Origin: Candidatus Bathyarchaeota archaeon
GTDB taxonomy: Archaea > Thermoproteota > Bathyarchaeia > 40CM-2-53-6
Direction: 5' to 3'
Length of the DNA: 64,000 nucleotides
NCBI GenBank assembly: GCA_963726255.1
Contig: CAVSBL010000002.1
Span: 416,001 to 480,000 of the forward strand
Shown: positions 1-64,000 of the stretch, piece after piece
Position numbering within the stretch: the stretch's first letter is position 1
How the letters are laid out: the number at the start of each line of letters is the position of its first letter
Program-made: the position numbers and the translations under genes
Notes under the pieces: generated by a model
The model's database searches: none
What the model was told of the DNA's origin: nothing
What the model saw: the letters and a program-made list of their open reading frames with translations, nothing else

Positions 1-2
1 TC

Positions 3-554
3 AAAAGTATCTCGGAACAATCTACGTACCAGGCGGGGGCGCGTGGGTGGCTATGGATAAAGTACAAACGCTCGTACAAAGCCGAAGTCCAAGACACTTT
101 TGACCTCGTCCCTGTAGGGGCATTCGCGGGAAGAGGAAGACGAGCGGGGAGCTATGGCGCACTCCTGATGGCTGCTTACAATCAGAAGAACGACGTTTTC
201 GAAACGCTGTGCAAACTGGGCTCAGGTTTCACCGACCAAGACTTAGCTGACCTACCGAAGCTAACGGAGAAGAGTGTAATCAAACACAGGCATCCGCGTG
301 TCAACTCGCTTATGGAGCCCGATGCGTGGTTCGAACCCTCGATTGTCTTGGAGGTGGCCGCGGACGAAATCACGTTATCCCCCCTTCACACGTGCGGCAG
401 GGATGTGATAAGGCCGAACAGCGGCCTCGCGCTCAGATTCCCCAGGTTCACTGGTAAGTGGAGAAAAGACAAGTCGGCTGAGGACGCGACTACTTCACAA
501 GAAGCGCTGGAAATGTACCAGAAGCAGCTCAAGAAAATAGAGAGCGAAACATAG
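3..554 (+). CDS. lig: ATP-dependent DNA ligase, C-terminal part (5' end outside window)
   Basis: Frame is open from position 3: [14 protein letters not shown] (motif V), OB domain [15 protein letters not shown] and LALRFPRF (motif VI). Confidence 0.93.
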
Positions 555-687
555 CACGAATTCGCCAATTCCGGCTCAGAGGCTAGTTGATTGTTTGCTG
601 GTCTATAGGTGAACGATTCGTCTGCGTTTGGGTGTCTTCATCTTCCAGAAGCCTGAGGCGTCCCTATAGTACTCTGCAGTCTCCAAT

Positions 688-781
688 TGATGAGTCCTCA
701 CGAGTACTAATTAGTATTCTTAGTATATTTAAGGCTTAGCAATGCTCATTAAGCCTATGGCGGCCTCGTGAGTACTCATCA
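688..781. promoter_or_regulatory. Nested inverted repeats around an AT-rich TATA-like segment upstream of the AbrB-like gene (putative operator)
   Basis: TGATGAGTCCTCACGAG (688-704) versus CTCGTGAGTACTCATCA (765-781), one mismatch; inner AGGCTTA/TAAGCCT repeat at 732-756. Confidence 0.5.
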
Positions 782-792
782 GGCGTCAAAGG

Positions 793-957
793 ATGTCCCA
801 AAGCCTAGACATTGTGCGGCTTCAAGATTTTCGAGGGCAATATCGGATAACGATTCCCAAGGAGATGGTTGAGAAATTGAAGTGGGAAAAGGGCCAGCCC
901 CTATTCATATCCCTTGAAGGCACAAAAATAATCGTAGAACCCGTGACTAAGCGCTAA
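793..957 (+). CDS. AbrB/MazE/SpoVT-family DNA-binding protein (54 aa, absent from ORF track)
   Basis: Own translation MSQSLDIVRLQDFRGQYRITIPKEMVEKLKWEKGQPLFISLEGTKIIVEPVTKR shows the GQxxITIPKE..L.W..G pattern. Confidence 0.78.
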   Translation: MSQSLDIVRLQDFRGQYRITIPKEMVEKLKWEKGQPLFISLEGTKIIVEPVTKR

Positions 958-1020
958 TCTACCACGACAATTTATCTTCGACCGTGACGAACTGACACTT
1001 CGGAGGAATAAGGTACGACT

Positions 1021-1827
1021 CTGTCATGTTCCTTTTGCGGCATCCACGAGAATGAACTTGTGCAAGTAACGAATGTAACCTATGCCGACGGAAGGGAAGC
1101 TCATTTTTGCTTGGGCTGTTTCGTGAGCGGGACGGTCAACGATGGCGCGATCTTACTGCTAGGCCCAGCCAAAGTTGGAAAAACGTCCTTCTGCAAAGCA
1201 TTTGCACGTGCCGCCCTTGAGGCGGGAAGGCCAGTTGTTTACCTGCCCTCGGATGAGACCGCCGGGGACTTGCGGGGAGAGATCAGCAAATCTTTCGCAA
1301 AGGGGTACGGTGAAGCGCCCGCTCTTGAGGAAGACGGTGAACTTCGAATACTTGACTGCTACAGTGCCCTCATGGGCAAGAAGCCTGAAACGAAATATGC
1401 ACTGACAAACCTCGCGAACCTCACCGACCTTAGCATCACACTGAAAGCCGCATGGGAGGGTCTAACAAAATCATGCCTGCTGGTCGACGACCTCACCTCA
1501 ATAGTCCAAGAGGCGGGGACCGACGTTACCCTGAAATTCCTGCGCCAACTGCTCGCGAAAATCAAAGGAACAGAGACGCTGGGATTGTTCTCATTGACGA
1601 CCGATATTCTTGAGCCACGCTTCCAAAATGCCCTCGTCTCGATGTACGACGGCGTTCTAGAAATGAAGATTCAGGAAGGCCCGGAGGGTTTAGAGAGATT
1701 TGTGCGAATATACTCGCTGCGCGGACAAAAACATTCGACTAAGTGGAATCGCTTCGACATAACGGATGAGGGCATCACCATGCTGCCCGAGATCCAACCA
1801 CTAGGGACCGGGGTCCCATCAGCCTAA
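1021..1827 (+). CDS. RAD55/KaiC-like RecA-superfamily ATPase with N-terminal C4 zinc finger
   Basis: Walker A GPAKVGKT, Walker B LLVDDL, YDGVLEMK and RFVRIYSLRGQKH. Frame extends upstream to CTG 1021, adding CSFCG...FCLGC. Confidence 0.8.
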   Translation: MSCSFCGIHENELVQVTNVTYADGREAHFCLGCFVSGTVNDGAILLLGPAKVGKTSFCKAFARAALEAGRPVVYLPSDETAGDLRGEISKSFAKGYGEAPALEEDGELRILDCYSALMGKKPETKYALTNLANLTDLSITLKAAWEGLTKSCLLVDDLTSIVQEAGTDVTLKFLRQLLAKIKGTETLGLFSLTTDILEPRFQNALVSMYDGVLEMKIQEGPEGLERFVRIYSLRGQKHSTKWNRFDITDEGITMLPEIQPLGTGVPSA

Positions 1828-2279
1828 AATTCGAAGAGCCTCTAAGACCGTCTCGGGGTGCTTGTAGGATGTCGGCAGAAGCACAACAGGGAAAGTCTTG
1901 CGAATGACCCCCTGTTTGTCGATTATGAACGTTGTACGTTTCGCGAAGTAACCCCCGTAGCCTAGAACACCGTAGAGTCGTGAGATGGACCTGTCTTGGT
2001 CGCTCAGAAGGTTGAATGGAATCTTGTGGCGGGAAGCGAAGTCGGCGTGCGCTTCATCCGAGTCCACACTGATGCCCAGCAACTCTGTGTCTGCAGATCT
2101 GAATTTCTCGTAGCTATCTCTAAACGCGAAGGTTTCAGCTCGGCAACCCGGGCTGAGGTTCTTAGTGTAGAAGTAGAGTACCACGTTCTTTCCCGCAAGC
2201 CAGACAGCGTCACACTTGACCCATCATTGGCTTTTGCTGTGAAATCGGGTGCTGGTTGGCCCTCGGCTACATCTGGCGT
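1819..2279 (-). pseudogene. bcp: Peroxiredoxin (BCP/AhpC-TSA family), split by a 1-nt frameshift near 2192; start uncertain
   Basis: VAEGQPAPDFTAKANDGSSVTLSGLR in one frame and VVLYFYTKNLSPGC...LGISVD in another; one extra G restores LRGKNVVLYFY. Confidence 0.8.
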
Positions 2280-2375
2280 TCTTCGTCTAGCTTGGAAAGG
2301 ATTTGGCTCAGAAATATGTTTCGAGTGCAAGCAGGAGGGGGCCGGACATCTCTGGCAAACCAAGGTGCAGAGGTA

Positions 2376-2744
2376 TCAGGTGTTGGCCCGTATGGCTTCC
2401 AAGTTCCTGGCGAAGTCGTGAGCAATCTCAGTAAGGTCTGAGCCGGGTTGAACTGCTACCATGACCTGTTCGTTCTTGAGGGTGAAGACAAGCTGCGAAA
2501 GTGACCCTGCTTGCCCAACTAGGTAGGTGATGTCATCAAGGAGGTCGGTTACCAGGAATGAATCTGCTACCGCCATATTTGGTCTGGCGAAATCAACTTC
2601 ACTATCCTTGACTAGGTCGTCGAGCCGCTTCACTCCCGCGGGCTTTGCGGTTCGGAATATGACCACCGAACGAATCCTTGCATCAGCTCGGATCGACCGC
2701 AGAACTTCAGGCTCGATTGCTTGTTCTGTTATTGTTTGTTGCAT
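2376..2744 (-). CDS. Hypothetical protein (about 122 aa)
   Basis: Protein-like composition from MQQTITEQ onward; the upstream extension in the ORF track overlaps another ORF. Confidence 0.55.
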   Translation of the reverse strand: MQQTITEQAIEPEVLRSIRADARIRSVVIFRTAKPAGVKRLDDLVKDSEVDFARPNMAVADSFLVTDLLDDITYLVGQAGSLSQLVFTLKNEQVMVAVQPGSDLTEIAHDFARNLEAIRANT

Positions 2745-2749
2745 TGTTT

Positions 2750-2980
2750 TCACCTCGCAAAGGACTGCCGGCCCTGTATTTCGTTGAAGGCCCTTCGGGC
2801 CATCGTTTCTCTCTGGAATTCGTCGGAGCTCACAGTCGAAAGCCAATCTCGTTTCTGACGGAAATTCTTCCACAGCATTCCTTGAAGGCGTACGTTTAGA
2901 TTCGGAGCAAAGGATGTGATCTTCGGGCCTATCGCTGCAAGGACTCCCAGCTTGTCCAGCACGTTTGTGACGATGCTCAT
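2750..2980 (-). CDS. Hypothetical protein (about 76 aa)
   Basis: GGAGGT SD-like sequence before ATG 2980; ends 5 nt before the next gene. Confidence 0.5.
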   Translation of the reverse strand: MSIVTNVLDKLGVLAAIGPKITSFAPNLNVRLQGMLWKNFRQKRDWLSTVSSDEFQRETMARRAFNEIQGRQSFAR

Positions 2981-3143
2981 CCACATTACCTCCAGCAAGT
3001 AATGATGTCGAACTGACGGTAGTGTCTTGTACCGTCGTGGGATGGTGAAATCGAGCCAGCGCCCGCTGAGTTAGCTGAGCCGTCTTGCGACGGCACATCC
3101 CTTATAGAGCCATAGGGGCTCAGTTAGGTCAGTTGATCATGCC

Positions 3144-3878
3144 ATGTTTGAAGTCTCGTTCAAAATGCAGCATGACTGCCCCTACACCCGTTTCACTCTG
3201 AAGAACCCCGAAGTGAGGGTCGTTCAGTGGTGTAACAACCAGATCCATGTCATGGAAGTTGACTGTCCCAACATCGAGACGTTCACGAGAATTGAGCCTG
3301 ACTTGAAAGAGCTTCTCCTCTGGAAGGGTGGCAGAGTCCTCAAGAAGAACTTCCTCGAAGGCAACCTCCAACTGATAGTGAAAACCTGCCGCTGCGGCAA
3401 GATCGTGCCAAACGTCTCAAACATAATTGAAGCGAATTCGTGCCTGCAAATGCAACCCGAAACCTACTACGGTGGGTGGGAGGAGTATAGAGTCATAGGA
3501 TTCCGCGAGAACGATTACAAGAGGATGTTCGAAGAACTCAGCCGCCTCGGCCCGCTTGAGATAGTTCAGAAGAAAGTGGTTCCGGAAAAGAGCATTCGAG
3601 AGGCTTTCGTGATATCGGTGAACAGCATTTTTTCAGAACTGACAGCCAAGCAGGTTAACTCGCTGATGGCGGCTTTGGAATACGGCTACTATCAAGTCCC
3701 GAAAAAAATGACTGCGGAAGAAATAGCTAGCAAGAACAAGGTGCCCCGCACAACCTTCGAGGAACACCTGCGCAAGGCGGAGAGCAAGATCCTACGTGCA
3801 ATGGCTCCCTATGTTAGGATGTACGCTTCCAAGCCCCAAAAGGCTCTCGAGAAACCACCGGAGGTCCCTGTCGACTAG
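3144..3878 (+). CDS. HTH-10 (bacterio-opsin activator-like) transcription regulator
   Basis: N-terminal HDCP and C-terminal LTAKQ...ALEYGYYQVPKK...EHLRKAESKI signature. Confidence 0.88.
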   Translation: MFEVSFKMQHDCPYTRFTLKNPEVRVVQWCNNQIHVMEVDCPNIETFTRIEPDLKELLLWKGGRVLKKNFLEGNLQLIVKTCRCGKIVPNVSNIIEANSCLQMQPETYYGGWEEYRVIGFRENDYKRMFEELSRLGPLEIVQKKVVPEKSIREAFVISVNSIFSELTAKQVNSLMAALEYGYYQVPKKMTAEEIASKNKVPRTTFEEHLRKAESKILRAMAPYVRMYASKPQKALEKPPEVPVD

Positions 3879-3937
3879 CCGCATAGCCCTCTAAGCACAG
3901 TTAATACCCTCCCGCCCAATATTATCCCTCGATTTTC

Positions 3938-4372
3938 ATGTTCTCGAGGGTCCTTGTTGGCGTGGACGGTTCGCCATACGCTGAGAGAGCGTTGAGATGT
4001 GCAGTTGATTTGGCAAAGAAGTACGGCGCCAAACTGATCGTAGCACACGTCGTTCTCCGCCAATTCTACGCTGTAACACCATCAGAAGCAGGTGTTCTCG
4101 CGACCACGGTCTTCGTTAAGGAAATGGAAGCGGAGGGCAAAGAGATCATGAGCAAAGCTGAAGCCTATGCGAAAGCCCAGGGGGCGGATTACGAGTGCAA
4201 GTTGCTTCAGGGTGTGCCCGCCGAGGAAATCATCAAAGCCGCTCATTCCGAAAACGTCGACCTAATCGTGGTCGGTAGCAGGGGGCTCACTGAAGTTCGC
4301 GCGTTCCTGCTCGGTAGTGTGTCAGACAAAGTGAGCCATCACGCCAAATGCCCTACGCTAATCGTCAAATAG
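3938..4372 (+). CDS. Universal stress protein (UspA family)
   Basis: RVLVGVDGS, DLIVVGSRG, LLGSVSDKVSHHAKCPTLIVK. Confidence 0.93.
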   Translation: MFSRVLVGVDGSPYAERALRCAVDLAKKYGAKLIVAHVVLRQFYAVTPSEAGVLATTVFVKEMEAEGKEIMSKAEAYAKAQGADYECKLLQGVPAEEIIKAAHSENVDLIVVGSRGLTEVRAFLLGSVSDKVSHHAKCPTLIVK

Positions 4373-4383
4373 GCGAAGTCACG

Positions 4384-5691
4384 TTACACCGAGATCATAA
4401 GGTACAGGTCGCCGACGTTCGTTCCCGTTGGTCCCGTAACTAAACCGTCATTAAGAGTTCGGAAGAATCGGTAGGAATCATTCCGAGCCAGGAATCTGTT
4501 CGTGTCCAGCCCCTTTCTTCTAGCCCGTAGGCTTGTCCTTCCATCCGTCAGTGCACCAGCCGCCTTACTATTACCGTCAATTCCATCAGTCCCTAGCGCG
4601 GCCACGACGGTGCCGTCGAGGCCTGCAATTCCTTCCGTGGCCCAGAGGACACTTTCCTGATTTCGACCACCTTTCCCTCCCCCGATGATCTCGACCGTTG
4701 TCTCTCCGCCCATGACGATCGCCCGAGAATACCCGTATGATTTTCCGTAGTCCTTAGTAGCCAAGTCCGCCAGCAGTCTTCCCATCTGTTTCGCTTCCAT
4801 TTCAGCTGAAGATGTTAGGATATTCGCGTGCACGCTGTTCGCTCTCAGCGCCCTTTTCGCTGCGGTGCATGCGGTTGTGCTGTCTGCGATTATGAAGTTT
4901 CGAACTCTGCTGAAGCTTGCGGTTCCCGGTTTGGGAGTTTCTGGGGCTTGACCGCGTACTCCTCGGGCCAGATGATCCTTGATTTGGCGCGGGATTTTGT
5001 TCCAAACTTTGTGCGTTTTTAGAACCTCTACGGCGTCTTGGTAAGTGGTCGGGTCCTCCGCCGTCAGCCCCGAAGCGATGTCCGGGAGGCAGTTTCCGGG
5101 AACATCTGACACGATTAAGGACAAGATAGTTGAAGCCCGACATTGTTCGACGAGTTGGCCGCCCTTCAGAGTTGAAAGGTGCCTTCGTACTGTGTTTATT
5201 TCATGAATCGTAGCCTTGCTCGTTAGCAGGCATTCTGTCAGACGTTTCTCTTCGCTCAGCCTGACCTCGGGCGGTGGCGAAGCCAACATGGCGGAAGCGC
5301 CGCCTGAAATCATGCAAAGGAGAAGTTCATCAGCCTTCATTCGCTGGACTGCTTTGAGAACTATCTTGCCAGCTCTGAGTCCCTCGCGGTCAGGTATCGG
5401 ATGGCCCGCGTTGAAGACTTGGATGCGTGGGTCATGAACTAGTGCCCGCTCGCCCCGTGGCGCTACGAGGATCCCCCGGATTTGCTGACTTCCGAGGATC
5501 TCAAAGGCGGCTCTCATCATGGGTGCGCCGGCCTTCCCGACGGCAAGCACGAGGGTCCTGCTGAATCGAGAGAGAGGAGTTGAGAAATGTGTTTTCGTTT
5601 GGAGTTGTCCGTCTTTCACCCGCAGAAATGAAAGAGTGCGCCGGTACGGGTCAATTGAATATAGTGCTTCTTCGAGTGCTTGCAGACACAA
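4384..5691 (-). CDS. Glycerate 2-kinase (MOFRL family); true start probably further upstream (frame open to about 5790)
   Basis: AVGKA, GHPIPD, ISGGASA, HLSTLKGG, SDVPG, GGETTV, GGRNQE, TDGIDG, TGPTGTNVGD. Confidence 0.92.
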   Translation of the reverse strand: MCLQALEEALYSIDPYRRTLSFLRVKDGQLQTKTHFSTPLSRFSRTLVLAVGKAGAPMMRAAFEILGSQQIRGILVAPRGERALVHDPRIQVFNAGHPIPDREGLRAGKIVLKAVQRMKADELLLCMISGGASAMLASPPPEVRLSEEKRLTECLLTSKATIHEINTVRRHLSTLKGGQLVEQCRASTILSLIVSDVPGNCLPDIASGLTAEDPTTYQDAVEVLKTHKVWNKIPRQIKDHLARGVRGQAPETPKPGTASFSRVRNFIIADSTTACTAAKRALRANSVHANILTSSAEMEAKQMGRLLADLATKDYGKSYGYSRAIVMGGETTVEIIGGGKGGRNQESVLWATEGIAGLDGTVVAALGTDGIDGNSKAAGALTDGRTSLRARRKGLDTNRFLARNDSYRFFRTLNDGLVTGPTGTNVGDLYLMISV

Positions 5692-5877
5692 CCGTCGAGC
5701 CGTACGATCTCGGGCAGACGTTCCGTTGTGAATCAGTTCGACTTTATTTCTGATGAAGTTGTTTTGCGGTTGTTTCGAGGGAAGTTCAGCCCGCCTTCAC
5801 TATCTTCGATAACTATTGTAGTTCAAAGTCGATGCCTACACGTATGCGTCGGCGAGAAATTGTTCGAGAGCCAGCTT

Positions 5878-6141
5878 CTACAGGTTGGTCGATTCGCCTT
5901 CCGAACTGCCAGAAGGCATCGGTTCATTTGAACGGGGTTGCTCAGCCGGAGTAGGTTCCACAGGTTGGGTTTCCAGCATTGGTTCCGGCATGGGTGGCTG
6001 TTCAACTGCTGGAGTTGGTGGGGGTGCTGCTTCGGCGGGCTTAGGTTTAGGAGGCATTCTCTTCTTTGGCTTGGCTTTCTTCTTCGCCGAACGCTTTGCT
6101 CTCTTTTTCATACCTTTCTTGGCCTTTCGTTTCTTAGCCAA
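5878..6141 (-). CDS. Small Lys/Arg-rich then Pro/Glu-rich low-complexity protein
   Basis: MAKKRKAKKGMKKRAKRSAKKKAKPKKR followed by a PAEAAPPPTPAVEQPP tail; TTG start with GGTG upstream. Confidence 0.6.
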   Translation of the reverse strand: MAKKRKAKKGMKKRAKRSAKKKAKPKKRMPPKPKPAEAAPPPTPAVEQPPMPEPMLETQPVEPTPAEQPRSNEPMPSGSSEGESTNL

Positions 6142-6378
6142 ACAATGGCACCGCCCTATTGTCGAAGTTCGAATGGTAATAAGTCTTCTAGGAAATTTCC
6201 GTGCTCTAGTACATTTTCACGCTAAACGTTTCGGACTGTTAATTGAGTCGGTTTACCGGCTGGTGAAGCCGCTCACACGCTGTTCAATACTCTTTGAATC
6301 CTTGGAATTGCTCAGCACAGCTTAGCACTCTGCAAGCTTTAAGCCTCCAAAGGCCGATTTGGCCTCGAAGGCTCTATC

Positions 6379-7524
6379 GTGCGATTTTCTACGCGCGCAA
6401 TCCATGCAGGGGATGAGCTGGACAACCCGACTGGGACGGTTGTTGTTCCAATCTACCAAGTATCAACGTTCAACCAGACTCAGGCAGCCACGGGTGCTGG
6501 TTACGTGTATTCTAGGACTGGCAACCCGACGAGAACGGCTCCAGAGAAATGTCTTGCATCACTTGAAGAAGCGGAACATGGACTGGCATTTGCGTCCGGG
6601 ATGGCCGCCATAACCAACCTCCTCCTGGGCTTGCTCAGGGAAGGCGACAGCATTCTGGCCGTAGACGGTCTGTATGGAGGAACGCGGCGACTCTTCACCC
6701 GAATAATGCGAAACTTCGGTGTGGAATCCACGTACGTCGATGGAACCAATCTGAGTAATTTCGAGACCAAGCTGAGCCCTGGAACGAAGATCGTGTGGGT
6801 AGAGAGCCCGACAAACCCGCTCCTCAAGATCGTGGACATCGCGGGCGTTGCCAAGATTGCACACAGCCACAACGCGCTGCTGGTGGTGGATAACACATTC
6901 ATGAGCCCATATCTTCAGCACCCGCTCCGACTAGGGGCTGATATTGTGGTTCACAGCACGACTAAGTACCTAGGAGGACACAGTGACCTCATCGGGAGGG
7001 CCGTGGTTCTCAGCGACCCGAAGCTCTATGAGAAAGTGCAATTCGCACAGAACGCTGCAGGCGCTGTCCCTGGGCCGATGGATTGCTGGCTTGTTCTGCG
7101 AGGCATCAAAACCCTAGCTGTGAGGCTGGAACGCCACTGCAGCAATGCTCAGAAGGTCGCGGAATTCTTGGCCGCGCATACGAAGGCTTCGAAGGTCGTG
7201 TATCCTGGCTTAACCTCACATCCACAGCACGACCTAACCCGCAAACAAATGGATGGTTTTGGCGGGATGGTCAGCTTCCACTTGAAAGGTGGCACAGACG
7301 CCTGCCAGAAGCTATTGAAACATGTCAAGGTATTCACCCCGGCTGAGAGCCTAGGTGGCGTAGAATCGTTAATCGAACATCCCAGTTCAATGACGCATGC
7401 TTCAGTTCCCAAAGAGGAACGTGATAGAATCGGCGTGACAGACTCGTTGATCAGGGTATCCGTGGGTTTAGAGGACGCCGAAGATCTGATAACCGATTTA
7501 TCTACCGCCTTAGAGCACGTCTGA
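6379..7524 (+). CDS. PLP-dependent cystathionine gamma-synthase/lyase (trans-sulfuration family)
   Basis: YSRTGNPT, FASGMAAI, VESPTNP, VVDNTF, HSTTKYLGGHSD (PLP Lys), ESLGGVESLIEHP. Confidence 0.92.
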   Translation: MRFSTRAIHAGDELDNPTGTVVVPIYQVSTFNQTQAATGAGYVYSRTGNPTRTAPEKCLASLEEAEHGLAFASGMAAITNLLLGLLREGDSILAVDGLYGGTRRLFTRIMRNFGVESTYVDGTNLSNFETKLSPGTKIVWVESPTNPLLKIVDIAGVAKIAHSHNALLVVDNTFMSPYLQHPLRLGADIVVHSTTKYLGGHSDLIGRAVVLSDPKLYEKVQFAQNAAGAVPGPMDCWLVLRGIKTLAVRLERHCSNAQKVAEFLAAHTKASKVVYPGLTSHPQHDLTRKQMDGFGGMVSFHLKGGTDACQKLLKHVKVFTPAESLGGVESLIEHPSSMTHASVPKEERDRIGVTDSLIRVSVGLEDAEDLITDLSTALEHV

Positions 7525-7541
7525 TTGGACGAGGATAGGAC

Positions 7542-7886
7542 ATGAGCGATGATAAGAGCGTCGAGATTTCGTTTGAGGAGTTCAAGAAGATAGACGCTAG
7601 GGTAGGGATTATAACGCAGGTAGAGCGAGTTCCAAGAACTGAAAAACTCTACAGGATTCTCGTCGATCTCGGACCGCTAGGAGTCCGCCAGACCGTATCC
7701 AGCCTGGTTGGCTATTACGAGCCCGACCAGCTGAAGGGGAAGCGAGTTATCTTCCTCTACAATCTGAAGCCATCTAAATTTTCCGGCGAAGTCTCACAGG
7801 GAATGTTACTTGCGGCCGAGCAAGGCGACAAGCTAGCGTTGCTGACCACCGATAGCGAAGTACCTAACGGGTCGCGAATCACTTAG
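7542..7886 (+). CDS. tRNA-binding OB-fold protein (Trbp111/CsaA/MetRS C-domain-like)
   Basis: FEEFKKIDARVG, NLKPSKFSGEVSQGMLLAA. Confidence 0.88.
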   Translation: MSDDKSVEISFEEFKKIDARVGIITQVERVPRTEKLYRILVDLGPLGVRQTVSSLVGYYEPDQLKGKRVIFLYNLKPSKFSGEVSQGMLLAAEQGDKLALLTTDSEVPNGSRIT

Positions 7887-8020
7887 AAATCAACCGTTTC
7901 GGACGACAAAACCGGCGGCGGAACAATCAACTGCGGAAATGGTCTTCAACGTTTAAATGGAATGATGCCCATTCCCAATGTGATTCTGAATAAATCGTTT
8001 CATTTCTAGAAGGTTATTCG

Positions 8021-8398
8021 TTGCCGAGGAAAGGTCCAACAGAACAGGACGTGTTACGCATAGTCATGGAACTCGGCGACATGGGAATTCTGCAATCTGA
8101 GCTTTGGAGGAAACTAACAGCTGACAGCCGCGAAGGCTCAAGAGCTATACTCAGGCTTGAGAGGAAGGGGCTGATTGCTCGAAAGAAGGAACTTCACGAC
8201 GGCCGCTGGACCTACCGTGTTTTCGCAAAGCGTCGTTATGCTACAATTGACTCTATCCTAGACATCCCATGCGCCTTTTGCGACCTTGTCGGAAACTGCC
8301 CACAAGCCTGGATTTTGAATCCGAACAAGTGCGAGCATCTGACAAAGTGGATGCATGACATTGCGGACGCAGGTAAAGCGGTAGCCAAAAGTGCCTAG
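8021..8398 (+). CDS. Winged-helix protein with C-terminal Cys cluster, RPC34/TFEbeta-like
   Basis: GILQSELWRKL...SRAILRLERKGLI wHTH plus PCAFCDLVGNC...PNKCEHLTKW four-Cys motif. Confidence 0.75.
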   Translation: MPRKGPTEQDVLRIVMELGDMGILQSELWRKLTADSREGSRAILRLERKGLIARKKELHDGRWTYRVFAKRRYATIDSILDIPCAFCDLVGNCPQAWILNPNKCEHLTKWMHDIADAGKAVAKSA

Positions 8399-9011
8399 TG
8401 AATGGTTACGGCAGCGGAAGAGAGACCATTTTCACCGCCTAGCGAAAGCGAGAGGTTTCCGTAGTAGGGCCTCTTTCAAACTACTCCAAGTGGCCAAACG
8501 ATATTCCTTCGTGAAACGGAGCGACCACGTGCTTGACATCGGTTGCGCGCCTGGGGGTTGGTTGCAGGCGGCTCACCAACTCGTGGGGGGGAAAGGCTTT
8601 GTCCTAGGCGTCGACCTGCAAACTACAACCCCTCTTCAATTCGAGAATGTTTCCACAATCAAGGCTGACATAACCAAAGAAGAGGTCGTTGACCAAATCA
8701 GAGCAACGGCCCCTGGAATGTTTGATGTGGTCCTCTCCGATCTTTCCCCAAACCTATCCGGCGTGTGGGAAGTCGACCACGCCCGCCAGATCGAACTAGC
8801 TAGATGCACGTTGAGGATTGCGCGTAGCATACTGAAACCTTCGGGCGACATGCTCGTCAAGGTCTTTCAAGGTCCGGAATTAAGGGAATTTCAGCTTGAA
8901 ATGAAATCATCATTTCATGTCCTCAGGATAGTGAAACCACCCGCGAGCCGGCCTGAAAGCGCTGAGTTATACTTCTTGGGCCTAGGCTTCCTACATCAAG
9001 TTACGCAATAG
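8391..9011 (+). CDS. rlmE: 23S rRNA uridine 2'-O-methyltransferase RlmE/FtsJ
   Basis: GFRSRASFKL, DIGCAPGGW, DVVLSDLSP, KVFQG, KPPASRPESAELY. Confidence 0.93.
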   Translation: MPSEWLRQRKRDHFHRLAKARGFRSRASFKLLQVAKRYSFVKRSDHVLDIGCAPGGWLQAAHQLVGGKGFVLGVDLQTTTPLQFENVSTIKADITKEEVVDQIRATAPGMFDVVLSDLSPNLSGVWEVDHARQIELARCTLRIARSILKPSGDMLVKVFQGPELREFQLEMKSSFHVLRIVKPPASRPESAELYFLGLGFLHQVTQ

Positions 9012-10150
9012 TGCCCTTAACTCATCGATTTTCATGTCGGTCCTGAATCCAATGGGATCGAAGTGTGTCCGACTAGCTTGGTAGCCGTTCTTGCGTAAGG
9101 CTTCTAGAATTCGTGCGGTTCCAGGGGGCTCTATCTTAAGTGACCGGGCGAAGGCGTCAGTCCTGTAATAGAAAGCTGAATTGTCTGCTTCCTCTATGAT
9201 GCGGGACAGAATCATCTGAATTTCGGAAAGGCGCATTGATGATAGAGTCGGAGTACGTTGGACCATTCTCTGAACCACCCGTCCATCCCATAGCCGGCCA
9301 AGCCAGATTGGGCCACCGATTTCAACTTGCGCTCCGCAACATTTGCACACCATCTCAATTGACCCCAACGAGCTGGCTGAATTACGCATCAGACATTTCG
9401 GGCAATATTCCAGGAAACCCAACTGTTTCGCTGACTGATTCGCGGAAGCCTTTCCCTTCCTCAATGCCGCGTAGATTCGGGCGTAGTGGTCAGAAGCGTG
9501 TGCAAACACAACCTCAACGCCCAGTTCCAGTCTACCTGCGATTGCCGCCAAGCAGCCTGCTAGGATTCTGACAGCCATCTCTTTCTCGAATTCCGTTCGA
9601 ATTGCCCTCGCACCGTATTTGCGAAAGCATGCCGCAGGCCTCGCACCCGTGAGCGGCCCCATATCAGTTGCGGTAGCCGCGAGAATGCCACCGTCCGCGA
9701 TCGCCCGCAAGGCAGATTCCAAATACGGAGCAGGGGAACCGAAGGGATCTAGGTCCACAAGGTCAAACCTATCCTGCATGTGCTCGAGCAGCAACAGGTT
9801 CGCGTCCGATTCAACAACGGCCACCTCCTTCTCCAAACCGTTGAGCCGGATTGTTCGCTTCGCCGCCTCCACTGCTTCCGGGCTCTTGTCGGCCGCAACA
9901 ACGCGCGCTACGTTGGGAGCCTCCAACACATAGCGTACCGCCCGAACGCCCGACCCTGTCATGGCGTCACAGACGCGAAGCCGCTTACCCTCGGGAAAGA
10001 ACGAGGCCGAAAACAGAACCGCAAAGTCTCGGCCTAGGTTCATTCTCGGGTTGTAGAACACGCCCCGCGGGTGAGGGGTAACCTTGCCCTTCCTTCGCTA
10101 TGTTTACTCGGTGTGCCAGTCCTTTGGTGAGCCTGTAAGGCCGATTTCAA
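8991..10150 (-). CDS. trm1: tRNA (guanine26-N2)-dimethyltransferase Trm1; apparent 1-nt frameshift in a G-run near 10064
   Basis: VFYNPRMNLGRD, DAMTGSGVRAVRY, DLVDLDPFGSP, TATD, CPKC zinc motif, GPIWLG. N-terminal EGRARL lies in the adjacent frame from TTG 10150. Confidence 0.9.
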
Positions 10151-10151
10151 T

Positions 10152-10691
10152 CTACATCTGGCTCTCAATTCTTTCTGTTATCGACTTTGCCAACTCGTTG
10201 CGATTGCTCGCCGTTACTTCATGAATTTGGTATGCAGGGTTCGATTTGATTGCTGCGACTAGGTAATGTGAGGCGCGTTTGTGGATCGTCCCCACGAAGT
10301 GTTTTGGTGTCGCCAACGCCATCTCAACGGCAAGGATGAACGGCATAGAATGCAATTCCATAGGACCCAGCTCGTCAACCAATATCACGTCGGCGTCCTC
10401 GATAGCATGCTTGATTGCTGATACGGCAACTCGCTGAATATCCACCAAGCTCACGCGGTACTTACCCACAGTTGGGCCATCTGTCTGAGAAACGTGGGCA
10501 AGAATGCCGATTTCGTGTGTCAGTATATCCTCAAGGTTGAAACCGACTCGGACACTCCCTTCGCGAATCTCGCCCGATATGACTCCCCCCACTTTCCTTC
10601 CATGTGCAGCCAGGGTTTCGGAAATCTTCTTGATGGTAGTGGTTTTCCCACACCCAGGTTCGCCTGTCAAAAAGATGCGGGAGGGTGGCAT
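10152..10691 (-). CDS. Nucleoside-triphosphatase (THEP1/NTPase_1)
   Basis: IFLTGEPGCGKTT, VGKYRV, ILVDELGPMEL. Confidence 0.9.
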   Translation of the reverse strand: MPPSRIFLTGEPGCGKTTTIKKISETLAAHGRKVGGVISGEIREGSVRVGFNLEDILTHEIGILAHVSQTDGPTVGKYRVSLVDIQRVAVSAIKHAIEDADVILVDELGPMELHSMPFILAVEMALATPKHFVGTIHKRASHYLVAAIKSNPAYQIHEVTASNRNELAKSITERIESQM

Positions 10692-10754
10692 GGCGCTTGC
10701 AGAGAAGGTCGTAGCTTTTAACTCCTAAAGTCTCTGTTACCATAGGTCGATTAT

Positions 10755-11429
10755 ATGGCAGAGCTCATCGCGGGTGTGGATGATGCTGGGCGCGGCCCAA
10801 TCATAGGGCCGCTCGTGGTCGCAGGAATATTGTTGGGGGGAAATCGCGACTGCGAATTATTGACGATGGGCGTCAAAGATTCAAAGTTGCTGAGCCCTGA
10901 AGTACGTGCCCAGCTAGCCCCAAGAATTAGGGCGCTCGCCACGAAGGTTAGCGTCGCAGAAGTCCAACCAAAGGAGATCGACGACGTCGTGTTGCACGGT
11001 GGGAAGTTGAGGAAACTGAACTTCTTGGAAGCCCAGTTGATGGCTCAAGTGATAAGCGAACTCTCTCCGAGGGAAGCGTACGTTGATGCTTCAGACGTTA
11101 ACGAAAAACGGTATGGAGAAACAATTCGGGAATTCCTGCCCGCAGCCTTACGCGGCATCAGACTGGTGTCAGAGCACCATGCAGATAGGACCTATCCTGT
11201 AGTCTCAGCGGCCAGCATCATTGCGAAAGTGAGGAGGGACGAGGCCGTTGAGGCTTTGCGAGGTGAATACGGGAATTTCGGGTCCGGCTACATAACCGAT
11301 GAGAGGACGATGACCTTCCTCAGAGAGTGGAGGCGCACTCACGCCGAGTATCCACCAATCGTCCGTCTTTCTTGGAAGACCATAAAGGAGATTGAGCGCG
11401 ACCTAGGTCAGTCACGGCTTGGGGCGTAA
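10755..11429 (+). CDS. rnhB: Ribonuclease HII
   Basis: AGVDDAGRGPIIGPLVV, GVKDSK, YVDA, HADRTYPVVSAASIIAKV, FGSGY. Confidence 0.94.
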   Translation: MAELIAGVDDAGRGPIIGPLVVAGILLGGNRDCELLTMGVKDSKLLSPEVRAQLAPRIRALATKVSVAEVQPKEIDDVVLHGGKLRKLNFLEAQLMAQVISELSPREAYVDASDVNEKRYGETIREFLPAALRGIRLVSEHHADRTYPVVSAASIIAKVRRDEAVEALRGEYGNFGSGYITDERTMTFLREWRRTHAEYPPIVRLSWKTIKEIERDLGQSRLGA

Positions 11430-11902
11430 TCAAACAGTTCCTTTGGAATTCCGAAACCGATGACAATGAGGCTATGGAATTTTCGAAGCAGTTCCGTGAC
11501 CTGCGACCTGTACAGGAAAGTAGCCTCTTGATCCTTGTACATCTGGTAATAATCTAGGTTGGTAAGGCCTAGGATCTTCCTGACCGTAAATTCCTCAACA
11601 CGTTCACCTAAAATTGTGTAAATCGACCTGCCCAGCTCCATTCTTCTGAGGACAATAATCGGGAGTTTCACGTGGTCTTGATATTCGGCTGGAACCATCT
11701 TCGCTAGTTCCTCAAGGTCGGATTTTCTTAGTATGATGTCCGTACCGTCAGTGGCCTCGACGGTTGGGTCGTTCTCCTTCAGGAGTTCGCTTAGGCTGCG
11801 CCTTTGCTTTGGGAGGTGCGTGTTCAGTTTTCGAAGTTCATGGCCGAGAACAGCATCCATTGCCCGTTCCAATGTGCCCTTCGAATTGCACAATGAGGTC
11901 AT
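11408..11902 (-). CDS. DUF61-family protein
   Basis: LNTHLPKQRRSLSELL..DP..DG and KLPIIV; lies downstream of fibrillarin. Confidence 0.7.
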   Translation of the reverse strand: MTSLCNSKGTLERAMDAVLGHELRKLNTHLPKQRRSLSELLKENDPTVEATDGTDIILRKSDLEELAKMVPAEYQDHVKLPIIVLRRMELGRSIYTILGERVEEFTVRKILGLTNLDYYQMYKDQEATFLYRSQVTELLRKFHSLIVIGFGIPKELFDYAPSRD

Positions 11903-12594
11903 GCCCGACTGGCCACTACCATAGCGTGGTCTTTCTCGTAGGGTTCCAAACGAACGGTCTGAAGGATGTCAAAATGCCTTGCGCGAAGTATTCCAGTTTC
12001 CTGTTTGAAAACATCAGCGGGCTCCATAGTTACATCGACGCTTCTCGACTTTATCGCAATCAACGCTGACCCTTGGGGTTTCAAGAATAGGTCAGCGTTG
12101 TCGGCCAGTATTTTCGCCTGCTCCGGTTGAGCTACATCGGAATAAATCACATCTACTCGATCCACCAATGCCTTGTATCTCTCTGGTAAACGCGCGTCTG
12201 CGAGGATCGGGTAAACATTGGAGCGATGATGACACACCGTGTCGATGAGTTCCCGCATGCTTCTTTGCGCGAATTCTACACAATACACTCGGCCGCGTTC
12301 TTCCACAATGTCACTGACATGGCTTGCTGTCGTGCCCGAAGCGGATCCTAAGTACAGCACGGCTTTACCTGGCTGAATGGGAAGGGAGTTAATGTCACGA
12401 AGAATAGCAGCAGCCAGTTTGCTCCTGTAAGCGTCCCATGTTCTGAATTCGGTGTCCTTGCTCTTGACGAGCAGTTCACCGTAGACGCTGACGCCCGGCG
12501 CTAAGTTCTTCGTTGCAAGGCGCCTGCTCCCGTCTTCGAGGGTTACCCAATAGACCCCCTCGAAAGGGTCATACGGCCTAACGTTTGCGGCCAA
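11899..12594 (-). CDS. flpA: Fibrillarin-like rRNA/tRNA 2'-O-methyltransferase
   Basis: LATKNLAPG.SVYGE, RSKLAAAI, LYLGSASGTTASHVSD, DVAQPEQA, LEPYEKDHAM. Confidence 0.95.
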   Translation of the reverse strand: MAANVRPYDPFEGVYWVTLEDGSRRLATKNLAPGVSVYGELLVKSKDTEFRTWDAYRSKLAAAILRDINSLPIQPGKAVLYLGSASGTTASHVSDIVEERGRVYCVEFAQRSMRELIDTVCHHRSNVYPILADARLPERYKALVDRVDVIYSDVAQPEQAKILADNADLFLKPQGSALIAIKSRSVDVTMEPADVFKQETGILRARHFDILQTVRLEPYEKDHAMVVASRA

Positions 12595-13795
12595 ACTCTC
12601 TCTTCTTCGATGGAATAGGCGTCTTGTACCTTTCCTTTATCTCGTTGACTTTCCTGTCGACGTCATCCCTCAATTTCTGACCTAGGAATTCGCCGCCGAA
12701 GGCATCAATCCTGGCGGCGATGCTAAGCTTTCCTGATAGGGCTCTAGCGATTTTTCCTCTCTGCCAGCGGGGAGATTGATGAATCGCGGTGTGCTGGAAT
12801 ATTACGCCATGTTTCGGCGGCCTGGCGCCGGTCTTCAAGGAGCGGAAAAGTGCTTTCTCAGCACCGAGTACCTGCAGAGTGCTTGCGGGCATCTTGGCTA
12901 AATTGTCGAGGCTCCCAGCAATGGAGATCAACCTCGCGGAGAGTGGCGCTCCCACAATGGCTGTCATGTTCGGGGCTACCTCTTTGAGAACGTCCTCAAC
13001 GTACGCCTCACTCTTTCCCCTGAATTTGTAGAGGTCAAGCATGAGTTCACAAAACGATTGAAGCACCGCCAGGTCAGGCTCACTGATTTCAGCGCCCATA
13101 GACTTCCTTGCAGCGCCGCCGAGTTCCTCCGCCTTCTCCTTCGGAATACCCTCGGTTACAAGATTCTCGTACGTGAAATTCCTGCGGTTTCCAAGTTTCG
13201 CAACTAGCCGTGCATAGGTATCATGCTTTTCCACAATCCTATCCATCTCAGGAAAATGAAGGCCAAACCACTCACGGACGCGTCCTGCGAGCAAGTTCAG
13301 CACCTTGTCCAAATCATCCATCGCTCGAACGGCTTGTACAGCGCTGAGGTCGCGCCTTGCCGCCGCAACTGCAATCCCGGCCCGTGCAAGCTGCAAAGTG
13401 ACCTGCCGGGCAAAATCATTGTAGGCTTGGGGGGTCTTGAAAATGGGTGACTCAAGGGATTGCTTCTTCAACCAAGCGTTCCGCCCCTCCCACTCGGAGC
13501 CTAAGTGGAGGCGAAATTGCTCAGCAATCGGAGAGGATTTGACCGAGACCTTCAGTTTCTCTGCTTTCTCGACAGCTCTTGCAATTTGCTCATTCTCGAA
13601 CACTAACGGGCTATGTTTCTTGGCAGCCTGCTTTAGGCTATCAACAACCGCTCTTGAAAGAGTGCCGTCCTGTAAATCCTTCAGTTCGACTGCCGCGGCT
13701 TCCGGTTTAGGTGAAAACAAGACCTTCTCCAGAACGTTTGACTTTTCATCAAGTATGAAAAGGCCGGCGGGTGTCTCAACTACGTATGCTTCCAA
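12578..13795 (-). CDS. nop5: Box C/D sRNP protein Nop5 (Nop56/58)
   Basis: REWFGLHFPE, APNMTAIVG, PASTLQVLGAEKALF, PPKHGVIFQH, RGKIARAL. Confidence 0.95.
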   Translation of the reverse strand: MEAYVVETPAGLFILDEKSNVLEKVLFSPKPEAAAVELKDLQDGTLSRAVVDSLKQAAKKHSPLVFENEQIARAVEKAEKLKVSVKSSPIAEQFRLHLGSEWEGRNAWLKKQSLESPIFKTPQAYNDFARQVTLQLARAGIAVAAARRDLSAVQAVRAMDDLDKVLNLLAGRVREWFGLHFPEMDRIVEKHDTYARLVAKLGNRRNFTYENLVTEGIPKEKAEELGGAARKSMGAEISEPDLAVLQSFCELMLDLYKFRGKSEAYVEDVLKEVAPNMTAIVGAPLSARLISIAGSLDNLAKMPASTLQVLGAEKALFRSLKTGARPPKHGVIFQHTAIHQSPRWQRGKIARALSGKLSIAARIDAFGGEFLGQKLRDDVDRKVNEIKERYKTPIPSKKREFGRKR

Positions 13796-14069
13796 ACCAA
13801 CAATCTCCCGTGCCAGTCAATGGGTGAAGCTTCAGCTTCGGGCACGGATAAACGGCCGCGAGTTGAATAAAGCTTTGTGAGTTTGTCGGGGTCTTCAGGT
13901 TGCGTCCGCGAAGTAGACGCTTGAGTAAGCGACTTGTGGTCTGTGAGCCGCTTACCGTGGCAATGCTCTGCTTTAGGCTCGCCTTTCAGCACGGTCCGGT
14001 TATTTGAGAAGCCATCCTCAAACGCCCACGTAGTCCCGTGTCGCTTTTTGTGGGACTGTCTGCGGCTCT

Positions 14070-14921
14070 TTAGCGATGATGGCTATCTGGGTCGTTGCAG
14101 CTGGTCTGGTAGTAGTGATGGTTGTAGTAATAGTAGTAGTAATTGTTACCGCTCTGATAGCCGCAATTGGCATAGTTACTTTGATAGCAGTATGATGGTT
14201 GGTCGTTGCAGTAGGTCATGCTAGGATAGCAGTAGGAAGTCTGGTAACAGTTACCGTAGCAGTTGTTGCCATAACAATTGTTACCATAATTGTTACCATA
14301 ACAGTTGTAATTTGGATAGCAGGATCCATTGCCGTTAGGGTAACCGTTCTGGTAGGTGAGGTTCACCTGTACCATTTGGCCTGTCGTTGCTAGGAGCGGT
14401 CCGTATCCGTTGCCGTAGCTGTTTTGGCCGCTATAGACTGACACTGTGATTCGTATTTGATGTCCCAGAATTGAGGGTGGAAGATTGAACAATAGTTGTC
14501 CGTTGAACGTACTGCCACCGTAAACAGAATTCAGCATTGTGTTCACTGAACCAAAGTCAACGTTAGCTGATGTGTCGAATGCATCTCCCGAGGCGTACAA
14601 TGGGCCGCCGACGTACGAACAGGATGTTGAGACGGGAACAATAATTCCAACATTCGAACCGTAATAGTACTGTGTCGAGGTGAGGCTGGAGTAACCCAGC
14701 GAAGCAGTGCACGATTGAGCAGCCACTAAGGGATAGTTCCCCGCGGCTGCGAACATTGCGGTTAACAGGAAACCCAACAGCAAAATTCCGCTATTGCGTT
14801 CGATCAAGAATACCTTGCTCCTTAACAATGCAAGAGGCACTAGAACTCTTAATCTTAGGTGGAATTCTTCTACAGTGAGCAGGCGATGCCTACAAAGTAG
14901 AAAAGTACTCAGCACCATCAA
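14070..14921 (-). CDS. Putative secreted protein with Tyr/Asn/Gly/Cys-rich repetitive C-terminus (start likely downstream, near 14804)
   Basis: Signal-like GILLLGFLLTAMFAAA; CYGNN-type repeats and a YYYYYY run. Confidence 0.6.
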   Translation of the reverse strand: MMVLSTFLLCRHRLLTVEEFHLRLRVLVPLALLRSKVFLIERNSGILLLGFLLTAMFAAAGNYPLVAAQSCTASLGYSSLTSTQYYYGSNVGIIVPVSTSCSYVGGPLYASGDAFDTSANVDFGSVNTMLNSVYGGSTFNGQLLFNLPPSILGHQIRITVSVYSGQNSYGNGYGPLLATTGQMVQVNLTYQNGYPNGNGSCYPNYNCYGNNYGNNCYGNNCYGNCYQTSYCYPSMTYCNDQPSYCYQSNYANCGYQSGNNYYYYYYNHHYYQTSCNDPDSHHR

Positions 14922-14962
14922 TGGAAACTGGTTGATTCAGTAGCGCGTGCTCATGAGCGCCC

Positions 14963-16609
14963 TCAGTTTTCTTTCCCGTAAGCGATCTTACCGTCAACTA
15001 TCGTCCAAAGAACCCTAATTTTCGAAATCGTTGATGGGGCTACTTTTCGTGGATCCTTCTCGATGATTACTAGGTCCGCGAGTTTTCCAGGTGAGATTGT
15101 TCCTTTGATGTCTTCCTCGCATGAGGCGTAGGCCGCGTTGCGAGTGTAGAATTTGATGGCTTCTTCGACGGCCACAGCTTCTCCTCCCGTTCTGTTGACC
15201 GCTGCCTCAATCCCTGAGAGAGGCGTCAATGGTTCGACCGGACAGTCCGATCCCGCTACGACAGTGACTCCGGCGTGGACTAGGCTGCGAAATGGGTAGG
15301 CGAGCGAAGCTCGATTTGTACCCAGCCTCTGTTCGAGCCAAGAGTCCGAGACGATGAAGCGGGGTTGAACTGAGGCCACGAGCCCCAATTCGCCCATCCG
15401 CTTGATGAGGTCCGTGGTAAGAACTGAGGCGTGTTCAATTCTATGCCGAAGGTTCTTTTTCGGGGCCAATTCACGCGCCTTCGCAACTGCATGAAGCACC
15501 ATTGCGGCAGCCCTGTCTCCTATGGCGTGTGCGGCTACCTGAAAATCGGATCGATGGGCTTCTTCGATAAGAACGTCAAGTTCTTGTTGGCTGTGAATTG
15601 CAACGCCTTGATTCTTAGGGTCGTCGGCGTAGGGGACTTCGAGCGCTGCCGTTCGCGCTCCGAGAGACCCATCCGTGAAAATCTTGACGCCTCCGATGCG
15701 AACCCATTCATCGCCAAACCCAGAACGAAGGCCCAGCGCAACCGCTGCCTTCAACTGTTGGGTGGGAATGAGTAAGTAGAACCGAAGTGGAAGCAGGCCT
15801 TGCGCTTTCAGCTTGAGCAGCGCTTTCAGTTCCAACTCGGAACCAGTGATGCAATGAACTGTTGTTAATCCCGCCGCCAACGCATGCTGGCACGCGGTTT
15901 GCGCAGCCTGCGCATAGTCATCCTGTTCAAGCGGAGGGATTAATCTGCTTACTAGGTCAACCGCATTTTCGCGAAGTATACCCGTGGCTTCACCTGTTGA
16001 TTGACGGTCGATTATTCCTCCCATAGGGTTCGGTGTTTCGGCGGTTATTGTGGCCATTGCGAGAGCGGCCGAGTTTACCACACAGATGTGGCCGCAAATT
16101 CGCCTGAGAAGAACTGGTTTTTCGGGGGAAGCCTCATCAAGGTCTCTTCGGGTCGGATAGCGTTTTTCAGTAAACTTCTCTTGGTCCCAGCCGCGCCCCA
16201 AGACCCACGCGTTTGACCCGCGTGCCTGTACGGTGACTGATTCCTTAACCTCTTCGATGCTCTGGGCATCTCTCAGGTCGATATTTCTTAGGGAAAGGCC
16301 GTATTCGATTAGGTGAATGTGGCAATCGGTAAATCCTGGCAGGATGGTTGCGCGCTTCACGTCGATGATTCTAGTCTTCGGTCCTACAAGGGACTGTATC
16401 TCTTGGTTGTTTCCTACCCCAACGATTCTGCCCGCCAAGACTGCAATTGCTTGGGCTATTGGCCGGGCAGCGTCCATCGTGAGGACGTTGCCGTTCAAGA
16501 AAACTAATGTTGGGTTGAGGGAGGAGGTGTGCCTACTTCTGCTTCTTTTGGTTCTTACTCGACGCGTTCCATAACGTGATGACTGTTTGGATTTCTTTCG
16601 GCCACTCAA
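14963..16609 (-). CDS. Amidohydrolase 3 (YtcJ-like); real start probably near 16520
   Basis: ILPGFTDCHIH, GRGWDQ, KIFTDGSLGARTA, HAIGDRA, RHRIEHA, GSDCPV, GKLADLV. Confidence 0.92.
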   Translation of the reverse strand: MSGRKKSKQSSRYGTRRVRTKRSRSRHTSSLNPTLVFLNGNVLTMDAARPIAQAIAVLAGRIVGVGNNQEIQSLVGPKTRIIDVKRATILPGFTDCHIHLIEYGLSLRNIDLRDAQSIEEVKESVTVQARGSNAWVLGRGWDQEKFTEKRYPTRRDLDEASPEKPVLLRRICGHICVVNSAALAMATITAETPNPMGGIIDRQSTGEATGILRENAVDLVSRLIPPLEQDDYAQAAQTACQHALAAGLTTVHCITGSELELKALLKLKAQGLLPLRFYLLIPTQQLKAAVALGLRSGFGDEWVRIGGVKIFTDGSLGARTAALEVPYADDPKNQGVAIHSQQELDVLIEEAHRSDFQVAAHAIGDRAAAMVLHAVAKARELAPKKNLRHRIEHASVLTTDLIKRMGELGLVASVQPRFIVSDSWLEQRLGTNRASLAYPFRSLVHAGVTVVAGSDCPVEPLTPLSGIEAAVNRTGGEAVAVEEAIKFYTRNAAYASCEEDIKGTISPGKLADLVIIEKDPRKVAPSTISKIRVLWTIVDGKIAYGKEN

Positions 16610-16739
16610 TTTGTCCGCCGCATTTGTCGCAGTATTTGGCCTGGAGAAAAACTTCCTGTTTACAGTTTTCGCAGAAGAACCTTTCTTGTTGTCCTGGTTT
16701 CTGAGTTGGTGGTCTTCGGATTTGAAGTTTCTCAGTCAG
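16533..16739 (-). CDS. Small zinc-ribbon protein (CTG start, absent from ORF track)
   Basis: Own translation LTEKLQIRRPPTQKPGQQERFFCENCKQEVFLQAKYCDKCGGQIEWPKEIQ... Confidence 0.65.
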   Translation of the reverse strand: MTEKLQIRRPPTQKPGQQERFFCENCKQEVFLQAKYCDKCGGQIEWPKEIQTVITLWNASSKNQKKQK

Positions 16740-17086
16740 TGTTATTGTTTGAACCCCCAGCCTTTCGAGATAGGGGATGGGTACTGATATGTTCCTTTAC
16801 GCCGTCTTAGGCTCAAAAACCGTCGAATTCGAGTTGGGAGCTACACAACAATATTGCAAAGGATATGGGTAAGCGCCCCATGGTCAAACATAGCCTTTCC
16901 TAGAGTAGAAACGTTGGGGGATCGAATTGATCTGTAGTGAATGTGGGGCCCTGATGAAGGATAAAACCGAGCTAGCACAACATAAGAAGGCTTGCCCGCG
17001 GGCAGTTCAAGGAAGATGTTAGCATTAACCGTTCGAGCGATAACAATTGGAAACTGCTAATTCCCCATCATGAGCTGTAATCCGCT

Positions 17087-17359
17087 ATGTCAGGTCTCAA
17101 AAAGTACAGGCGAGGAACGTTCGACAAACGTGTAGCTTATGGCCAAAGGGACCGGAAGCTCATGCTAGTTGCGAGGGGAATTTTGAAGGGTTTCGAGGTC
17201 AAATGTAGGACCGAGAACGCGGCCAGAAACCTAGCTTACTCGCTGCGAATTAGGGCGACACGAATCGCGGCGGAGGATTACGCAAGGTTCGGCCTTAAAG
17301 TGAGGTTGGAGGGTATGAAGGTCTACGTCCTCGGAATGCCCAAACACAAGACAAGCTAA
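17087..17359 (+). CDS. Hypothetical basic protein
   Basis: 90-aa ORF with ATG start; no family recognised. Confidence 0.5.
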   Translation: MSGLKKYRRGTFDKRVAYGQRDRKLMLVARGILKGFEVKCRTENAARNLAYSLRIRATRIAAEDYARFGLKVRLEGMKVYVLGMPKHKTS

Positions 17360-17442
17360 GTCTAGGGTGAAAAGGGGGATGCCGAAGCCTTGACCGAAAT
17401 TGATAAACCACTAACGACCCACATAGTTAGGATGGGTATTCT

Positions 17443-17634
17443 TTGCCTGATAATCTATGGTTGAGTGATTACGTGGCGCAGGAGGATTCTTGCCCCTTCG
17501 ACAAGAAGGTTTGTTTGGAGTGCGAGTTTGCAGAGCGCCTTGCCCTCACCGGTGTGCCTGTCGACTGTAAACGGGGCCACATTGAGAAAGTAAAATCGCT
17601 TTGGGACTACATGTTCAAAGGCTACAAGCGATAA
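17443..17634 (+). CDS. Small Cys-rich hypothetical protein
   Basis: CPFDKKVCLEC...C motif. Confidence 0.45.
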   Translation: MPDNLWLSDYVAQEDSCPFDKKVCLECEFAERLALTGVPVDCKRGHIEKVKSLWDYMFKGYKR

Positions 17635-17748
17635 AAGCGCCTGTCTTCGCGGCGCCAGCTTTGTGTTCTGTTCGGCTCCTACGGCGAGGCAGCGCGTAAA
17701 CGGAGAAAGGCATTTAAACAATAATCAGGTTTCTGTGGTTGAACAAAA

Positions 17749-17931
17749 ATGAGCACTAAAACAAAGTCCTATCTTGCGATATTGATGGGTATAATCATCA
17801 TCCTCGCGGACATATACTGGCTCATAGTCGGGAACAGCTACCAGTACGCACCCTGGCTCGCTGCAGGCATTGTGATCCTCATAGCCAGCGTCGTCTGGAT
17901 CATTCTCGACTACAGCCTAATGGAAAAGTGA
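17749..17931 (+). CDS. Small two-TM membrane protein
   Basis: Two hydrophobic segments; TTTAAA box about 30 nt upstream. Confidence 0.65.
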   Translation: MSTKTKSYLAILMGIIIILADIYWLIVGNSYQYAPWLAAGIVILIASVVWIILDYSLMEK

Positions 17932-18076
17932 GCCTCTAGGCACTTAACGAAAGCCTAGGCCACGCCTCCTCATTCCTTTAGTTTCTTTTCTAGATTCGCA
18001 GTTGTTTCATGTCTTTGTAGCCGCGCCACCAGGATATGGAACCAAGTTAACGCGGTGCAAAGTGCGAGTAGCGCGA

Positions 18077-18574
18077 CTACGCGCCGCGTGTTTCTTGTGA
18101 ACCTATCCATGTCATTTCGGGTGGCTCGATGTTATGCTGCCACAGGAGCGCTATGATTTCGCCCAAGTGATGCGCCTGTTCCAATGTTACTTGCATAAGG
18201 GCATCCGCCAGACTGTGCTCCCTATCCATCCACTCCACCTTGATTGGCTGTACGAGCATGGAATCAGTAAGGCCTTCGAGCAGCTTATCGACAGTGGCCT
18301 CGACGTGTTTCACGTATTTCTTCATGTTCTCCATCGACTGATAGCATTCATCGAGTTCAGATTCGGGCACCCCGGATGACTCCCCCGCCCTGGCATGGTT
18401 CAGCCAGCCGTCATAAACGGTTAAAATGTGTGTGAAAATATCCTTCATCGAGTTATGGCTTGCCTCAAGGTTTGACGAAACCAGTTGCGACGGGAGTCCG
18501 TCGAGAAGGTCTAGAAAAGCGTGTAGGACAGACCAGTTGTACCTGAAAATTCCCCTGAAATCATCTGCGTTCAT
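18077..18574 (-). CDS. DinB-family protein
   Basis: FRYNW, SMKDIFTHIL, EQAHHLGEIIALLWQ..IEPP. Confidence 0.85.
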   Translation of the reverse strand: MNADDFRGIFRYNWSVLHAFLDLLDGLPSQLVSSNLEASHNSMKDIFTHILTVYDGWLNHARAGESSGVPESELDECYQSMENMKKYVKHVEATVDKLLEGLTDSMLVQPIKVEWMDREHSLADALMQVTLEQAHHLGEIIALLWQHNIEPPEMTWIGSQETRGA

Positions 18575-18715
18575 TTGACTCGCGGGTAGGTCAGCTCTGG
18601 TGGCTATAAATTGATGGCGCGACATTCTCTGCTTGCTTTGGCTTTGGGAGAGTTAACCCATAATAAGCTGGTTGCCTAGCGTCATTGGTCTACATGGAGA
18701 AATCGGATTGTTTCT

Positions 18716-19126
18716 GTGTTGAGTGACTGGATCTTGTTGCCTTACGTAGGTTTTCTCGCATTGTTCTTGAGGGTTTGGGTGGGAGCCAACTTTGTTGGCC
18801 ACGGTTACCCCAAACTCGGTAAGAGTAGGCAACAGACTCTTCAGTGGACTAAGAGCCTCGGCGTGCCGTCAATCCTAACATACCTTGCGATAATTCTCGA
18901 ATTCTTCGGAGGCCTATCCCTAATCATAGGCTTCCTTGTCCCGCTAGTTGGGTTCTGCATCGCGCTCGAAATGGCTGGCGCTATAATCTTGAAGAAAACC
19001 AAAATGAAGGCCCCTTACATGGGACAGAACTCCTACGAGATTGACATAGTATACTTCATGCTCGGGATCGCGCTCGTGATTTTGGCCGCCGGCCCCCTCT
19101 CTATAGACGCCCTCCTACTTCACTAA
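18716..19126 (+). CDS. DoxX-family membrane protein
   Basis: LRVWVG..FVGHGYPKL, EFFGGL.LIIG, AGPLSID. Confidence 0.88.
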   Translation: MLSDWILLPYVGFLALFLRVWVGANFVGHGYPKLGKSRQQTLQWTKSLGVPSILTYLAIILEFFGGLSLIIGFLVPLVGFCIALEMAGAIILKKTKMKAPYMGQNSYEIDIVYFMLGIALVILAAGPLSIDALLLH

Positions 19127-19259
19127 GGCCACGTAGACTAGGAGAATGAAGGTGCGCTTATTGTTTCTCGGGCATAAACGGGGGAGACGGTAGTCGTCCA
19201 CAAATCTGATTGTAACCAGTTAGCAAAGTCGCGCTTTCAAAGTGGGTTAGAGTCCGAGG

Positions 19260-19883
19260 ATGAAGCTCTTCAAGTTTCAGTGGAAGGGCTGGAGACGTTT
19301 CATTTATGATTTTTTCGTTATTCAGGTTGGTTTTCTACTGTTTGGGTTATCGATCGATGTAATAGTTAATGCGAGTCTGGGCCTCGATTCTTGGGATGTG
19401 CTTCAAATGGCACTAACCTACCACATGCCAATAACTCTCGGGGAATCGAGTATTGGTGTCGCGGCTCTGATAGTGTTATTGGACATTATTCTGAAGGAGC
19501 CGTTAGGCTGGGGCACGATCGCGAACACGATTTTCATCGGCGTCTGGGTCGACATTCTCAAACCATACGTTCCTTCAATACCCCACCTGTTCTTACTGCA
19601 GGTCGGGTATCTTCTCCTTGGAACACTGATCATGGGATTTGCCACAGCGATCTACGTGGGCGTAGATGCGGGTGCGGGACCGCGAGATACCTTGATGCTA
19701 GCTCTGTCGAGGCTCGGGAGAACTAGCTTGCGGGTTGCACGGACATGCATAGAAATCACAGTGGTCGCGGTGGGCTGGCTCTTAGGGGGACCAGTGTGGC
19801 TTGGAACTCTAATTGCCGCATTAGCAATCGGACCAGCGGTTCAACTTGGATTCAAGATCCTAAGAGTCCGAACAACTTTCTGA
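19260..19883 (+). CDS. YczE/YyaS-family membrane protein
   Basis: LGLDSWDVL, LGWGTIAN, GAGPRDTLM, GWLLGGPVWLGT. Confidence 0.85.
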   Translation: MKLFKFQWKGWRRFIYDFFVIQVGFLLFGLSIDVIVNASLGLDSWDVLQMALTYHMPITLGESSIGVAALIVLLDIILKEPLGWGTIANTIFIGVWVDILKPYVPSIPHLFLLQVGYLLLGTLIMGFATAIYVGVDAGAGPRDTLMLALSRLGRTSLRVARTCIEITVVAVGWLLGGPVWLGTLIAALAIGPAVQLGFKILRVRTTF

Positions 19884-19948
19884 GCCAAAATCGGAATGAG
19901 ATTACCTGCTTGAAACTTGAACAAAGGCAATGTTGGATTCCTGGATTC

Positions 19949-21544
19949 CTAAAGGGATGTGGGGGACGGAGGTCGCTGGCGACGTGTACTACGCAGAACT
20001 ATGCCGAGCACAAGAACAACAAAGACAAAGATGACTATCGCCGCGGAGACTAAAGTTAGGCTAGTTCCAATTGGGGTCGTTGAAGGTTGCGCTGTAATCT
20101 GGACTTGAACCATGCTCCAGATCGCAACTCTTCCTATATCAATTCCTAAACCGAGTGTGTAGTTACCTGGCTTTGTAGTTGTTGATATGAACAGTTCAGC
20201 CTGTGCGCTGGTACTAGTTGGGCCAGCCAGTGATGGATATTGAGATGAGAACGAGACAGAACCATCTAGCGGAGTGTATGAAGACCATGAGCTTCTCAGT
20301 GTCCCGTTGCCAACTATGTCCTCAGAGGTTTTTGTCAGGAGGGAAATGGTTGTTTCATCACCGGGACTTAGCCTAAGGTACTTTTCAGAGACGAGTATGG
20401 ACACTGGGATGGATAGATTAGATTGTACCACACCTATTTTGTTGGCGCTCCACTCGGTGAACCAGATATCGCCGTTAGGTGCCAGCGCTAACCAAAGACA
20501 GGTACTGAGCGGGCCTGTCGGTATCGGAAATTCAACCATCGCGTAGTCTTTCGTATTTAGGTATCCTACACTGTTGCCTCCATGTTCTGTAAACCAAACC
20601 TTCCCATTGGAATCAATCAACAGGTCGTTCACCAACGATATCGGGTAGATGTCCTCGGGCGGAAAGTGAGTCGGGTACTTCACGATGTCGTGTGTCGCTG
20701 GATTGAATTCGACTATCCAGTTGCCACCGTGATCGGCAACCCATACGTTGCTTTGACCATCTACCGCAAGCCCGACTGGGGAGGATACAATTTGAGATGC
20801 AGTTGGGTTTCCCAATGGGTATTCTGTGAAGCTTTGATTTTCAGGGAAGAATTCACCCAGATTTTTCGCATAAGTTTCCGTGAACCATAAGGCGCCGTTT
20901 CTGTCAAAGGTTAAGTCTGCGGGGCCAGACGCATTCGTTGGAACGAGGTATTCCGTTAACTGTTTCTTGTTTTGGTCATAGAATCCGATCTTATTTCCCA
21001 GAAGCTCTGTGAACCAAATCCTATTCTGATCATCAACGATAAGCCGCATAGGAAATGAGCCGACTGTAGGGACGTCCACGGATGTGAAATTGTTTCGGGT
21101 CGGGTCAAACCGGACAAGTCGCCCGTTGCCTCCGAATACAATTGATCCGCCAGGGCCCACCGAGCCTTGTCCAGAATACTGTGTTAACCAGACGTTGCCG
21201 TTGTGATCTAGAGTCACTCCCCACATATCCCCAACTCCTGGCACGGCATACTCGGCGAATGAGTTGGTTACGGGGTCGAACTTTGCTAGCTTGCTAGCGT
21301 TCGATTCAGTAAACCACACCAAGCCATTTGCATCGACCGTGATGGCTAAAGGTGCCGACGCGGCTGTGGGAACAGAATACTCATTGATATATTCCGGCAA
21401 TGCCGCGGAAGCGGCTAGGGGGTTTGATGCATAGGTCGGTAATATTAGCAGAAAAACCAGCAGGCCTATGCAGACCAAGGACAACAAATTGCTCTGGATA
21501 TTCTTTTGAGACAAGTATGAAACTTGCAAGGGACGAAGGCTCAA
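19949..21544 (-). CDS. Membrane-anchored Vgb (virginiamycin B lyase-like) beta-propeller protein
   Basis: Repeated D.nG.vWFTE..nKiG motifs, N-terminal hydrophobic segment and C-terminal TM. Confidence 0.8.
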   Translation of the reverse strand: MSLRPLQVSYLSQKNIQSNLLSLVCIGLLVFLLILPTYASNPLAASAALPEYINEYSVPTAASAPLAITVDANGLVWFTESNASKLAKFDPVTNSFAEYAVPGVGDMWGVTLDHNGNVWLTQYSGQGSVGPGGSIVFGGNGRLVRFDPTRNNFTSVDVPTVGSFPMRLIVDDQNRIWFTELLGNKIGFYDQNKKQLTEYLVPTNASGPADLTFDRNGALWFTETYAKNLGEFFPENQSFTEYPLGNPTASQIVSSPVGLAVDGQSNVWVADHGGNWIVEFNPATHDIVKYPTHFPPEDIYPISLVNDLLIDSNGKVWFTEHGGNSVGYLNTKDYAMVEFPIPTGPLSTCLWLALAPNGDIWFTEWSANKIGVVQSNLSIPVSILVSEKYLRLSPGDETTISLLTKTSEDIVGNGTLRSSWSSYTPLDGSVSFSSQYPSLAGPTSTSAQAELFISTTTKPGNYTLGLGIDIGRVAIWSMVQVQITAQPSTTPIGTSLTLVSAAIVIFVFVVLVLGIVLRSTRRQRPPSPTSL

Positions 21545-21610
21545 CTACATAAACAAACCTAGCTTAGGCCGTTTGTAGCGTTGATTTAAGTTATAGAATT
21601 CGGACGCTGG

Positions 21611-22423
21611 ATGCCGAGATGGGTCGTAGTCATGAGTCAGATATTGAAGATCGTCCGGGAAAGACAATCGTCGAGGGTTCCCTTCGAACCGGAGCGCTCT
21701 GTAGCTAAACAAGACTTGAAGCAAATCCTCGAGGCGGCGCGCTGGGCACCCACTGCCCACAACATGCAGAACTTCGAGATCATCGTAGTGGACAGCAAGG
21801 AACTTCTGGAGAAGATAGGAAACATCAAGTCTCCGATCTCGGAAGCGTTCATCAGAGAGAATTATCAGCAGCTCTCCTTCTCGAAAGATGAGTTTCTTCA
21901 AAACAAAGTTGGAATCCTAGCCACTATGTTTCCTCCGGAATGGAGGGATCCCGCTAAGGTGGACGAAGTCCTTTGTGAAAGCAAGTCCTGGTTGCTGAGC
22001 GAAACCATGGAAGGTAGTCCAATCGTTCTGATCGTGATCTATGACCCTGGGAAGAGGGCACCCGCTTCAGAGGGGGATTTTCTGGGTATTATCAGCCTAG
22101 GTTGTGTTATGGAAAACATGTGGCTCGTTGCCCAGGACCTGAGAATCAGTTTTCACGTAATGAGTGTCTTCAGCACGGACCTTGTGGAAAACGAGTTGAA
22201 GCGACTTCTCAGTATCCCCCAATACATGAAGATTGCATTTGCCATCCGCTTGGGATACCCCGTCTCTACGTCAGCTAGATACCTGAGAGTGCGCCGTGAT
22301 CTTGAGACGTTCGTCCACGATAACAGGTTTGGAAATGAATGGCCTACGTCCTCTTACACGCCATCGTCCCTTAGTAAACGTGCGGCTTCTCACTCGAAGA
22401 AAAAACATTCAGTACGCAACTAA
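21611..22423 (+). CDS. Nitroreductase-family protein
   Basis: RQSSR, ILEAARWAPTAHNMQ, ENMWLVA, LGYP. Confidence 0.88.
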   Translation: MPRWVVVMSQILKIVRERQSSRVPFEPERSVAKQDLKQILEAARWAPTAHNMQNFEIIVVDSKELLEKIGNIKSPISEAFIRENYQQLSFSKDEFLQNKVGILATMFPPEWRDPAKVDEVLCESKSWLLSETMEGSPIVLIVIYDPGKRAPASEGDFLGIISLGCVMENMWLVAQDLRISFHVMSVFSTDLVENELKRLLSIPQYMKIAFAIRLGYPVSTSARYLRVRRDLETFVHDNRFGNEWPTSSYTPSSLSKRAASHSKKKHSVRN

Positions 22424-22692
22424 GTCTGCTTCGCGTTAGTGGCGGTCGTCTGGTTTCTTGCTTCCTTAATCTCCGCCTTGACCCTTTCCCGCGTCAGTCC
22501 CGCTGACATAGCGCTCCTGAAAATCTCTCTTCTCAACTCGTTGCAGGAATCTCTCAGTGCAAGATAGCGCAGTGAGTTTTCGCCGTTGCCATTCTTAATT
22601 TCCTCGAACAGGCCGTCACACTCGTTTTCCTGTTCAGCTAAGCTATGGATTCTGTTGTCGAACTCATCAAAACCTGTCGTCATCGCAATCAC
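22420..22692 (-). CDS. Hypothetical helical protein
   Basis: 90-aa ORF, GGAG SD-like sequence upstream. Confidence 0.5.
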   Translation of the reverse strand: MIAMTTGFDEFDNRIHSLAEQENECDGLFEEIKNGNGENSLRYLALRDSCNELRREIFRSAMSAGLTRERVKAEIKEARNQTTATNAKQT

Positions 22693-22869
22693 AGCTCCAT
22701 CGGGGTGGTCGGTATAAAGTACTTAGGCCAACTAGAATCGCAGAAACAGGGGAATCATTGTTTCAGGTTGCCGTGAAAGCTGCTATCGGCCGTCATCTTT
22801 GCATCATTTCTTCCTGTTGATGCGTTGGCTGGCATTTTGGATGGTCTTTTCTCTCGGTCTGTATGAGTT

Positions 22870-22892
22870 TGCGCACCAGCCGACCCACACAC
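22870..22892 (-). repeat. Family A site (reverse orientation)
   Basis: TGCGCACCAGCCGACCCACACAC. Confidence 0.7.
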
Positions 22893-22917
22893 GAGCATAT
22901 CCATGAAACAAAGCTCG

Positions 22918-23514
22918 CTAATATGTTATCAGAATCTTCTCTTCAAGCGTTTCTTGAAGCTTCGCGACTGCTCGGTGAACCTCCCCCTCCTTCTTCGCAC
23001 CAGTGCAAACGAGTTTTCCACTGGCGAAAATCAGAATCACGGCCTTTGGGTCATCCATTCGATAGATCAGACCCGGAAACTGTTCAGGCTCATACATGGT
23101 GCGTTTCAGTGAGTAAGTTACCTTTTCCAAATCAATATGGCCGCCTAATCCTGCCGAAGCCACTATATTTTGAACCTGAATCTCAGGCTTACCCAGAATG
23201 ACGATCCCCATACGGTTGAGCTCGTCCACAACTTTCATAACGGCCTTGCGAGCCTGCCGCTCCGACTTCGCCCCAGTACATACCATTTTACCCGAGGTGA
23301 AGATCAACGTGGTGGCCTTCGGTTTTTTCAATCGATATACTAAGCCCGGAAATTGCTCAGGCCTATATTCTACGCCAGGGCACGCACGTACGATAGAGTT
23401 CAAATCAACATTCTGATGGAGAGTTCCTGTCGCGACCACGTTCTCGATGTTGATGAACGCTTTCCTTCCAGGCCGAGGTGCCACCACAGGTAAGCTCGCT
23501 ACATCAACGTTCAT
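22918..23514 (-). CDS. tbp: TATA-box-binding protein
   Basis: Two repeats: IENVVA..YRPEQFPGLVYRL..LIFTSGKMVCTGAK and QNIVAS..YEPEQFPGLIYRM..LIFASGKLVCTGAK. Confidence 0.96.
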   Translation of the reverse strand: MNVDVASLPVVAPRPGRKAFINIENVVATGTLHQNVDLNSIVRACPGVEYRPEQFPGLVYRLKKPKATTLIFTSGKMVCTGAKSERQARKAVMKVVDELNRMGIVILGKPEIQVQNIVASAGLGGHIDLEKVTYSLKRTMYEPEQFPGLIYRMDDPKAVILIFASGKLVCTGAKKEGEVHRAVAKLQETLEEKILITY

Positions 23515-23660
23515 GAAAACTTCAACTAGATATTCCCTACATCAATGTTCATGAGAACGAAAACCCTTGCAACACTCAACGCCAATCTATTGTACTCCAC
23601 CTTAAGTGAGTATCTACAAACATCCAGACTCAACGTGACAAGAACTCGTTGAACCGTGAG

Positions 23661-23686
23661 GTGTGTGTGGGCCTAGTGGTACACAT
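23661..23686 (+). repeat. Family A site (forward)
   Basis: GTGTGTGTGGGCCTAGTGGTACACAT. Confidence 0.7.
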
Positions 23687-23740
23687 GCTCTAAGGTTTCT
23701 TTATCTACGTTTTATAACACATTATCCAGTTGTTCTGCAT

Positions 23741-24913
23741 ATGAGACATGTTTTTGACATTACCATCGTAGGCGGCTCATTTGCCGGCATCAAGTCTGCG
23801 TGGGACTTACGGAACAAGATTCCTCGCCGCCACAGGATAACCCTGATTTCCGATAAGTCTAAGACGATAATTCGAGCCTCCTTCCCGCGAGTAGTCTTCG
23901 AGGATGTCCCTCTCGAAGAACTAGCGTTAGATTTGGCTAAGAATTTCAAAGGCACGGGCATCGAGTTTATCCATGATCGTCTTGTAAGGATTGATCAAAA
24001 CGATAACCAGATCATTACAGCTGAAGGCAAGCACAAGTTTGACTTTCTAGTCGTCGCCACAGGCGCGCGCCAAGCCTACGAACTTCTTCCCGGCAGTCAT
24101 GAATATGCCAGGTCCATATGCGACCCATCCCAAATTTTGGAGACAAAGAAGGCTATCCTGAATTTTCGAGAAGGCGATTTCTATTCTGGAGTAGGAGCAG
24201 GCTATACACCCTGCGACGGCCCTCCTCTAGAAATGCTCATGGGCCTGGATCACCGCTTACGCAAGCTGGGCTCCCGCGATAAAGCCCAACTCAACTTCAT
24301 CACAGACAAGGAGAAGGTTCTGCCACCAGGCGGACCGACAATTTGGGCGTACCTAGAAAACCTCTTCAAGAAACGACGGATCAATGCTCTGCTCGGCGTT
24401 GAGCTTACAAGGCTTGACGCCGATTATCTCTACTTTGCAGACGGCTCGAAGAAACCCTACGACCTCTGCTTACTAATACCGCCTTACCGCGGCGTTAAGG
24501 AAGTGGAGGACTCTGGCCTAACAGAAGAGCTAGGTTTCATTCCGGTCGAACAGAACACCATGCGTGCCCAAAAATCTGAAAACTCGAACATCTACGCCGT
24601 AGGAGATGCCGCCGCGATCCCTGGCCCCAAGCAGGGGCACCTCGCGCTCATGCAAGCAGGCGTCGCAGCAGCTCACATCGCTTGGCGCATCAACAAGAAG
24701 GGCGAGGTACCAAGCTACATACCTGAATTCAAGTGCGTCATGTATCTTGGCGGTGGAAAAAGCCTGCAATTATACTCGCAATGGATGTCCGACGGCGACG
24801 TTCAAATAGCAAAAGCCAGCCATCAAGCTGAACTTTCCAAAATCAAATTCGAAAAACTCTTCTTCAGCCGCCGCGGTAACATCGGTGAACTTCATAGAAA
24901 AATGATAAAGTAG
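23741..24913 (+). CDS. FAD-dependent oxidoreductase, sulfide:quinone oxidoreductase-like
   Basis: ITIVGGSFAG, DFLVVATG, PCDGPPLE, NIYAVGD, PKQGH, FKCVMYLGGG (two SQR-type Cys). Confidence 0.8.
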   Translation: MRHVFDITIVGGSFAGIKSAWDLRNKIPRRHRITLISDKSKTIIRASFPRVVFEDVPLEELALDLAKNFKGTGIEFIHDRLVRIDQNDNQIITAEGKHKFDFLVVATGARQAYELLPGSHEYARSICDPSQILETKKAILNFREGDFYSGVGAGYTPCDGPPLEMLMGLDHRLRKLGSRDKAQLNFITDKEKVLPPGGPTIWAYLENLFKKRRINALLGVELTRLDADYLYFADGSKKPYDLCLLIPPYRGVKEVEDSGLTEELGFIPVEQNTMRAQKSENSNIYAVGDAAAIPGPKQGHLALMQAGVAAAHIAWRINKKGEVPSYIPEFKCVMYLGGGKSLQLYSQWMSDGDVQIAKASHQAELSKIKFEKLFFSRRGNIGELHRKMIK

Positions 24914-24954
24914 AATCCGCAGTTACTCAGCCTCCAACCAATCGCGTTAATGAT

Positions 24955-26451
24955 ATGGCAGAACAAACGAGCAACGACCAGTGGCGTGGGAGTGGCCGAA
25001 CCTTAGCGAGTGATGTTGGGGCTTCGAATTACAAGTGGACTGTTCTTCTGATCACTACGATTGGGGCTTTCATGGCGCCGTTTGATGGCAGCGTAGTGAC
25101 AATCGCGATTCCCGCCATCGCCTCCTCGATCAGGCTGGGATTGGAGGCGGCGGTTTGGATTCAACTAGCCTACCTTCTCTTTTTGACAGTGCTTTTGATT
25201 AATGCGGGTAGGCTGGCCGACCTTCATGGAAGGAAACGGTTCTACACGCTCGGGTTCATCATCTTCACCGTCGGATCGGTGCTTTGCGCGCTGTCCACGA
25301 CAGATCTACAGCTAGTATCTTTCAGAGCCTTACAGGGGTTGGGGGCGGCGTTCATTTCCGCTAATAGTCCCGCAATCGTAACCGACACGTTTCCCCGGGA
25401 AGAACGCGGTAAAGCATTGGGCATCAACACGATGGCAGTATACACCGGGCTCATGGTTGGCCCTGTGCTCGGAGGTGTTCTGGTTCAGAATTATGGTTGG
25501 AGGTCGATCTTCTTCGTGAACGTCCCAATTGGGATCGTAGTAGTTGCGTTAACCACTCTCAAATTGAAAGAGAATATGCCTGACGAGAGGGGGACAGGAT
25601 TTGACCTTCCGGGCGCAGCAACGCTCTCCTTAGGATTAGCCTCGACGCTAGTTGTGCTGACGCTCGGTGGTGTGTTTGGTTGGGTTTCAGCACCCAGCAT
25701 CCTGCTAGCTGGGCTGAGCGTTGTCATGCTGCTGTTGTTCTGGCGAATTGAGACAGGGCTAGTCCGGTTTCCCACGTTGGATTTGTCGTTGTTTACGCGG
25801 AACCGGTTGTTTGCGGCAGCGAATGCGACCGCTTTTCTGAGTTATGTTGCGGTGAACGGGGTCACGTTGACGATGGCGATCTACTTGGAGAGTATCAAGG
25901 GCCTAGGCCCGCAGACTGCGGGCTTATTCCTGATTGCGCAGGCTACGCCAATGGCTTTGCTTTCCCCGTTGAGTGGTTGGCTCTCAGACCGGTTTGGGTC
26001 GAGAGTGCTGTCAACGTTGGGTATGGGCATTGTAAGTATGGGGTTGTTATTGTTTTCAGAGTTGAATGCGACGTCGTCGGCGTTGGATACGGTCTTGAGG
26101 CTTGTGGTGGTTGGGGTTGGGTTTGGCTTGTTCTCGTCCCCCAACACGAGTGCTGTGATGGGTTCTGTGAGGCAGGAGAAGTTGGGGGTAGCGGCTGGAA
26201 CATTGGGTACAATGCGTTTCATGGGCCAGTCGATAGGATTGGCATTGCTTGGGATGGTTATGGCGGCCACATTGCCGTCCCAGGCTTTGCTCGCGGTTTT
26301 CGCTGGGCTCACCTCACAAGGCGGCTTGACAGTTAGCGAGTTTGTTGTGGGGATGAGGGACTTCTTCCTGATAGCTGCTGGAATAGGAGCAATTGGAACG
26401 CTAGCGTCAACGACCAGAGGTCAAGAAAACACATCGAATGCGGAAGATTGA
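24955..26451 (+). CDS. MFS drug:H+ antiporter (DHA2/EmrB-QacA type)
   Basis: GRLADLHGRKR, FRALQGLG, GWRSIFFVNVPIG, GWLSDRFGSR; many TM segments. Confidence 0.92.
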   Translation: MAEQTSNDQWRGSGRTLASDVGASNYKWTVLLITTIGAFMAPFDGSVVTIAIPAIASSIRLGLEAAVWIQLAYLLFLTVLLINAGRLADLHGRKRFYTLGFIIFTVGSVLCALSTTDLQLVSFRALQGLGAAFISANSPAIVTDTFPREERGKALGINTMAVYTGLMVGPVLGGVLVQNYGWRSIFFVNVPIGIVVVALTTLKLKENMPDERGTGFDLPGAATLSLGLASTLVVLTLGGVFGWVSAPSILLAGLSVVMLLLFWRIETGLVRFPTLDLSLFTRNRLFAAANATAFLSYVAVNGVTLTMAIYLESIKGLGPQTAGLFLIAQATPMALLSPLSGWLSDRFGSRVLSTLGMGIVSMGLLLFSELNATSSALDTVLRLVVVGVGFGLFSSPNTSAVMGSVRQEKLGVAAGTLGTMRFMGQSIGLALLGMVMAATLPSQALLAVFAGLTSQGGLTVSEFVVGMRDFFLIAAGIGAIGTLASTTRGQENTSNAED

Positions 26452-26480
26452 AAGGCGATTCTACGGGGGAATCTGAGAAT

Positions 26481-26513
26481 GCGTGAATGCGAGCACCAGT
26501 TGTACCACGCACA
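26481..26513 (-). repeat. Degenerate family A site (reverse)
   Basis: GCGTGAATGCGAGCACCAGTTGTACCACGCACA. Confidence 0.4.
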
Positions 26514-26559
26514 TATTTTTGACGGCGAATGACGACGGTTGGAACGGGAATTTGCCTGT

Positions 26560-26780
26560 AAGATGTCGTTCGGATTTCTAGTTCTATGTTTGATTAGTGC
26601 ATAGGCGATTGTCATGAAGACTGCGAGTAAGGGTAGACCGTAGGGATATTCGGGTATTGCATTATTGGTTGCCGTGAAATTCACGCATGAACTCTGTGGA
26701 ACAGATTCGGGTCCCTGATACGGGTAACTGTTGTCAAAGGCATAGACGCTGTACATGCCTGCAGGAAATGGTCTTCGCAT
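26560..26780 (-). pseudogene. C-terminal fragment of a surface protein with PEF-CTERM-like sorting signal
   Basis: AIPEYPYGLPLLAVFMTIAYALIKHRTR (PEx motif, TM, basic tail) with no N-terminal part. Confidence 0.55.
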
Positions 26781-26823
26781 GTGCGTATCAGTTGTACCTC
26801 ATCTTCGGTGACTGTCATCTTAT

Positions 26824-26850
26824 TGTGTGCGCACCATTAGACCCCGCACA
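26824..26850 (-). repeat. Family A site (reverse)
   Basis: TGTGTGCGCACCATTAGACCCCGCACA. Confidence 0.8.
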
Positions 26851-27114
26851 AAAATCCCGAATATACCTGAGAAACCTTAGCCTAAGAGTCAAGCGTGAGA
26901 ATGTAAGCCTGCTAGGGACGAGGCCCCTGACTTCGTTCGATCGAGATTGGGTTGAGGCGTGTTAACACTCATCATAATCCCGGAGATAACGCACGACCTC
27001 GAAATGAGGGCCTACATCATGCAGATGGCCCATCTCGGTATGGAACACGCACGTTCTATATGAGGTACATTGATATACCTACATCCATGCCATATACTAC
27101 TGAGAGTCGAAAAT

Positions 27115-28560
27115 ATGCAAAGAAAACAATTAGCATACACAGCCGCATTCATCCTACTTCTAGCCCTCCCATTTCTGTCAATTCCATCACTCACAGCGCC
27201 CCAGCAATCAAACCTCCAGTTCGAACCACTCATACTCTTAGCCCCCGACGACGCCCAATACCCAACCGTCGGCCCATTCGCGTGCACAACACCAATCCCA
27301 GTCCGCTACTCAACCTCGTTCCACTGCTACAACCCCGCCAACATAACCGAAGCATACGGCGTCGATAGCCTCCACGCAGCCGGAATTACAGGAGCAGGCG
27401 AAACAATAGTCATAGTCGACGCGTATGGCAGCCCAACCGCACAGAACGACCTAAACTTCTTCAGCACCACCTTCGGTCTCCCAAGCGCCAGCCTCACCAT
27501 CGTCTACCCCGACGGCACCCCAACCTGGAGTCCGTCTGCGATGAAAGGCGTCAAGGTCAACTGGGCCGTGGAAACAAGCCTTGACCTGCAATGGGCCCAC
27601 GCCATAGCCCCGGGCGCTAAACTAGTCCTCATCGCAACCAACCCAGCAGAGACACAAGGCGTGCAAGGATTCCCGAACATGTTCAAAGGGATCCAATACG
27701 CCATCAACAACTATCCAGGCTCAGTCGTAAGCCAGAGCTTTGCCGCTACCGAGCAATCGTTCCATTCAGCAGGCGACGCAATAATCCGACAATTCGACAA
27801 AGTATACCAACAAGCCGAAGCTAACTATGTGACCGTCATTGGGGCCTCAGGCGATAGCGGTACAGCGAACTCCATAGGCGGCCAAGGCGCGTCCACACCC
27901 AAACCACTCGCCTACCCAACAGTCAATTGGCCATCCTCCGACCCGCTAGTAACCTCCGCAGGCGGAACATGGCTTCAATACAACTGGACATGGACCCCAA
28001 CCTCGCCGACAGACCTAACCTACGCCACAACACCCGGCTCAAAGACTGAAGCCGTATGGAACGAACCATTCCTGCCCGCAGCGACCGGCGGCGGACTCAG
28101 TACACTATTCTCAAAGCCATCATTCCAATCAAGCATACCTTCCAGCCTATTGAACGGCCAACGCGGATTACCGGACCTATCATGGAACGCAGCAGTTGAC
28201 GGCGGAGTCCTAGTCTACACAAGCTTCCCAGGATTGGGAACCGGCTGGCACATAGTAGGTGGAACCAGCGCAGCCTCACCACAACTAGCAGGCCTAATCG
28301 CCCTCGCAAACCAGAAAGCTGACATACTCGGCAAGAGCCACCACGTCGGCTACCTCAACCCAATCCTTTACACATTGCCAGCCTCCGACTTCAACGACAT
28401 CATCCCACAAACCTTCGGCAGCGTAACAATAGACAACAATTCGCTATACGGCTCAGGCGTCGCAGGCTACTCAGTGACGGTAGGATACGACCTCGCCACT
28501 GGATTCGGAAGCCCGAACGCAGCCAACTTCGTCAACGACCTCGCCAACGCACTACCCTAG
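27115..28560 (+). CDS. Secreted S53 (sedolisin/kumamolisin-like) peptidase
   Basis: Signal peptide; ETSLDLQW (Glu/Asp), ASGDSG, GGTSAASP (Ser), YDLATGFGSP. Confidence 0.9.
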   Translation: MQRKQLAYTAAFILLLALPFLSIPSLTAPQQSNLQFEPLILLAPDDAQYPTVGPFACTTPIPVRYSTSFHCYNPANITEAYGVDSLHAAGITGAGETIVIVDAYGSPTAQNDLNFFSTTFGLPSASLTIVYPDGTPTWSPSAMKGVKVNWAVETSLDLQWAHAIAPGAKLVLIATNPAETQGVQGFPNMFKGIQYAINNYPGSVVSQSFAATEQSFHSAGDAIIRQFDKVYQQAEANYVTVIGASGDSGTANSIGGQGASTPKPLAYPTVNWPSSDPLVTSAGGTWLQYNWTWTPTSPTDLTYATTPGSKTEAVWNEPFLPAATGGGLSTLFSKPSFQSSIPSSLLNGQRGLPDLSWNAAVDGGVLVYTSFPGLGTGWHIVGGTSAASPQLAGLIALANQKADILGKSHHVGYLNPILYTLPASDFNDIIPQTFGSVTIDNNSLYGSGVAGYSVTVGYDLATGFGSPNAANFVNDLANALP

Positions 28561-28688
28561 CCTTGAAAAAAGGCCAGCAACTCTCCCTTCCCTTTCTTTC
28601 TTTTCCAGATCGCGATCTTAACCTCACGGTTGAATCGTACCTTCGCGGTGTATCTTGATTTGTATGATTGCTAGTATCTTTCGGAAAC

Positions 28689-29303
28689 TCACAGGGTCTT
28701 CTTCAGGGCCCGTATGTTGAATGTTGTATTGGCGCAACCATTCCTGATTAAAGGCACATTTTGACCTGGCAGCCCCGTCTTCTCTAGCAGCCTTTCAGCT
28801 AGCTTGATCTCCTCGCCGCAGGCGACGCCCACAAGTGCCTCATAACGGCCTTTTTGCAGAATCTGATGGATACATGACCCGCCCGGCAGAACATAAACAT
28901 CGTACCCTCTCTCCTCCCCAGCCAGTGTCGCTTGGTTTACCAAGCAATCGGGTGAACAGTGAGAGCAGCGGTATGATGGAATGTTGGAATCGAAGACGGC
29001 TTTACAGCGATTGTCCATATATTTCCTTGAGCAGTGAGGTAGCAGCAGCACTCGCCTGGAAGTTCTTACGAATCTTTCCCGGTTGTTGAAATTCTTAGTC
29101 TGGATATCTATCAAATCTTCGAGGAGCATTAGAGCTTGAGCAAAATCCAACCCTGTGATCTCCTGAACTCTGAATCGCTCAAGAAGACGCAGAGTTGCCT
29201 CACCAATTCTTCTGTGCAGCCTTCTCTTCTGGGCAGCCACCACAATTCCTGTGAAGAACGATTGAGATAGCCGTGTCAGGTCGAACTTGAATTGGTAAGG
29301 CAT
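28689..29303 (-). CDS. DUF116-domain protein
   Basis: LLLPHC, C..CSPDC, YVLPGGS, VGVACGEE, NGCANT. Confidence 0.82.
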   Translation of the reverse strand: MPYQFKFDLTRLSQSFFTGIVVAAQKRRLHRRIGEATLRLLERFRVQEITGLDFAQALMLLEDLIDIQTKNFNNRERFVRTSRRVLLLPHCSRKYMDNRCKAVFDSNIPSYRCSHCSPDCLVNQATLAGEERGYDVYVLPGGSCIHQILQKGRYEALVGVACGEEIKLAERLLEKTGLPGQNVPLIRNGCANTTFNIRALKKTL

Positions 29304-29371
29304 GAGTCTCGTATTACCGCCAGGAGCAATAAGCTCACAGGGCGAGTCCTGGTTTTGGTACTTTATCGGAA

Positions 29372-29404
29372 GTGCGTGCGCGCACCAGCAGACCCCATAC
29401 ACAC
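29372..29404 (-). repeat. Family A site (reverse)
   Basis: GTGCGTGCGCGCACCAGCAGACCCCATACACAC; abuts the stop codon of the adjacent gene. Confidence 0.75.
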
Positions 29405-29701
29405 CTAATCGATATGTCCCAGCAGAATCTGCCAGGGCTCGATCTTAGCGATTCGGAGTATGCCCATCGACATCCAAGGATCGGCAGCAAGTCGTCTCTC
29501 AATCGCACTTTCTCTGTCAGCACTGACGATCAGCATTCTTGAATCATCGCCCAAAGGACCGCCGAGAAGTACAAAACGCTCGTCAACAAGGCTGTTCATA
29601 AATGCCGCATGTTTGGCCCACTCTTCTTGCTCCCGTATGGACCGCGAATGATTCCAGGCTGGGCCAAGCGCTTCAATTACCACGAAATACTTCATACTCA
29701 T
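29405..29701 (-). CDS. YciI-family protein
   Basis: GPAW...REQ..W..HAAFM..L...FVLLGGPL, LAADPW. Confidence 0.8.
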   Translation of the reverse strand: MSMKYFVVIEALGPAWNHSRSIREQEEWAKHAAFMNSLVDERFVLLGGPLGDDSRMLIVSADRESAIERRLAADPWMSMGILRIAKIEPWQILLGHID

Positions 29702-29782
29702 CCGTTCGAGATCTATACAGAGTTTGTCAAATTGCCGACAAACGCTTGTCACAAGGGCGGCTGAAGTTCAGGCATTTTCCTA

Positions 29783-29813
29783 TGTGTATGGGTCTAATGG
29801 TGCGCACACACAC
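29783..29813 (+). repeat. Family A site (forward, near-complete palindrome)
   Basis: TGTGTATGGGTCTAATGGTGCGCACACACAC. Confidence 0.85.
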
Positions 29814-29858
29814 TAAGAAAAGGGAAGCCTCAAAAACCATTCGAACTAATGGGAATGC

Positions 29859-30308
29859 ATGAATTCCGAGGTTCTTGATCTCGAACTGCTGATTCGTAAG
29901 CCACCAGATTCGGTTCGCGCCTGGTGGACGGAGTACCCGGACGACTACCGCGCGAAGGACCCACGAGAACAACCATACCGAATCCTGACCACTCGTCGGT
30001 TCCCGAACGGCCGAGAGGTTAGAACCTATTGGCGACTGCCCGATGGATCAACTCCGGAGTTGCAGGAGGTCCTCAACTTGAAACCCGACGGAACGTGGAC
30101 TTATGAACTTCCGTATCCAAATCCAACAGGCATCCATGTCTTCGATGAATTTCGCACTGAACCAACACCGATCGGAACCAGACTCTTGATACATAGTACG
30201 TTGACACCGCGAGACCCTGCCGCTACAGGCCGTGTTTCCGGGCTAAAGGAAATCATGATTTGGAGTTGGAAGCATGCAGCAGAGGTTTGTGAACATGACG
30301 CCCCTTGA
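29859..30308 (+). CDS. Hypothetical protein, possibly SRPBCC/START fold
   Basis: IRKPPDSVRAWWT start, EPTPIGTRL and a C-terminal helix. Confidence 0.55.
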   Translation: MNSEVLDLELLIRKPPDSVRAWWTEYPDDYRAKDPREQPYRILTTRRFPNGREVRTYWRLPDGSTPELQEVLNLKPDGTWTYELPYPNPTGIHVFDEFRTEPTPIGTRLLIHSTLTPRDPAATGRVSGLKEIMIWSWKHAAEVCEHDAP

Positions 30309-30410
30309 TTAAGTCAGCCTACGGCAAAACCGAATCTCCCTCTGTGGTCTGTGGGTGTACTGCGTCATAATGGGCACAGGGAAAACATTCCGAATACGAC
30401 GCCTAGAATC

Positions 30411-31103
30411 TCAGAGACCAGCTTTCGCTTTCAACGCTGCCCATCTGTCTTCACCTAACGCTTCTTCTGCCATGCGTGCCAGGTTCTGGAAAACCGGCGC
30501 AGGCGCGCTCTTCTTCAATTCCATGAACATGCCAGTTAGTTCGTTAATGTTGAGCGATGGAAAGAGCCAACTATTCCATTGAGCAGCTCGTTCAGCCGTG
30601 AGGCTTTCAATCACGTTTGTTCGCATAGCAATAATCTGTTCATCAGTAAAATGTTTCCACATCGCAGGGACGAGTGTCGATTCTTCACCATTCAGATGTG
30701 TAAGGTAGAAGGCGAACAAATCATTCGCTGTGCGGTTCAGTTTATCGCCCATCTCAATCCTTTCTTCTCGATTCTTAAGCGTCTTTACTTCATCTGCAAT
30801 CTTCCACAGACCTGCTATCATTCTCACAACCTCTCTATGCTCCTTCAATAGTGTATCGACCATCTCGGGCTCAAACGCTCGAACATCCGGAAAGACATAC
30901 TGATCCTCGAGCCCTGCATGTTCATGAAGCAAGCAGAGAGTGCAAGCAGAACTAGCGGAGGCAAGATCCTGCTTCAACCTGGAGACCATTGCGTCGGTTG
31001 CGTGCTCATCGGTGAAGTCTGTTGCTTGAAGTTCCTTTGCCAGTTCGTAAATCATTGACCGAAGGGCTTTATGAATTGGCGTCAAAAAATCTGCGCGAGT
31101 CAA
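30411..31103 (-). CDS. Hemerythrin-domain protein
   Basis: IHKALR, HAGLEDQYVFP, KEH, HLNGEESTLVP. Confidence 0.82.
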   Translation of the reverse strand: MTRADFLTPIHKALRSMIYELAKELQATDFTDEHATDAMVSRLKQDLASASSACTLCLLHEHAGLEDQYVFPDVRAFEPEMVDTLLKEHREVVRMIAGLWKIADEVKTLKNREERIEMGDKLNRTANDLFAFYLTHLNGEESTLVPAMWKHFTDEQIIAMRTNVIESLTAERAAQWNSWLFPSLNINELTGMFMELKKSAPAPVFQNLARMAEEALGEDRWAALKAKAGL

Positions 31104-31165
31104 GACTTGATCGTAGCGGGAGTATGATGCAGCGTTATTTGTTTCTTATCCTTGTTGGGGCGAGT

Positions 31166-31196
31166 TGTGTGTGGGTCTAGTGGTGCGCACACACAC
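31166..31196 (+). repeat. Family A site (forward, best-conserved copy)
   Basis: TGTGTGTGGGTCTAGTGGTGCGCACACACAC. Confidence 0.88.
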
Positions 31197-31235
31197 TTCT
31201 AACCGACGTTCTGACGACGAGCATGCTGCTTTTTC

Positions 31236-31895
31236 TCAACGCTGTCCAGTCGGTACCTTTTCCGCATGCAAGAGGACGAAGGCCAGCACCGCCACCCATA
31301 GCATCCAACCATAGATGTTAACGCGTTCAGTGGCACCGAGCCATGGGGTCGGCAGGTTAGCGCTAATCGCAGGAACGTAAGAAAATCCAATAAAACCAAA
31401 CGCCAAGATTATCATGAACGACCCGACCGAGTAGTAGCGGAACCAATTTCGATATGCAACGGCTCCGAACACTATGGCCAACAGAATGGTGAAAACCCCC
31501 ACAGCGGTGAGAATCACGTGAAGCATACCGGCAGACTCTGCGCCGGTCACCCCGCGCATCGGTGCTGGGAAGTATACGGGCGTCACCAAACCATCGATCG
31601 CCTGGCCGAATACCATCAATGCTGTGACGCGCAAGGCGCGGTTGCGACCAGCTGACACCCAGACGCCCAAAGCGAACGCAAGCAAGAGCACGCCATACAC
31701 GGCGCCTAACCGAAGACCGAGTTGTCTAACAGGAGAGCTGGGGGAGAGCAGCTCGCTGAAGCCTTGAGATGCAAAACTGTAGCCCACATACAGTGTACCT
31801 GCGAGCGCGTCGATACTGGCATAAAGCAGCGAAGAGAAGATGCCGCAGAGGAGTAAGACCTGTCGTTTTTTCGTCAATGTCTGCGCAAGCCCCAC
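31236..31895 (-). CDS. DUF998-family membrane protein
   Basis: GYSFASQGFSEL, a conserved His, PTPWLGATERVNIY. Confidence 0.78.
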   Translation of the reverse strand: MGLAQTLTKKRQVLLLCGIFSSLLYASIDALAGTLYVGYSFASQGFSELLSPSSPVRQLGLRLGAVYGVLLLAFALGVWVSAGRNRALRVTALMVFGQAIDGLVTPVYFPAPMRGVTGAESAGMLHVILTAVGVFTILLAIVFGAVAYRNWFRYYSVGSFMIILAFGFIGFSYVPAISANLPTPWLGATERVNIYGWMLWVAVLAFVLLHAEKVPTGQR

Positions 31896-32074
31896 CAGGC
31901 CCCTACATCCTGGCGGTCAAGTACGAGGTCATGATTTGTGGTTTCCGTTTCTTGCGCGTGTCCAAGATGACCAGGGTAACCATAGTCCGATTGGTTGTCC
32001 TAGGGGCTGCTTTGTTCTTCTCCCGTTAGCGTAGAGGTAATATGCGTTGGGCCATAGGCTACGTGTCGTGATTC

Positions 32075-32887
32075 ATGTCGATGAAGGTAAGTCCGATAGT
32101 CTTCCAAGCTAGTAACGTGGTCGCGGTCATCGCTGTACTCATCATGAATACGTTGGTGAACATACTGCCGCTTAACGGTGTAACGACTGGGCAAGTTTCC
32201 GATTCCTATCCCAGTCTATTCACTCCACCAGGCTACGTCTTCTCTATCTGGGGCATGATCTATGCCTTTGCAGTGGTCTTCATGTTCTATCAAGCTAGAC
32301 CGAGCGAACGCGCGAAAGCCTACCTGACGCAGATCAACTTCCTATACCTTATCAGCGCTATCGCCAACGTGTCCTGGCTGTTTATCTTCCAATACTCCTA
32401 CGGGGTTCCACAGCTTTTCGTTATCTCACTGATCCCTATGACCGCCCTACTTCTCTGCCTAATCTCAATGTACCAGCGCTTGGGCATTGGAAGAATTCGT
32501 GTGCCTCGAAACCAGAAGCTTGCTGTTCACCTGCCAATCAGTATCTATCTCGGCTGGGTCTCGCTTGCCATCATAGCCAACATTGCATCAGTCTTGAACG
32601 TACTCATTCCAGGCATCCCCATGCCTACGCAGGCGCTTTGGACAGCCATCGTACTGGTCGTGGCTCTGGCGATCACAATTCTCATGGTGTGGACTCGAAG
32701 CGATTTCGCGTTCGGGCTTGTAGTTATCTGGGCTTCGATCGGCATTGCGTTCAATCGAGTTGCAATCCCCGCTGTCTTCGCGACTTCAACCGTAACCGCC
32801 ACCGTCGTGGCGATTCTCATCCTTGCCACACCATTCCTCAAGAAGGGGGGCTTCATTAGGTTCTACATGACAGCCAGCGGCGAGTAG
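32075..32887 (+). CDS. TspO/MBR-like tryptophan-rich membrane protein
   Basis: LPLNGVTTGQVSDSYPSLFTPPGYVFSIWGMIY, SIYLGWVSLA..AN. Confidence 0.78.
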   Translation: MSMKVSPIVFQASNVVAVIAVLIMNTLVNILPLNGVTTGQVSDSYPSLFTPPGYVFSIWGMIYAFAVVFMFYQARPSERAKAYLTQINFLYLISAIANVSWLFIFQYSYGVPQLFVISLIPMTALLLCLISMYQRLGIGRIRVPRNQKLAVHLPISIYLGWVSLAIIANIASVLNVLIPGIPMPTQALWTAIVLVVALAITILMVWTRSDFAFGLVVIWASIGIAFNRVAIPAVFATSTVTATVVAILILATPFLKKGGFIRFYMTASGE

Positions 32888-32953
32888 GCAGGGCCACAAG
32901 CCGCATTCTCATCCAATTTCACATGTAACCGCTGGGCTGTTTGCGTAGTACTC

Positions 32954-33008
32954 ATGGTGCGCACACACACAGCCCTTACGGTGACAACCTCAACGGTCTG
33001 CGCACCAG
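32954..33008. repeat. Two partial family A sites (forward 32954-32970, reverse 32999-33008)
   Basis: ATGGTGCGCACACACAC and TGCGCACCAG. Confidence 0.65.
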
Positions 33009-33627
33009 CTCATAAGGTACCCAATATCCTCGCTAGTACCAGAAACCCAAGTCGGAGCTATAGAATCTGGACAAGCCAGTGGACTCTTTCGCAAACGTCT
33101 TGAATACAGCCTGAAAGAAACAGGCCTGCATGAATGCGCGACTAGCGGTATCGTGTTTTGCTGTCAGTAAAGAAGCGGTGATCGTTTTGAACCATTGAGA
33201 GATTCCCGCTAGTAAGCGGGGCAGACCTGCCGGATTTGTAACGGCGACCAACCCCTCAGATATGGAAGGAATTAGGCGAGTTTTGGAGTGCCCAGGTCAA
33301 CGTCGGATTTGTGCTCTCGCAGCAGATTATCGATGACAACAATCCAATCAGCCTATTATCTCTAGAGGTGCAGGCTGACTTGGAGGCATGAATTGAATGC
33401 TTGGTTCGAGCGGTTACGTCACGTATTCGAAATGTGGGTTGTTCTTGTTTTCACTCGGTATCCGCATCTCTTAATGATGGATCGATACTCGGAGGAAAAG
33501 GCCCAGATCATGACTAGACTGTCGAACGAGACCAGAACGAAGAACTCAAGGAGCAATAAATCCTCCCGACTTTAGACTGGCTCCTTTCTTGTGCGAATTG
33601 GAGTGCCCTGATTGAACTGACGTTCCG

Positions 33628-33669
33628 GTGTGTGTGGGTCTAGTGGTGCGAGCAGTGGAATTTGAACCG
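33628..33669 (+). repeat. Family A left arm fused to a tRNA 3'-end complement
   Basis: GTGTGTGTGGGTCTAG-TGGTGCGAGCAGTGGAATTTGAACCG. Confidence 0.78.
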
Positions 33670-33744
33670 TCGTCGTTCGTAGTTAGTGAAGGTATGTAGG
33701 CGCACCAAGGGTACCAAATATGTCTGACCGCACGTGCGCGCTTC

Positions 33745-34944
33745 CTAGGTCGCCGCTGGAGTTGGTTCTTTGATTTTGAACCAGATTATGAAACCGATTA
33801 TGATAGCTAGGACTAGGTTGAGTATGAAGGGGGATTGTGGTGATATGTTGTCCCACATCCACCCACCTAGGATTGGGGACACGGCTGATGCCATGCCGGC
33901 AACGAGCGCCAGTATCCCAAACGTCTGACCGTACCTCTCTCGCCCGTAATGCAGAACAATGTGAGCGTTTAGGGCGGGCATCCACAAACTGTAGACGAAA
34001 CCAGCGAACACGGCGGATATGTACGCGAACTCAGGTCTCCAACCCAACAAAAGCGGCAGAAAACAACCAATAGCGGACCATTCACTAGCCGCCAGGAAAG
34101 GCCTCCCGCCGAGCTTGTCGAGCTTGGAACCCAACGTGAAACCCGTCAGCGCTGGGATTCCAGCGGAGATTGCCAATGCTATCCCTAACTGTTCTGGGGT
34201 AGATTTCATCTCTTTGAAAATATACAACGCCCAGAAGGGGAAGCTGATTCTCCATGCGACTGAATCGAGCGCTACTACCACCAGCAAAGGTATGAGGCTT
34301 TTGTCGGGGCGTAGGAACCCCCACCAAGACCCGGCTGCGGCTTCGGTTCGCTGGATTGGCTCTGGTTTGTAGCCCAGAGCCACGACTCCGAGAGCAGTTG
34401 CAACGAGAACGGCGGAAGTTGTGAAAATTATTTGTCTCGGGAGACCCATCGTGGTCGCTAAGAAACCCCCAAGGAGCGGTGCCAGTGTGGCGGCCGTTTC
34501 AGTTATGCCAAGGTCAATGCTGAAAATCTTTCCAAGTCCCTGCGTTGTGGTTGCGTGGCCGAGCGCCGCGTATGAAGCTGTCCCACGAATCGCCTGGTCC
34601 AAACTCACTAGCACGATGCCCGCGCCCAACAGAACCCAGTATGTGGCGAAAGAGTACGAAAAGAAACCAACCAGCGTCACGAGTCCCCCTACGAGAATGA
34701 AGGGTTTTCGCCCAATTCGATCAATCAAGACACCAATGGGCAAGCGAAGAAATGTGGCGCCCAGGCCTCCGATGGTTTGAGCTTGACCCACGAATGTTAT
34801 GCTAACCCCGATGGCGACGATTAACGGCGCGACGGAGGGAGAGCTGAAGCCAACCGCGAACCCGAAAAGCCCATCCACCATTATCAGGAGTAAGATCTCA
34901 CCCCTGAACAAACTAGGCCGAGCAATTGGGCTCGTCGGATACAC
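33745..34944 (-). CDS. MFS transporter
   Basis: GVLIDRIGRKP, SKLDKLGGRP; about 12 TM segments. Confidence 0.85.
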   Translation of the reverse strand: MYPTSPIARPSLFRGEILLLIMVDGLFGFAVGFSSPSVAPLIVAIGVSITFVGQAQTIGGLGATFLRLPIGVLIDRIGRKPFILVGGLVTLVGFFSYSFATYWVLLGAGIVLVSLDQAIRGTASYAALGHATTTQGLGKIFSIDLGITETAATLAPLLGGFLATTMGLPRQIIFTTSAVLVATALGVVALGYKPEPIQRTEAAAGSWWGFLRPDKSLIPLLVVVALDSVAWRISFPFWALYIFKEMKSTPEQLGIALAISAGIPALTGFTLGSKLDKLGGRPFLAASEWSAIGCFLPLLLGWRPEFAYISAVFAGFVYSLWMPALNAHIVLHYGRERYGQTFGILALVAGMASAVSPILGGWMWDNISPQSPFILNLVLAIIIGFIIWFKIKEPTPAAT

Positions 34945-35164
34945 CCCGAAGCAAACTCGGACACGAAGAGACTATTTCTGGATGTCCACTCATTGCCGGC
35001 AGCGATTTCGAACGTAAAAGAACCGGGCAATGCGGGCTCTGTTCGGTTTATGGCTGTTCGTGTCGGTTGTTCGGCATCGGCGGATGTTTATTCAGAGTTT
35101 TTCATGTCACGCGCCCACATTATACTATATAGTCTTCGAATGAGAAGTAACAGGGAGAGGAAAC

Positions 35165-35497
35165 ATGAAGATTGATGGAGTCGCGTTCTCCATAACCGAG
35201 TGGAGTGCAGTTGAGCCTGTTGAACATAGGGGAGAGAAGGGTTCAGCCTATTGGCGCACGTTGGAGACCGGAAACGTGCGCGTTCGAATCGTCGAATACT
35301 CCCCTGGGTACGTTGCGGATCATTGGTGCACTAGGGGACATGTGCTCTTGGTTCTGGAGGGAGAGTTAGTCACGGAGTTGAAGGATGGAAGAAAATTCAC
35401 GCTGAAACCTGGTTGCAGCTACCAAGTCGCAGACGACGAAAGAAATCCACACAAGTCAAGTACAGAGAAGGGCGCCAAACTGTTCATCGTCGACTAG
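35165..35497 (+). CDS. DHCW-motif cupin-fold protein
   Basis: EYSPGYVADHWCTRGH, SYQVADD..PH.S. Confidence 0.88.
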   Translation: MKIDGVAFSITEWSAVEPVEHRGEKGSAYWRTLETGNVRVRIVEYSPGYVADHWCTRGHVLLVLEGELVTELKDGRKFTLKPGCSYQVADDERNPHKSSTEKGAKLFIVD

Positions 35498-35499
35498 GC

Positions 35500-35521
35500 T
35501 GTGTGTGCTCTATCTGGTGTG
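35500..35521 (+). repeat. Degenerate family A site
   Basis: TGTGTGTGCTCTATCTGGTGTG, 2 nt after the cupin stop codon. Confidence 0.4.
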
Positions 35522-35615
35522 ACTGAATGTTCGTTAGAGCCACTGAGCATAACAATCTTTAAACTAATTATGACTAGCCACAATCCATTGAGACAGCTCG
35601 GGGAAAAAAGCAGGG

Positions 35616-36401
35616 TTGAACGGTTTTAACCGGAAAATACTATTGAACTTGGTCTTTGTCTCAATTGTACTCCTTGCCTTTTCCACTTTGCTGGGGAGCG
35701 CGTTCGGTCAGGTAGACTGCCCACCTGGATCACCGGGATTCCCGAATTGTGATTCGGGCGGTTTGCTGAGAGATGTCCTGACCTCTGTGCTGACACTTCT
35801 AGTTGTTCTCAACCCTGTAGTTGGACTGGTGTATTTCTCAGGCCTTACAGCTGGTTCGACCGTCCGTCAGAAGCAATTGATCGCAAACCGGGCTTCAGTC
35901 GTTGTTATCGTTCTGCTCTTGTTCTTCGCCTACCTAGGGGACGGAATACTAGCCGCACTAGGCATCACTTTGCATTACATTATGATCGCCGGAGGACTAT
36001 TCATTCTAATCTTCGCGATCAAGGACGCGCTTGGGGGTGCGTCCATTTCGGAGCATATGGATGAATCTGCGACCCCAAGCGGAGGTCAACTGTCTGATGC
36101 AGACGCGGAACGCATTGCCATCATACCGCTCGCGGTACCAGTGCTTGCTGGCCCAGGAGCGATGGCCGCAGTTATGATTTTGAATGATTTGCAATTCGGT
36201 TTCGTGGCGACCGGCATCGCCGTCGTAATCGATGCTACAATATGCTGGGTTACCATGCGGTTGAGCAGCAGGATTTTGAGTGCGGTTAGGCCCTCCTTCT
36301 TGACGATTGTGGGAAAGGTGATGGATATACTTGTCAGCGGTGTAGCCGTTGCATTCCTCATTCGAGGAATTACCGGAGCCTTGGGCATAAGTTTCGTTTG
36401 A
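35616..36401 (+). CDS. MarC-family membrane protein
   Basis: VVLNPV, IAGGL, IIPLAVPVLAGPGAMAAV. Confidence 0.88.
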   Translation: MNGFNRKILLNLVFVSIVLLAFSTLLGSAFGQVDCPPGSPGFPNCDSGGLLRDVLTSVLTLLVVLNPVVGLVYFSGLTAGSTVRQKQLIANRASVVVIVLLLFFAYLGDGILAALGITLHYIMIAGGLFILIFAIKDALGGASISEHMDESATPSGGQLSDADAERIAIIPLAVPVLAGPGAMAAVMILNDLQFGFVATGIAVVIDATICWVTMRLSSRILSAVRPSFLTIVGKVMDILVSGVAVAFLIRGITGALGISFV

Positions 36402-36500
36402 GGCACACATAATTTGCGAGTGTGGGGGTAAAAGGATTGCACAGCAGCAGAAAATTGAAGAAGATTGAATGTGTACTGAATATGTATCGCACGTGAGAAA

Positions 36501-36817
36501 ATGGTAGACAGGGCATACAAAAAGGACCTACCTGCACTGAGGAACGCTCTTGAGGAATTACGAGAGAGCTTTTCCAATCTTAGTTCTAAGACAGATTGGA
36601 CTAAACTGAGAATTGAACCGTTGCTGAAACATTTGCGATCACTGGACAGTTGTTGGAATCAGGAGAGTTTTCAGGAGAATTTTCACGATTGACAAAAGGA
36701 GTTGAGTTATTTCATTCCGACTTGGTGTATCTTAGAACAAATATCAGAGGGTTGGAAAAGGTTCTTCAGTCTGAGAAGAAATTTCTGGGGCGAAAAAACA
36801 AAAAAAGAAGCGGTTGA
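36501..36817 (+). pseudogene. Hypothetical protein with a 1-nt frameshift near 36647
   Basis: After HLRSL the shifted frame continues QLLESGEFSGEFSRLTKGVELFHSDLVYLRTNIRGLEKVL. Confidence 0.5.
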
Positions 36818-36847
36818 GCAGCACGTCCCATTCACCGGTCACCTTTC

Positions 36848-36882
36848 GTGTGTGTGGTGCGGTCTCGTGGTGCGCACACACA
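36848..36882 (+). repeat. Family A site (forward)
   Basis: GTGTGTGTGGTGCGGTCTCGTGGTGCGCACACACA. Confidence 0.78.
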
Positions 36883-36940
36883 ACCCTCAAGAGCCCAGTA
36901 ATCGTCCCTGAAGATGCGAGGAGAAACATGTCAGAGCGAA

Positions 36941-37087
36941 CTTGAGAAAGCGGTCGAACTGATTGAAGCGGAATACTCGAGAGGCGCAGATTGGCTGGGC
37001 GAAATCGCATATGACCCATTGTACGCTGCGGTCTCCGATGACCCCCGAGTCAAATCGATTCTAAGGAAGCTAGGGATTGCTCTCTAA
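36941..37087 (+). pseudogene. C-terminal fragment of a TolB-N/TPR protein
   Basis: LEKAVELIEAEYSRGADWLGEIAYDPLYAAVSDDPRVKSILRKLGIAL resembles the tail of 39414-40967. Confidence 0.55.
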
Positions 37088-37124
37088 GCTTCTTATTTCC
37101 CCACATCATGTGCGGAGCTTTGCA

Positions 37125-37148
37125 TGTGTGTGCGCACCATTAGACCCC
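37125..37148 (-). repeat. Family A site (reverse)
   Basis: TGTGTGTGCGCACCATTAGACCCC. Confidence 0.82.
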
Positions 37149-37219
37149 CCAAGGACAGGAAATATCATGAAATCATAAAATCACAAAAATAGAAAGAGAA
37201 TAGACACCGCATGAATGAC

Positions 37220-37534
37220 TTAGGCGAGGGCTAGAGGAATTACCTTCTCGGTTGGCAGGGCCGGAGACGTCTTATGGCGTGTGAAGAATCCTGGCATCGC
37301 TTTTGTCCAAAGAAGTTGGGCGTTGAATGCGGCTTCTTCATTCTCGGCTTCGAATATTGTTACGCCCCAAGATGGGATGCTCGGAGTTATGTACCAGGCG
37401 ATGACTTTGACTCCCTTTGTAGGCCACTTACCTGATTGGGCCAGTTGGGCTCCTATCTTCGCAATTTCCTTGATGTCTTTGTCGGGATTCAATTCCCAAT
37501 AGGTCATCATTAACATAGCTTTCACCTCCTTCAA
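37220..37534 (-). CDS. DUF3303-like small protein
   Basis: MLMMTYWE, GVKVIAWY, GVTIFEAENEE..W..SPAL. Confidence 0.65.
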   Translation of the reverse strand: MKEVKAMLMMTYWELNPDKDIKEIAKIGAQLAQSGKWPTKGVKVIAWYITPSIPSWGVTIFEAENEEAAFNAQLLWTKAMPGFFTRHKTSPALPTEKVIPLALA

Positions 37535-37557
37535 ACTTAATGTTAGGGAGTTCCACG

Positions 37558-38034
37558 CTAGGTTTTCGCTTCAGCTCTCCTCGCTAGGATTTGTCTGATT
37601 TCGATTGGGAGCTGAGGCTCGTAGCTCACTTGAAGCATCCACCGTAGTAAGTCGCGTTCCGAAACGAGACCGACAAGTTCCTCTCCATCGATGACTGGGA
37701 GCCTTCGGATACCGTGCTTAGCCATAAGATAAACGGCTTTGTCTATAGAAGTGCCCGGGGTTGCAGTAATAAGCGGACCTGACATTACTCGCCTCACTGG
37801 GGTTATCAGAAGATTCGAGCTCTTCGCAACTCTTCGAGACACATCACGTTCCGTGACAATTCCTACAGGTTTCTTACCTTCGACAACTACCACACACCCG
37901 ATGTTTTTCTTGACGATCTTCTTGAGCGCGTATTGAAGAAGGTCGGTCGGTTTCACGGTTTCAACGGGGCTAACCATTACCGATTCTACGCAGTCAACAA
38001 AACTTCCAGGCTCTCTCTTCCTCATCACGCGCAT
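37558..38034 (-). CDS. CBS-domain protein
   Basis: VGIVTERD, VM..PLIT, IRRLPV, VGLVSERD. Confidence 0.9.
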   Translation of the reverse strand: MRVMRKREPGSFVDCVESVMVSPVETVKPTDLLQYALKKIVKKNIGCVVVVEGKKPVGIVTERDVSRRVAKSSNLLITPVRRVMSGPLITATPGTSIDKAVYLMAKHGIRRLPVIDGEELVGLVSERDLLRWMLQVSYEPQLPIEIRQILARRAEAKT

Positions 38035-38130
38035 CCCAACTACGGCCCAACACCTTCAGGTATTACTTCTAAGAGTTGCCGTATGTTACTTTCTTACTCG
38101 CAGCGGCGACGGAGATACGACTTTTTCGTG

Positions 38131-38162
38131 GTGCGTGTGCGCACCGACCTACCCACATCCAC
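38131..38162 (-). repeat. Family A site (reverse, degenerate)
   Basis: GTGCGTGTGCGCACCGACCTACCCACATCCAC. Confidence 0.6.
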
Positions 38163-38264
38163 TAAAACACGCCTCCGGACTCCATGAATAGAACATGGGA
38201 TTCAGGAGTTGGAAAGCTTATCCGCTCTTTGCATCGTTATTTCACTGTTTAGTCAAGGCTTCCC

Positions 38265-38291
38265 TGTGCCCCTAACGGGGCGCACACACAC
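38265..38291 (+). repeat. Family A site (forward, degenerate)
   Basis: TGTGCCCCTAACGGGGCGCACACACAC. Confidence 0.5.
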
Positions 38292-38371
38292 TTTCAAGAC
38301 ATGAAGGACGACGGTCCGAATTACGAGGGGGGCACCAGGTAACGCCGGGGTCGTCCCTGTTCAACAGCCCA

Positions 38372-39073
38372 TCACTTGGCCAGGGATACCAGGTCCTTGG
38401 CCAGCTCTTCAGGTTTCGTAATCATCGGCCAATGAGCTGTTTCAATGAGATTGTAGGGGCCTTCCAGCTTTCCCCACTTCCCGGCAATTATCTCGTCGAC
38501 TGGGTCCCCGCTGAGACTGCAGAAGACGTATGCCTCCTTCACCTCGTCGTAGTTCTTTGACAGCGTGATCGGGTCGGTCGCAAGTCTAATCGGCCAGGGT
38601 GTCGCCATGGACATCATCCATTTTCGGTTTGAGCCTCTGACATCCTTTCCGATGCGGTCGATAATCTCCTCGGTGAGTGGAATTGCAGTACCGCCCTGGG
38701 GCGGAGACCCGAACTCGCGCGTAGGGTCGAACCCACCCTGCGGCGTCCTCACCTTCTCTGGTCGGAATGCATCAACGTAGATGACCGTCTCTACCTTTTG
38801 GTGTACGCGGTCCGCCACGGCGGCCACCACTTTGCCCGCAAAGCTGTGCCCCACCAGAACGCAAGCGTCAAGATCGTTGTACTTGATCACGTTGATGACA
38901 TCCTGGATGGCGGTCTCCATGCCGACATCTTTCGTGGCAAGGTGGACCCTTTCGCCCATTCCAGTCAATGTGACTGGATAGGCAGAATGACCCTCTTTCT
39001 CGAGGAGTGGAGTTACCTCCTTCCAGGCCCACGCCCCCAACCATGCGCCTGGAACTAGCACGAATCTTACCAT
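38372..39073 (-). CDS. Alpha/beta hydrolase (esterase-like)
   Basis: FVLVPGAWLGAWAW, LVGHSFAG, YVDA, HWPMITKP. Confidence 0.9.
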   Translation of the reverse strand: MVRFVLVPGAWLGAWAWKEVTPLLEKEGHSAYPVTLTGMGERVHLATKDVGMETAIQDVINVIKYNDLDACVLVGHSFAGKVVAAVADRVHQKVETVIYVDAFRPEKVRTPQGGFDPTREFGSPPQGGTAIPLTEEIIDRIGKDVRGSNRKWMMSMATPWPIRLATDPITLSKNYDEVKEAYVFCSLSGDPVDEIIAGKWGKLEGPYNLIETAHWPMITKPEELAKDLVSLAK

Positions 39074-39229
39074 GGGGACCCTTGGGGATAGCTCGCTACA
39101 TAAGTCTCTCGAATGTAACCTCTGGTCAGAGGGTTGTGTGAAAATAATGCACGAGGGAATCCAACCGTGTTCTCGTGGCATATGACATCATACGCATGGT
39201 GTCGAATCACACCTCACTCGCAAAGCCGA

Positions 39230-39252
39230 GTGTGTGTGGGTCTATTGGTGCG
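39230..39252 (+). repeat. Family A left arm plus core
   Basis: GTGTGTGTGGGTCTATTGGTGCG. Confidence 0.8.
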
Positions 39253-39413
39253 CCGCCCCCGCCGCGGGCTTAATGACCTTGACGACGCCGACGAAGACGA
39301 ACGATTACGACGACGCTAATACGAACGACGACATGATTGCTTACGAACGACAAGAACTCTTCAACGAGAACCTACAGAACAGTTCTTCATTGCGTATGAG
39401 TATGAAGTGACTG

Positions 39414-40967
39414 TTGAACAATCGAGTCTCTCGGGTGCGAGTTGAGGAAAGGCTCTATATCAACCGGCTCGGCTATCTTAGCCGAATACGACATCAGGTA
39501 ACCGTGAACCCTTTGCAACCAGCCGACTTCGCCCGGTCGAAGAGCTTCATCCCACCCGCATTCTCCTCAACGAAGCCGACGCTTGATAAGAACAGGGTTG
39601 CAGTCCTGCCGTTACAAAACATGAGCCCCGACCCCGCAGATGAATACTTCGCGGATGGCATGACTGAGGAGCTGATTGACAGACTTTCCCAAGTGAAGAG
39701 TCTACAGGTCATAGCTCGAACGTCGGTGATGAATTACAAGAAGAAAGAGAAGAATGTCTCCGAAATTGCAAAGGAGCTTAGCGTGGGTTCAGTGGTTGAA
39801 GGTAGCGTGAGGAAAGCGGGCAACCGGGTCAGAGTCACAGTTCAGCTAATCAGCGCAGAGACCGAGGCGCACCTGTGGTCCTCCCACTACGACAAGAATC
39901 TGGACGACATCTTCGCTGTCCAGAGCGAAATAGCGGAGAAGGTGGTTGGCGAGCTGAAGACCCAACTACTCGACTCTGAGAAAAGGACCCTAGAAAAGAA
40001 GCCGACCGAGAACACGGAGGCGTACACCTGCTTCCTGCGGGGTAGGGAGCTGTACAATGAGGAGACTGAGACCTCGTTTAGGCAGGCCCTCAGCCTCTTC
40101 GAGAAGGCCATCGTGCTGGATCCCAAGTTCGCGAAGGCCTACGTGGGAGTCGCAGACTGCCACCAATCGCTTGTTGGAAGCGGATGCGAGCCCGATGACA
40201 TCGGACTCCCAATTGTGAACACCTCGCTGGAGCGCGCCATTGAACTCGACCCGAACCTTCCGGAGGCCCACGCATCACTCTGCGGGATGTTCTTCAACGC
40301 GGACGACTCCGTGCGGTCGGAGGCAGAGGCGAGGAGGACTTTGGAGCTCAACCCCAGCCTCCCAGACCCCCACAATATCCTAAGCGAGCTAGCTGCGCTC
40401 AAAGGGGACCAAGGAGAGATGGTCAAACAAATGGAGGCAGCGTACCGACTCGACCCCATCAGGCCCCACCTCATCTGGCTTCTCGGGATGGTGTACCTCT
40501 ATACTGGGAAGGAGGAGGAGGCGCTTGAGCTCTGGAAGAAGACAGAGCAGTTGGCGCCGGCGCCCAGGTACAGAGGCATGGTTGAGTACTACCTGGCCAA
40601 GAGGGAGCTCGACAAGGCTAAGGAGTTCCACGCGAAAGCCGAGAAGCTTGAACCCACCCGTCCCTGGCTCTTCTGGACGAGTGGAGTCATCGCGGCCATA
40701 GAAGGCGACAGGGAGAAGGCGCTGCTCGCGTTCAAGAAGATTGAGGACGCCAAGATGGGCCCGATGGGCTTCAACTTCATCGGGTACGTCCATTATGCCC
40801 TCGGAGACCTGAACTCATTCTTCGCGTACATGGATAAGGCCCTCGAAGCCCATGCACTAGTTACCCTAATACTGATGTACTCGCCGCTCTTCGCTCAGGC
40901 AAGAGCCGACCCACGATATCCGGAACTGGTCGAGAGAATCCGGAAGCAGTGTGGCCTAACGAAATAG
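39414..40967 (+). CDS. TolB-N/TPR protein of the adenylate-cyclase-associated type, N-terminal domain missing
   Basis: RVAVLPLQNMSPDPADEYFADGMTEELI, EGSVRKAGNRVRVTVQLI, TPRs, RADPRY; start uncertain. Confidence 0.85.
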   Translation: MNNRVSRVRVEERLYINRLGYLSRIRHQVTVNPLQPADFARSKSFIPPAFSSTKPTLDKNRVAVLPLQNMSPDPADEYFADGMTEELIDRLSQVKSLQVIARTSVMNYKKKEKNVSEIAKELSVGSVVEGSVRKAGNRVRVTVQLISAETEAHLWSSHYDKNLDDIFAVQSEIAEKVVGELKTQLLDSEKRTLEKKPTENTEAYTCFLRGRELYNEETETSFRQALSLFEKAIVLDPKFAKAYVGVADCHQSLVGSGCEPDDIGLPIVNTSLERAIELDPNLPEAHASLCGMFFNADDSVRSEAEARRTLELNPSLPDPHNILSELAALKGDQGEMVKQMEAAYRLDPIRPHLIWLLGMVYLYTGKEEEALELWKKTEQLAPAPRYRGMVEYYLAKRELDKAKEFHAKAEKLEPTRPWLFWTSGVIAAIEGDREKALLAFKKIEDAKMGPMGFNFIGYVHYALGDLNSFFAYMDKALEAHALVTLILMYSPLFAQARADPRYPELVERIRKQCGLTK

Positions 40968-41091
40968 AAGTCGCGTTTAGTCTAGTGACTGTAGAACCTT
41001 CAACCAACCGTTCTACCGCTTGGCCTTCTGCATTATGATTTGATTGTCCGTTAGCGATATCAGCACGGTATCACCGGCTTTTAGAGTAAGA

Positions 41092-41125
41092 GGGTCTAAT
41101 GGTGCGGGCTACCAAAATTGAACCG
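41092..41125 (+). repeat. Family A core fused to a degenerate tRNA 3'-end complement
   Basis: GGGTCTAA-TGGTGCGGGCTACCAAAATTGAACCG. Confidence 0.7.
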
Positions 41126-41154
41126 AAAGTTCCGGTAGTTTTCAGTGGAAGAAG

Positions 41155-41173
41155 TTGTGCGGCCGCCGGGACT
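41155..41173 (-). repeat. tRNA 3'-end fragment (Gly-like), att-like scar
   Basis: Minus strand AGTCCCGGCGGCCGCACAA resembles the archaeal tRNA end TCCCGGCGGCCGCACCA. Confidence 0.55.
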
Positions 41174-41210
41174 CCCTAGTCGACTTTGTGAGACTCGATA
41201 GGTGCCGTTG

Positions 41211-42125
41211 TTAGAAGCCGAAGTATTCGTCTGGAATGAATTTTGCATCCGGGTCGATGCATCTTTTGATCAGGTCCATCGGCAGGAAGCAATTCTCTTC
41301 TTCAAAGAACTCAGCTTCGAACTCCCTTCGAAACCGGTCTCGGGGAATCCTACGCCGCATCTCCTCAACGAAATCAGTTGTGGTTAGGCCAGCTTTGATT
41401 ACGTCGTCGATGCTGATCTTGTGGACCTTGAAGGCTGGGTCTTGTGTGAACTGGTAGAAGACCGAGTTCTTTACCCAGGGTGTGGATGAGGCGATTAATG
41501 TGCCCTGGGTGGTTTGGAGCATGGGAAAGAGCACGCTGTAGAACATCGTCTCGTCATCACGAAAGAAGGCGCACTCGTCGCAGATGCATTGATTTGCGCT
41601 GTAACCCCGCAGCAAGTTCGTGGAGCAGGGCAGAGCGATGATTTGCGAGCCATTCTTGAACCATATGACAGTTCGCTGTATCTTCCCGATGTACTCTCTG
41701 CGAATTGGTCGGGGCATAGCCATCAGGAAGGAGTGGACCCGGTCCATCATGATCATGCTTTGCCGAAACCCAGGGGCGACGATGAGCGTCACGGTCTTGG
41801 AGTTTCTGCATGCGAACCAGATGGCCCTAGCTGCGATCGTCATGGACTTTCCCGATTGCCGTGGGTAAATGACAACGATTCGCTTCCCTGTCTCCCGGAG
41901 AAGCTTGGCTTGGTATTCGGCCGGATTGAATTTCAACGCCTTCTGAGCGAAAAGAACAGGGTCCTCAAGGTCCTGTTCCGAAAGCTGCTCAAATGGTGAT
42001 GAGCCTTCTCCAGGATCCTTCCCTGCGACGATCCTCTCGAAGGCTATTCTACGCCTTTCCTGTAGCCGTTTTTGCTTGTTCTTCGAGCTGTCTGGTAGCT
42101 TCCTCAAATGCCCTCTGCTCCTCAC
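41211..42125 (-). CDS. Phage terminase large subunit, ATPase domain only
   Basis: FNPAEYQ (Q motif), YPRQSGKS (Walker A), LRG, ICDECAF (Walker B), ASSTP, FRREFEAEF; no nuclease domain. Confidence 0.88.
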   Translation of the reverse strand: MRSRGHLRKLPDSSKNKQKRLQERRRIAFERIVAGKDPGEGSSPFEQLSEQDLEDPVLFAQKALKFNPAEYQAKLLRETGKRIVVIYPRQSGKSMTIAARAIWFACRNSKTVTLIVAPGFRQSMIMMDRVHSFLMAMPRPIRREYIGKIQRTVIWFKNGSQIIALPCSTNLLRGYSANQCICDECAFFRDDETMFYSVLFPMLQTTQGTLIASSTPWVKNSVFYQFTQDPAFKVHKISIDDVIKAGLTTTDFVEEMRRRIPRDRFRREFEAEFFEEENCFLPMDLIKRCIDPDAKFIPDEYFGF

Positions 42126-42681
42126 GAAGCTTCGTGATCTCCGCTAGAATCTCTTCTTCTGCGGCGCCGCGAAGAATCATCTCGTTTGTTGCAGCCGTAT
42201 GCGCTAAGAGTCCATACATGGCAGCACGCATCTGGTTCTGCGCGGCGAGTTGCTCGCATTGTGAAAGTTCGTAAATCTGATCGAAGGCGGTTTCCATCTT
42301 CTGGTATAATTTGTTCCTGCGCTCTTGCCGTGCTTGGGCTGCATGAACATTCACCGATCCTTTCTGTTCTTTGAGTGGTTGCTTGTAGGCTTCGGCGAGG
42401 GCTTGGTGGATGAGGCTGTTGGCGTAGCGGAGGCGTTCCAGGATATTTGAGTTGACTGTTAGCTTCGACAAGTGTCGCCAAAGAGCCTCCTCAACGATGC
42501 GGCTTCGGGTCATGTGTTTGTAGTCTGCGGCTTCCTGTAGGGCGAGGTATTGTGTTGCGGATAGTTGGAGTTGCATACGGAAGCTGCGCGGGAAGCCTGT
42601 GATGCGTTTGCGGTGCACCCGCCCCCGGTGGGTTGAAATGTAGCCTATTCGCGGGCGAGATGATGTGGTTTCGGCCTGCAT
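42049..42681 (-). CDS. Helical protein with RHH-like N-terminus, candidate small terminase
   Basis: MQLQLSATQYLALQEAADYKHMTRSRIVEEAL, then coiled coil; directly upstream of and overlapping terL. Confidence 0.55.
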   Translation of the reverse strand: MQAETTSSRPRIGYISTHRGRVHRKRITGFPRSFRMQLQLSATQYLALQEAADYKHMTRSRIVEEALWRHLSKLTVNSNILERLRYANSLIHQALAEAYKQPLKEQKGSVNVHAAQARQERRNKLYQKMETAFDQIYELSQCEQLAAQNQMRAAMYGLLAHTAATNEMILRGAAEEEILAEITKLREEQRAFEEATRQLEEQAKTATGKA

Positions 42682-42796
42682 AATGGCGCCATTCCAGCTT
42701 TGCCTTGGTCAATTGTCTACTCGCACGCTTGCTGGTTGGGGGAGCAAATAGGTTTATTGGTGAACCTATTGTACCTATCACGGACGGTGGGTACAG

Positions 42797-43543
42797 TTGA
42801 GGTCGAGAGGGCATGAGGTTAGGGCGGAAGACCCAGACCGCCGATTCATGGTCCTATACGCGATTCAGCGAGGAGCGAAGCGTTTCAACCAGATCTGGTT
42901 CGATAGCGAAGTCAGGGACGTGATCCATAGTAGGCTTACGCTCTCGCGGTACTTGAAAGCGCTAGAGAAGGAGGGCGTAATCAAGCGCAGCCCTGTATCG
43001 CACAAACATGTTGAATACGAGATTGCCGCAGGCGAACAGAGCAGTTGGGTGCTCGCCGCACAAGAGTCAGGTTTTGTCCCCTTCGACATTGAAGTGTTCC
43101 AGTTGATACTCAAGAGCATACGGGACAAAGCAAGCGGCTTGGACATAGCGTTGAACTACGCTTTCAGACGATTCTTTGAAGAAGAAATCAACGACGCCAC
43201 CGCCAAGATCATGGGCGGCATGCCCCAATACCGAAAACCCCTAGCCGAAGCCATGAAACTCACACATACCCCACACGAGAAAATTAATGAGGATTGGAGC
43301 GATGACATGATCACGTGGAGGTCAAGACGATACTACATGTTCCTGAAAAATCTACGGAGTTTGCTGCTCGAGGAACCTGAACATGTGGAGATATACCTTA
43401 AGGAAAGACCGTGGCTACGCCGGCCGAAAGAAAACAGGAATGGTGCCATTCTACATATAGAACGAATCTTGGCAGAGAAATACCCTCACACGCCGGGCGG
43501 GCTCGAACTCAAACACGCACTGAGGCAGGGAGAAAAATCGTAG
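42797..43543 (+). CDS. Winged-helix domain protein
   Basis: KRFNQIW...SRLTLSRYLKALEKEGVIKR...VEYEI. Confidence 0.7.
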   Translation: MRSRGHEVRAEDPDRRFMVLYAIQRGAKRFNQIWFDSEVRDVIHSRLTLSRYLKALEKEGVIKRSPVSHKHVEYEIAAGEQSSWVLAAQESGFVPFDIEVFQLILKSIRDKASGLDIALNYAFRRFFEEEINDATAKIMGGMPQYRKPLAEAMKLTHTPHEKINEDWSDDMITWRSRRYYMFLKNLRSLLLEEPEHVEIYLKERPWLRRPKENRNGAILHIERILAEKYPHTPGGLELKHALRQGEKS

Positions 43544-43566
43544 TTCGGGAGTGCTCGAGTTGCAGT

Positions 43567-43604
43567 CCCACGAATCGTGGGTTCGAATCCCACCGGCCCC
43601 ACTA
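43567..43604 (+). repeat. Family B tRNA 3'-end snippet 1
   Basis: CCCACGAATCGTGGGTTCGAATCCCACCGGCCCCACTA. Confidence 0.8.
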
Positions 43605-43790
43605 CTTTCGATCAGATATTCTCATATCTATGAGAGACAACAAGGAACATCGGAGTTCCCAACACACGTCGGTTTTATAGTTCGTTCTGCAGCTTGAACC
43701 CCTTATATATGCACGGTTGAAAATTACATAGGGAATAATGATAAGCCAATTAACTATACTCCTTACCATATTTACCTAATTGTTTACGCT

Positions 43791-45824
43791 TTGCGAGCCG
43801 TTCTCCTAACTCTTCTCGTTCTAGTTGTGGCTTCAGTTTCAGTTCAATCGCTAGCTATACCGAAGGGAGGTGCCTTCTCGCCTAGCCAATACGCAGGCAC
43901 GCAAGTGACCTACACGATTACCCTCAAGGGCGCCGACAAGACCACCCTTTCGATTGACGGCGGAACCGGGATCGAGTTCTCCAAGACAAAGACGGTAACG
44001 TTGGACGGATCAAAGTCGCACACCTTTCAAGTCCTTCAGGTAATTTGCCAGAGTGGATGGGAATGTGGAAACCAGGTCAGCGACTGGAAAAAAGGCATGA
44101 GGCTTTCCGCCAACCAATTGACTTGGACGGTCCCAGCAGGCACAACAGAAACAAGAACCTACACAGAAACATACTACGATTATGAATGGGTGTGCACGTC
44201 TTACGACGTCCATGGGTGCACCTCTGGATATTATGTAACGGTACCATACACGCAAGTGTACACTCAGAAGATTTTCACGCCTCCTTGCAAGCCATGCCAA
44301 TACACATTCGAGTATACGCCCCAGTATCGCTTAGTTTGGGAAGACGAGCATAGCTCGGCAGGGCTTTACCAATGGTTTGACTCCTGCGCATCGGTTACAC
44401 TGCTACCGCCCAGCCAGTACAGTTCTTTAGGTCACCCGGACACGGTTGCAGGCGCTGCTGGCGTGAGGTATGCCTTCGGAGGTTGGGCGATAGATGACTC
44501 ACGGTCGGTAGCGAATCAGGTTCAGATGTGCGCCCCTCACAAAGCCACCGCCACCTATCTCACACAATATCAACTGCTGGTTAGCGCTGCATGCAACGAG
44601 CTTAATCCACAAGGAGAGGGCTGGTTCAATGAAGGTGAAACTGCAACCATCTCAGTCGACCCCCAGGTGCCAATACCCGGCTGGCAGGGAACTCTGGGTG
44701 GAACATACGTTTTCGACGGATGGGAGGAAAGGCCTGCTGGGAACATTGCATTTCAGACGCCTACAGCGAACGTGATCATGAACCGGCCCCAAGCCTACTT
44801 CGCGAGATGTAGAGTGGACTACGCCGGGCCCGCTATCGGCGGCGGCATAATCGCCATCATAATAATTTTGGGCGGCATAATCGTCATATGTCGTATCACC
44901 CGCGGCCGCTGGATCATATGTCGCATCTTAGGCCGGAGGTTCGGCCCTATCTTCGGCGGCAGGGGAGGCCAGCCCCTAGGCGGCGGCGTTGGTGGTGGCG
45001 GCTTACTCCCACCGAACGTGACCGGAAACGCCACGTTGACCGGGCCGAACGGAACCCAAACACCATTGACTGCTGGTAACCTGAATCAAGTTGGTCCCGG
45101 AACAACCGTGGACACGGGGCCTCAGTCTTTCGTCCGCGTGGCAACCCCAGCAGCATCCAATTCACAGTCTGTAATTGGACAGCAATCAAGAGTCAGTTGG
45201 CTTGACCCCAATCCCAAGACGCCCATTCCTTGGTTGAAATTCCCCGGACTCTCCCAAATTTACAACGCTGGCAGTTTGCTGCTGCGAGTTGACTTCGGAA
45301 AAATGCTCCTCAGCTGGGCGGAACGAGCCGCAACGCAAGAGGCAGTGATAATCCTCCCTGCCAGCCTAATCGGAGCGGCGACCTCGGCCGCGATGAGTAG
45401 GTGGCTTGCTCGCGTCAGAGGAACCATGGTGCTCATTGAAGCTGTTCAAGACGGCACGGCTGCGGCCATAACGGTTCTCGAAGGAGACGAGAGCAAAGCG
45501 AGCAGCGCGGAACTCTGGCGAAGCGACGACCTGAACAAGGTTATTCAAGTCCGCGCCGGCGAACGCGTGGTTCTGCAAACAGGCCGACACCCAACAAAGA
45601 CTACCGTTGATTTAGCGAAAGGTTTGACACGGCAGTTACAAGACCCATTTGGAACTCTCCACAAATGGTGGAAACTGCCGTCGATGTCAGACGAAACCAA
45701 CGCCGCCCTTACCGTCCTCGGCCCCGAGGGGCCCGTCGCCAACGACTGCCCCAACTGCGGCGAACCAATTAGACCGGGAAAGAAGTTCTGCATGAAATGC
45801 GGAACACGAAAAAACCAGACTTAA
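43791..45824 (+). CDS. Large membrane protein: signal peptide, Cys-rich/Ig-like region, TM, FecR-like region, C-terminal zinc ribbon
   Basis: Signal peptide; GEGWFNEGETATISV repeat-type segment; Ile-rich TM; GTTVDTG..S and VRGT..V...ITVLEG; CPNCG..KFCMKCG. Confidence 0.75.
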   Translation: MRAVLLTLLVLVVASVSVQSLAIPKGGAFSPSQYAGTQVTYTITLKGADKTTLSIDGGTGIEFSKTKTVTLDGSKSHTFQVLQVICQSGWECGNQVSDWKKGMRLSANQLTWTVPAGTTETRTYTETYYDYEWVCTSYDVHGCTSGYYVTVPYTQVYTQKIFTPPCKPCQYTFEYTPQYRLVWEDEHSSAGLYQWFDSCASVTLLPPSQYSSLGHPDTVAGAAGVRYAFGGWAIDDSRSVANQVQMCAPHKATATYLTQYQLLVSAACNELNPQGEGWFNEGETATISVDPQVPIPGWQGTLGGTYVFDGWEERPAGNIAFQTPTANVIMNRPQAYFARCRVDYAGPAIGGGIIAIIIILGGIIVICRITRGRWIICRILGRRFGPIFGGRGGQPLGGGVGGGGLLPPNVTGNATLTGPNGTQTPLTAGNLNQVGPGTTVDTGPQSFVRVATPAASNSQSVIGQQSRVSWLDPNPKTPIPWLKFPGLSQIYNAGSLLLRVDFGKMLLSWAERAATQEAVIILPASLIGAATSAAMSRWLARVRGTMVLIEAVQDGTAAAITVLEGDESKASSAELWRSDDLNKVIQVRAGERVVLQTGRHPTKTTVDLAKGLTRQLQDPFGTLHKWWKLPSMSDETNAALTVLGPEGPVANDCPNCGEPIRPGKKFCMKCGTRKNQT

Positions 45825-45853
45825 TCAGATGAACGAAGAATGCTGACGGTTCT

Positions 45854-46720
45854 ATGAACCAGCGACTTGCAGTCGGTATCTTGCTAGTTGTTTCTGCATT
45901 GATATTGTTGACGTATTCATCAGTACCTACGCAACCTACGCAAGTGTCAGTAACAACAACACTGCCGACCTCCACAACAGTTGTTACTACTTATTCAAAG
46001 TACGTAACGAGTACGAGTTGTATTTCTAATTGCTCCCCCTTGGACTATGCGTACCTCTCGCCGCTGACCCCACACTTTTCGGGAAGCAAGATCTTGAACC
46101 CTCCTAGCGCACAATATGGTTGCACTTATGACGACGCCAATTTCGAGGCTCAATCAGGTCAGGTGTATGCAATTGCAATAAGTTCCGATCACGAAGTCTC
46201 TTTTTACATCTTACCGTCAGACGCGTTCGAGGCATGGATGGCCGGTACGACTTGCCAAGTCTCCGCCATTGGTTTAGGCTCGGGAGACGTGACCAGTGCA
46301 TCCTCGCTCAATTTTGTAATCCCAGAGAGCGGAACCTATTACATTCTGTTCATGAACAATTCGCACGATAACGCTGCCAACTTAAGCTATCTGGGGCAAA
46401 TGATTGGTTCAGCTACGGTAACAACGGCTGTCGTTACCACTTCTTCTGTTTGGAGAGAATACCTTACTTCAACTGAGACATCTAACTTGAGCCCATCTGC
46501 GACCACCTCGTTATTCTCTTCGTCTAGGAGCCTGGTTTTTGCTGCAATCGCGTTCCTTCTCATAGCGCTCGCCGGAGCACTTTTCATCCGGCAAAGATTG
46601 TGGGTAAAAGGAAAGACCCGCAGAATCAAGAAAGCCGGAACAAAGTCTTGCCCAATATGCAACAGTCTTCTGCCGGAGTCCGCTCAGTTCTGCGATGAGT
46701 GTGGCTCCCACCAGACATAA
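45854..46720 (+). CDS. Membrane-anchored protein with Ser/Thr linkers and C-terminal zinc ribbon
   Basis: N-terminal TM, FVIPESGTYYILFMN beta domain, TM, CPICN...FCDECG. Confidence 0.75.
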   Translation: MNQRLAVGILLVVSALILLTYSSVPTQPTQVSVTTTLPTSTTVVTTYSKYVTSTSCISNCSPLDYAYLSPLTPHFSGSKILNPPSAQYGCTYDDANFEAQSGQVYAIAISSDHEVSFYILPSDAFEAWMAGTTCQVSAIGLGSGDVTSASSLNFVIPESGTYYILFMNNSHDNAANLSYLGQMIGSATVTTAVVTTSSVWREYLTSTETSNLSPSATTSLFSSSRSLVFAAIAFLLIALAGALFIRQRLWVKGKTRRIKKAGTKSCPICNSLLPESAQFCDECGSHQT

Positions 46721-46905
46721 TGGGAATGACCGTCCTTGAGAAAAACGCCAAAACCAGAATCGAAACCTAACCTTACTTTCCCTCCTCTTCGTTTCGTAAT
46801 GGTGCCGCTCGTATTTTCGCTTCTCTCACCCCTAGTTTTGAACACGTTCCTAAACATCCTCTTGAAGGCTCAGACTCGGTTCGAACACATCTTGGAAGCG
46901 ACGGC

Positions 46906-47301
46906 TTGAGCAACCCATCGTTTTGTCCAGTCTGCCGCGCTAGGCTTCCGAGCGATGCTACGCTGTGCGAAGAATGCGGAACTTCTATCAGCAAGAAGGC
47001 GGTGCAGACGTCAGAGCGAACGATAGTCGGCCCCGTTGTCCGACATAAGAATCCCTTGCTGGCAGCGATACTAAGTTTCTTCATTCCAGGGCTTGGCCAA
47101 TGGTATTTGCGCAGATGGAAGAGTGGAGCAGCCTGGTTTTTCGGATCAATACTATTGGTTGTCATACTGGACGGGCTTCTAGGGGCGTTGTCCTACTTTT
47201 TGTCACTGGACGTGACGGGCCCTGCAGTTTGGGCGATAGTTGTAGGAGGTTTAGTGATTCGGATTGCTAGCGCATGGCACGCTAGAAAGTTGGCCGATTG
47301 A
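46906..47301 (+). CDS. Zinc ribbon plus TM2-like membrane protein
   Basis: CPVC...CEECG, then KNPLLAAILSFFIPGLGQWY. Confidence 0.78.
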   Translation: MSNPSFCPVCRARLPSDATLCEECGTSISKKAVQTSERTIVGPVVRHKNPLLAAILSFFIPGLGQWYLRRWKSGAAWFFGSILLVVILDGLLGALSYFLSLDVTGPAVWAIVVGGLVIRIASAWHARKLAD

Positions 47302-47423
47302 AGCTGCGAGCAAAGCAACAAAATTGTTCGACTTGTTCCGAATCTTCAACCGACAACGGGCGATTGGTGGGAAAAAGCACAGGGTTGTAGTTAAGGTGAG
47401 AGTGAAGGTTCCGGAGGGCCACA

Positions 47424-47915
47424 GTGACCATGGTTCCTGAGGGTTCGGGTCGTCGGATGAACACGGAAGCATATCGAGCTGAAGCTAACAAGCTCAAGAA
47501 ACTTTACCCCGATGAATTCCTTGCGTTCATTGACGGACAGCTTGTGGGTCACAGTAAAGAAAGCGCCGAACTGTTTTCTGAAATGAGGAGAAGAGAGATT
47601 GGCGGGAACACACTCTCGATTTTCTACACCGGCTCCAACGATACACCAACTACAGGGTCTGTAGGAGAGCTATGCCCAAATTGTAACGCTCCACTCGCGC
47701 CCCCTCCCGCAATATTTTGCCAAGATTGCGGTTATCTTTCACGTTGCGAAAAATGTATGAACCTCATGCCAATTGACGCCGAATTTTGTGGGAAATGCGG
47801 CCCTACTCCACCAGATACGACGAGAACCGACGAGGAGAAGGCTAAGGTCAGGACGACACGTTACTACGCGACATTAGGTCAAGGAAGACCTAATCCGGAC
47901 GAGATGAAACATTAG
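47424..47915 (+). CDS. DUF5678-like domain fused to double zinc ribbon
   Basis: LKKLYPDEFLAFIDGQLVGHSKE, then four CxxC motifs. Confidence 0.65.
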   Translation: MTMVPEGSGRRMNTEAYRAEANKLKKLYPDEFLAFIDGQLVGHSKESAELFSEMRRREIGGNTLSIFYTGSNDTPTTGSVGELCPNCNAPLAPPPAIFCQDCGYLSRCEKCMNLMPIDAEFCGKCGPTPPDTTRTDEEKAKVRTTRYYATLGQGRPNPDEMKH

Positions 47916-48011
47916 GGTTGAAAAAGATCTCTTGGCAGTGTCTAATCGTAAACAAAAATGATGAGACCGATTATCCAAAGCGGGCAATTGGCGGAGGTTA
48001 GTAGGGTCTAA

Positions 48012-48845
48012 ATGAAATGTCCAACGTGCAAGTCGCCTGAGGTTATTCGGATCGTCTACGGCCTTCCAGTAGATCGCGAAGAGGCAATGAAAGCAGACAG
48101 AGAAGGCAAAATCAAGTTAGGGGGCTGTATTGTCGGAGAAGAAAGCCCGAATTTCACTTGCAAGAGTTGTGGAAAGGAATGGCTCACGTTATACCTGGAA
48201 ACAAAACTGGCCTCGCAAGAGGTACTTGCGACAAGTGTGGATTCTCTTAAGCAGCTCGGATACGTGACCAGTATTCACGGGAATGAGATTCAAGCCATTA
48301 AGACTAGACGAATCTTGGACCCTCACGGTGGAGCTATCATAGTCACCATCGAGCATGATGGGGTATCAATAAACTACGAAGGAAGGAAGGCGTTTACGGA
48401 CGCGAAAGACCTCCTCGAAACTCTAAAAGAATCTCATCGAAAGCAAATAAGACGAGAAGCCTTACGCGACCTTTTGGGGCAAGAACGAAGGAATCTCGAA
48501 ATAGCCACGTATGATAGGGAGCTCCTAGAAAGGAACCTCATAGCGCTAAGATTTGGTCAATGGCTTCAGACCTCGCTCAGACCATTTCAGAATTCAGCGC
48601 CGGTTCCTCGTCTTTACGACGCCGTCGTTGATAATCACGAAACTAATCTTGGTGTAATGAACCGCGATTTCAAAGCCAGGGAGGACCTCAGGAACGACAA
48701 GTCGCTCGCGAAGCTTGGCGATTTTCGAAGCATACTGCACAATACCGACGAGAAGCTTCTAGAGAGGCTCAAACTCTTGACCTATGAGATTAATTCTGTA
48801 ATTCAGACATGCGATCAGACCATCCGTTCTGATACTGTACCGTGA
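48012..48845 (+). CDS. Protein with N-terminal zinc finger
   Basis: MKCPTCKS..IVYGLP...LGGC...CKSCGKEW. Confidence 0.7.
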   Translation: MKCPTCKSPEVIRIVYGLPVDREEAMKADREGKIKLGGCIVGEESPNFTCKSCGKEWLTLYLETKLASQEVLATSVDSLKQLGYVTSIHGNEIQAIKTRRILDPHGGAIIVTIEHDGVSINYEGRKAFTDAKDLLETLKESHRKQIRREALRDLLGQERRNLEIATYDRELLERNLIALRFGQWLQTSLRPFQNSAPVPRLYDAVVDNHETNLGVMNRDFKAREDLRNDKSLAKLGDFRSILHNTDEKLLERLKLLTYEINSVIQTCDQTIRSDTVP

Positions 48846-48932
48846 TTGACGGCTTTGACTCCGACAAACTTGGCACCGAACAACTCGCTCAAGCGAGCGT
48901 TCGCGCGATAGCTTCGATACTGGGACTAGCCA

Positions 48933-48975
48933 GAAGCCACGATATTCGAGGGTTCGAATCCCTCCAAGCCCACGA
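48933..48975 (+). repeat. Family B snippet 2
   Basis: GAAGCCACGATATTCGAGGGTTCGAATCCCTCCAAGCCCACGA. Confidence 0.7.
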
Positions 48976-49097
48976 CCCAAGCAGACTCCGGTGACGATAT
49001 TTGTTTGTGTGGAACGATAAGTGTGGTTGGTGGGGGAAGACGCCGGCGCGCGGTTGCAAGGCAGCCGGCGAGAGGCACAAACTCCCGCCAATAATAC

Positions 49098-49210
49098 GCG
49101 GGGGTTGCCAAACCTTCGTTAACCGCTCACTTCACTTACCAGTTGCCTAGTGCTTAGGGATGTTGATTGTACCCACGATATTGGTGGGTACAAATCCCAC
49201 GGGCCCCACC
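49098..49210 (+). repeat. Composite: tRNA-Leu-like 5' snippet plus family B snippet 3
   Basis: GCGGGGGTTGCCAAACCTTCGT ... GTACCCACGATATTGGTGGGTACAAATCCCACGGGCCCCACC. Confidence 0.75.
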
Positions 49211-49349
49211 TTCTGCAGCGTGTTTTCTGGATGGGGCACAAGGGCATTCCTTGACTGATTCCAAAAGATTTCCTAGGCTGCCACTTTTATCTACATGCCG
49301 TCTGGATTCAATCTATTGCGTTGTTCGGAGAATGAAGCTTTAAGTTACC

Positions 49350-49384
49350 TTATGATATATATCATAATATCACAAATTTGTGAT
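49350..49384. promoter_or_regulatory. Two adjacent perfect palindromes upstream of abiEi (putative operator)
   Basis: TTATGATATATATCATAA (49350-49367) and ATCACAAATTTGTGAT (49369-49384). Confidence 0.6.
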
Positions 49385-49396
49385 GTTGTGGTATGA

Positions 49397-50035
49397 ATGA
49401 AAACGGATATTTTGCTCAGAAAGCTCCGCATGGAGAATATGGAATTTGTCACATCAAAGGAGTTGAGAGCATATTGCAAGTCTTTGAAACTGGATTATGA
49501 CATTGTGATTAGGCATTTTGTTCCACGAGGGTACCTGGTAAGAATACTTAGGGGAATATTCTACGTCAAGTCTCTTGAAGAGTTGGAGCTGGCGAGACCA
49601 AAATACACTCATCTTGAACTCGTAGCGAAAGGTCTCGAACTCAAGAGTGTCAAGCATTGGTATTTCGGCCTGCACACGGCGCTCAAGCTCAATAACATGA
49701 CCCACGAGAGCTTTACGGTTGAAGATGTTGTTAATGACAAGTTGTTCCGCGCGAACCCTATCGCTATTGCGGGCTACAAGTTCAAGTTCTCCAGATTGTC
49801 GCCGTCTCTGCTCGATTTTGGCATAAAGAAAGGAAACAACGGCGTTAGGTATTCCGATCCAGAAAAAACAATTCTTGATTTCATCTACTTATGGAGATAC
49901 AACGGCATCCCTGAAGAGAAGATTGCGGCTGATGTTAGCGGCTGGGCAAAGAGTGTGGCGAGAGTGAAGCTCAGGGCGTATGCGAAGAAGTATCCGAAGA
50001 CGGTGGCGGAGATTGCAGCGAGGGTGGCAAAGTGA
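49397..50035 (+). CDS. AbiEi-like type IV antitoxin/transcription regulator
   Basis: GYLVRILRGIFY, WYFGLHTAL..., YSDPEKTILD. Confidence 0.78.
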   Translation: MKTDILLRKLRMENMEFVTSKELRAYCKSLKLDYDIVIRHFVPRGYLVRILRGIFYVKSLEELELARPKYTHLELVAKGLELKSVKHWYFGLHTALKLNNMTHESFTVEDVVNDKLFRANPIAIAGYKFKFSRLSPSLLDFGIKKGNNGVRYSDPEKTILDFIYLWRYNGIPEEKIAADVSGWAKSVARVKLRAYAKKYPKTVAEIAARVAK

Positions 50036-50087
50036 GAGCGGATTTCTAAAAGGTTGCAAATTTCTTTCGGTTGTTGAGTAGGTCTAT

Positions 50088-50291
50088 CTAGTGGACACTT
50101 TCCGCCTTAACTACGCGATGCCAACGAGTACGACCACATTTAGGACATGGAATATACGCTTTCGTAGAAGTCTTAAGTACAAGATATGCGGGCCAGCCCC
50201 AACGAATCCACATTAACCCTTCCTTAATCTGCACGCAACCGCAAGTGAGACACATAACCTGGTACTCAACCATCTTCCTTCTCTTCCTCAC
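50088..50291 (-). CDS. Small zinc-finger protein
   Basis: CLTCG...CPKCG..WH; GGAGGT upstream. Confidence 0.6.
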   Translation of the reverse strand: MRKRRKMVEYQVMCLTCGCVQIKEGLMWIRWGWPAYLVLKTSTKAYIPCPKCGRTRWHRVVKAESVH

Positions 50292-50405
50292 TGGACCTCC
50301 TTAACATCATCCGTTCCGCGCTCCGTAATTTGCATCATGCGGCGGTCAACCGCCAGGTCAAAAGCCTTCGGTAAGGTGGCCTCGCCGATGCCCTATTCAG
50401 GTGTT

Positions 50406-50630
50406 CTAGTACCACCACATTGGGACGAAAGGTCGCCAGTAGTAAGTCGATTGGTACGTGTACTGTGGATAGAAGTACGGCTGTGCATAGTATCCGTAGA
50501 ACGGTGCATAAGATCCATAGAATCCTCCTCCACGCCCATACCTATTCGCATAGTAATACCCCACGTTACCGCCAACTGCTAACCCTATTGCTGCGCCAAG
50601 CCCGAGTGCCCCAAGTGCCAACCAAGCCAT
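50406..50630 (-). CDS. Small Gly/Tyr-rich protein with hydrophobic N-terminus
   Basis: MAWLALGALGLGAAIGLAVGG followed by a Y/G/P-rich tail. Confidence 0.6.
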   Translation of the reverse strand: MAWLALGALGLGAAIGLAVGGNVGYYYANRYGRGGGFYGSYAPFYGYYAQPYFYPQYTYQSTYYWRPFVPMWWY

Positions 50631-50669
50631 TTTGCTTCCCTTGTATAGTATTTCTAACGTTAAAACAAT

Positions 50670-50915
50670 TTAACGTTTGTTCTTGATTCTCGCCGTGGCT
50701 CTTAGGAGGGGCATCTTCTCCTCATCGTCAAACGAGAACACTTCCTCGATATGCGACCGTAACACTCTAGAGATCTTGTAAGCCAATCTAAGTGACGGAT
50801 TGTACTTGCCCTTCTCTAAGAAAAGAATCGTCTGCCTAGTAACTTCCACCTTATCCGCAAGCTGCTCCTGAGTTAACCCATACTTCTCCCTAAGTTCCTT
50901 AATCCTCGACTTCAT
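50670..50915 (-). CDS. XRE-family HTH regulator
   Basis: [33 protein letters not shown]. Confidence 0.92.
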
Positions 50916-50924
50916 GCAGTACCC

Positions 50925-51266
50925 TCACTCCGCCGGGCGAACGAGCTGATGGTAGACCCACGATGACACAAATACAATCACAGTGCCGATAAAAGCGATA
51001 CCCACCACCCGCTCTATAGCACGGCTAGTAGGCTGAATGAGCGGCAGATAAACAAGGGTGAACGTCAAGTCGACCAGCGTATACATGAATGCGTTTCTGC
51101 ACGCTGTTTTCAAGTTTTGATCCAAGCGCTCGTCAGTTCTTCTGATTAGAAATAAGTTGAAGACGCCAAAGGGGAAAAACAAGAAAAATCTGTAATTGCC
51201 GGTAACTAATCCTAGCAGCCCTACGAAGCCAAGCAGACCTAAGTAACCCATAGGGTTCCTGTGCAC
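50925..51266 (-). CDS. DUF3796-like membrane protein paired with the XRE regulator
   Basis: GYLGLLGFVGLLG, DERL..N...A..NAF. Confidence 0.65.
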   Translation of the reverse strand: MHRNPMGYLGLLGFVGLLGLVTGNYRFFLFFPFGVFNLFLIRRTDERLDQNLKTACRNAFMYTLVDLTFTLVYLPLIQPTSRAIERVVGIAFIGTVIVFVSSWVYHQLVRPAE

Positions 51267-51517
51267 TCGAACCGCCTCATGTCAACTATTTCTAACGTAC
51301 GAACTAGTTAACATTGCGTGCTGAGAACCGACGATGAACATCGAGCAGTTGGACTCTAGTCGACAGCCTATCGAACACGGCTACTCGTGCGGGCTGTTCT
51401 CGAACTCACGCTAATGATTCAGGACAAGGACACATAATACGTGATTGAGGGCAGTTTGTCCGAGGGAAACGACCCGATTAATCTTCCCGGGTTCATCGAG
51501 TGAAGGGGAGAATCACT

Positions 51518-51544
51518 GGGGTTCAAATCCCACCGGCCCCACCA
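51518..51544 (+). repeat. Family B snippet 4 (complete T-arm to CCA)
   Basis: GGGGTTCAAATCCCACCGGCCCCACCA. Confidence 0.82.
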
Positions 51545-51732
51545 CGCGACACATCGTGGCTCGGTGGTTCTTCATAAGGGCCGCAGACCCTTGAACTCTA
51601 CATCTAGTGCCTAAAGCAGAAGTTGATTCAGCAGGTTACTATCGCTCTCGCAGAAACTTGGCGGACAATAGTTTCTTGACCCTGACCGTCAAGGTTAAGA
51701 CGCATCGGTGTGTGACAGAGCCGATTTGGAAG

Positions 51733-52857
51733 ATGAGCTTCTCGAGTGAACGAAAGCGAAGAATCAAGAGGCTCCAAAGCTGGCTCGCCTCCCAGGACCT
51801 CGACGCCGCTGTATTTCTGAAAGAAGACATGGAACTGAACAATTACAACTACGTCTATTATGGTGGAAACCTTGCCTCGGAAGAGTACTGCGCCGTAGTC
51901 GTAGACACGTCAGGCAATAGCAGAGCGGTTGTTCAGGAGCACGCTTTCGAGAAAGTCGAATCTTCAGGTGAATTTCTGAAGGTAGTCGGAACGCGGCAAT
52001 CCACCGATCAACTAATCTCGAATGTGCGCGCGCTGACACAGTCATACCGGAAGGGCAGAGTGCGTGTTGATAGTGCAAGCTTAACTGCAATCGCATCGAA
52101 GAAGATGGAACGAATCGGCATCATGCGAGACGATGCGCTTACTGAATTCGTCTATGCGGAGCGCTCGCTAAAAAGCGCATACGAAATCAGCCAGATAGAA
52201 ACAGCGGTCAGGATTGGCGCGAAGGCTCTTCAGAGCACAATAGACTCGCTCAAGGCCGGAATCAAAGTTACCGAGATAGCCGTCGCGTTGAAGAAGTCAA
52301 TGCTTGACGAAGGCGCAGTGTCCGAATCCTTCACAACGGACGTAAGAATTAGAAGAGGCGTAAGCGAAAAGGAAGCTAATACGCTTGAGCGTGGCTCTCT
52401 TGTGCTGTTCGATTTCGGGGCCAGGCTTGAATCCCAGTACCTCTCCGACATGGGGCGGACAGTTCCTTATGGTGCGAACGGACAACTGCGAGATTTCATG
52501 AACGAAGTTTATGAAATGAAGAAATTGGGTTTGCGAAAGATCAGGGCTGGGAGGACAGGAAACGAAGTGAGAAGGGAAATCGACGAGCTGATTGGCGAAT
52601 ATGGGTACGCCTCGGTTCACAGGCCGGGCCATCAAATAGGATTGAACGTACACGAGCCATACGAACCGAACCTCGCATACGGGGAAGAAAACAACACGGC
52701 ACTGCGTGAAGGAAACATTGTTACATGGGAACCCGGAATAGGCCTAAGAAATCCGAAACTTGCCCCTGTTCGCTTCGGCCTTGCGCACATGGAGGACATG
52801 GTTCTGGTCAGTGGAGATTCGGAGATGATCGGCCACGTTCCTCTTGAGTTCCAATGA
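51733..52857 (+). CDS. M24 Xaa-Pro peptidase-family protein
   Basis: RSLKSAYEI, FDFGA, SDMGRT, HRPGHQIGLNVHE, TWEPG, HMEDMVLV. Confidence 0.88.
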   Translation: MSFSSERKRRIKRLQSWLASQDLDAAVFLKEDMELNNYNYVYYGGNLASEEYCAVVVDTSGNSRAVVQEHAFEKVESSGEFLKVVGTRQSTDQLISNVRALTQSYRKGRVRVDSASLTAIASKKMERIGIMRDDALTEFVYAERSLKSAYEISQIETAVRIGAKALQSTIDSLKAGIKVTEIAVALKKSMLDEGAVSESFTTDVRIRRGVSEKEANTLERGSLVLFDFGARLESQYLSDMGRTVPYGANGQLRDFMNEVYEMKKLGLRKIRAGRTGNEVRREIDELIGEYGYASVHRPGHQIGLNVHEPYEPNLAYGEENNTALREGNIVTWEPGIGLRNPKLAPVRFGLAHMEDMVLVSGDSEMIGHVPLEFQ

Positions 52858-52981
52858 ACTAGCTCACGCAATATCGGTCATGATACCTCCGAAAGTCAAT
52901 GCTTTGAACTCTACACGGAGTGCTGGGCGTGATAGATCTCAAGGGAACTGTTTCTGAGATTGAAGCTTGGTTGTATGGGCT

Positions 52982-53353
52982 CTATTTCTTCTCCCTGAGG
53001 GCTTCGTTCTTTGCGATGCGTGCTTTGATGAGCTTTCTTATGAGCTCCACTGGGAGGGGTTTATTCATTGAGAAATGAACGGCGGACTTGGTTGTTTCAT
53101 ACCCCTTGAGCTCACGCTTGTGTTCGGCTATGACGGGTGGTCGAAGGAAGATTCCGATATGATTCTTGAACGCTGCGAACCAGACGAGCGCTCCGTGATA
53201 ATTGTAATATGGGATACGGTAGCTGATGCCCTCCACGGCCTCGGGTGCCGTTGCCTTGATGATCCTTCTGACCTCTAACAGCTTGGTCCGTGCCTCTTTC
53301 GGAGCCGCCTTAATGTAAGCGTCCACGTCTCTTGGAGTTTCTTTTGGCATCAT
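52982..53353 (-). CDS. YdhG/DUF1801-family protein
   Basis: VDAYI, APEAVEGISYRIP, FAAFKNHIG, KPLPVELIRKLIKAR. Confidence 0.88.
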   Translation of the reverse strand: MMPKETPRDVDAYIKAAPKEARTKLLEVRRIIKATAPEAVEGISYRIPYYNYHGALVWFAAFKNHIGIFLRPPVIAEHKRELKGYETTKSAVHFSMNKPLPVELIRKLIKARIAKNEALREKK

Positions 53354-53523
53354 GCGTTCCGCCGGGGTATTCTCGCCGTGACTTGCTTCTCAAGCCATTC
53401 GTAGACGTGCACTGGCTGCTCGACAATGTTCAGCCTCACAACCTTCACTCCAGGTTGTTTTTGGGTCCACTTGTAAATTTCTTCTCCCTCGGTAATATTG
53501 GAGCATGCGATTGAAATGAACAT
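53350..53523 (-). pseudogene. C-terminal fragment of a regulator-like protein (possibly AsnC-type)
   Basis: MFISIACSNITEGEEIYKWTQKQPGVKVVRLNIVEQPVHVYEWLEKQV; stop overlaps the DUF1801 start (ATGA). Confidence 0.4.
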
Positions 53524-53556
53524 TCGGAAACTGCACAGAAGGCTGTCATAATGGTA

Positions 53557-54795
53557 TCAAATGGTCCCAGAGCGCCTATATGTGCATGAACTTCCGAGAG
53601 CATCACTACTACCCCGGGTACCCAACTGCTTGGATGGGGAATAGATCAACTGGACCGCGGCCAAGGAGATGCAGGTCGCTGCGATCGCGAAGGCGAACAG
53701 GCCGATGCTTCCATAGGCGTCTTCTACTATGCCTCCTGGGATCGGACCGAAGCTCCAGAGAGTCGAGTTAATCATCGAGAAGAACCCTAGATACTCTGCC
53801 CTCCTGCCGTCTGGCGCTGTCTTCGTGACCCAGCTCAGCATGGCAGGGCTTACTAGCCCGAAACCCACGTAGTAAATTACCCAGCCCGGAACCAATTCGA
53901 CCCACGTTCCCGATAAAGCGAGAGCAATCAAAGCGACGGCCACGATCAGTGTTCCGTAAGCGTATCCTCTAATCTCTCCCAACCGGTCAACGCTTCTACC
54001 CAGCCGGGCGCCAAGAGCCACGGTGGTTACCAGGCCGGCAACAGCGACCAAGCTGACTTCGAATAAGCTGGCACCGAGCATGTAAGCGTAGGTGCCTAGG
54101 AAGGCTGTAACGGCGCCGGTTCCGAGAGTTCTTATCGAAGTGGCGACCGAGAAGACTGCGACATCCCTCATCTCGCGTACCGGTCTCCGCCTCTTAACCG
54201 CTTGGATGCGGCTCTCTGGAACGGCAACTAACAAGAGCAGGAGGTTTGCTGCCATTGCGAGTCCGACTAGGTAGAAGATAGCGTCCAAACCGAACAGGTC
54301 GGCCACAGCGCCCGCTCCTAAGATTCCCACAATTGAACCGACGGCACCCACTGCGCTGATGAACCCGTAACCCCGTGCCCTCTGCTCTACAGGCGTTATG
54401 TCGGCCACGAATGCTTGCAACGCGGTTGAGCCGATAGACAGAAGACTCTCAGCAATCAGGAAGAAGAGACTAACCACAAGGAACCCATTGACGAAGGGTA
54501 TTAGGACGAAGAACGGAAGGGAGGTTGCCTCTCCGAAGATCAGAAGGATTCGTCTGCGCCCCAACTTATCGGAAACCCTCCCAGCGAACGGACCGATGAG
54601 ACTCGATGAGACGTAGGCGAAGGAGAAAGCTGCCAGACCTTCAGCCACGGATACACCATCCCTCTGGACGACGAAAAGCACAAAGTACACGGTGAACACG
54701 CTTGACCTGTTGTTGGAGAGCATCTGGTAGATGGATAGCATCGTGAGCGTACGATTCGCTGTAGGTAGAATACCTCTTCCTCTTTCACTCTTCAT
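53557..54795 (-). CDS. MFS transporter
   Basis: GRVSDKLGRRR, RSVDRLG; about 12 TM segments. Confidence 0.88.
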   Translation of the reverse strand: MKSERGRGILPTANRTLTMLSIYQMLSNNRSSVFTVYFVLFVVQRDGVSVAEGLAAFSFAYVSSSLIGPFAGRVSDKLGRRRILLIFGEATSLPFFVLIPFVNGFLVVSLFFLIAESLLSIGSTALQAFVADITPVEQRARGYGFISAVGAVGSIVGILGAGAVADLFGLDAIFYLVGLAMAANLLLLLVAVPESRIQAVKRRRPVREMRDVAVFSVATSIRTLGTGAVTAFLGTYAYMLGASLFEVSLVAVAGLVTTVALGARLGRSVDRLGEIRGYAYGTLIVAVALIALALSGTWVELVPGWVIYYVGFGLVSPAMLSWVTKTAPDGRRAEYLGFFSMINSTLWSFGPIPGGIVEDAYGSIGLFAFAIAATCISLAAVQLIYSPSKQLGTRGSSDALGSSCTYRRSGTI

Positions 54796-55049
54796 CGAGT
54801 TGCGCCTAGATTCACTGGACGGCTCTCCAGAGGAGCCAGAGTTCCATGGGATCCGTCAACGCTTGTCAGCTCAAGGTTGCAATCAGTCCGGTACCGTGCC
54901 TTGAGTCGCTTTGCGGGATGAGAGAACGGCCTAGCTTCATGCTTGGCCCCTGAACCCGTAGGTGCCGTTTAAGGCCTTCTCGAAGTGGGTGTTTGAACAT
55001 ATCTCCAACTTCTTCGAGTAAGAGAAGAGCTTCTCCATCGCCTCCGCAA

Positions 55050-55308
55050 TCTCAGGTGATGCCTAGCCCGAAACGCGCCCAACCATGGTCCGCTTTTGGG
55101 CTCGACGCTGCAAAGCTTGCGACGTGGCCGACCAACGGAAATAGATTACCTGAACGGGGAAATAGTGCAATGTGGTCGACGTTTAGGAGTGCCCACGCCG
55201 TTAAATGCCCATGTCGTTGAACCCGTCCACCAAGTCGAACAGACCGGCAAATTCCTCTCGGCAGACGCCATCAAGCACAAAATCAAAGAAACACAAGGCA
55301 ACGCGTGA
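55050..55308 (+). pseudogene. panE: Ketopantoate reductase C-terminal fragment
   Basis: GSTLQSLRRGRPTEIDYLNGEIV..G...GVPTPLN; no Rossmann domain upstream. Confidence 0.75.
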
Positions 55309-55404
55309 GAACGCATCGGAGACATGGGGCTAGTGTTGGTGATGTTTTTACCTCTGGGCGTGTGAACCCATGGGAAGCCACCCGAAAAGAAACCGCACTG
55401 AGAA

Positions 55405-55451
55405 GCCTTCTTGGGGAAGGGTCCCGGGTTCAAATCCCACCGGCCCTACGA
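55405..55451 (+). repeat. Family B snippet 5 with tRNA-Pro(TGG)-like anticodon arm
   Basis: CCTT-CTTGGGG-AAGG-GTCCCGGGTTCAAATCCCACCGGCCCTACGA. Confidence 0.7.
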
Positions 55452-55735
55452 CTTTCGTGGGTTCAATCGAAACCCATATACGCGGCCTAGGCCAACCGCG
55501 GTCTCATTCCGTACAAGGGTTTCGACGCGCTCAAGGCGAAGATAACCAATCCCGTGATCCGCAAGTGGGCGGACACGCTCAAGGCCAAGTCTCGCACCAA
55601 GCTCTTCACATTGCTCCAGTTCTGGGACTGGGCTAGTGAAGTGATTGCTAAAGACCCTAGAACTGGGGAGGAGAAGGTGCGCTACTGGAAGTCGGGGGAG
55701 GAACTGCTTGCTGACTATGACCGTTGTGCTTCTTC
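55452..55735 (+). pseudogene. Possible N-terminal remnant of a tyrosine integrase beginning at the att-like site
   Basis: NPVIRKWADTLKAKSRTKLFTLLQFWDW...SGEELLADY resembles an integrase SAM-like region; no catalytic domain present. Confidence 0.35.
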
Positions 55736-56293
55736 TAGTTTCCTTTCTAACTCAGCAACTTCTTTTCTTTTTTCTGTTAGTTGTTCGGCAAGCAGGACTT
55801 TTAGTTTGGCTTTTTTTTGAACCGTCAAATAATATCCTTTCTCAATCTCTTTCCCTCCAGTCAATGCTGTTGCATCTTTAGAGCCGAATACAATAAGTTC
55901 TCCCGGATTGGCCTCCAAGAATGCGGTGTTTGCAAGCACTTCTGATGCGTCTGCAAGTCTTTTGCCTTTATCTGCGGCCTTTTCGACCTTAGTTGGAGGA
56001 TCTGTTGAACTTACTTTTTTCTTTGCAAAGCTCAAGTTTCCGGCTTCGTCAACCTGCACCACCCGAGCACGAAAGCCGCCCCCGATGCCCGAAAAGATGC
56101 TAACCATGCCCCTGCCGTTTTTGTGGTAGTAGAGGCCCGCGGCCAAAGGCCTTCCAGCCCTTATGCTTTCAGTAGCATTTTTGTAAAAAAAAGTTCTTTG
56201 GCTCCATTTAGTGCCTTCTGCAAAGGCTTCATCACTAGTTACTTTAGTAGCAAATATTTTTGATTCTGTCCTTTCTCTTGCGGATGCGCTCAT
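55715..56293 (-). CDS. Hypothetical protein with C-terminal coiled coil
   Basis: 192-aa ORF with A-rich codons, GTGAT SD-like sequence upstream. Confidence 0.65.
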   Translation of the reverse strand: MSASARERTESKIFATKVTSDEAFAEGTKWSQRTFFYKNATESIRAGRPLAAGLYYHKNGRGMVSIFSGIGGGFRARVVQVDEAGNLSFAKKKVSSTDPPTKVEKAADKGKRLADASEVLANTAFLEANPGELIVFGSKDATALTGGKEIEKGYYLTVQKKAKLKVLLAEQLTEKRKEVAELERKLEEAQRS

Positions 56294-56376
56294 ATTATCA
56301 CATTGAAATTAGTGAAATTTCAAGGTTTGAGTCGGAGTCAGACTAGTTCTGAGGTAGGTAGGATCGGGAACTAAAT

Positions 56377-56418
56377 GAACCCACCGTACGGGAGGTTCAA
56401 ATCCCAACGGTCCTACGA
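56377..56418 (+). repeat. Family B snippet 6
   Basis: GAACCCACCGTACGGGAGGTTCAAATCCCAACGGTCCTACGA. Confidence 0.65.
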
Positions 56419-56640
56419 CGTGCACCTGTTGCGTTAAGGGCTAGTCGACTTCACGGGCTTCGAAAGAAACCGAATTTCTGCGGAAGGAATACGCCAAAGT
56501 CGAAAAACGGTTCTTCGTATGAGCGTTGTCCGTTAATGCTATTTGGGCGTGTGGAGTGGTGATTGCGTTCGACGGGAGAGTGGCCCTTGGTCTGGTTGCA
56601 AACGACCTGCCGAAGTTGTCTAACCTTCATATGAAAACAT

Positions 56641-56742
56641 GCGGGGGTTGCCAAACCTTCGTCGAGGTTTTTGGCCAGTCGTAAAGTAGAACCCTCATGG
56701 AACCCACGATATTGGTGGGTTCGTATCCCAATGACCCCACGA
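56641..56742 (+). repeat. Composite: tRNA-Leu-like 5' snippet plus family B snippet 7
   Basis: GCGGGGGTTGCCAAACCTTCGT ... GAACCCACGATATTGGTGGGTTCGTATCCCAATGACCCCACGA. Confidence 0.75.
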
Positions 56743-56830
56743 CTGATCGCGTCCTATCTTGCTGCAAACTAAGAACAGAAACGGTTCAAAATGAGGCGAT
56801 GAAGTAGCCCCACCGAGAATTTCAATTAAG

Positions 56831-56847
56831 TCCCACCGGCCCCACCA
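56831..56847 (+). repeat. Family B snippet 8 (short)
   Basis: TCCCACCGGCCCCACCA. Confidence 0.7.
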
Positions 56848-57065
56848 TATCATGGGATTAATAGCTAGTTCTTACTGTGTTCCACTCATTTTGAGCCGTT
56901 TTTGCATCAGTTCACGAAGTTTTGCCAAAGCTCTCCTCACTTGTCCTTGTGCCGGTCCACCAGATGTCCTCGAAAGCCCTTTGCTGACTCAGATGTCTTA
57001 TTATTGGCCCTGAGTTTTCTGCTTGCTAGAATGCCTTATCTCTAGTTCTGTCCCTGCTTTAGTGC

Positions 57066-57431
57066 ATGCCGATTGAAGACATTGTCGGGAATACGGAGCT
57101 TCTAAGGCGAGTCTTGGAACACTACAGATACCGACTGGACAACTTCACGAGTGATGAAGAGATCAAGCCGCTGATAAGCGGGCCGGTGAGACGATACCTT
57201 ACCTTTGGCCAGTTGAAGTCACTGGTTTCCGAAGCCCTGATCGAATTAACTAAAGACAAAGACAATGCAAACCTGAAGCTACCGCTGTACAGCGACCTTC
57301 TGAGGTCTGCGGCTCGTCAATACCTAAAGGACCTAGAACGAATTAAAGAGAAAGCCAGCCAGGAGCTGCCAGACAGCAAACTGAGAGAAATAGAGTTGGA
57401 CATAGAAGCCGCGAAGGAGTGTCTTCGTTAA
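57066..57431 (+). CDS. Hypothetical helical protein
   Basis: 121-aa ATG ORF. Confidence 0.6.
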   Translation: MPIEDIVGNTELLRRVLEHYRYRLDNFTSDEEIKPLISGPVRRYLTFGQLKSLVSEALIELTKDKDNANLKLPLYSDLLRSAARQYLKDLERIKEKASQELPDSKLREIELDIEAAKECLR

Positions 57432-57449
57432 ACGTTCTCACCAACTTTT

Positions 57450-57824
57450 CTACAAAGTCAATGCCTGCAAATCTTGCTTCAGGTAAGTGATTAACAATTG
57501 CTGATAAATTTTAGCGGCTGATTCGTACTCTCGCATCCTTTCTTCTCCGAGCAAATTCCACACAGCCTTTGCTAAGGTCGGGAGAAAATACGGTGCAAGA
57601 TACATTATCCTTTTTGGAACTATCCTTCTGTTTTGCAAGACATGCTCAAATATTCGCGTCAGTTCCGGATGTCGCATTGAAACAAACCGAACTTTTTCCG
57701 CACAAATCGGAACACAATACTCGATTTCCCTCAGAACCTCTTCTCTTGCTCTTTGCTGGAAATTATCTAACATCTTTTGTTCACGTTCAAATCGCTCTTC
57801 CGGTTTCACATTGTGCTCGCACAT
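57450..57824 (-). CDS. Hypothetical protein
   Basis: 124-aa ATG ORF convergent with the previous gene. Confidence 0.55.
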   Translation of the reverse strand: MCEHNVKPEERFEREQKMLDNFQQRAREEVLREIEYCVPICAEKVRFVSMRHPELTRIFEHVLQNRRIVPKRIMYLAPYFLPTLAKAVWNLLGEERMREYESAAKIYQQLLITYLKQDLQALTL

Positions 57825-57982
57825 TCAATGCGGTGAGAGGGGCTCGTGTGATAAGTAGCGTCTCGGCAAATTCAGACATACGGGCGCATGGGATTTCACC
57901 CATCGGCGATTTTGCTCCGCGCTTCTGTCGCCTCACTGCATTCGTCCTTCTAGCCCAAGGAGTTTCTCATGGCCGAACAAGA

Positions 57983-58213
57983 CTATTCTATGACGATTGT
58001 TGTAACGGTGGAACGGACGCCGGGAAGTCGCCGTATCTTCCATGTGATGATCTCTTTCAACCCATCCATCGAATCAGCTTCAACTTTCGCAATCATGTCG
58101 TAGATACCGTAAGTTCGGTGGCAGTCCTTCACATTCGGAAGCTTCCGAACTTCTTTGAGCACCTCCTCTTCCGAACCCGGCTCAACGTTGACCAAAACAT
58201 AGGAAACAGGCAT
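57983..58213 (-). CDS. Stand-alone Lrp/AsnC ligand-binding domain protein
   Basis: YVLVNVEPG, YGIYDMIAKVEA, KIRRLPGVRSTVT. Confidence 0.9.
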   Translation of the reverse strand: MPVSYVLVNVEPGSEEEVLKEVRKLPNVKDCHRTYGIYDMIAKVEADSMDGLKEIITWKIRRLPGVRSTVTTIVIE

Positions 58214-58363
58214 AACAGAACCTCATCAAACACCTCCAAAGTACGGGTAAAAGCCTTCCCTATGAGTGAACGAAGCCGAAGATTCTCTATGTATCGACTG
58301 AAGCATTACCAGCTTAAAGTAGAGAGAAAATCTGTTGTAGTTCCAGAATGTGTCCAGGAGACA

Positions 58364-59065
58364 TTATGGCTGCGGTCCCAAACCTAGTGCTCTCAGTAGT
58401 TCTTTCGATGGTTTGAGATCTGAAAAAACCCAAGTCGCATTCGCTTGAGATAACTGCTCCAATGAGAATATGCCGCTAGCGATCCCGATCGACGTAGCCC
58501 TAGCCGCGTTGGCTGCGCTCATATCTCTGGGCGTGTCACCAACAATCATAACGTTCTTGCGGTCTGACAGCTTATAGTTCGCCACGCATGTCCTCACAGC
58601 GTCTTCAATCAGGCGGTTGCGGTCAAAATAAGTGTCAGCGTAGAAATGTTCTGCGAAATATGAATCGATTCCCGTGACCCTCAATTTCTCGGTGGCAACT
58701 GCTGAAAGGTTGCCGGTGAGCACTCCTAGAATATGGTTTTGTGATTTTGTAAGAATGCGCAACAGTTCTTCGACTCCTTCGTTTAGTATGGGTCTTTTTT
58801 TCATGTCGCGATAAATCTCGCCCATCCGCGTGAGAACTTTGGAGAGGAAGTATTCTACATTCTCGTCATCTAAGCCGGTCTCAGCCAGAAGTATCTTGCA
58901 GATCTGAGGATCCACCATGCCTGCAAAACGCGATGGGATTACTGACGGCTCCATGCCGACGACATCATGTATAGTTTTGAGATACCGGCGTCTTTCATCC
59001 TCTTCAGCCGCGGAACTCGATACTAGCGTCCCATCAATATCGAACAGAACTATATGCACGATCAA
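58364..59065 (-). CDS. HAD-superfamily hydrolase
   Basis: LFDIDGTL, LTGN, IVGDTPRD. Confidence 0.9.
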   Translation of the reverse strand: MIVHIVLFDIDGTLVSSSAAEEDERRRYLKTIHDVVGMEPSVIPSRFAGMVDPQICKILLAETGLDDENVEYFLSKVLTRMGEIYRDMKKRPILNEGVEELLRILTKSQNHILGVLTGNLSAVATEKLRVTGIDSYFAEHFYADTYFDRNRLIEDAVRTCVANYKLSDRKNVMIVGDTPRDMSAANAARATSIGIASGIFSLEQLSQANATWVFSDLKPSKELLRALGLGPQP

Positions 59066-59520
59066 CTAGATCCGCCCTATCTGGACCGTCTGCAGCTCCC
59101 CACAATAAGAGGAAGCCCTGTCCCATGGAAACCGCACAACAAGCAGATCTCTAGAGGCCAGAACTTCGTAACGGTCGGAAGTGTTAAACATGCAATAGCG
59201 ACATTAGATCTACATGTGATTTCTGTGCCGAAGAAGAAGAAACCAAAGAAGAAAAAGTAACCAAAGAACCAAGCATTTCCATTGCGGCAACGAGCAAGTT
59301 GAAGTAGGTAAGTTAGAGCCCCCGAAGCTCTTCCACTGAAACCCTACTGCCCCTAGGAACCTATGTTTTTTAGGCGATGAATGCCGCATTCGCGGATGCG
59401 GTGCTCTCTGGCTTGCACCTCGCGGCCACACTACGCCCGGAAGGGACTCACGCTTGTCAGATTCTGGAGTAGGGGCGCCGCTTCCCATTCATTGTTAGAA
59501 CGGCTTGGCAGGAGTCCAGT

Positions 59521-59953
59521 GATGAGGAAGATGAGAAACACGTGTCTCGAGTACGGGTGCGTCAAATGCTGTTTGAATACGGATATGCTGCTGAGCAGTT
59601 CAGACATCGTTCGCATAATGGGCCTTGTTTTCTCTGAGGATTTCTTCATCGTCAAGAAGAACGGGAACCGCCAGCTCAAGAATCTGTCGGGGAGATGCGT
59701 CTTTCATAACGGTCAGCGATGCACCATCTACAATTATCGGCCTGAAGGTTGTCGGCTGTACCCTGCCATTTTCTATGAAGACACGGGAGAAACAGACCTC
59801 GATTCATACTGCCCACATCACGGAAAGTTTCAATTGACGCCATGTATTCACGCGAAGTCATCAAACTCATTCAAAAATTGGATGTGGAGACGAAGAGACG
59901 ACTCAGATCACGTTGACTTGGTCTCGCCGTTGTTCGCACAAATGTCAGTCTGA
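59521..59953 (+). CDS. YkgJ-family cysteine-cluster protein; C-terminus probably frameshifted near 59846
   Basis: CLEYGCVKCC, GRCVF, CTIYNYRPEGCRLYP, YCPH. Confidence 0.8.
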
Positions 59954-60275
59954 AATCACAACCGAAAAGTATTCAGACCTTCATCTCTCATCTGAGACAA
60001 CACGGAAACATTACGGCAGGTTAAATGCCCAAAATGCGGCAGATACTACATAGCGGACGTAGATAGTTCTCAATGTCCACATGAACCAATTTGACCGCAG
60101 ACCGCAGCTATTAACTGCACAGCATGGGCTAGACAGAGCAAGTGACCATTCCACGGCGACTTCCTCCTAATGTCATGGGACGTAAGGTTGATGGTCGGGG
60201 TTCACTCTCGATAGGACAAGCTTACCAGAACGATTTAATACAGTGTGACAGCACCGGCACTCCCGAGGTATTGTA

Positions 60276-60374
60276 ATGGTAAACTGTGCCAAATGTGGGA
60301 AGGAGATTCCTTCAGGGCAAGAGGTTAAGAAAGGTTTCCTGATGAAGAAGAGCTACCACAAACAATGCATCTAA
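60276..60374 (+). CDS. 32-aa zinc-finger microprotein (C-x2-C-x20-H-x2-C)
   Basis: MVNCAKCGKEIPSGQEVKKGFLMKKSYHKQCI; GAGGT SD and TTTAATA box upstream. Confidence 0.6.
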   Translation: MVNCAKCGKEIPSGQEVKKGFLMKKSYHKQCI

Positions 60375-60465
60375 GTAGAAACCTCTAACCTGAATAACAC
60401 CAGCGCAACCGCCCCTGATCTTCACAAACCTATCCTCTTTTTTGAGGGCCTCTTTAGGGCTTGAA

Positions 60466-60849
60466 CTAATGTGAAAGCCTCTCGCGAACCTCGAAATAGT
60501 GTCGGTATCCTTTCGCGTCCTCCTCGTAATCATACTTCGTCAGCGTGCGCCGGTCAATGTACAAACCTGACCCAAGGTGATCCATCTGCATATTTCTTAG
60601 GCGAGTTGTCTGAACGTCGAGAATGTCCACGTAGTTCAGGCCCTCACTCGGCTTCCACTCTGTGACTGGGGAGGGCTCACTCATCGTGATGAGCTTCAAG
60701 AAGTGTCTGGGAGAACGCTGTTCACTGTGGCCACCTCGACAAACAAAAACCTTCGATTCCATGAAATCATTGAAATGCTCATAGCTTCCGGTGAACTCAA
60801 ACCGGACACCGCATTTTTGGCAGCAACACAAGAAGACACGATTTGACAT
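60466..60849 (-). CDS. Hypothetical protein with Cys/His motifs
   Basis: CQKCG...VCRGGH; GAGGT SD upstream. Confidence 0.65.
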   Translation of the reverse strand: MSNRVFLCCCQKCGVRFEFTGSYEHFNDFMESKVFVCRGGHSEQRSPRHFLKLITMSEPSPVTEWKPSEGLNYVDILDVQTTRLRNMQMDHLGSGLYIDRRTLTKYDYEEDAKGYRHYFEVRERLSH

Positions 60850-61086
60850 GGACCTCTATAGTCCGCTCACCTAATAGACGTCCCTATCAGGAATCGCAAA
60901 CAGCAAGCCATCAAATCCGCCACAAAAACCGAAGTGTTGTTGCGACATCACTGAGAGCCAACATGGTATTCTACCATAGGAGCATGCGGAACGTAGGGTT
61001 CAATCGTGAATGGCATCAGCTAAGGATTGGAGATAACTTGGAAGTCACACTGAAAACGTAGCGAGTTTCAGTAGACGTCAGTTTTC

Positions 61087-61126
61087 GTGTGTGTGGGTAA
61101 CGTGGTGCGGGCAACCAAATTTGGAC
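61087..61126 (+). repeat. Family A left arm fused to a degenerate tRNA-end complement
   Basis: GTGTGTGTGGGTAACG-TGGTGCGGGCAACCAAATTTGGAC. Confidence 0.65.
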
Positions 61127-61177
61127 AAAAGGATGCAAGTGAAGGAAAGATATCCGATCCACACTAAAGCAGGGGCT

Positions 61178-61597
61178 CTAGACCGCGCCCCACGTGTGCT
61201 CACAGTTGCAGTAGCTTTTGCCAAAGTCATCATTGCTTGCGTTGCGGGTTTCGCTTTTGAATTCGAAATTCCTTACCCTTGCGGGATACTCGTTGTAGAA
61301 TATACCGTGCCAAAGTGGTCCCAGTAAGGGTTGCGATATGTTCCAGCAGCATCGTGCGTATGTTTCCATCTCAATGCTGATCTTGATTTGAGGGGAGGAG
61401 GCGTTCAAGCTGAATATTGGTAGGTCATTCTCATAGTGCTTGGTTATTTTGACGTCTTTCGTAACATGCTCCTTCCCTTCATCGGGGTCGTAGAAGTTAA
61501 GGGTCTTTGAAACCATTCTTTCACCCCAATCCATAGTACTCTCATGAGATCTCGTATTATTGGTCACACTTGATTTCGTCGCCCATCTCAAATACAA
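61178..61597 (-). pseudogene. Probable C-terminal fragment of a hypothetical protein
   Basis: Protein-like from about VSKTLNFYD to CEHTWG; the upstream part looks non-coding. Confidence 0.45.
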
Positions 61598-62163
61598 GAA
61601 GGCTAAGATCTACTCACGAAGGCGCTCTTGCTGTTTCTTCGAGTATCTGCAACCACAGACTGCACAGCCATGAAATCCTGAGTGAAGTCGACTCAAATGA
61701 TGACAAACATTGCAGCACCATCGTCGATGAGTCGTCCAATGATGTTCATGCAGTCGGTCGATTGAACGAAATATCTTAGGTGGGTGACACAATTTACAAT
61801 GGCTCAATGGTTGAAATCACTCTTCCTTCGTATCGGTATAGAACAGAGTACAACGTCAAGTCGGCTTAATGGTTGCCAATATACAGAATATAATGAGAAT
61901 AAGGTGTCAAAGGGAGTGCACCCCCCTCAAAAAAGGGCGGCTTTGCGTTGTTTCGTCTTCTCGCGTGCTTTCGCCACCTTCTTATCTCTACCAGCCGTCC
62001 ACGCCTTTTTAGCTCCCCTACTTCTCTTGCTTGCCATACACTAGTCACCTCTCAGATACAACATGGCACTGACACTCGAATAGAACTTCCGATTACATCA
62101 TGCCTGGGGGCATTCCAAAGCATTAAGACTAGTGCCTGGGCTCTCTAATGTTGGCAAATCCGA

Positions 62164-62322
62164 ATGTCAGAAACACCTTGCCCCAAGTGCCAATCTAACA
62201 TGGTTGCAGGCAGTATCGTAGTTCTTGAAAAGGAAGTAGTTGGAACAACAGCAGGAATGAGACTCTATACTAAGATATGCAAGGATTGTGGTTACACAGA
62301 ACTTTATGCGCAAACTCCATAG
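62164..62322 (+). CDS. Small zinc-ribbon protein (absent from ORF track)
   Basis: MSETPCPKCQSNM...ICKDCGYTELY. Confidence 0.7.
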   Translation: MSETPCPKCQSNMVAGSIVVLEKEVVGTTAGMRLYTKICKDCGYTELYAQTP

Positions 62323-62405
62323 CTTATTGCGTACTCAGCAGACGGTTTTTGAGACAATGAAGAACTGATCACAGCAGTCATGAACTTGACGTTACCCTAC
62401 TTGGG

Positions 62406-62723
62406 ATGATTCTTAAGCGACGACGCTCATCTAAATCCAGACTTAGGTTGCCGATCTCTAGGAACGAATTTGAGAAACTAAAGGCATTTGGTCCAACTTT
62501 AGAAGAAGAAGTCCTCGACTTCCTCAGCAAGAATCGTCAATCGGCCTACACTTCTATTGAGATTGTTCAAAAGCTTTTTGCGACAGCCGTGGTTAAACCA
62601 ATAAATGACCCTACTGTAGAACGAGTAAATGTAGCATTAGAGAGTTTGCTAACAAGAAAAGCGATTGTGGGCAAAGAGCGAGTGACATCTACTGGCTCGG
62701 AATATTATTTCACGACACCATAA
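62406..62723 (+). CDS. Small winged-helix protein
   Basis: VLDFLSKNRQSAYTSIEI...ALESL...YY. Confidence 0.6.
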   Translation: MILKRRRSSKSRLRLPISRNEFEKLKAFGPTLEEEVLDFLSKNRQSAYTSIEIVQKLFATAVVKPINDPTVERVNVALESLLTRKAIVGKERVTSTGSEYYFTTP

Positions 62724-62896
62724 AAGCAACAAGATAGAGACACCAAACGGTTTGCGCCTTCCGGTACCAAACGACAACGACCAACGCTCTGAGTTGGCTT
62801 GCGGCATCGAAATCAAAGGCCGAAACAAGTGGCTAACAATCATCCAAAACGCAAGTCAAAAGTAGCTCACGCGACCGACTATATATCTGACTGAAG

Positions 62897-63139
62897 GTGC
62901 CGATAGATGCGAATGAGGCAGACCGCTCGCGTGTCGAAGGGATGATTCGGACGTATCTACATTCCAAAGTCTCAATCGCACAAGTAAGAGGGGCAGTCAG
63001 TTCCTCTTCTTTTAGACGAGGGGGACTTAGAGCTGTCCTTGACGAAGTGGAGGTAAGTACTTCAGCGCTATCTGAGGATGACAGGGGTAAGCTTATGGCG
63101 GTTTTGAAGGACGAGCTTCAAAAGTCGGGTTTTCTCTAG
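62897..63139 (+). CDS. Hypothetical protein
   Basis: 80-aa GTG ORF with protein-like composition. Confidence 0.5.
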   Translation: MPIDANEADRSRVEGMIRTYLHSKVSIAQVRGAVSSSSFRRGGLRAVLDEVEVSTSALSEDDRGKLMAVLKDELQKSGFL

Positions 63140-64000
63140 AGCTATCAAACGAACGGTAAACAATGAGATCGGAACCTTCGAGAAATGTCGTGCATGTTAC
63201 GGGTTAGGTAAGATTCTGCGTCAGCCATAGCGTTCCCGTTTCTGAGAATCAAAGCATTTTGGGAGACCTGTTTTCTTTTGTTGCGCGAGTGCGCCTTGTC
63301 ACGTAGGAGAATGCGCCGCTGCTCGTTCGAAGCGACCGCAAATGGCTAGGCCTCCTGAGTCACATGAATCGAACCTTTAAGGATGCTAGGCATGTGAAGC
63401 CTGATGAGGCGGGAGCGGCGAACCTGCGCTTTCTGAATGAGATGTACGAGGCCATGGCCAAGGCTGAGAACGAGCCTTGACCTCATTCCCTCTTTTCGTC
63501 TCAGTGTCCCGTAATCAGGGACTTGGGGATCGTCCTACAGTCCCATGTTTTCCTAGTGGGGGACCTCTCTGTCCCTCTTTTTGGAAATGGACACACCAGG
63601 CGCTTGAATAACATGAGGGAATACATCAAAGTCCCAGGTTGCTCCGCCTCGAAGTTGACCATTGAACATGGCCATCTGAAAACGGAGGACAATGAGTTCT
63701 GCCTCGCAATCGGTGAATGGCTCAAAGACTCAATCAAACCAAAGGCGGAAGGCAGCAAAGAGTAGAGAGCGAGGTTCTACGGAAAGGAGCCCACGCCTGG
63801 CAGAAAGGAAAAGTGGTGCTCGCTAGACAATGAGTGTTAGGAAGCGGCGGATCACAGCTTCAGCGATTCTTGTTGAGTCAGAAGTTCTTGACGTACGTGA
63901 AGGATGCGAGCGTCGCCGAGCTCATTCAATCGTTAGCTACTGAAGCGAAGAAACACCAATGCACAGTGTTGCAACCTTATGTAAATCCAAACATATTCCG

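Follow-up and report, generated by a model that had tools for sequence, protein, structure and literature searches.

Repeats matching a tRNA-gene 3' end at the seams of exchanged gene blocks in a Bathyarchaeia mosaic island

The repeat array and its forms

The window analysed here, a stretch of 64,000 nucleotides from a 2.42-Mb Bathyarchaeota genome (G000; 98.5% complete), carries an array of short repeats set between blocks of genes. The original prediction regarded the repeats as palindromic (GT)n..(AC)n sites present in both orientations. Each of the 17 listed starts carries the motif, whole or in recognisable part, which is far above chance, and core strands are indeed mixed; the palindromic form, however, is limited to about seven sites (26824, 29372, 29783, 31166 and 36848, loosely also 23661 and 37125), three others (33628, 41092 and 61087) have a second, longer form, and those at 26481, 32954, 35500, 38131 and 38265 are half or degenerate copies. 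The features are as follows, in window coordinates.

17100..64000, no strand: in-window part of the mosaic island, with scattered block matches to relatives
22870..22892, minus: reversed module (TGCGCACCAGCCGACCCACACAC) with degenerate outer arm; a KaiC-like block is inserted here in the relative G021
23661..23687, plus: form A-like module, right arm decayed
26481..26513, minus: reversed module, degenerate
26824..26850, minus: form A, reversed
29372..29404, minus: form A, reversed; abuts the stop codon of ORF 29405..29752 (minus), as originally described
29378: end of a DUF116 block, inside the (GT)n-like arm of site 29372..29404
29783..29813, plus: form A; loose ends of contigs at 29813/29814
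31166..31196, plus: form A; metagenome contigs part exactly at both site ends
32954..32970, plus: half site, TGGTGCG followed by CACACACAC
33628..33667, plus: 40-nt form B unit, (GT)4-core-AGCAGTGG-AATTTGAAC, at the 3' end of an MFS gene
about 33703-33719: degenerate reversed module, after the form B unit 33628..33667
35500..35528, plus: degenerate form B, cut within an AAT|TTGAAC motif; the DUF116 block is joined here in two relatives
36848..36881, plus: form A with internal duplication
37125..37150, minus: reversed module without (AC)n end
38131..38162, minus: degenerate reversed module; a CBS block that G015 also has terminates in the site's TTTTC-(GT)n arm
38265..38291, plus: degenerate form A
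39230..39252, plus: module followed by unrelated sequence ('other' form), kept in place in the closest relative
41092..41123, plus: form B lacking the (GT)n arm; immediately downstream of a terminase-like gene at 41211..42125 (minus)
61087..61126, plus: form B

The constant part of the repeats is a 23-nt module, (GT)4-GGGTCTAR-TGGTGCG, an asymmetric unit whose primary sequence is kept across copies and which has a T run ahead of its (GT)n arm. In form A the module is followed by CACACACAC, in form B by RGCA-N4-5-AATTTGAAC with no CACACAC. The dif/loxP-like geometry originally proposed finds no backing in this arrangement, the inner halves GGGTCTA and TGGTGCG not being inverted repeats and the outer arms having no compensatory change (z = 1.3).

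At up to two mismatches, the 13-mer GTGTGTGTGGGTC has nine matches in the window (100 shuffles: mean 1.06, maximum 4) and the 15-nt core GGGTCTARTGGTGCG has 58 across G000, against 10 for a backwards control; nine of these 58 lie at 26.8-41.1 kb of the window. At up to three mismatches the core is found in 11 of the 17 listed sites, on strands -,+,-,-,+,+,+,+,-,+,+ in order along the window. The core region at 1-17 kb, from which the repeats had been said to be absent, is nearly empty, save for a single three-mismatch match at 16192. In the whole genome, 63 of the 87 merged sites fall between genes by crude ORF calls, non-coding DNA making up 13%, and sites are grouped in about 39 clusters away from the tRNA, in variable DNA rather than spread evenly over core intergenic regions. 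Some copies are tandem or nested at a spacing of 46-70 nt.

Of 22 genomes of the genus, 20 carry the core, as against none of 18 from neighbouring genera; copies per genome range from tens to about 140, and G000 has the largest array. The carrier genus belongs to soil and peat Bathyarchaeia. All ten intergenic form B copies of G000 point their tail to a gene 3' end; the corresponding counts are 28 against 17 for form B in other genomes and 114 against 55 for all forms in all genomes.

A tRNA-gene end as source of the repeat and edge of the island

Read on the opposite strand, the module becomes CGCACCA-YTAGACCC-(AC)4, which corresponds to the last three acceptor bases, the discriminator A and the encoded CCA of a tRNA gene, with a trailer of 16 nt behind them. 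In form B the match reaches further back, to a T-loop-like GGTTCAAAT; 12 nt separate it from the A and CCA, the spacing of a tRNA. One relative has a tRNA-Gly(CCC)-like gene that ends in exactly the opposite-strand sequence of the module. On G021:C198 the core at 3025-3039 (minus) overlaps the final 7 nt of the tRNA 3' end GGTCCGAATCCCGGCGGCCGCACCA (3007-3031), and a locus with the same arrangement reads ...CGGCCGCACCA-CTAGACCCACACACAC-TTTTC and is identified by ARAGORN as tRNA-Gly(CCC); the Rfam tRNA model gives no score to the intron-bearing tRNA-Gly(CCC)-like gene, which ARAGORN does call. At locus L123 a form B unit lies 36 nt beyond the same tRNA end. The tRNA genes of G000 are intron-rich, and CCA is encoded in 16 of the 17 printed for this genome. 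These correspondences to the 3' part of a tRNA gene show the repeats to be copies of a tRNA-gene 3' end plus its trailer.

The array of the window forms the interior of a mosaic island about 67 kb long. The island extends to G000:C2:500769, 21 kb past the window, and stops there exactly at the CCA of the orthologous tRNA-Gly(CCC)-like gene (minus). Across window 17-64 kb and C2:480-499 kb, relatives match only in scattered blocks of 0.2-3 kb. When G000:C2:499001-506000 was compared with five relatives, homology began in four (G021, G015, G011 and G017) at query 1739-1770, that is, at or no more than 30 nt from the CCA (1769/1770); in G004, matches of 30-32 nt near the CCA are tRNA-end repeats. 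The 1.7 kb on the island side of the CCA have no match in any of the five. Variable DNA thus begins at the tRNA 3' end with conserved DNA on its other side, an arrangement that shows the island to be anchored at the tRNA-Gly(CCC)-like gene. The tRNA origin, this anchor and the longer form B had all been missed by the original prediction.

Block exchange, synteny breaks and the search for an enzyme

The sites split the island into blocks of one to three genes, as originally described, and these blocks recur, reordered, in other species at 93-97% identity. Block identity to G004, G015, G011 and G017 is 93-99%, whereas core DNA identity to G000 is only 82% for G004, 79% for G015 and 70-76% for G011 (the core of G017 lying outside the comparison). 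Because near-identical blocks stand in different orders in genomes so divergent in their core, the comparison shows them to have been exchanged between species, with breaks at module ends.

Block homology stops at or beside sites. The synteny check suggested by the original prediction came out in its favour, all 15 module-bearing junctions being broken (0/15 in colinear DNA) against 39 of 60 junctions without module; no filled/empty or colinear pair was found. Ten of 77 homology end points fall within 30 nt of a unit, where random intergenic points give 1.1. Oriented end points accumulate on both sides of the module, at offsets 14-16 for the TGGTGCG end and at offset -8 for the (GT)n end, and breaks are spread over several positions, at either module end and also at the AATTTGAAC motif, not in a central spacer. 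In G021, a KaiC-like block 93% identical to that at G000:C2:1774570-1775446 is flanked by form A and form B copies in inverted order, whereas G000 has a single module there. Between G000 and a 95%-identical relative, at least six block rearrangements occur in 25 kb, and some G000/G021 rearrangements (window 17355, 19069-19133 and 21569) lack a module. Two alternative joints, 23615>30410 and 35527>28655, were found in DNA contigs from two runs of a single study, their sides measuring 30-116 nt; circular forms did not turn up among the metagenome contigs.

A recombinase encoded elsewhere had been envisaged. Profile searches of G000 returned no tyrosine recombinase (PF00589), serine recombinase (PF00239), Cas1 (PF01867), reverse transcriptase (PF00078) or Y1 transposase (PF01797), nor was any IS110 found in this genome or an integrase among the 40 window ORFs scanned. 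The expected correlation of sites with integrases likewise failed to emerge: integrase counts across the genus do not track motif counts, G022 and G009 having integrases and no motif, and G000 and G007 many motifs and no integrase. A site lies within 1.5 kb at only two or three of 12 integrase loci, about the chance level.

Integrase-bearing elements do adjoin tRNA genes in relatives. At L134 (G011:C5) a real tRNA is followed by a 182-aa gene, a 319-aa integrase, three genes and then, facing the same way, a form B unit, although the flanking sites are not identical to each other. An integrase within the island together with direct repeats round each element is not what the G000 sites show, there being no integrase in G000 and site orientations being mixed; the arrangement was recognised for the L134 element and also for the tRNA-fragment repeats at window 43.58 and 51.53 kb. 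In addition, an IS110 element is shown to be inserted into the (GT)n arm, the site being its orientation-specific target and not the element's own ends.

Interpretation and comparison with known systems

The reading that we favour, and to which we give about an even chance, is that the repeats are att-type recombination joints derived from a tRNA 3' end, the blocks being moved by an integrase supplied in trans. Gene blocks of 0.3-3 kb would enter at an existing site copy, most likely as circles bearing a copy of their own, and every entry would leave the new block with one site at each flank; recombination between copies lying in direct or inverted order could later delete, invert and reshuffle blocks, and one block pool would also pass between species. 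The catalyst would probably be a tRNA-targeting tyrosine integrase of integrative elements, which with their integrases are common in relatives and absent in G000, with short-homology recombination at the sites as a possible fallback. Against this reading stand the lack in G000 of any recombinase among the families sought, the two site orientations and the location of some 39 clusters away from the tRNA, the 9 nt between T loop and CGCACCA, which vary from copy to copy and have no counterpart in any real tRNA found, and the 39 broken junctions without a recognised module.

Genomic islands anchored at tRNA genes, and att-site remnants, are known from archaeal and bacterial integrative elements; those of Sulfolobus have reportedly been described by She and colleagues, and tRNA sublocations are said to have been treated by Williams in 2002. 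The present island resembles such islands in that its site is the 3' part of a tRNA, it starts at a tRNA 3' end and contains partial tRNA ends, and integrase elements lie beside tRNA genes in relatives. It differs in its tens to about 140 copies per genome, clustered and in both orientations, in that its sites delimit blocks of a single gene and not elements of 5-50 kb, in conserving mainly the last 7 nt plus trailer with no long identity block, and in a genome that has no integrase.

Alternatively, the sites of 23-60 nt may be passive repeats that provide landing homology for general homologous or short-homology recombination after DNA uptake, with no dedicated recombinase. This view, which we consider unlikely, agrees with the largest array residing in a genome without any of the six recombinase and transposase families sought, with the rearrangements relative to the 95%-identical genome, and with breaks that fall at no single nucleotide and often lack the module; however, for homologous exchange 23-40 nt is a short length, the inverted form A and form B copies in G021 are unlike a simple double crossover of like repeats, and form B polarity at gene 3' ends together with the tRNA-gene anchor is typical of att sites.

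An integron-like archaeal capture and exchange of gene blocks that uses tRNA-3'-end mimics as sites and dispenses with any classical site-specific recombinase, none of the families sought being encoded in the array-richest genome, was also weighed, and seems quite unlikely; its driver could be an unrecognised recombinase family or an IS110/bridge-type RNA-guided activity on the (GT)n arm.

Quite improbable, too, is a self-standing integron- or pdif-like cassette system with the 31-nt palindrome as core site of a dedicated Xer, tyrosine or other recombinase encoded elsewhere. The single-gene-block arrays with a site at each seam, the same blocks in other contexts and the targeting by IS110, much as IS1111-type elements target attC, speak for it, and the cassette-like part of the original prediction stands to that extent. 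Its Xer/integron mechanism is not supported, because there is no conserved hairpin and no recombinase of the families sought in G000; nor do recombinases and sites co-occur across the genus. Moreover, the 23-nt primary sequence is conserved, whereas attC sites, with their R''/L''..L'/R' boxes, keep structure and vary in sequence; neither the arms nor the form B hairpin show covariation, breaks lie at module ends outside the TCTART 'spacer', block and site orientations are mixed, and an Rfam gathering scan of the window matched no family.

The pdif modules of Acinetobacter plasmids are gene modules flanked by XerC/XerD sites of 11-6-11 bp; they share with the present blocks short flanking sites in either orientation and occurrence in different contexts, but here no Xer-type protein is encoded and breaks fall at site ends, not in the spacer. 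Integron cassette arrays and CALINs have been reported in Archaea too (10.1101/2022.02.06.479319). They are likewise promoter-poor single-gene-block arrays, with blocks common to several species, arrays without an integrase nearby and an insertion sequence that targets the site. The integron rule of a site at the block 3' end is matched by form B in G000, where all ten copies face a gene 3' end, and less clearly in other genomes, with 28 against 17. Unlike integrons, the present system has no attC architecture, GTTRRRY box, IntI or attI, keeps sequence rather than structure, mixes gene orientations and has tRNA-derived sites.

A selfish repeat of REP or MITE type, or a regulatory signal such as a terminator or promoter, piling up in junk-tolerant islands and only indirectly linked to breaks, is very doubtful. 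Copies that are short, partly palindromic, mostly intergenic, numerous, and in part tandem or nested, with a T run before the (GT)n arm, would fit such a repeat; the absence of colinear module junctions and filled/empty pairs, of a Y1 (RAYT-type) transposase in G000 and of a conserved stem, the clustering of copies, and the absence of oligo-T downstream in the sense of the gene faced by the form B tail do not. Neisseria has comparable dRS3/NIME arrays. REP sequences, those of Pseudomonas among them, are described as IS110-family targets (ISPpu9, ISPpu10, IS621); both systems share with the present one a short repeat as orientation-specific IS110-family landing site and repeats that flank variable segments, yet REP sequences are dispersed, hairpin-forming and RAYT-linked, and the present repeats are clustered at breaks without stem or Y1.

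Functional tRNA-like RNAs (split-tRNA 3' halves, or RNase P/Z processing signals at mRNA 3' ends), suggested by the T-loop-like sequence, its exact tRNA spacing to ACCA and the intron-rich tRNA genes of G000, are most improbable, as seven loci with form B units gave no Rfam tRNA match at E ≤1, the T stem has no pairing partner, the acceptor 5' strand is absent, and position 61 is mostly T in inspected copies instead of the C expected in tRNAs.

If the att-joint reading holds, one uncultured genus of soil and peat Bathyarchaeia would keep a common pool of single-gene blocks, among them transporters, redox enzymes, TBP paralogues and KaiC-like proteins, that cross species 20-30% apart in core DNA by way of a former tRNA-gene end, forming a bridge between tRNA-anchored islands and integron-like cassette arrays. 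The 23-mer would then serve as a sequence tag for gene flow, for island edges in fragmented assemblies and for enzyme discovery, and the IS110 insertions would offer bridge-type recombinases a natural target in Archaea.

Anatomy, distribution and origin of the repeat

The original prediction had placed palindromic sites with dif- or loxP-like geometry between the gene cassettes of the region, and the motif or part of it is present at all 17 of the start positions (17/17). At up to two mismatches, the left 13-mer occurs nine times in the window, against a mean of 1.06 and a maximum of 4 in 100 dinucleotide-preserving shuffles. Across the 2.42-Mb genome to which the window belongs (G000, whose second contig is written C2), the 15-nt core GGGTCTARTGGTGCG has 58 matches at no more than two mismatches (backwards pattern, 10), and merging four overlapping patterns gives 87 sites grouped into 39 clusters, of which that of the window is the largest, with 10 sites within 14.3 kb. 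As had been proposed, the sites lie mainly between genes: 63 of the 87 are intergenic, though crude ORF calls span 87% of the contig, and the site at 29372-29404 directly adjoins the end of an ORF at 29405.

The constant unit in context listings is a 23-nt module, (GT)4-GGGTCTAR-TGGTGCG, whose (GT)n arm is preceded by a T run and which has three classes of right neighbour among 230 distinct copies from G000 and the loci of relatives; the latter were chosen by an exact 19-mer, which makes the left part look more conserved than it is.

Right-hand neighbours of the module
Form A (palindromic): CACACACAC; 86 copies
Form B: RGCA-N4-5-AATTTGAAC; 77 copies
Other: unrelated sequence; 67 copies

The limits of both units are fixed by metagenome contigs with nothing but the repeat in common: these diverge exactly at 31166 and 31196 in form A and at 33628 and 33667 in form B. 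A second module often stands 46-70 nt after a form B unit, in the direct orientation 22 times and inverted 19 times. The module has no conserved secondary structure. The predicted inverted-arm geometry has no support in form A, where over 153 copies the (GT)n and (AC)n arms have hardly any compensatory changes (z = 1.3). Form B was likewise rejected as a hairpin or a mimic of the T arm: stems can be drawn in single copies, but over the 77 copies the pairing of the variable stretch with the sequence after AATTTGAAC does not exceed that of shuffled partners (z ~1). No match was returned by an Rfam gathering scan of the window or an Rfam E-value scan of seven loci with form B units, and ARAGORN found no tRNA in the window.

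The repeats are real and extend across the genus. In the GTDB genome collection the exact 19-mer is present at 82 loci, almost all of them carrying the title Candidatus Bathyarchaeia or Bathyarchaeota and coming from peat and soil. At no more than one mismatch, 20 of 22 other genomes of the genus contain the core. Copy numbers reach 39 and in several of these genomes stand at one or two, no more than in the control; the 18 genomes searched in 12 other genera of the order have none. A viral contig collection gave no exact 19-mer match. Six exact matches lie on short contigs binned outside Bathyarchaeia (L031, L033, L045, L057, L063 and L088, in bins of Acidoferrum, Chloroflexota, Methylomirabilota, a betaproteobacterium, Promethearchaeati and Dehalococcoidia), which are probably misbinned Bathyarchaeia; the match on L045 is not due to chance, since that contig carries three form B units. 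Literature searches, with supplements and most subscription journals outside their scope, found no description of the repeat.

Read on the opposite strand, the module is CGCACCA-YTAGACCC-(AC)4 and form B is GGTTCAAAT(T)-N-GCYCGC-A-CCA, in which a T-loop motif stands at tRNA distance from a discriminator A and CCA. CCA is encoded in 16 of the 17 G000 tRNA genes listed. The tRNA genes of this genome are intron-rich, ARAGORN reporting 7 genes without and 35 with its intron option. In the relative G021 (contig C198), a genuine tRNA 3' portion, GGTCCGAATCCCGGCGGCCGCACCA (3007-3031), ends inside the core (3025-3039, - strand). A locus with this type of arrangement reads ...CGGCCGCACCA|CTAGACCCACACACAC|TTTTCAAACGACGAACGACGG, and ARAGORN assigns its gene as tRNA-Gly(CCC); because the Rfam tRNA model gives no score despite this call, we name the gene tRNA-Gly-like. 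In another species it is followed by a complete form B unit 36 nt on, and in G011 by a module ~40 nt beyond its end. The repeats thus derive from a tRNA 3' end. Form B as a functional tRNA part was rejected: the nine nucleotides after the T loop are variable and equal to no listed tRNA, a T-stem partner is lacking, and Rfam gave no matches.

A tRNA-anchored mosaic island

The repeats lie at the joints of a mosaic island, anchored at a tRNA, whose blocks are passed from species to species. In G000 the orthologous tRNA-like gene, on the - strand, has its 3' end at C2:500770, directed at the window. Homology of four relatives (G021, G015, G011 and G017) to C2:499001-506000 begins at query positions 1739-1770, at the CCA or no more than 30 nt from it, and extends for 5 kb; G004 matches the far end (query 5672-7000). 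The island-side 1.7 kb next to the CCA has no match in any of these five. At the other end, window 1-17 kb is colinear with G021 (94-97%), G004 (82%), G015 (79%) and G011 (66-76%). Over the ~67 kb from window 17.1 kb to the CCA, matches to relatives are confined to separate blocks of 0.2-3 kb spread across many contigs, and several of these blocks lie in G015 at C2:280-302 kb, within 25 kb of the tRNA-like gene of that genome at 304.5 kb.

Island blocks are far more similar across species than core DNA, and binning error does not explain the sharing, because the blocks sit in long contigs (1.4 Mb, 528 kb).

Island blocks shared with relatives
Cupin block: G004, 96%
DUF116 block: G004, 97%; G011, 96%
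DUF3303 and CBS block: G004, 95%
MFS block: G015, 97%
CBS block: G015, 93%
Window 55727-56310, 192-aa ORF without Pfam family: G015:C3:127820-128403, 99% (core of G015, ~79%)
C2:481812-484007: G004, 97%

The order of blocks also varies, DUF116 directly following cupin in two loci of relatives (L001, L002) and G015 reading DoxX-like gene, module, CBS, module, MFS, module. Alternative joints 23615>30410 and 35527>28655 also appear among the contigs of two sequencing runs from a single study, and one of these runs may be the source sample of the window. These joints were read from Logan contigs, which cannot show circles, and joints with sides shorter than 30 nt (31196>33659, 33680>41092, 30803>37125 and others alike) were given no weight.

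Among 77 distinct end points of blocks at least 88% identical between the loci and G000, 10 fall within 30 nt of a unit, against 1.1 for random intergenic points, and 18 within 100 nt, against 3.2. All 15 module-holding junctions are broken in synteny, as the original prediction would have it; among 60 junctions without a module, 39 are broken and 21 colinear. Oriented end points concentrate in two places, immediately past TGGTGCG (offsets 14-16) and at the outside of the (GT)n arm (-8 to 0), and since both module ends thus serve as block ends, transposon models based on TSD or TIR were dropped. In 10 loci the DUF116 block ends in ..GAAGTGYGTG, and what comes next is a core in forward or reversed orientation, a form B tail, or no such element; the CBS block has TTTTC-(GT)n as its end, with the next core running forward in G015 and reversed in G000; and the cupin/DUF116 joint lies within AAT|TTGAAC. 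In all 10 intergenic form B copies of G000, and in 114 cases versus 55 over all forms and genomes, the TGGTGCG/tail side is turned towards the 3' end of the adjacent gene, a polarity that gives the typical block, in gene sense, as ORF, T-loop-like motif and CGCACCA-YTAGACCC-(AC)n.

Most clear-cut of the events is the one in G021, whose core is ~95% identical to that of G000. Against the single module at 22870 in G000, G021 has form A, a KaiC-like block 93% identical to G000:C2:1774570-1775446, form B and the same right flank; such an insertion would result if a circle bearing form B had recombined, in a single crossover, with a resident site on its (AC)n side. Other breaks between the two genomes, at window 17355, 19069-19133 and 21569, are without a module, and no filled/empty site pair turned up.

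The window encodes a TATA-binding protein (TBP), which makes the host an archaeon. TBP paralogues are carried on island blocks (window 22918-23514; G000:C2:121118-121644 and 997412-997975), and many relatives have several copies at 73-90% identity. Within the island, a tRNA 3' portion (..TTCRAATCCCACCGGCCCCA) occurs in two direct copies, at window 43538-43604, where a tmRNA-like tRNA domain scores E = 1e-4, under the gathering score, and at 51519-51545. The genes in the ~8 kb between them are unannotated and have zinc-ribbon domains, and a terminase-like gene (41211-42125) stands just to the left; the bracketed region has the look of an integrated element, or of what is left of a provirus, flanked by att repeats of the classical type.

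Candidate enzymes

The cassette picture survives in part: blocks do pass between species with seams at the sites, but a Xer- or loxP-like geometry and a resident recombinase are unsupported. In G000 (98.5% complete, five contigs), a tyrosine recombinase encoded elsewhere in the genome finds no support, PF00589 giving no match, and not even a XerA-type enzyme was detected with that family. Searches of G000 for serine recombinases, Cas1, reverse transcriptase and Y1 transposases, and for IS110 by tblastn, gave no matches, and its two TnpB genes are far from any repeat cluster.

Of 22 relatives, 19 have tyrosine recombinases. The expected co-occurrence with the motif did not emerge, no correlation being found across the genus: G022 and G009 have such recombinases without the motif, G000 and G007 the motif without the recombinases. 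Many of the relatives' enzymes adjoin tRNA 3' ends with the terminal sequence ..CCCCCGCACCA, ends that are multi-copy in several genomes. An element of G011 starts with a tRNA and a 182-aa gene, followed by a 319-aa integrase, three more genes and a form B unit, and in G003 a form B-like unit follows the end of an integrase gene by ~60-90 nt; a site lies within 1.5 kb in just 2-3 of 12 integrase loci, about the chance level. The favoured reading, that the repeats are att-type joints served by integrases in trans, has in our estimate an even chance of being correct, and homology-driven exchange, its main rival, appears unlikely.

KaiC-like paralogues are the commonest site neighbours (13 members in 11 of 80 loci; five of 11 copies in G000).

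KaiC-like proteins on G000:C2
1839934-1840707
1774623-1775375
1249289-1250113
923636-924151
1890475-1891257

The site-adjacent proteins (250-300 aa) have no Walker A motif; they were therefore rejected as candidate enzymes, and the block-borne copies were treated as cargo. A paralogue at window 1060-1827 retains GPAKVGKT.

An IS110 element in the (GT)n arm

A DEDD/IS110 transposase of 356 aa was found in an element with four identical copies in one MAG (loci L024, L025, L072 and L102) and one 95% copy in another MAG (L032). Every full copy sits inside the (GT)n arm in one orientation, ..TTTTC-GTGTGTG|IS|GTGTGGGTCTARTGGTGCG, with element ends AAAGGATGAAAAGTC.. and ..GACTTTTCATAG and a putative target junction on the module at TTTTCGTGTGTG|GTGTGGGTC; form A, form B and other modules are all among the targets, and Rfam gave no match on the IS110 locus. 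IS1111-type elements insert into attC. Landing of IS110 elements in REP sequences is known. The insertions found here make the module a recognised, repeated landing site and leave the module itself unexplained; it is possibly a natural archaeal bridge-recombinase target. In G021, an IS110-type gene fragment adjoins a module (L117:7316-7474).

Follow-up and report, generated by a model that had tools for sequence, protein, structure and literature searches.

Hybrid repeats with a tRNA-like arm as probable insertion junctions of Cas1-dependent transposons in a genus of Bathyarchaeia

Introduction

Short hybrid repeats in one genus of Bathyarchaeia join a (GT)n arm and a 15-bp core to a sequence shaped like the 3′ end of a tRNA. 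These hybrids are best explained as one of the two standard junctions of Cas1-dependent transposons, relatives of the casposons, in that genus (probability about 0.78). Sites of the expected anatomy, identical core copies on both sides of single elements, matching types of element end and, in sister species, Cas1 elements of this structure are all present. The CRISPR adaptation module is held to derive from casposons, for which few natural examples of repeated leader-proximal insertion are known. The window analysed is a stretch of 64,000 nucleotides (C2:416001-480000) within a 2.42-Mb archaeal assembly.

The core and its two junction forms

The core is the 15-mer GGGTCTANTGGTGCG. Seven exact copies lie in the window; at up to three mismatches the window has 14 matches, whereas 100 shuffles gave 4.15 on average and never more than 9. 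Exact copies number 13 genome-wide, and a reversed-pattern control gives 0. The core occurs in 16 of 18 genomes of the same genus and in 0 of 12 genomes from other genera within the order. In the form termed the palindrome, the core has (CA)n on its right side. At 33628, 41092 and 61087 the core GGGTCTAN-TGGTGCG is instead followed by RGCA-N4-AATTTGAAC. Re-reading of the sequences bears out the first-pass annotation of this DNA, which had described three hybrid sites with a replaced right (CA)n arm:

33628-33669, plus strand: hybrid 1, GTGTGTGT GGGTCTAG TGGTGCG AGCAGTGGAATTTGAACC, with a (GT)4 left arm
41092-41125, plus strand: hybrid 2, GGGTCTAA TGGTGCG GGCTACCAAAATTGAACC, with an exact core and without a (GT)n left arm
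61087-61125, plus strand: hybrid 3, GTGTGTGT GGGTAACG TGGTGCG GGCAACCAAATTTGGAC, with (GT)4, a tRNA-like arm and a degenerate core (three mismatches)

Hybrids recur too often for the three in the window to be accidental. Of 181 core matches in the host genome and in 26 loci from ten sister species, 72 are palindromic, 55 carry the arm and 54 are other forms or noise. The pattern TTCRAWT-N13-CCA-YTAGACC has 60 matches spread over 16 of 23 genus genomes (reversed control, 0). Conservation of the hybrid spans (GT)n, core and arm as far as AATTTGAAC and then ends. Contigs from one metagenome study cease to match at 33628 on the left of hybrid 1 and at 33667-33673 on its right, and contigs of the same study cease to match at 31165 and 31196 around a palindrome; these positions thus delimit the repeated units. 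No RNA dataset was found to cover window positions 28000-37999.

A tRNA-like arm that is probably not a tRNA

On the minus strand, the arm and TGGTGCG together read GGTTCAAAT-T-N4-TGCYCGC-A-CCA. The spacing, a loop of seven nucleotides followed by 5 + 7 + A + CCA, is that of a tRNA 3′ end from the T-loop onwards. Conservation of the arm stops at GAAC. Exact spacing in the 60 copies is fixed by the search pattern itself; under a looser 7-10-nt pattern the same spacing was read in nearly all copies. All 60 copies genus-wide share one acceptor-like sequence, TGCYCGC or close variants, and at the C61 position of tRNAs they usually have T.

One explanation of these features is that the arms are real pieces of tRNA genes, for instance 3′ exons, or halves of tRNAs that are split or rich in introns. 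Few tRNAs are detected in the host genome (17 above the Rfam cut-off, most of them with introns; 35 by ARAGORN with introns allowed). In addition, the arm is spaced like a tRNA and, like the host tRNAs, encodes its CCA. The explanation is nevertheless barely credible. Dozens of copies have a single acceptor sequence. The four nucleotides at the T-stem position vary freely, whereas their presumed partner, GACGG, is constant; among the 23 copies of C61 type the T stem is fully paired in one and unpaired in 22. ARAGORN finds no tRNA over any of these 23 copies and none in the window, an Rfam tRNA search at the hybrids (E<=5) gives no match, and a regular-expression hunt for 5′ halves matching the arm returned nothing useful. 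Neither a cloverleaf nor a half with a paired T arm and an acceptor partner is seen.

The arm also has no counterpart among resident tRNAs. The 17 host tRNAs differ from it in their endings, and none precedes a core. Of the 29 strict canonical tRNA 3′ ends in the genome, 0 carry the arm and 0 precede YTAGACCC. The same holds across the 23 genus genomes, where no genuine tRNA is followed by YTAGACCC and all 60 pattern matches are the pseudo-tRNA arm. An intact tRNA directly followed by the hybrid flank, which had been put forward as a check on tRNA-targeted crossover, is therefore absent from both sets. Palindrome and hybrid sites of the host genome show no enrichment beside tRNA genes: 2 of 46 lie within 2 kb of the 29 strict ends, with 2.1 expected. 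In other species, four of the 23 C61-type copies follow a genuine tRNA end of the same orientation within 100 nt. One fragment of a genuine host tRNA adjoins the second hybrid:

41152-41170, minus strand: host tRNA 3′-end fragment with downstream flank, from the gene at C2:925550-925641

Because no tRNA is called, no host end matches, the acceptor sequence is shared and the T stem is unpaired, the arm is best regarded as a family of its own, a pseudo-tRNA end, and not a piece of a host tRNA. It probably descends from a real tRNA 3′ end, and a genuine tRNA ending in ...CCCGCACCA is a candidate source. The earlier description of a tRNA 3′-end complement thus holds for the geometry beside the (GT)n element arm and fails for origin from a resident tRNA, with 0 of 29 ends matching. 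For annotators, these tRNA-like ends are best recorded neither as tRNA genes nor as integrase att sites.

Cas1 elements in sister species

Cas1 (PF01867) is found in 12 of the 22 sister genomes, at up to 11 copies each, and has 0 matches in the window or anywhere in the host genome. Sixteen Cas1 loci were scanned for junctions. At three of them the Cas1 element is cleanly bounded by direct cores, with 15/15 identity in each case. Among the remaining 13 loci, four lack any junction within 7 kb. The other nine do have one at that distance but are not flanked by a clean pair; in one of the nine, on contig C8 of G014, the cores are inverted. The three bounded elements are as follows:

G015, 11.0 kb (locus L244): both cores GGGTATGCTGGTGCG; (CCG)n/(GGC)n ends, CCGCCCCCGCC.../...GGCGGGGGC
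G004, 7.1 kb (locus L247): both cores GGGTCAGCTGGTGCG; inverted ends alike over about 50 nt
G014, 8.6 kb (locus L246): both cores GGGTATAGTGGTGCG; (CA)n/(GT)n ends

The order of parts is the same in all three. The left core copy lies between (GT)n and a terminal inverted repeat, and the right copy lies between the other terminal repeat and the arm. The cores are non-consensus variants. The identity of the cores flanking Cas1 elements marks the core as a target-site duplication of 15 bp with CGCA as its start, and the arm as the adjacent 'leader'. Direct cores identical at 15/15 positions are found at the three Cas1 elements and also at a Cas1-less element of the window, E2 (31173/33636). Terminal inverted repeats take two forms: (CCG)n...(GGC)n, with ends alike over about 50 nt in the G004 element, and (CA)n/(GT)n in the G014 element and in the window elements E1 and E2. 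The latter are only 8-10 nt long.

The bounded elements encode Cas1 proteins of 404-410 aa, which hit PF01867 at about 1e-52; the 404-aa protein of G015 is encoded at L244 7180-8391 and that of G014 at L246 9170-10399. Chain 6opm_A aligns with the G015 protein at an E-value of 8.4e-77 over residues 4-395, nearly the whole length of the protein; other Cas1 chains match it at 2e-22 or weaker. Entry 6OPM is cited in the Methanosarcina mazei casposase structure paper. Besides Cas1, the G015 element has genes for three further proteins, namely an HNH nuclease, a TPR protein and one with a TIR domain. Among the ORFs of at least 110-120 aa in the three bounded elements, of which the largest has 487 aa, none matches a family B polymerase, so these elements differ from described casposons and are not 'self-synthesizing'.

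Published casposon targets provide the standard of comparison. The Aciduliprofundum boonei casposon is described (PMC5137440) as having a 15-bp duplication and an adjacent 18 bp of a tRNA-Pro gene that cover the T-psi-C loop. For M. mazei, a 14-bp duplication with a conserved 5′-CGCA start, overlapping the end of tRNA-Leu, is reported. Owing to the close fit with these targets, the elements are filed here as casposon relatives. The units of the window would then be non-autonomous or fossil members of the casposon group.

Arrays in the window

The features of the window that bear on this assignment are these:

29790-29804, plus strand: distal core copy, 14/15 against the next core (one base different)
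29805-31172, plus strand: element E1, with a 149-aa ORF and a hemerythrin gene as cargo
31165-31196, plus strand: 'palindrome' (GT)n-core-(CA)n, made up of the E1 right end, the putative shared duplicated target and the E2 left end
31188-33635, plus strand: element E2, 2,448 bp (2.4 kb), with (CA)n/(GT)n ends and without Cas1
31236-31895, minus strand: DUF998 gene, E2 cargo
32075-32887, plus strand: TspO-like gene, E2 cargo
33628-33635, plus strand: (GT)4, right terminal repeat of E2; contig matches end just before 33628
33636-33650, plus strand: 15-bp core GGGTCTAGTGGTGCG, leader-proximal copy of the putative target-site duplication; minus strand CGCACCA CTAGACCC; 15/15 identical to 31173-31187
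33651-33669, minus strand: tRNA 3′-end-like 'leader' arm, reading GGTTCAAATTCCACTGCT and then the core's CGCACCA
33701-33715, minus strand: inverted degenerate core CGCACCA AGGGTACC; the MFS cassette becomes homologous to G033 and G015 from here
39230-39310, plus strand: left end of a putative casposon remnant, with (GT)n, a core at 39238-39252 and a GC-rich terminal inverted repeat CCGCCCCCGCCGC...TTGACGACGCCGACG
39414-40967, plus strand: TPR-repeat gene carried as cargo by the remnant, with a homologue within the G015 Cas1 element
41092-41125, plus strand: second hybrid, on the right side of the remnant; core 41092-41106, 14/15 against 39238; right terminal repeat missing

As judged from its sequence, the stretch 29790-33669 appears to be an array of such insertions, made up of two Cas1-less cargo elements, E1 and E2. 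The stretch 39230-41125 appears to be a truncated element with GC-rich ends of the Cas1-bearing kind; the GC-rich repeat at 39230-39310 shares homology with the termini of the G015 and G004 Cas1 elements (L244 and L247). No partner core was found for the third hybrid, whose core starts at 61095. Because the host genome has no Cas1, we infer the movement of E1 and E2 and do not see it; Cas1 acting in trans, or in the past, would have moved the Cas1-less elements here.

The order of junctions was examined in 161 junctions forming 64 consecutive same-orientation pairs. The loci were selected for cores or Cas1, so the figures describe a biased sample; the random-pair control was drawn from the same sample. 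There are 39 pairs whose upstream junction ends on the right in (CA)n; the left arm of the following junction is (GT)n in 27 of them and (GGC)n in 0. For an upstream right arm of (CCG)n, the following left arm is (GGC)n in three of six. Cores are identical (15/15) in 18 of the 64 consecutive pairs, against 8% of 5000 random pairs. By direct count, 13 of the 24 pairs that end in a hybrid have 15/15 cores, several of them non-consensus; they include 31173/33636 in the window and a rare variant, GGGTCTAATGTTGCG, at C2:1561720/1561417.

Some arrangements are less regular. In 13 of the 64 pairs a leader is followed by another (GT)n-core, and several leaders stand in tandem, 50-66 nt apart. These tandem leaders are not predicted by simple leader-proximal insertion and count against the casposon reading. 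Further points against it are that the host genome has no Cas1, that only three of the 16 scanned Cas1 loci are cleanly bounded, that the (CA)n/(GT)n terminal repeats are so short, that the cores of the window lie in both orientations, that inverted cores bound the G033 cassette at 22872, that the KaiC-like cassette can lack an arm at its end, that many module borders have no junction and that no family B polymerase was found in the bounded elements. Composites of about 95 nt have inverted cores (33628-33716) and 23-nt inverted ends. The orientation of cores within the window is mixed, with copies on both strands:

22872-22886, minus strand: core; the matching position in G033 is occupied by a 1.0-kb KaiC-like cassette between inverted cores
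26830-26844, minus strand: core with (GT)-like and (CA)n arms
29381-29395, minus strand: core; a DUF116 cassette common to other species stops at 29378
36860-36874, plus strand: core with two mismatches and (GT)n/(CA)n arms
37133-37147, minus strand: exact core

A short conserved tail, CCGTCGTCGTTCGT, which follows many arms, resembles ACGACGACG repeats found within element ends. Near one of its ends, an element may contain a copy of the target.

The repeats could also be REP/BIME- or MITE-like selfish or structural intergenic sequences, with an accidental likeness to tRNA ends and no link to Cas1. They are short, intergenic, multi-copy and mosaic, and occur beside housekeeping genes as well. 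Many copies lie far from any Cas1 gene, the host genome has none, and the composites with their inverted ends are of a size and form that would suit this account. Several observations make it improbable. No Y1 HUH transposase flanked by the repeats is found: the Y1/RAYT family (PF01797) has 0 matches in the host genome and one broken copy in one of the 23 genus genomes. Cas1 elements whose ends match lie between identical copies of non-consensus cores. The arm keeps tRNA spacing in all 60 matches, where it is pattern-fixed, and in nearly all copies under the looser pattern. Finally, the complementarity of the palindrome arms has no strand-specific wobble: over 720 positions there are 444 Watson-Crick, 36 G-T, 56 A-C and 184 other combinations. 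An RNA hairpin or other strand-specific structure of the palindrome was rejected for want of an excess of G-T over A-C, and a selected RNA hairpin is thus not indicated.

Integrases and crossover

The first-pass annotation had proposed that the palindromes are attP-like integrase sites and the hybrids attL/attR products of crossover with tRNA genes inside TGGTGCG. Several observations speak for this proposal. Tyrosine integrases occur in 19 of the 22 sister genomes, and six of 12 integrase loci have a tRNA 3′ end at a distance of 0.5-1 kb; four of these ends read ...CCCCCGCACCA. The host genome itself holds classical att-like tRNA fragments, in the form of three copies of a 26-nt tRNA-Pro end, and one integrase gene in G003 is followed by arm-like sequence. 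The hybrids do not belong with these systems on the present evidence. PF00589 has no match in the host genome, a Pfam search of 146 ORFs near the sites gives no recombinase, and the core is found in 0 of the 12 sister integrase loci. No host tRNA end matches (0/29), and no genuine tRNA in the 23 genomes precedes YTAGACCC. The elements with inverted ends encode Cas1 and not an integrase, and what is repeated is the whole 15 bp, not the heptamer alone.

The integrase model is thereby largely refuted and must be considered very improbable. Crossover inside TGGTGCG does not agree with duplication of the whole core on both sides of an element. The palindromes, read as attP-type sites, are better described as an element end, a duplicated target and the end of the next element, where elements stand in tandem. 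The evidence points to a Cas1 casposase, absent here and found in 12 of 22 sister genomes, in place of the implied integrase. What survives of the proposed tRNA-targeted integration is recognition of a tRNA-type target; the mechanism would be Cas1 transposition and not crossover.

An integron was considered separately. Integrons have an IntI integrase, attC sites with R''/L''-L'/R' and a GTTRRRY core, and cassettes in one orientation. An attC/cassette array was rejected here since there is no tyrosine recombinase, the motif is different and the genes lie in both orientations.

A mosaic neighbourhood

Between 17 and 64 kb the window is a patchwork in which single genes or pairs are 85-97% identical to sister genomes, where they stand in other orders and places. 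The modules include genes for TBP, MFS, hemerythrin, DUF116, cupin, CBS and TPR proteins. Some module borders fall exactly at sites. The MFS cassette is homologous to G033 and G015 from the CGCACCA of 33701 onwards, the DUF116 cassette ends at 29378, and homology with G033 begins at 33628. In G033 the orthologous hybrid has a right flank that is 96% identical, and the DNA to the left of (GT)n is unrelated. Many borders of shuffled modules in the 59-64 kb part of the window have no junction.

Eight candidate indels relative to sister species were compiled. The junctions of numbers 1-4 and 6 were inspected, and none has a core in the relative; on the window side, a core is present at the junctions of numbers 2 and 3. 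Number 7 is the case at 22872, with cores at both junctions, where the cassette inserted in G033 is bounded by inverted and not direct cores. Number 8 breaks about 40 nt from a core at 23669. A cassette at C2:871,0xx-871,7xx lies between two identical hybrids, and relatives diverge before the site.

Two further candidates were set aside. The sites at 41092 and 61095 might have bounded a single 20-kb island; what lies between them is a mosaic of small modules and not one element. The KaiC-like protein was considered as a mobilizing factor. Its family is strongly expanded, with 10 of 30 loci within 350 nt of a site, and the same cassette has an armless end in two of four other species. Since the cassette also occurs without sites, it is regarded as frequent cargo only.

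A model for insertion and its implications

In the proposed mechanism the target, read on the minus strand, would have two parts. (i) The first would be an 18-nt 'leader', GTTCAAATT-N4-TGCY, imitating the T-loop, the 3′ strand of the T-stem and the 3′ strand of the acceptor. (ii) The second would be the 15-bp segment CGCACCA-NTAGACCC, copied at each insertion. (iii) A new element would enter at the border between leader and segment, and the arm would direct this insertion. (iv) The products would run leader, copy, element, copy, older element, and so on. (v) On the plus strand, a hybrid would then consist of the (GT)n end of an element, a copy and the leader. (vi) A palindrome on the same strand would consist of the (GT)n end of one element, the shared copy and the (CA)n end of the next.

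A bolder reading can be offered only tentatively, at odds somewhat below even. The elements would be polymerase-less casposon relatives equipped with a portable, multi-copy pseudo-tRNA leader and a 15-bp repeat. Because this target is portable and present in many copies, Cas1 would build leader-repeat-cassette arrays of ordinary genes, and the arrays would persist after loss of Cas1. If true, the genus would preserve a living intermediate that links the tandem insertion of casposons to the CRISPR array, and with it a new integron-like means of assembling and shuffling gene cassettes in archaea.

The genus of uncultured Bathyarchaeia has dozens of sites with leader and repeat, and runs of the 15-bp repeat that separate gene-carrying units. 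Autonomous, polymerase-less Cas1 elements occur alongside many apparently non-autonomous derivatives. Confirmation would widen both the host range and the gene content of casposons, and would supply a simple 33-bp target for testing a new casposase. It would also account for a hypervariable, cassette-like part of these genomes, including the extra TBP, transporter and defence genes.

Comparison with known systems

Bacterial REP/BIME mosaics and MITEs resemble the repeats described here in being short, modular and intergenic, in having palindromic forms and in including non-autonomous derivatives of transposons. Unlike REP/BIME systems, the repeats have no RAYT, and the palindrome is probably a by-product of two element ends meeting round a duplicated target, not a selected hairpin. 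Archaeal elements with tRNA-targeting integrases (SSV/pTN3-type) are represented in the genus beside tRNA-Ser and tRNA-Pro genes. As at the present sites, the DNA they insert is bordered by copies of a tRNA 3′ end. They differ in that the elements studied here have no integrase, have inverted ends and adjoin an arm without a match to a host tRNA; the repeat, moreover, reaches 8 bp past CCA.

The nearest relatives are the family 2 casposons of M. mazei and A. boonei. The Cas1 is closest to the M. mazei casposase chain 6opm. Both groups have terminal inverted repeats, HNH and TPR genes, a duplication that is here 15 bp long and starts CGCA, and a target, here a putative one, formed by the duplicated segment and about 18 bp upstream covering a tRNA T-psi-C loop. 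The geometry of such a target is reproduced here by an 18-nt mimic running from T-loop to acceptor and by a 7-nt overlap, CGCACCA; the tRNA is not a genuine one. Differences from family 2 are the lack of a family B polymerase in the three bounded elements, a target provided by a pseudo-tRNA end that is scattered in dozens of copies, where family 2 uses a working tRNA gene, the predominance of short Cas1-less cargo elements, solo ends and cargo-less composites, and a host among the Bathyarchaeia. The literature search found no paper on casposons in Bathyarchaeia; such elements may be listed in supplements of casposon papers.

CRISPR leader-repeat arrays, built by Cas1-Cas2, offer the closest parallel in layout. 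In both, a leader adjoins a short repeat that here would be duplicated at each insertion, and insertions appear to pile up beside the leader in one orientation. As in CRISPR arrays, the two repeats on either side of the unit nearest the leader agree fully (15/15), and the repeat farther away has diverged (14/15). The repeat here is 15 bp and, unlike those of a CRISPR array, the 'spacers' are elements of 0.05-11 kb with inverted ends and genes of their own.

Probable provirus remains beside the second hybrid

The second hybrid (window 41092-41125), in which the core, a 15-bp repeat read as a casposon target-site duplication, is joined to an arm resembling a tRNA 3' end, adjoins the first of two features.

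Window 41211-42125, minus strand: piece of a terminase large subunit (Terminase_6N, phrog_7579)
Window 43575-43604, within 43538-43604, plus strand: tRNA 3' half (T arm and acceptor), a partial match to the tmRNA model

Together these are probably the remains of a tailed provirus that had integrated at a tRNA.

Variable stretches and accompanying genes

The sister-species genome G033 lacks a 6.8 kb stretch (window 23616-30409), as do metagenome contigs from runs X1 and X2; in them 23615 is joined to 30410, with GCTAA between. On the left, the break does not coincide with the core at 23669 but precedes it by about 40 nt. Window 59000-64000 is a patchwork of modules 150-750 bp long, every one of them 85-97% identical to scattered places in the sister genomes; some occur in two to three copies within the genome under study (for example, window 60477-60976 corresponds to C2:121715-122215, C2 being the contig that carries the window). 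At most module borders in this stretch a recognizable motif is absent.

TATA-binding protein genes, present in several copies per genome throughout the genus, are located in variable, site-rich regions.

Window 22918-23514, minus strand: TATA-binding protein gene
C2 121096-121665, 1773698-1774375 and 997412-997975: further TATA-binding protein genes

Elements and sites are also accompanied by defence-type genes.

G015:C3 (L244) 8396-9157: TIR-domain gene that immediately follows Cas1 in the 11.0 kb Cas1-encoding element of the sister-species genome G015, which is bounded by direct cores
C2 1343481-1344194, 1350129-1350629 and 263313-264969: TIR, HEPN/AbiV and AbiEi/AbiEii genes near sites of the genome under study

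KaiC/RecA-fold family

A family of approximately 250-aa KaiC/RecA-fold proteins is strongly expanded across the genus, with eight matches in the genome under study and a maximum of 25 in one genome.

C2 923636-924151, 1249289-1250113, 1774623-1775375, 1839934-1840707 and 1890475-1891257: KaiC/RecA-fold family genes

Many members carry in-frame stops, and the sequences, inspected by eye, seem to lack a Walker A motif. A core site lies within 350 nt at 10 of 30 loci, often exactly 32-40 nt past the gene. A single cassette of this family is found in five species, in a different context each time.

tRNA genes and integrases

Most tRNA genes of the genome under study contain introns, often long or unusually placed. 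Genome-wide, only 17 tRNAs pass the Rfam cut-off; ARAGORN reports seven in plain mode and 35, some doubtful, in intron mode. Standard tools miss about half of the full set. PF00589, the tyrosine integrase profile, has no match anywhere in this genome. In sister species, integrase genes adjoin tRNA-Pro and tRNA-Ser ends.

C2 1889156-1889290: tRNA-Pro gene
C2 124267, 1249141 and 1891487: three identical copies of the 26-nt tRNA-Pro 3' end, GGGTTCAAATCCCACCCCCGGCGCCA

The tRNA-Pro gene has one of these copies 2.2 kb downstream of it, and all three look like classical att remnants of integrases.

Follow-up and report, generated by a model that had tools for sequence, protein, structure and literature searches.

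The window analyzed here is a 64,000-nt stretch from Candidatus Bathyarchaeota archaeon, a sediment archaeon (GCA_963726255.1, CAVSBL010000002.1, positions 416,001 to 480,000, forward strand). Its genome, G000, is 98.5% complete, and genome coordinates carry the contig prefix C2. The window holds a conserved, sharp-ended three-gene block of ~2.37 kb (positions 41180 to 43565) with 82 to 94% nucleotide identity to its relatives. On the minus strand lie the gene for TerL-N, a 304-aa large-terminase ATPase subunit without a nuclease domain (41211 to 42125), and, upstream of it with a 77-nt overlap, a gene for a 210-aa protein in the TerS position (42049 to 42681). A gene for a 248-aa winged-helix (wHTH) regulator is divergent, on the plus strand (42797 to 43543). 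The first-pass annotation had described these three ORFs in the same layout. The 3′ neighbor of TerL-N is a convergent gene for a TPR protein that ends at 40967, which leaves no space for a nuclease ORF after TerL-N. Also as first noticed, the 64 kb are devoid of recognizable virion genes: no portal, capsid, or integrase Pfam family occurs among the 66 ORFs of at least 90 aa. The window thus does not qualify as a tailed-virus provirus, with no portal, major capsid, or tail genes nearby (66 ORFs by Pfam; portal by tblastn). No link was found between the block and the neighboring "cassettes."

TerL-N belongs with the large-terminase ATPase domains of the T4 gp17 type. It matches Pfam Terminase_6N (PF03237) at an E value of 2.8e-16 (60.3 bits; cut-off, 22) and PHROG 7579 "terminase large subunit" at 3.5e-27. 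PDB profile matches reach the ATPase domains of gp17 and P74-26 TerL (E values of 9e-11 to 3e-9); among solved structures, T4/RB49 gp17 and the ATPase domain of P74-26 TerL come closest. R89-Q-S-G-K-S94, D183-E184, and S213-S-T-P216, which we take to be Walker A, Walker B with the catalytic Glu, and the coupling motif, are invariant or nearly so across 37 homologs, as is Y71-Q72, and these stretches align with their counterparts in T4-type gp17. The Q motif, Walker A, Walker B, and the STP coupling motif, first described as intact, are confirmed. In total, 573 homologs of TerL-N were found, and 73 IMG/VR viral contigs carry relatives at 48 to 64% identity.

The clean stop before the expected nuclease domain is also real, but it does not reflect truncation of a fused gene, since the endpoint is inherited from viruses with a split TerL. 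Far from being unique, the ...FGF endpoint has counterparts within 15 aa in 85 of 128 aligned homologs; nor are the closest relatives full-length proteins, as the nearest 14 (79 to 93% identity) all measure 241 to 304 aa. A separate nuclease ORF (PHROG 5909/5713) lies directly downstream of the short-form TerL in 12 of the 13 loci examined out of 20 fetched, and in 4 of those 12, the portal adjoins the nuclease ORF. The TerL-N proteins of the block form one clade of 15 distinct members in the same length class (SH-aLRT, 100), which sits inside a 108-row clade including two large clades of short forms. A split TerL is the normal state in the parent virus lineage, and the block clade then lost the nuclease ORF.

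The search for the missing half covered the window, its relatives, and the genome. Five nuclease ORFs of relatives gave no tblastn match in the window, nuclease and portal tblastn gave none in 11 related block loci or the window, and the PF17289 nuclease is absent from the window and from the 11 related loci. Elsewhere in the 98.5%-complete genome, no nuclease or portal accompanies the TerL-N of the block; the sole nuclease domain of G000 belongs to a fused TerL, 35% identical, at C2:1322893-1324224. The whole genome has no match to the portal families phrog_9232 and phrog_12. The head family phrog_1650 is also unmatched, a blank that carries little weight because no control genome gave a match either. 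The TerL of the block is thus incomplete: an RNase H-like nuclease is neither fused nor adjacent, and the ORF stops at the domain boundary. Viral ancestry of the block and loss of its nuclease ORF are both observed. The same genus offers a parallel, modules of TerS-like, TerL-N, and TerL-C genes with no portal within 5 ORFs, which occur in three genomes at an omega of 0.10 to 0.20. Our literature search of main articles returned no description of an ATPase-only terminase module.

The 210-aa gene has the placement of a TerS gene, directly upstream of and overlapping TerL. No TerS family in Pfam, PHROG, or NCBIfam matches its product, whose best matches are to unrelated families (E values of 0.004 to 0.35). 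A first-round HMM of the protein gave 7 matches (E values up to 0.015), which lie upstream of TerL in their loci; their positions relative to TerL were checked formally in the iterated set. Iteration over 5008 ORFs, with some profile drift possible because the proteins are helix rich and the profile was iterated, placed 79 of 84 matches, spread over 77 of 97 loci, directly upstream of TerL. By these profile matches, the 210-aa protein is homologous to the TerS-position proteins of related viruses. As for the first description of an RHH/coiled-coil gene overlapping TerL, the overlap stands, and a possible RHH beside the arginine-rich N-terminal arm is suggested by a single sub-threshold profile match (NCBIfam NF008671; E value of 0.0039). 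The AF2 monomer model is of low confidence (mean pLDDT of 58, with the N-terminal 77 residues below 50) and predicts long helices at residues 42 to 71 (42 to 56 and 59 to 71 at pLDDT below 50) and 80 to 209. Complex prediction for TerL-N and the 210-aa protein scored 0.00, a result that gives no verdict and bears neither way. A solitary TerS-like gene lies at C2:1337684-1338208, ~5 kb from a TIR-domain gene.

The first-pass annotation had called the divergent gene a wHTH gene, which was borne out by a match to HxlR (PF01638) above cut-off (E value of 9e-6; 25.9 bits against 20.8) and by the modeled fold of residues 9 to 94, which VIA-align superposes on RosR, SmtB, and MarR at Z scores of 9 to 10 (rmsd of 2.7 to 3.1 Å over 75 to 86 residues). 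Profile and model place the 248-aa protein among winged-helix regulators of the HxlR/MarR/ArsR type. Its family is an orphan one of 37 proteins, with 25 matches among 1.84 billion representatives. Foldseek of the model against the PDB returned nothing at E values up to 0.001. A wide VIA fold search with the whole-protein model matched the wHTH domain alone and left the helical C-terminal 150 residues without a known fold match, and the ESM Atlas gave no usable match for residues 95 to 248. A 518-bp copy of the 3′ half of the gene occurs at C2:492770-493287.

Both sides of the block carry short tRNA-like sequences. The right one (43538 to 43604, plus strand) faces outward and resembles the 3′ part of a tRNA, with a hairpin, T arm, and acceptor strand. 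Its match to the tRNA-like part of the tmRNA model in Rfam stays below the gathering score (E value of 1.4e-5 in a 3-kb search and 3.1e-4 in 64 kb), and its T arm and acceptor are common to tRNA genes and fragments elsewhere in the genome. The left one (41150 to 41176, minus strand), also outward facing, is a weaker case: it resembles the tRNA at C2:925550-925644, whose 3′ end and trailer it matches in blastn over 37 nt at 86% identity (E value of 8.7e-4). Hence, of the outward-facing tRNA fragments first proposed, the right one holds better than the left. Neither is an end of the conserved block, contrary to the idea that such "scars" bound the unit: both are confined to G000 and its nearest relative, locus L053, and neither belongs to the block shared with the 82 to 85% copies. 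The right one is kept in L053 with a CCA end and is absent in L056, L059, and L060.

Farther out, a 45-nt tRNA-3′-like motif (...GGTTCAATTTTGGTAGCCCGCACCA; 41097 to 41141, minus strand) lies outside the cross-species conserved block and is kept alongside it in L053 only. An 89% copy is found at C2:1342228-1342272, two copies are found at C2:1774533-1774592, and Rfam holds no match to it. Rfam gave no match at gathering score anywhere in the 64 kb, and ARAGORN found no tRNA in the window. In intron mode, ARAGORN joined 42412 to 43602 as a "tRNA-Ala with a 1115-nt intron," which is an artifact because the 5′ half sits inside the conserved 210-aa coding region.

A core repeat of ~60 nt spans the start of the 210-aa gene (42625 to 42710) and has further copies in the genome. 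The palindrome AATGGCGCCATT within it (42682 to 42693) abuts the 210-aa start codon and is preserved via paired changes in the other copies. G000 has 7 copies of the core, G281 (95% alike to G000) and G313 have 5 each, and the other 20 genomes of the genus have 0 to 2; counts of 5 to 7 occur only in genomes carrying an intact block. Depth spikes at the core, and contigs break there. Pieces of the 5′ end of the 210-aa gene also occur elsewhere in G000. Two ideas on the solo cores were discarded. As portable promoters, they have a downstream gene in the matching direction at only 2 of 6 sites in G000, and only 1 of 7 adjoins a tRNA-like motif.

The trio recurs without structural genes, with the same partners in L053, L055, L056, L059, and L060, the loci to which the block is 82 to 94% identical. 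This is the recurrence that the check proposed in the first-pass annotation looked for. Sites with the block include peat and freshwater sediment. At both of its ends, identity falls from ~0.8 to 0.9 to below 0.3 within ~30 nt, and at least five contexts, each with its own set of cellular genes, hold the same-ended block. Part of this difference is flank turnover rather than movement, since G000 and L053 share the same locus, collinear with TBP, nitroreductase, and lyase genes except for a 17.6-kb indel. The presence/absence polymorphism at a tRNA-proximal site that is expected of satellites was found between L059 and G000: L059 carries a 3.2-kb insert with the block beside tRNA-Ala(TGC), and the collinear site in G000 is empty (~50 nt). 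No direct repeat of at least 9 nt flanks this insert. The integrase and att repeats of a satellite are lacking, with no integrase family in the block or the window. Contigs assembled from four runs over positions 38000 to 47000 contain no circular or excised form of the block. A candidate joint, 39252>43575, was not trusted, its support being 23 letters of a single contig. Of the 23 genomes of the genus, 4 have TerL-N copies of the block type (at least 74% identity), and there is also one partial copy with a stop. A scan of a genome collection returned only 2 loci. The block is portable and patchily distributed.

Purifying selection acts on all three genes, with a median omega of 0.14 for TerL-N (44 pairs), 0.19 for the 210-aa gene (43 pairs), and 0.21 for the wHTH gene (15 pairs), at dS values of up to 0.75, so the relaxed selection envisaged by the first-pass annotation does not apply. 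These values bear on its simple alternative, a truncated provirus remnant in which deletion spared only the packaging genes of a dead virus, and these have since drifted inertly. Such a remnant would account for the viral ancestry of the block, the absence of the nuclease and all structural genes, and the fragments scattered elsewhere (the 518-bp wHTH piece and the 5′ pieces of the 210-aa gene). Some copies are indeed decaying, with stops in the 210-aa gene of L059 and L007, and a thaumarchaeal element with only TerS and TerL was judged a likely relic (Krupovic et al. 2019, PMC6563490). However, most copies keep all three ORFs intact at dS values of up to 0.5 to 0.75, with an omega of 0.12 to 0.24 against the copy in the window. 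The catalytic motifs are invariant, the block ends are identical in at least five contexts, and the clade of 15 distinct members keeps one length class. We consider an inert remnant very improbable.

The reading we prefer, at a probability of roughly 45%, is that the block is a working, horizontally moving accessory module derived from the packaging genes of split-terminase Bathyarchaeia tailed viruses and acting in trans. Because genes for a nuclease, portal, capsid, integrase, and replication are all missing from the module, action in trans is most likely. It is not itself a virus: searches of IMG/VR turned up neither relatives of the 210-aa and wHTH proteins nor any close relative of its TerL-N. 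The overlapping 210-aa and TerL-N genes would form an operon that is probably co-translated, and the probable target of the wHTH regulator is the 115-bp promoter region that the divergent genes share, along with its palindrome. When a related split-terminase virus infects, the TerS/ATPase pair might engage the viral nuclease subunit, portal, and procapsids. Packaging might then be diverted to DNA bearing the module's own recognition site, a satellite-like hitchhiking, or the packaging of the virus might be spoiled to the benefit of the host. We regard these two outcomes, hitchhiking and interference, as about equally probable, and we infer the helper virus, the DNA recognition, and the protein contacts at every step. 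Several observations weigh against a working module. No helper is visible, in that G000 lacks phrog_9232 and phrog_12 matches, and the block has no integrase, replication gene, or flanking direct repeat. Its 2.4 kb are far below the capacity of any capsid, and the L059 insert is ~840 bp larger than the block. The flank turnover between G000 and L053, the stops in the 210-aa gene of L059 and L007, and the lack of any defense-system match for the three proteins count against it as well.

The surroundings of some copies also bring host defense to mind. If the block were purely a host anti-viral decoy, the ATPase and the TerS-like protein would stop packaging by binding the nuclease subunit, the portal, or the DNA of the virus, and the genes would spread only as ordinary accessory DNA. 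Its patchy, island-like distribution beside tRNA sites and among variable genes fits such a role, as do the Cas1 gene ~6 kb from the block and the nearby KaiC-like ATPase in L056 and the vicinity of the solitary TerS-like gene to a TIR-domain gene. Split target terminases make a subunit-level dominant negative easy to picture. However, PADLOC-DB 2.0 matched 0 families at E values up to 1 for all three proteins, and a poison subunit would need no intact catalysis, yet no variation is seen in Walker A, Walker B, or the coupling motif. A decoy also leaves unexplained the dispersed 60-nt cores, so numerous only where the block is intact. We hold it to be unlikely.

Recruitment away from capsids altogether is distinctly unlikely. 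The ATPase would then serve a small mobile element, for example, as its DNA translocase or segregation motor, with the 210-aa protein as site-specific loader and the wHTH protein as regulator or initiator. [quoted passage not shown] Against it, TerL ATPases are known from capsid packaging only, the 210-aa protein has its homologs in viral TerS-position proteins, and no replication gene is present. According to Krupovic et al. (2019, PMC6563490), no terminase complex was known from non-viral elements.

The dispersed cores invite a further reading, a long shot in our estimation, in which block and cores together make up a helper-dependent archaeal gene-transfer device built from half a terminase. 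The cores would be candidate recognition sites for the TerS-like or wHTH protein, seeded at 4 to 6 further chromosomal places. The TerS/ATPase pair would borrow the nuclease subunit and procapsids of an infecting virus and start packaging at the cores, so that host DNA, the module included, might leave inside virus particles.

Terminase genes count as hallmarks of tailed viruses, and one found alone is usually dismissed as provirus debris. Here, half a terminase with its putative recognition partner is under selection, mobile between chromosomal sites, and recurrent in one archaeal genus without a capsid gene, and a second module type, nuclease half included, shows like behavior. Should the accessory module that we favor act on infecting viruses, archaea would have their first hitchhiker or interference element that bears a terminase, the split of TerL would create a single-subunit point of attack, and three proteins plus one 60-nt site would make up a simple testable system. 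We know of no cultured virus-host pair for Bathyarchaeia. Provirus finders that count TerL matches will over-call such loci.

The closest known systems are the Bathyarchaeia proviruses and IMG/VR viral contigs in which the large terminase is split over two ORFs (L034, L036, L041, L042, and others), whose homologous ATPase ORF shows 33 to 64% identity and the same ...FGF end. Like the block, these loci have a homologous TerS-position gene directly upstream of and overlapping TerL. Unlike it, they have a nuclease ORF directly downstream, several with portal, scaffold, and major head genes, all of which the block lacks, and the block has a private wHTH partner. Phage satellites re-aim helper packaging, for example, islands with their own small terminase, and bringing along a gene for packaging specificity is an established strategy among satellites; bacterial satellite islands carry integrases. 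The putative archaeal satellites (haloarchaeal/nanohaloarchaeal and Asgard NMV2S) resemble the block in being small and without capsid genes, and they are described as dependent on helper particles; concatemers reportedly can offset small satellite size. The described archaeal satellites carry replication functions, whereas the block has no replication or integration gene, and none of these satellites is reported with a large-terminase ATPase subunit, unlike the block.

A precedent for a capsid-packaging ATPase that operates without DNA cutting, to which the TerL-N of the block may be likened, is the phi29-type gp16, whose nuclease domain is described as vestigial and inactive (PMC7672431). 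Gp16 belongs to another ATPase lineage and to a complete virus and retains the vestigial domain; in the block, both domain and virus are absent. NitKor-E1 is a cryptic element integrated in the genome of Ca. Nitrosopumilus koreensis, and TerS and TerL are the sole virus-like genes that it carries (Krupovic et al. 2019, PMC6563490). Like the block, it places terminase genes in an archaeal chromosome with no further gene of a tailed virus, and what these genes do was described as enigmatic (PMC6563490). NitKor-E1 has features of its own, namely a tyrosine integrase, a VapBC pair, and a restriction nuclease; its TerL is apparently of ordinary form, and it is a single case judged to be a relic (PMC6563490). 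The block differs from NitKor-E1 in having neither the nuclease half nor an integrase, and in that both selection and recurrence are demonstrated.

The block lies in the window (C2:416001-480000 of G000, a Bathyarchaeia genome of 2.42 Mb on 5 contigs that is 98.5% complete) and comprises three genes. TerL-N (41211-42125, minus strand, 304 aa) is a large-terminase ATPase domain by Pfam Terminase_6N (E 2.8e-16) and PHROG 7579 (E 3.5e-27), with T4/RB49 gp17 and the ATPase domain of Thermus phage P74-26 TerL as the nearest solved structures. A gene for a 210-aa protein (42049-42681, minus strand) overlaps it by 77 nt, and a 248-aa winged-helix (wHTH) protein is encoded divergently across a 115-bp spacer (42797-43543, plus strand). 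The first-pass annotation had described this layout, a TerL with intact Q motif, Walker A, Walker B and STP motif, and the absence of portal and capsid genes, and it was largely correct. The Walker A, Walker B, SSTP and YQ motifs vary little or not at all across 37 homologues. In 66 further window ORFs Pfam detected no integrase, portal or capsid, and neither the five nuclease ORFs nor the three portal proteins taken from relatives gave a tblastn match in the window.

TerL-N ends in a clean stop, beyond which lies a convergent TPR protein gene ending at 40967. The proposal that the gene is truncated where the nuclease should begin gives way to split-gene ancestry. The best 120 TerL-N homologues fall into 78 of 241-314 aa and 42 of 402-487 aa, and 85 of 128 aligned sequences terminate at most 15 aa from the TerL-N end, all with ...FGF, the point past which the long forms in this alignment run on into the nuclease domain. 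Among 20 short-form loci fetched from other Bathyarchaeia genomes, the 13 longest were analyzed with PHROG over 5 ORFs on each side. A separate terminase-nuclease ORF (PHROG 5909/5713) lies directly downstream of the ATPase ORF in 12 of them, often overlapping it by 4-8 nt, and the remaining contig runs out right after the ATPase ORF; a portal gene comes next in 4 of the 13, one of which also carries scaffold and major head genes. Therefore, large terminases encoded by two ORFs are normal across much of this lineage of viruses, and IMG/VR holds 73 viral contigs with TerL-N relatives at 48-64% identity. In one of the 13 loci (L035), an HNH endonuclease gene (7398-7772) sits between the ATPase and nuclease ORFs, which hints at how the TerL gene may have been split.

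In a quick IQ-TREE phylogeny (LG+G4, outgroup rows on long branches), TerL-N and its 14 nearest homologues (79-93% identical, all 241-304 aa and thus none full-length) form one clade (SH-aLRT 100, stem 0.34), whose sister clade (support 94) comprises 30 rows, most of them fused forms; both clades are nested in a 108-row clade with two large clades of short forms. By tblastn, neither nuclease nor portal occurs in the window or in any of 11 loci of this 15-member clade. The sole nuclease domain in G000 belongs to a fused 443-aa TerL (C2:1322893-1324224), 35% identical to TerL-N, which lacks a neighboring portal gene and seems to be a further stand-alone terminase gene. This gene lies about 5 kb beyond Suf operon-like genes, as judged by gene sizes matching PHROG-annotated genes in locus L037. 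No match to portal family phrog_9232 or phrog_12 turned up anywhere in the genome; head family phrog_1650 is blank too, but says little because its profile also matched no control genome. Use of the ATPase for a task unrelated to capsids is a reading that we consider improbable.

No curated family of Pfam, PHROG or NCBIfam matched the 210-aa protein. An HMM built on 13 family members and searched against the ORFs of 97 related loci recovered 7 ORFs at E ≤0.015 in the first round and, iterated to convergence, 84 matches among 5008 ORFs; 79 of these, spread over 77 loci, immediately precede TerL in the same orientation. Therefore, the 210-aa protein is likely a divergent member of the viral family found in the TerS position, a homology short of certain because the profile was iterated and the proteins are helix-rich. 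A gene for a 174-aa TerS-like protein (profile E 1e-32) also stands alone in G000, without a neighboring TerL (C2:1337684-1338208; 6685-7209 in L142); genes for a TIR-domain protein and a YaaC-like protein lie about 5 kb away. The 248-aa protein combines an HxlR-type winged helix (Pfam; fold Z 9-10 against RosR, SmtB and MarR) with an unassigned helical C-terminal domain, has no counterpart in the 97 related viral loci and represents an orphan family (37 proteins in a set of 5.8 billion; 25 matches, with three full-length clusters, among 1.84 billion representatives). Partial copies of the 3' end of its gene occur away from any block, at C2:492770-493287 (L144 2730-3266; 518 bp, 84% identity) and at L004/L060 4226-4306 (81 nt, 81%).

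The trio recurs without structural genes, in the same order and orientation, on metagenome contigs L053 (92% protein identity) and L055, L056, L059 and L060 (82-85%), and in part on the short contigs L003/L005, L054, L057 and L058; L060, L004 and L006 are a single contig counted three times. In a class-wide sample of 401 genomes, TerL relatives occur in 159 and the 210-aa protein in 7, all within the genus, where block-type copies (at least 74% identity) are restricted to 4 of 23 genomes plus one partial copy with a stop. For none of the three block proteins did a search of IMG/VR yield a close relative. The flanks are ordinary cellular genes that differ at each locus. In L053 the block lies between Nramp and iron-dependent repressor genes and a group of TBP, TFS, nitroreductase and Vgb-type lyase genes; its neighbors in L056 encode KaiC-like ATPases and short-chain dehydrogenases, and Cas1 is about 6 kb off; in L059 it is bordered by an ABC transporter gene and, on the opposite side, by tRNA-Ala(TGC) with an aminotransferase gene. 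The L059 flanks are collinear with C2:155865-175859 of G000 (76-96% identity), where a gap of about 50 nt separates the transporter gene from tRNA-Ala; in place of this spacer, L059 has a 3.2-kb insert that contains the block and is flanked by no direct repeat of 9 nt or longer. This is a presence/absence polymorphism adjoining a tRNA gene. Counting against simple mobility, the block occupies one and the same position in G000 and L053 with respect to the TBP, nitroreductase and lyase genes. Contig L053, 94% identical, lacks a stretch of 17.6 kb that G000 has between block and TBP gene (about 23.6-41.1 kb of the window); the content of this stretch looks ordinary (oxidoreductase, MFS transporters, subtilase, hemerythrin, MarC, CBS, hydrolase and TPR genes). 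Three other genomes of the genus carry a second module type, TerS-like (201-214 aa), TerL-N (315 aa) and TerL-C, the separate nuclease (182-199 aa), at L037 7481-9504, L038 7495-9530 and L039 7455-9451, with differing flanks, omega (dN/dS) of 0.10-0.20 and no portal within 5 ORFs. Thus, terminase-only modules in the genus are not a one-off.

Nei-Gojobori estimates on codon alignments, excluding the degraded copy L007, gave median omega values of 0.14 for TerL-N (44 pairs, range 0.02-0.37), 0.19 for the 210-aa gene (43 pairs) and 0.21 for the wHTH gene (15 pairs), with dS against the window copy of up to 0.49-0.75, and thus no relaxed selection. Decay is seen as one stop in the 210-aa gene of L059 and one in L007, whose TerL-N lacks its N-terminus. 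Purifying selection, invariant motifs and recurrence of the block all sit badly with an inert relic, the provirus remnant raised earlier as the simple alternative, which we regard as very improbable.

Of the tRNA scars said to flank the block, the right one (43538-43604, plus strand) is a real tRNA 3'-part-like sequence, but the left one is weak, its two elements being 37 nt that match the 3' end and trailer of a tRNA and a separate 45-nt motif that recurs elsewhere. Outside the window, only the block of the nearest relative, L053 (94% identity over 41092-43602), is accompanied by both scars, and homology of the 82-85% copies ends about 30 nt past each outer stop codon (about 41180-41197 and 43545-43565); the scars are thus a feature of the window locus and not the ends of the conserved unit. 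Four more plus-strand fragments resembling a T arm plus acceptor lie downstream of the block (48951, 51520, 55427 and 56394), none called as a tRNA. Across the 2.4-Mb genome, ARAGORN reports only 2 tRNAs without introns; allowing introns raises the number to 35, several of them with kb-sized "introns".

A core repeat of about 60 nt (within 42625-42710, about 42640-42700) spans the start of the 210-aa gene. It contains a palindrome, AATGGCGCCATT (42682-42693), which abuts the start codon and is maintained by paired changes in other copies. G000 has 7 copies (the window, C2:876522, 998116, 1181346, 1528510, 1671715 and 2076498), G281 and G313 have 5 each, G307 and G275 have 2, G260 has 1 and 17 other genomes of the genus have none. 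Genomes with an intact block are exactly the three with 5-7 copies, a pattern rather than a test because the three are kin. Read depth spikes at the core, and four short contigs break there. Copies away from the block show no consistent placement upstream of genes or beside tRNA-like motifs.

Taken together, the block is a half-terminase module that is conserved, portable and under selection; its genes derive from the packaging module of a virus, presumably work and on their own would package nothing. The explanation that we favor, at a probability of roughly 45%, is that the block proteins would act in trans on split-terminase viruses, given their viral ancestry and the modular two-subunit architecture of their relatives; hitchhiking and interference would then be about equally plausible. 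A decoy serving the host only is a doubtful alternative.

No description of an ATPase-only terminase module was found in the literature, supplements lying outside the search, and the accessible texts on Bathyarchaeia viruses mention only ordinary TerL. Archaeal satellites, as far as the available parts of their descriptions go, are plasmid-like and without terminase (10.1101/2025.02.15.638363; 10.64898/2026.08.12.739948). The nearest case in the accessible sources is NitKor-E1 of a thaumarchaeon, in which TerS and TerL are the sole virus-like genes, beside an integrase, VapBC and a nuclease, and which the available text calls enigmatic and likely a relic (PMC6563490).
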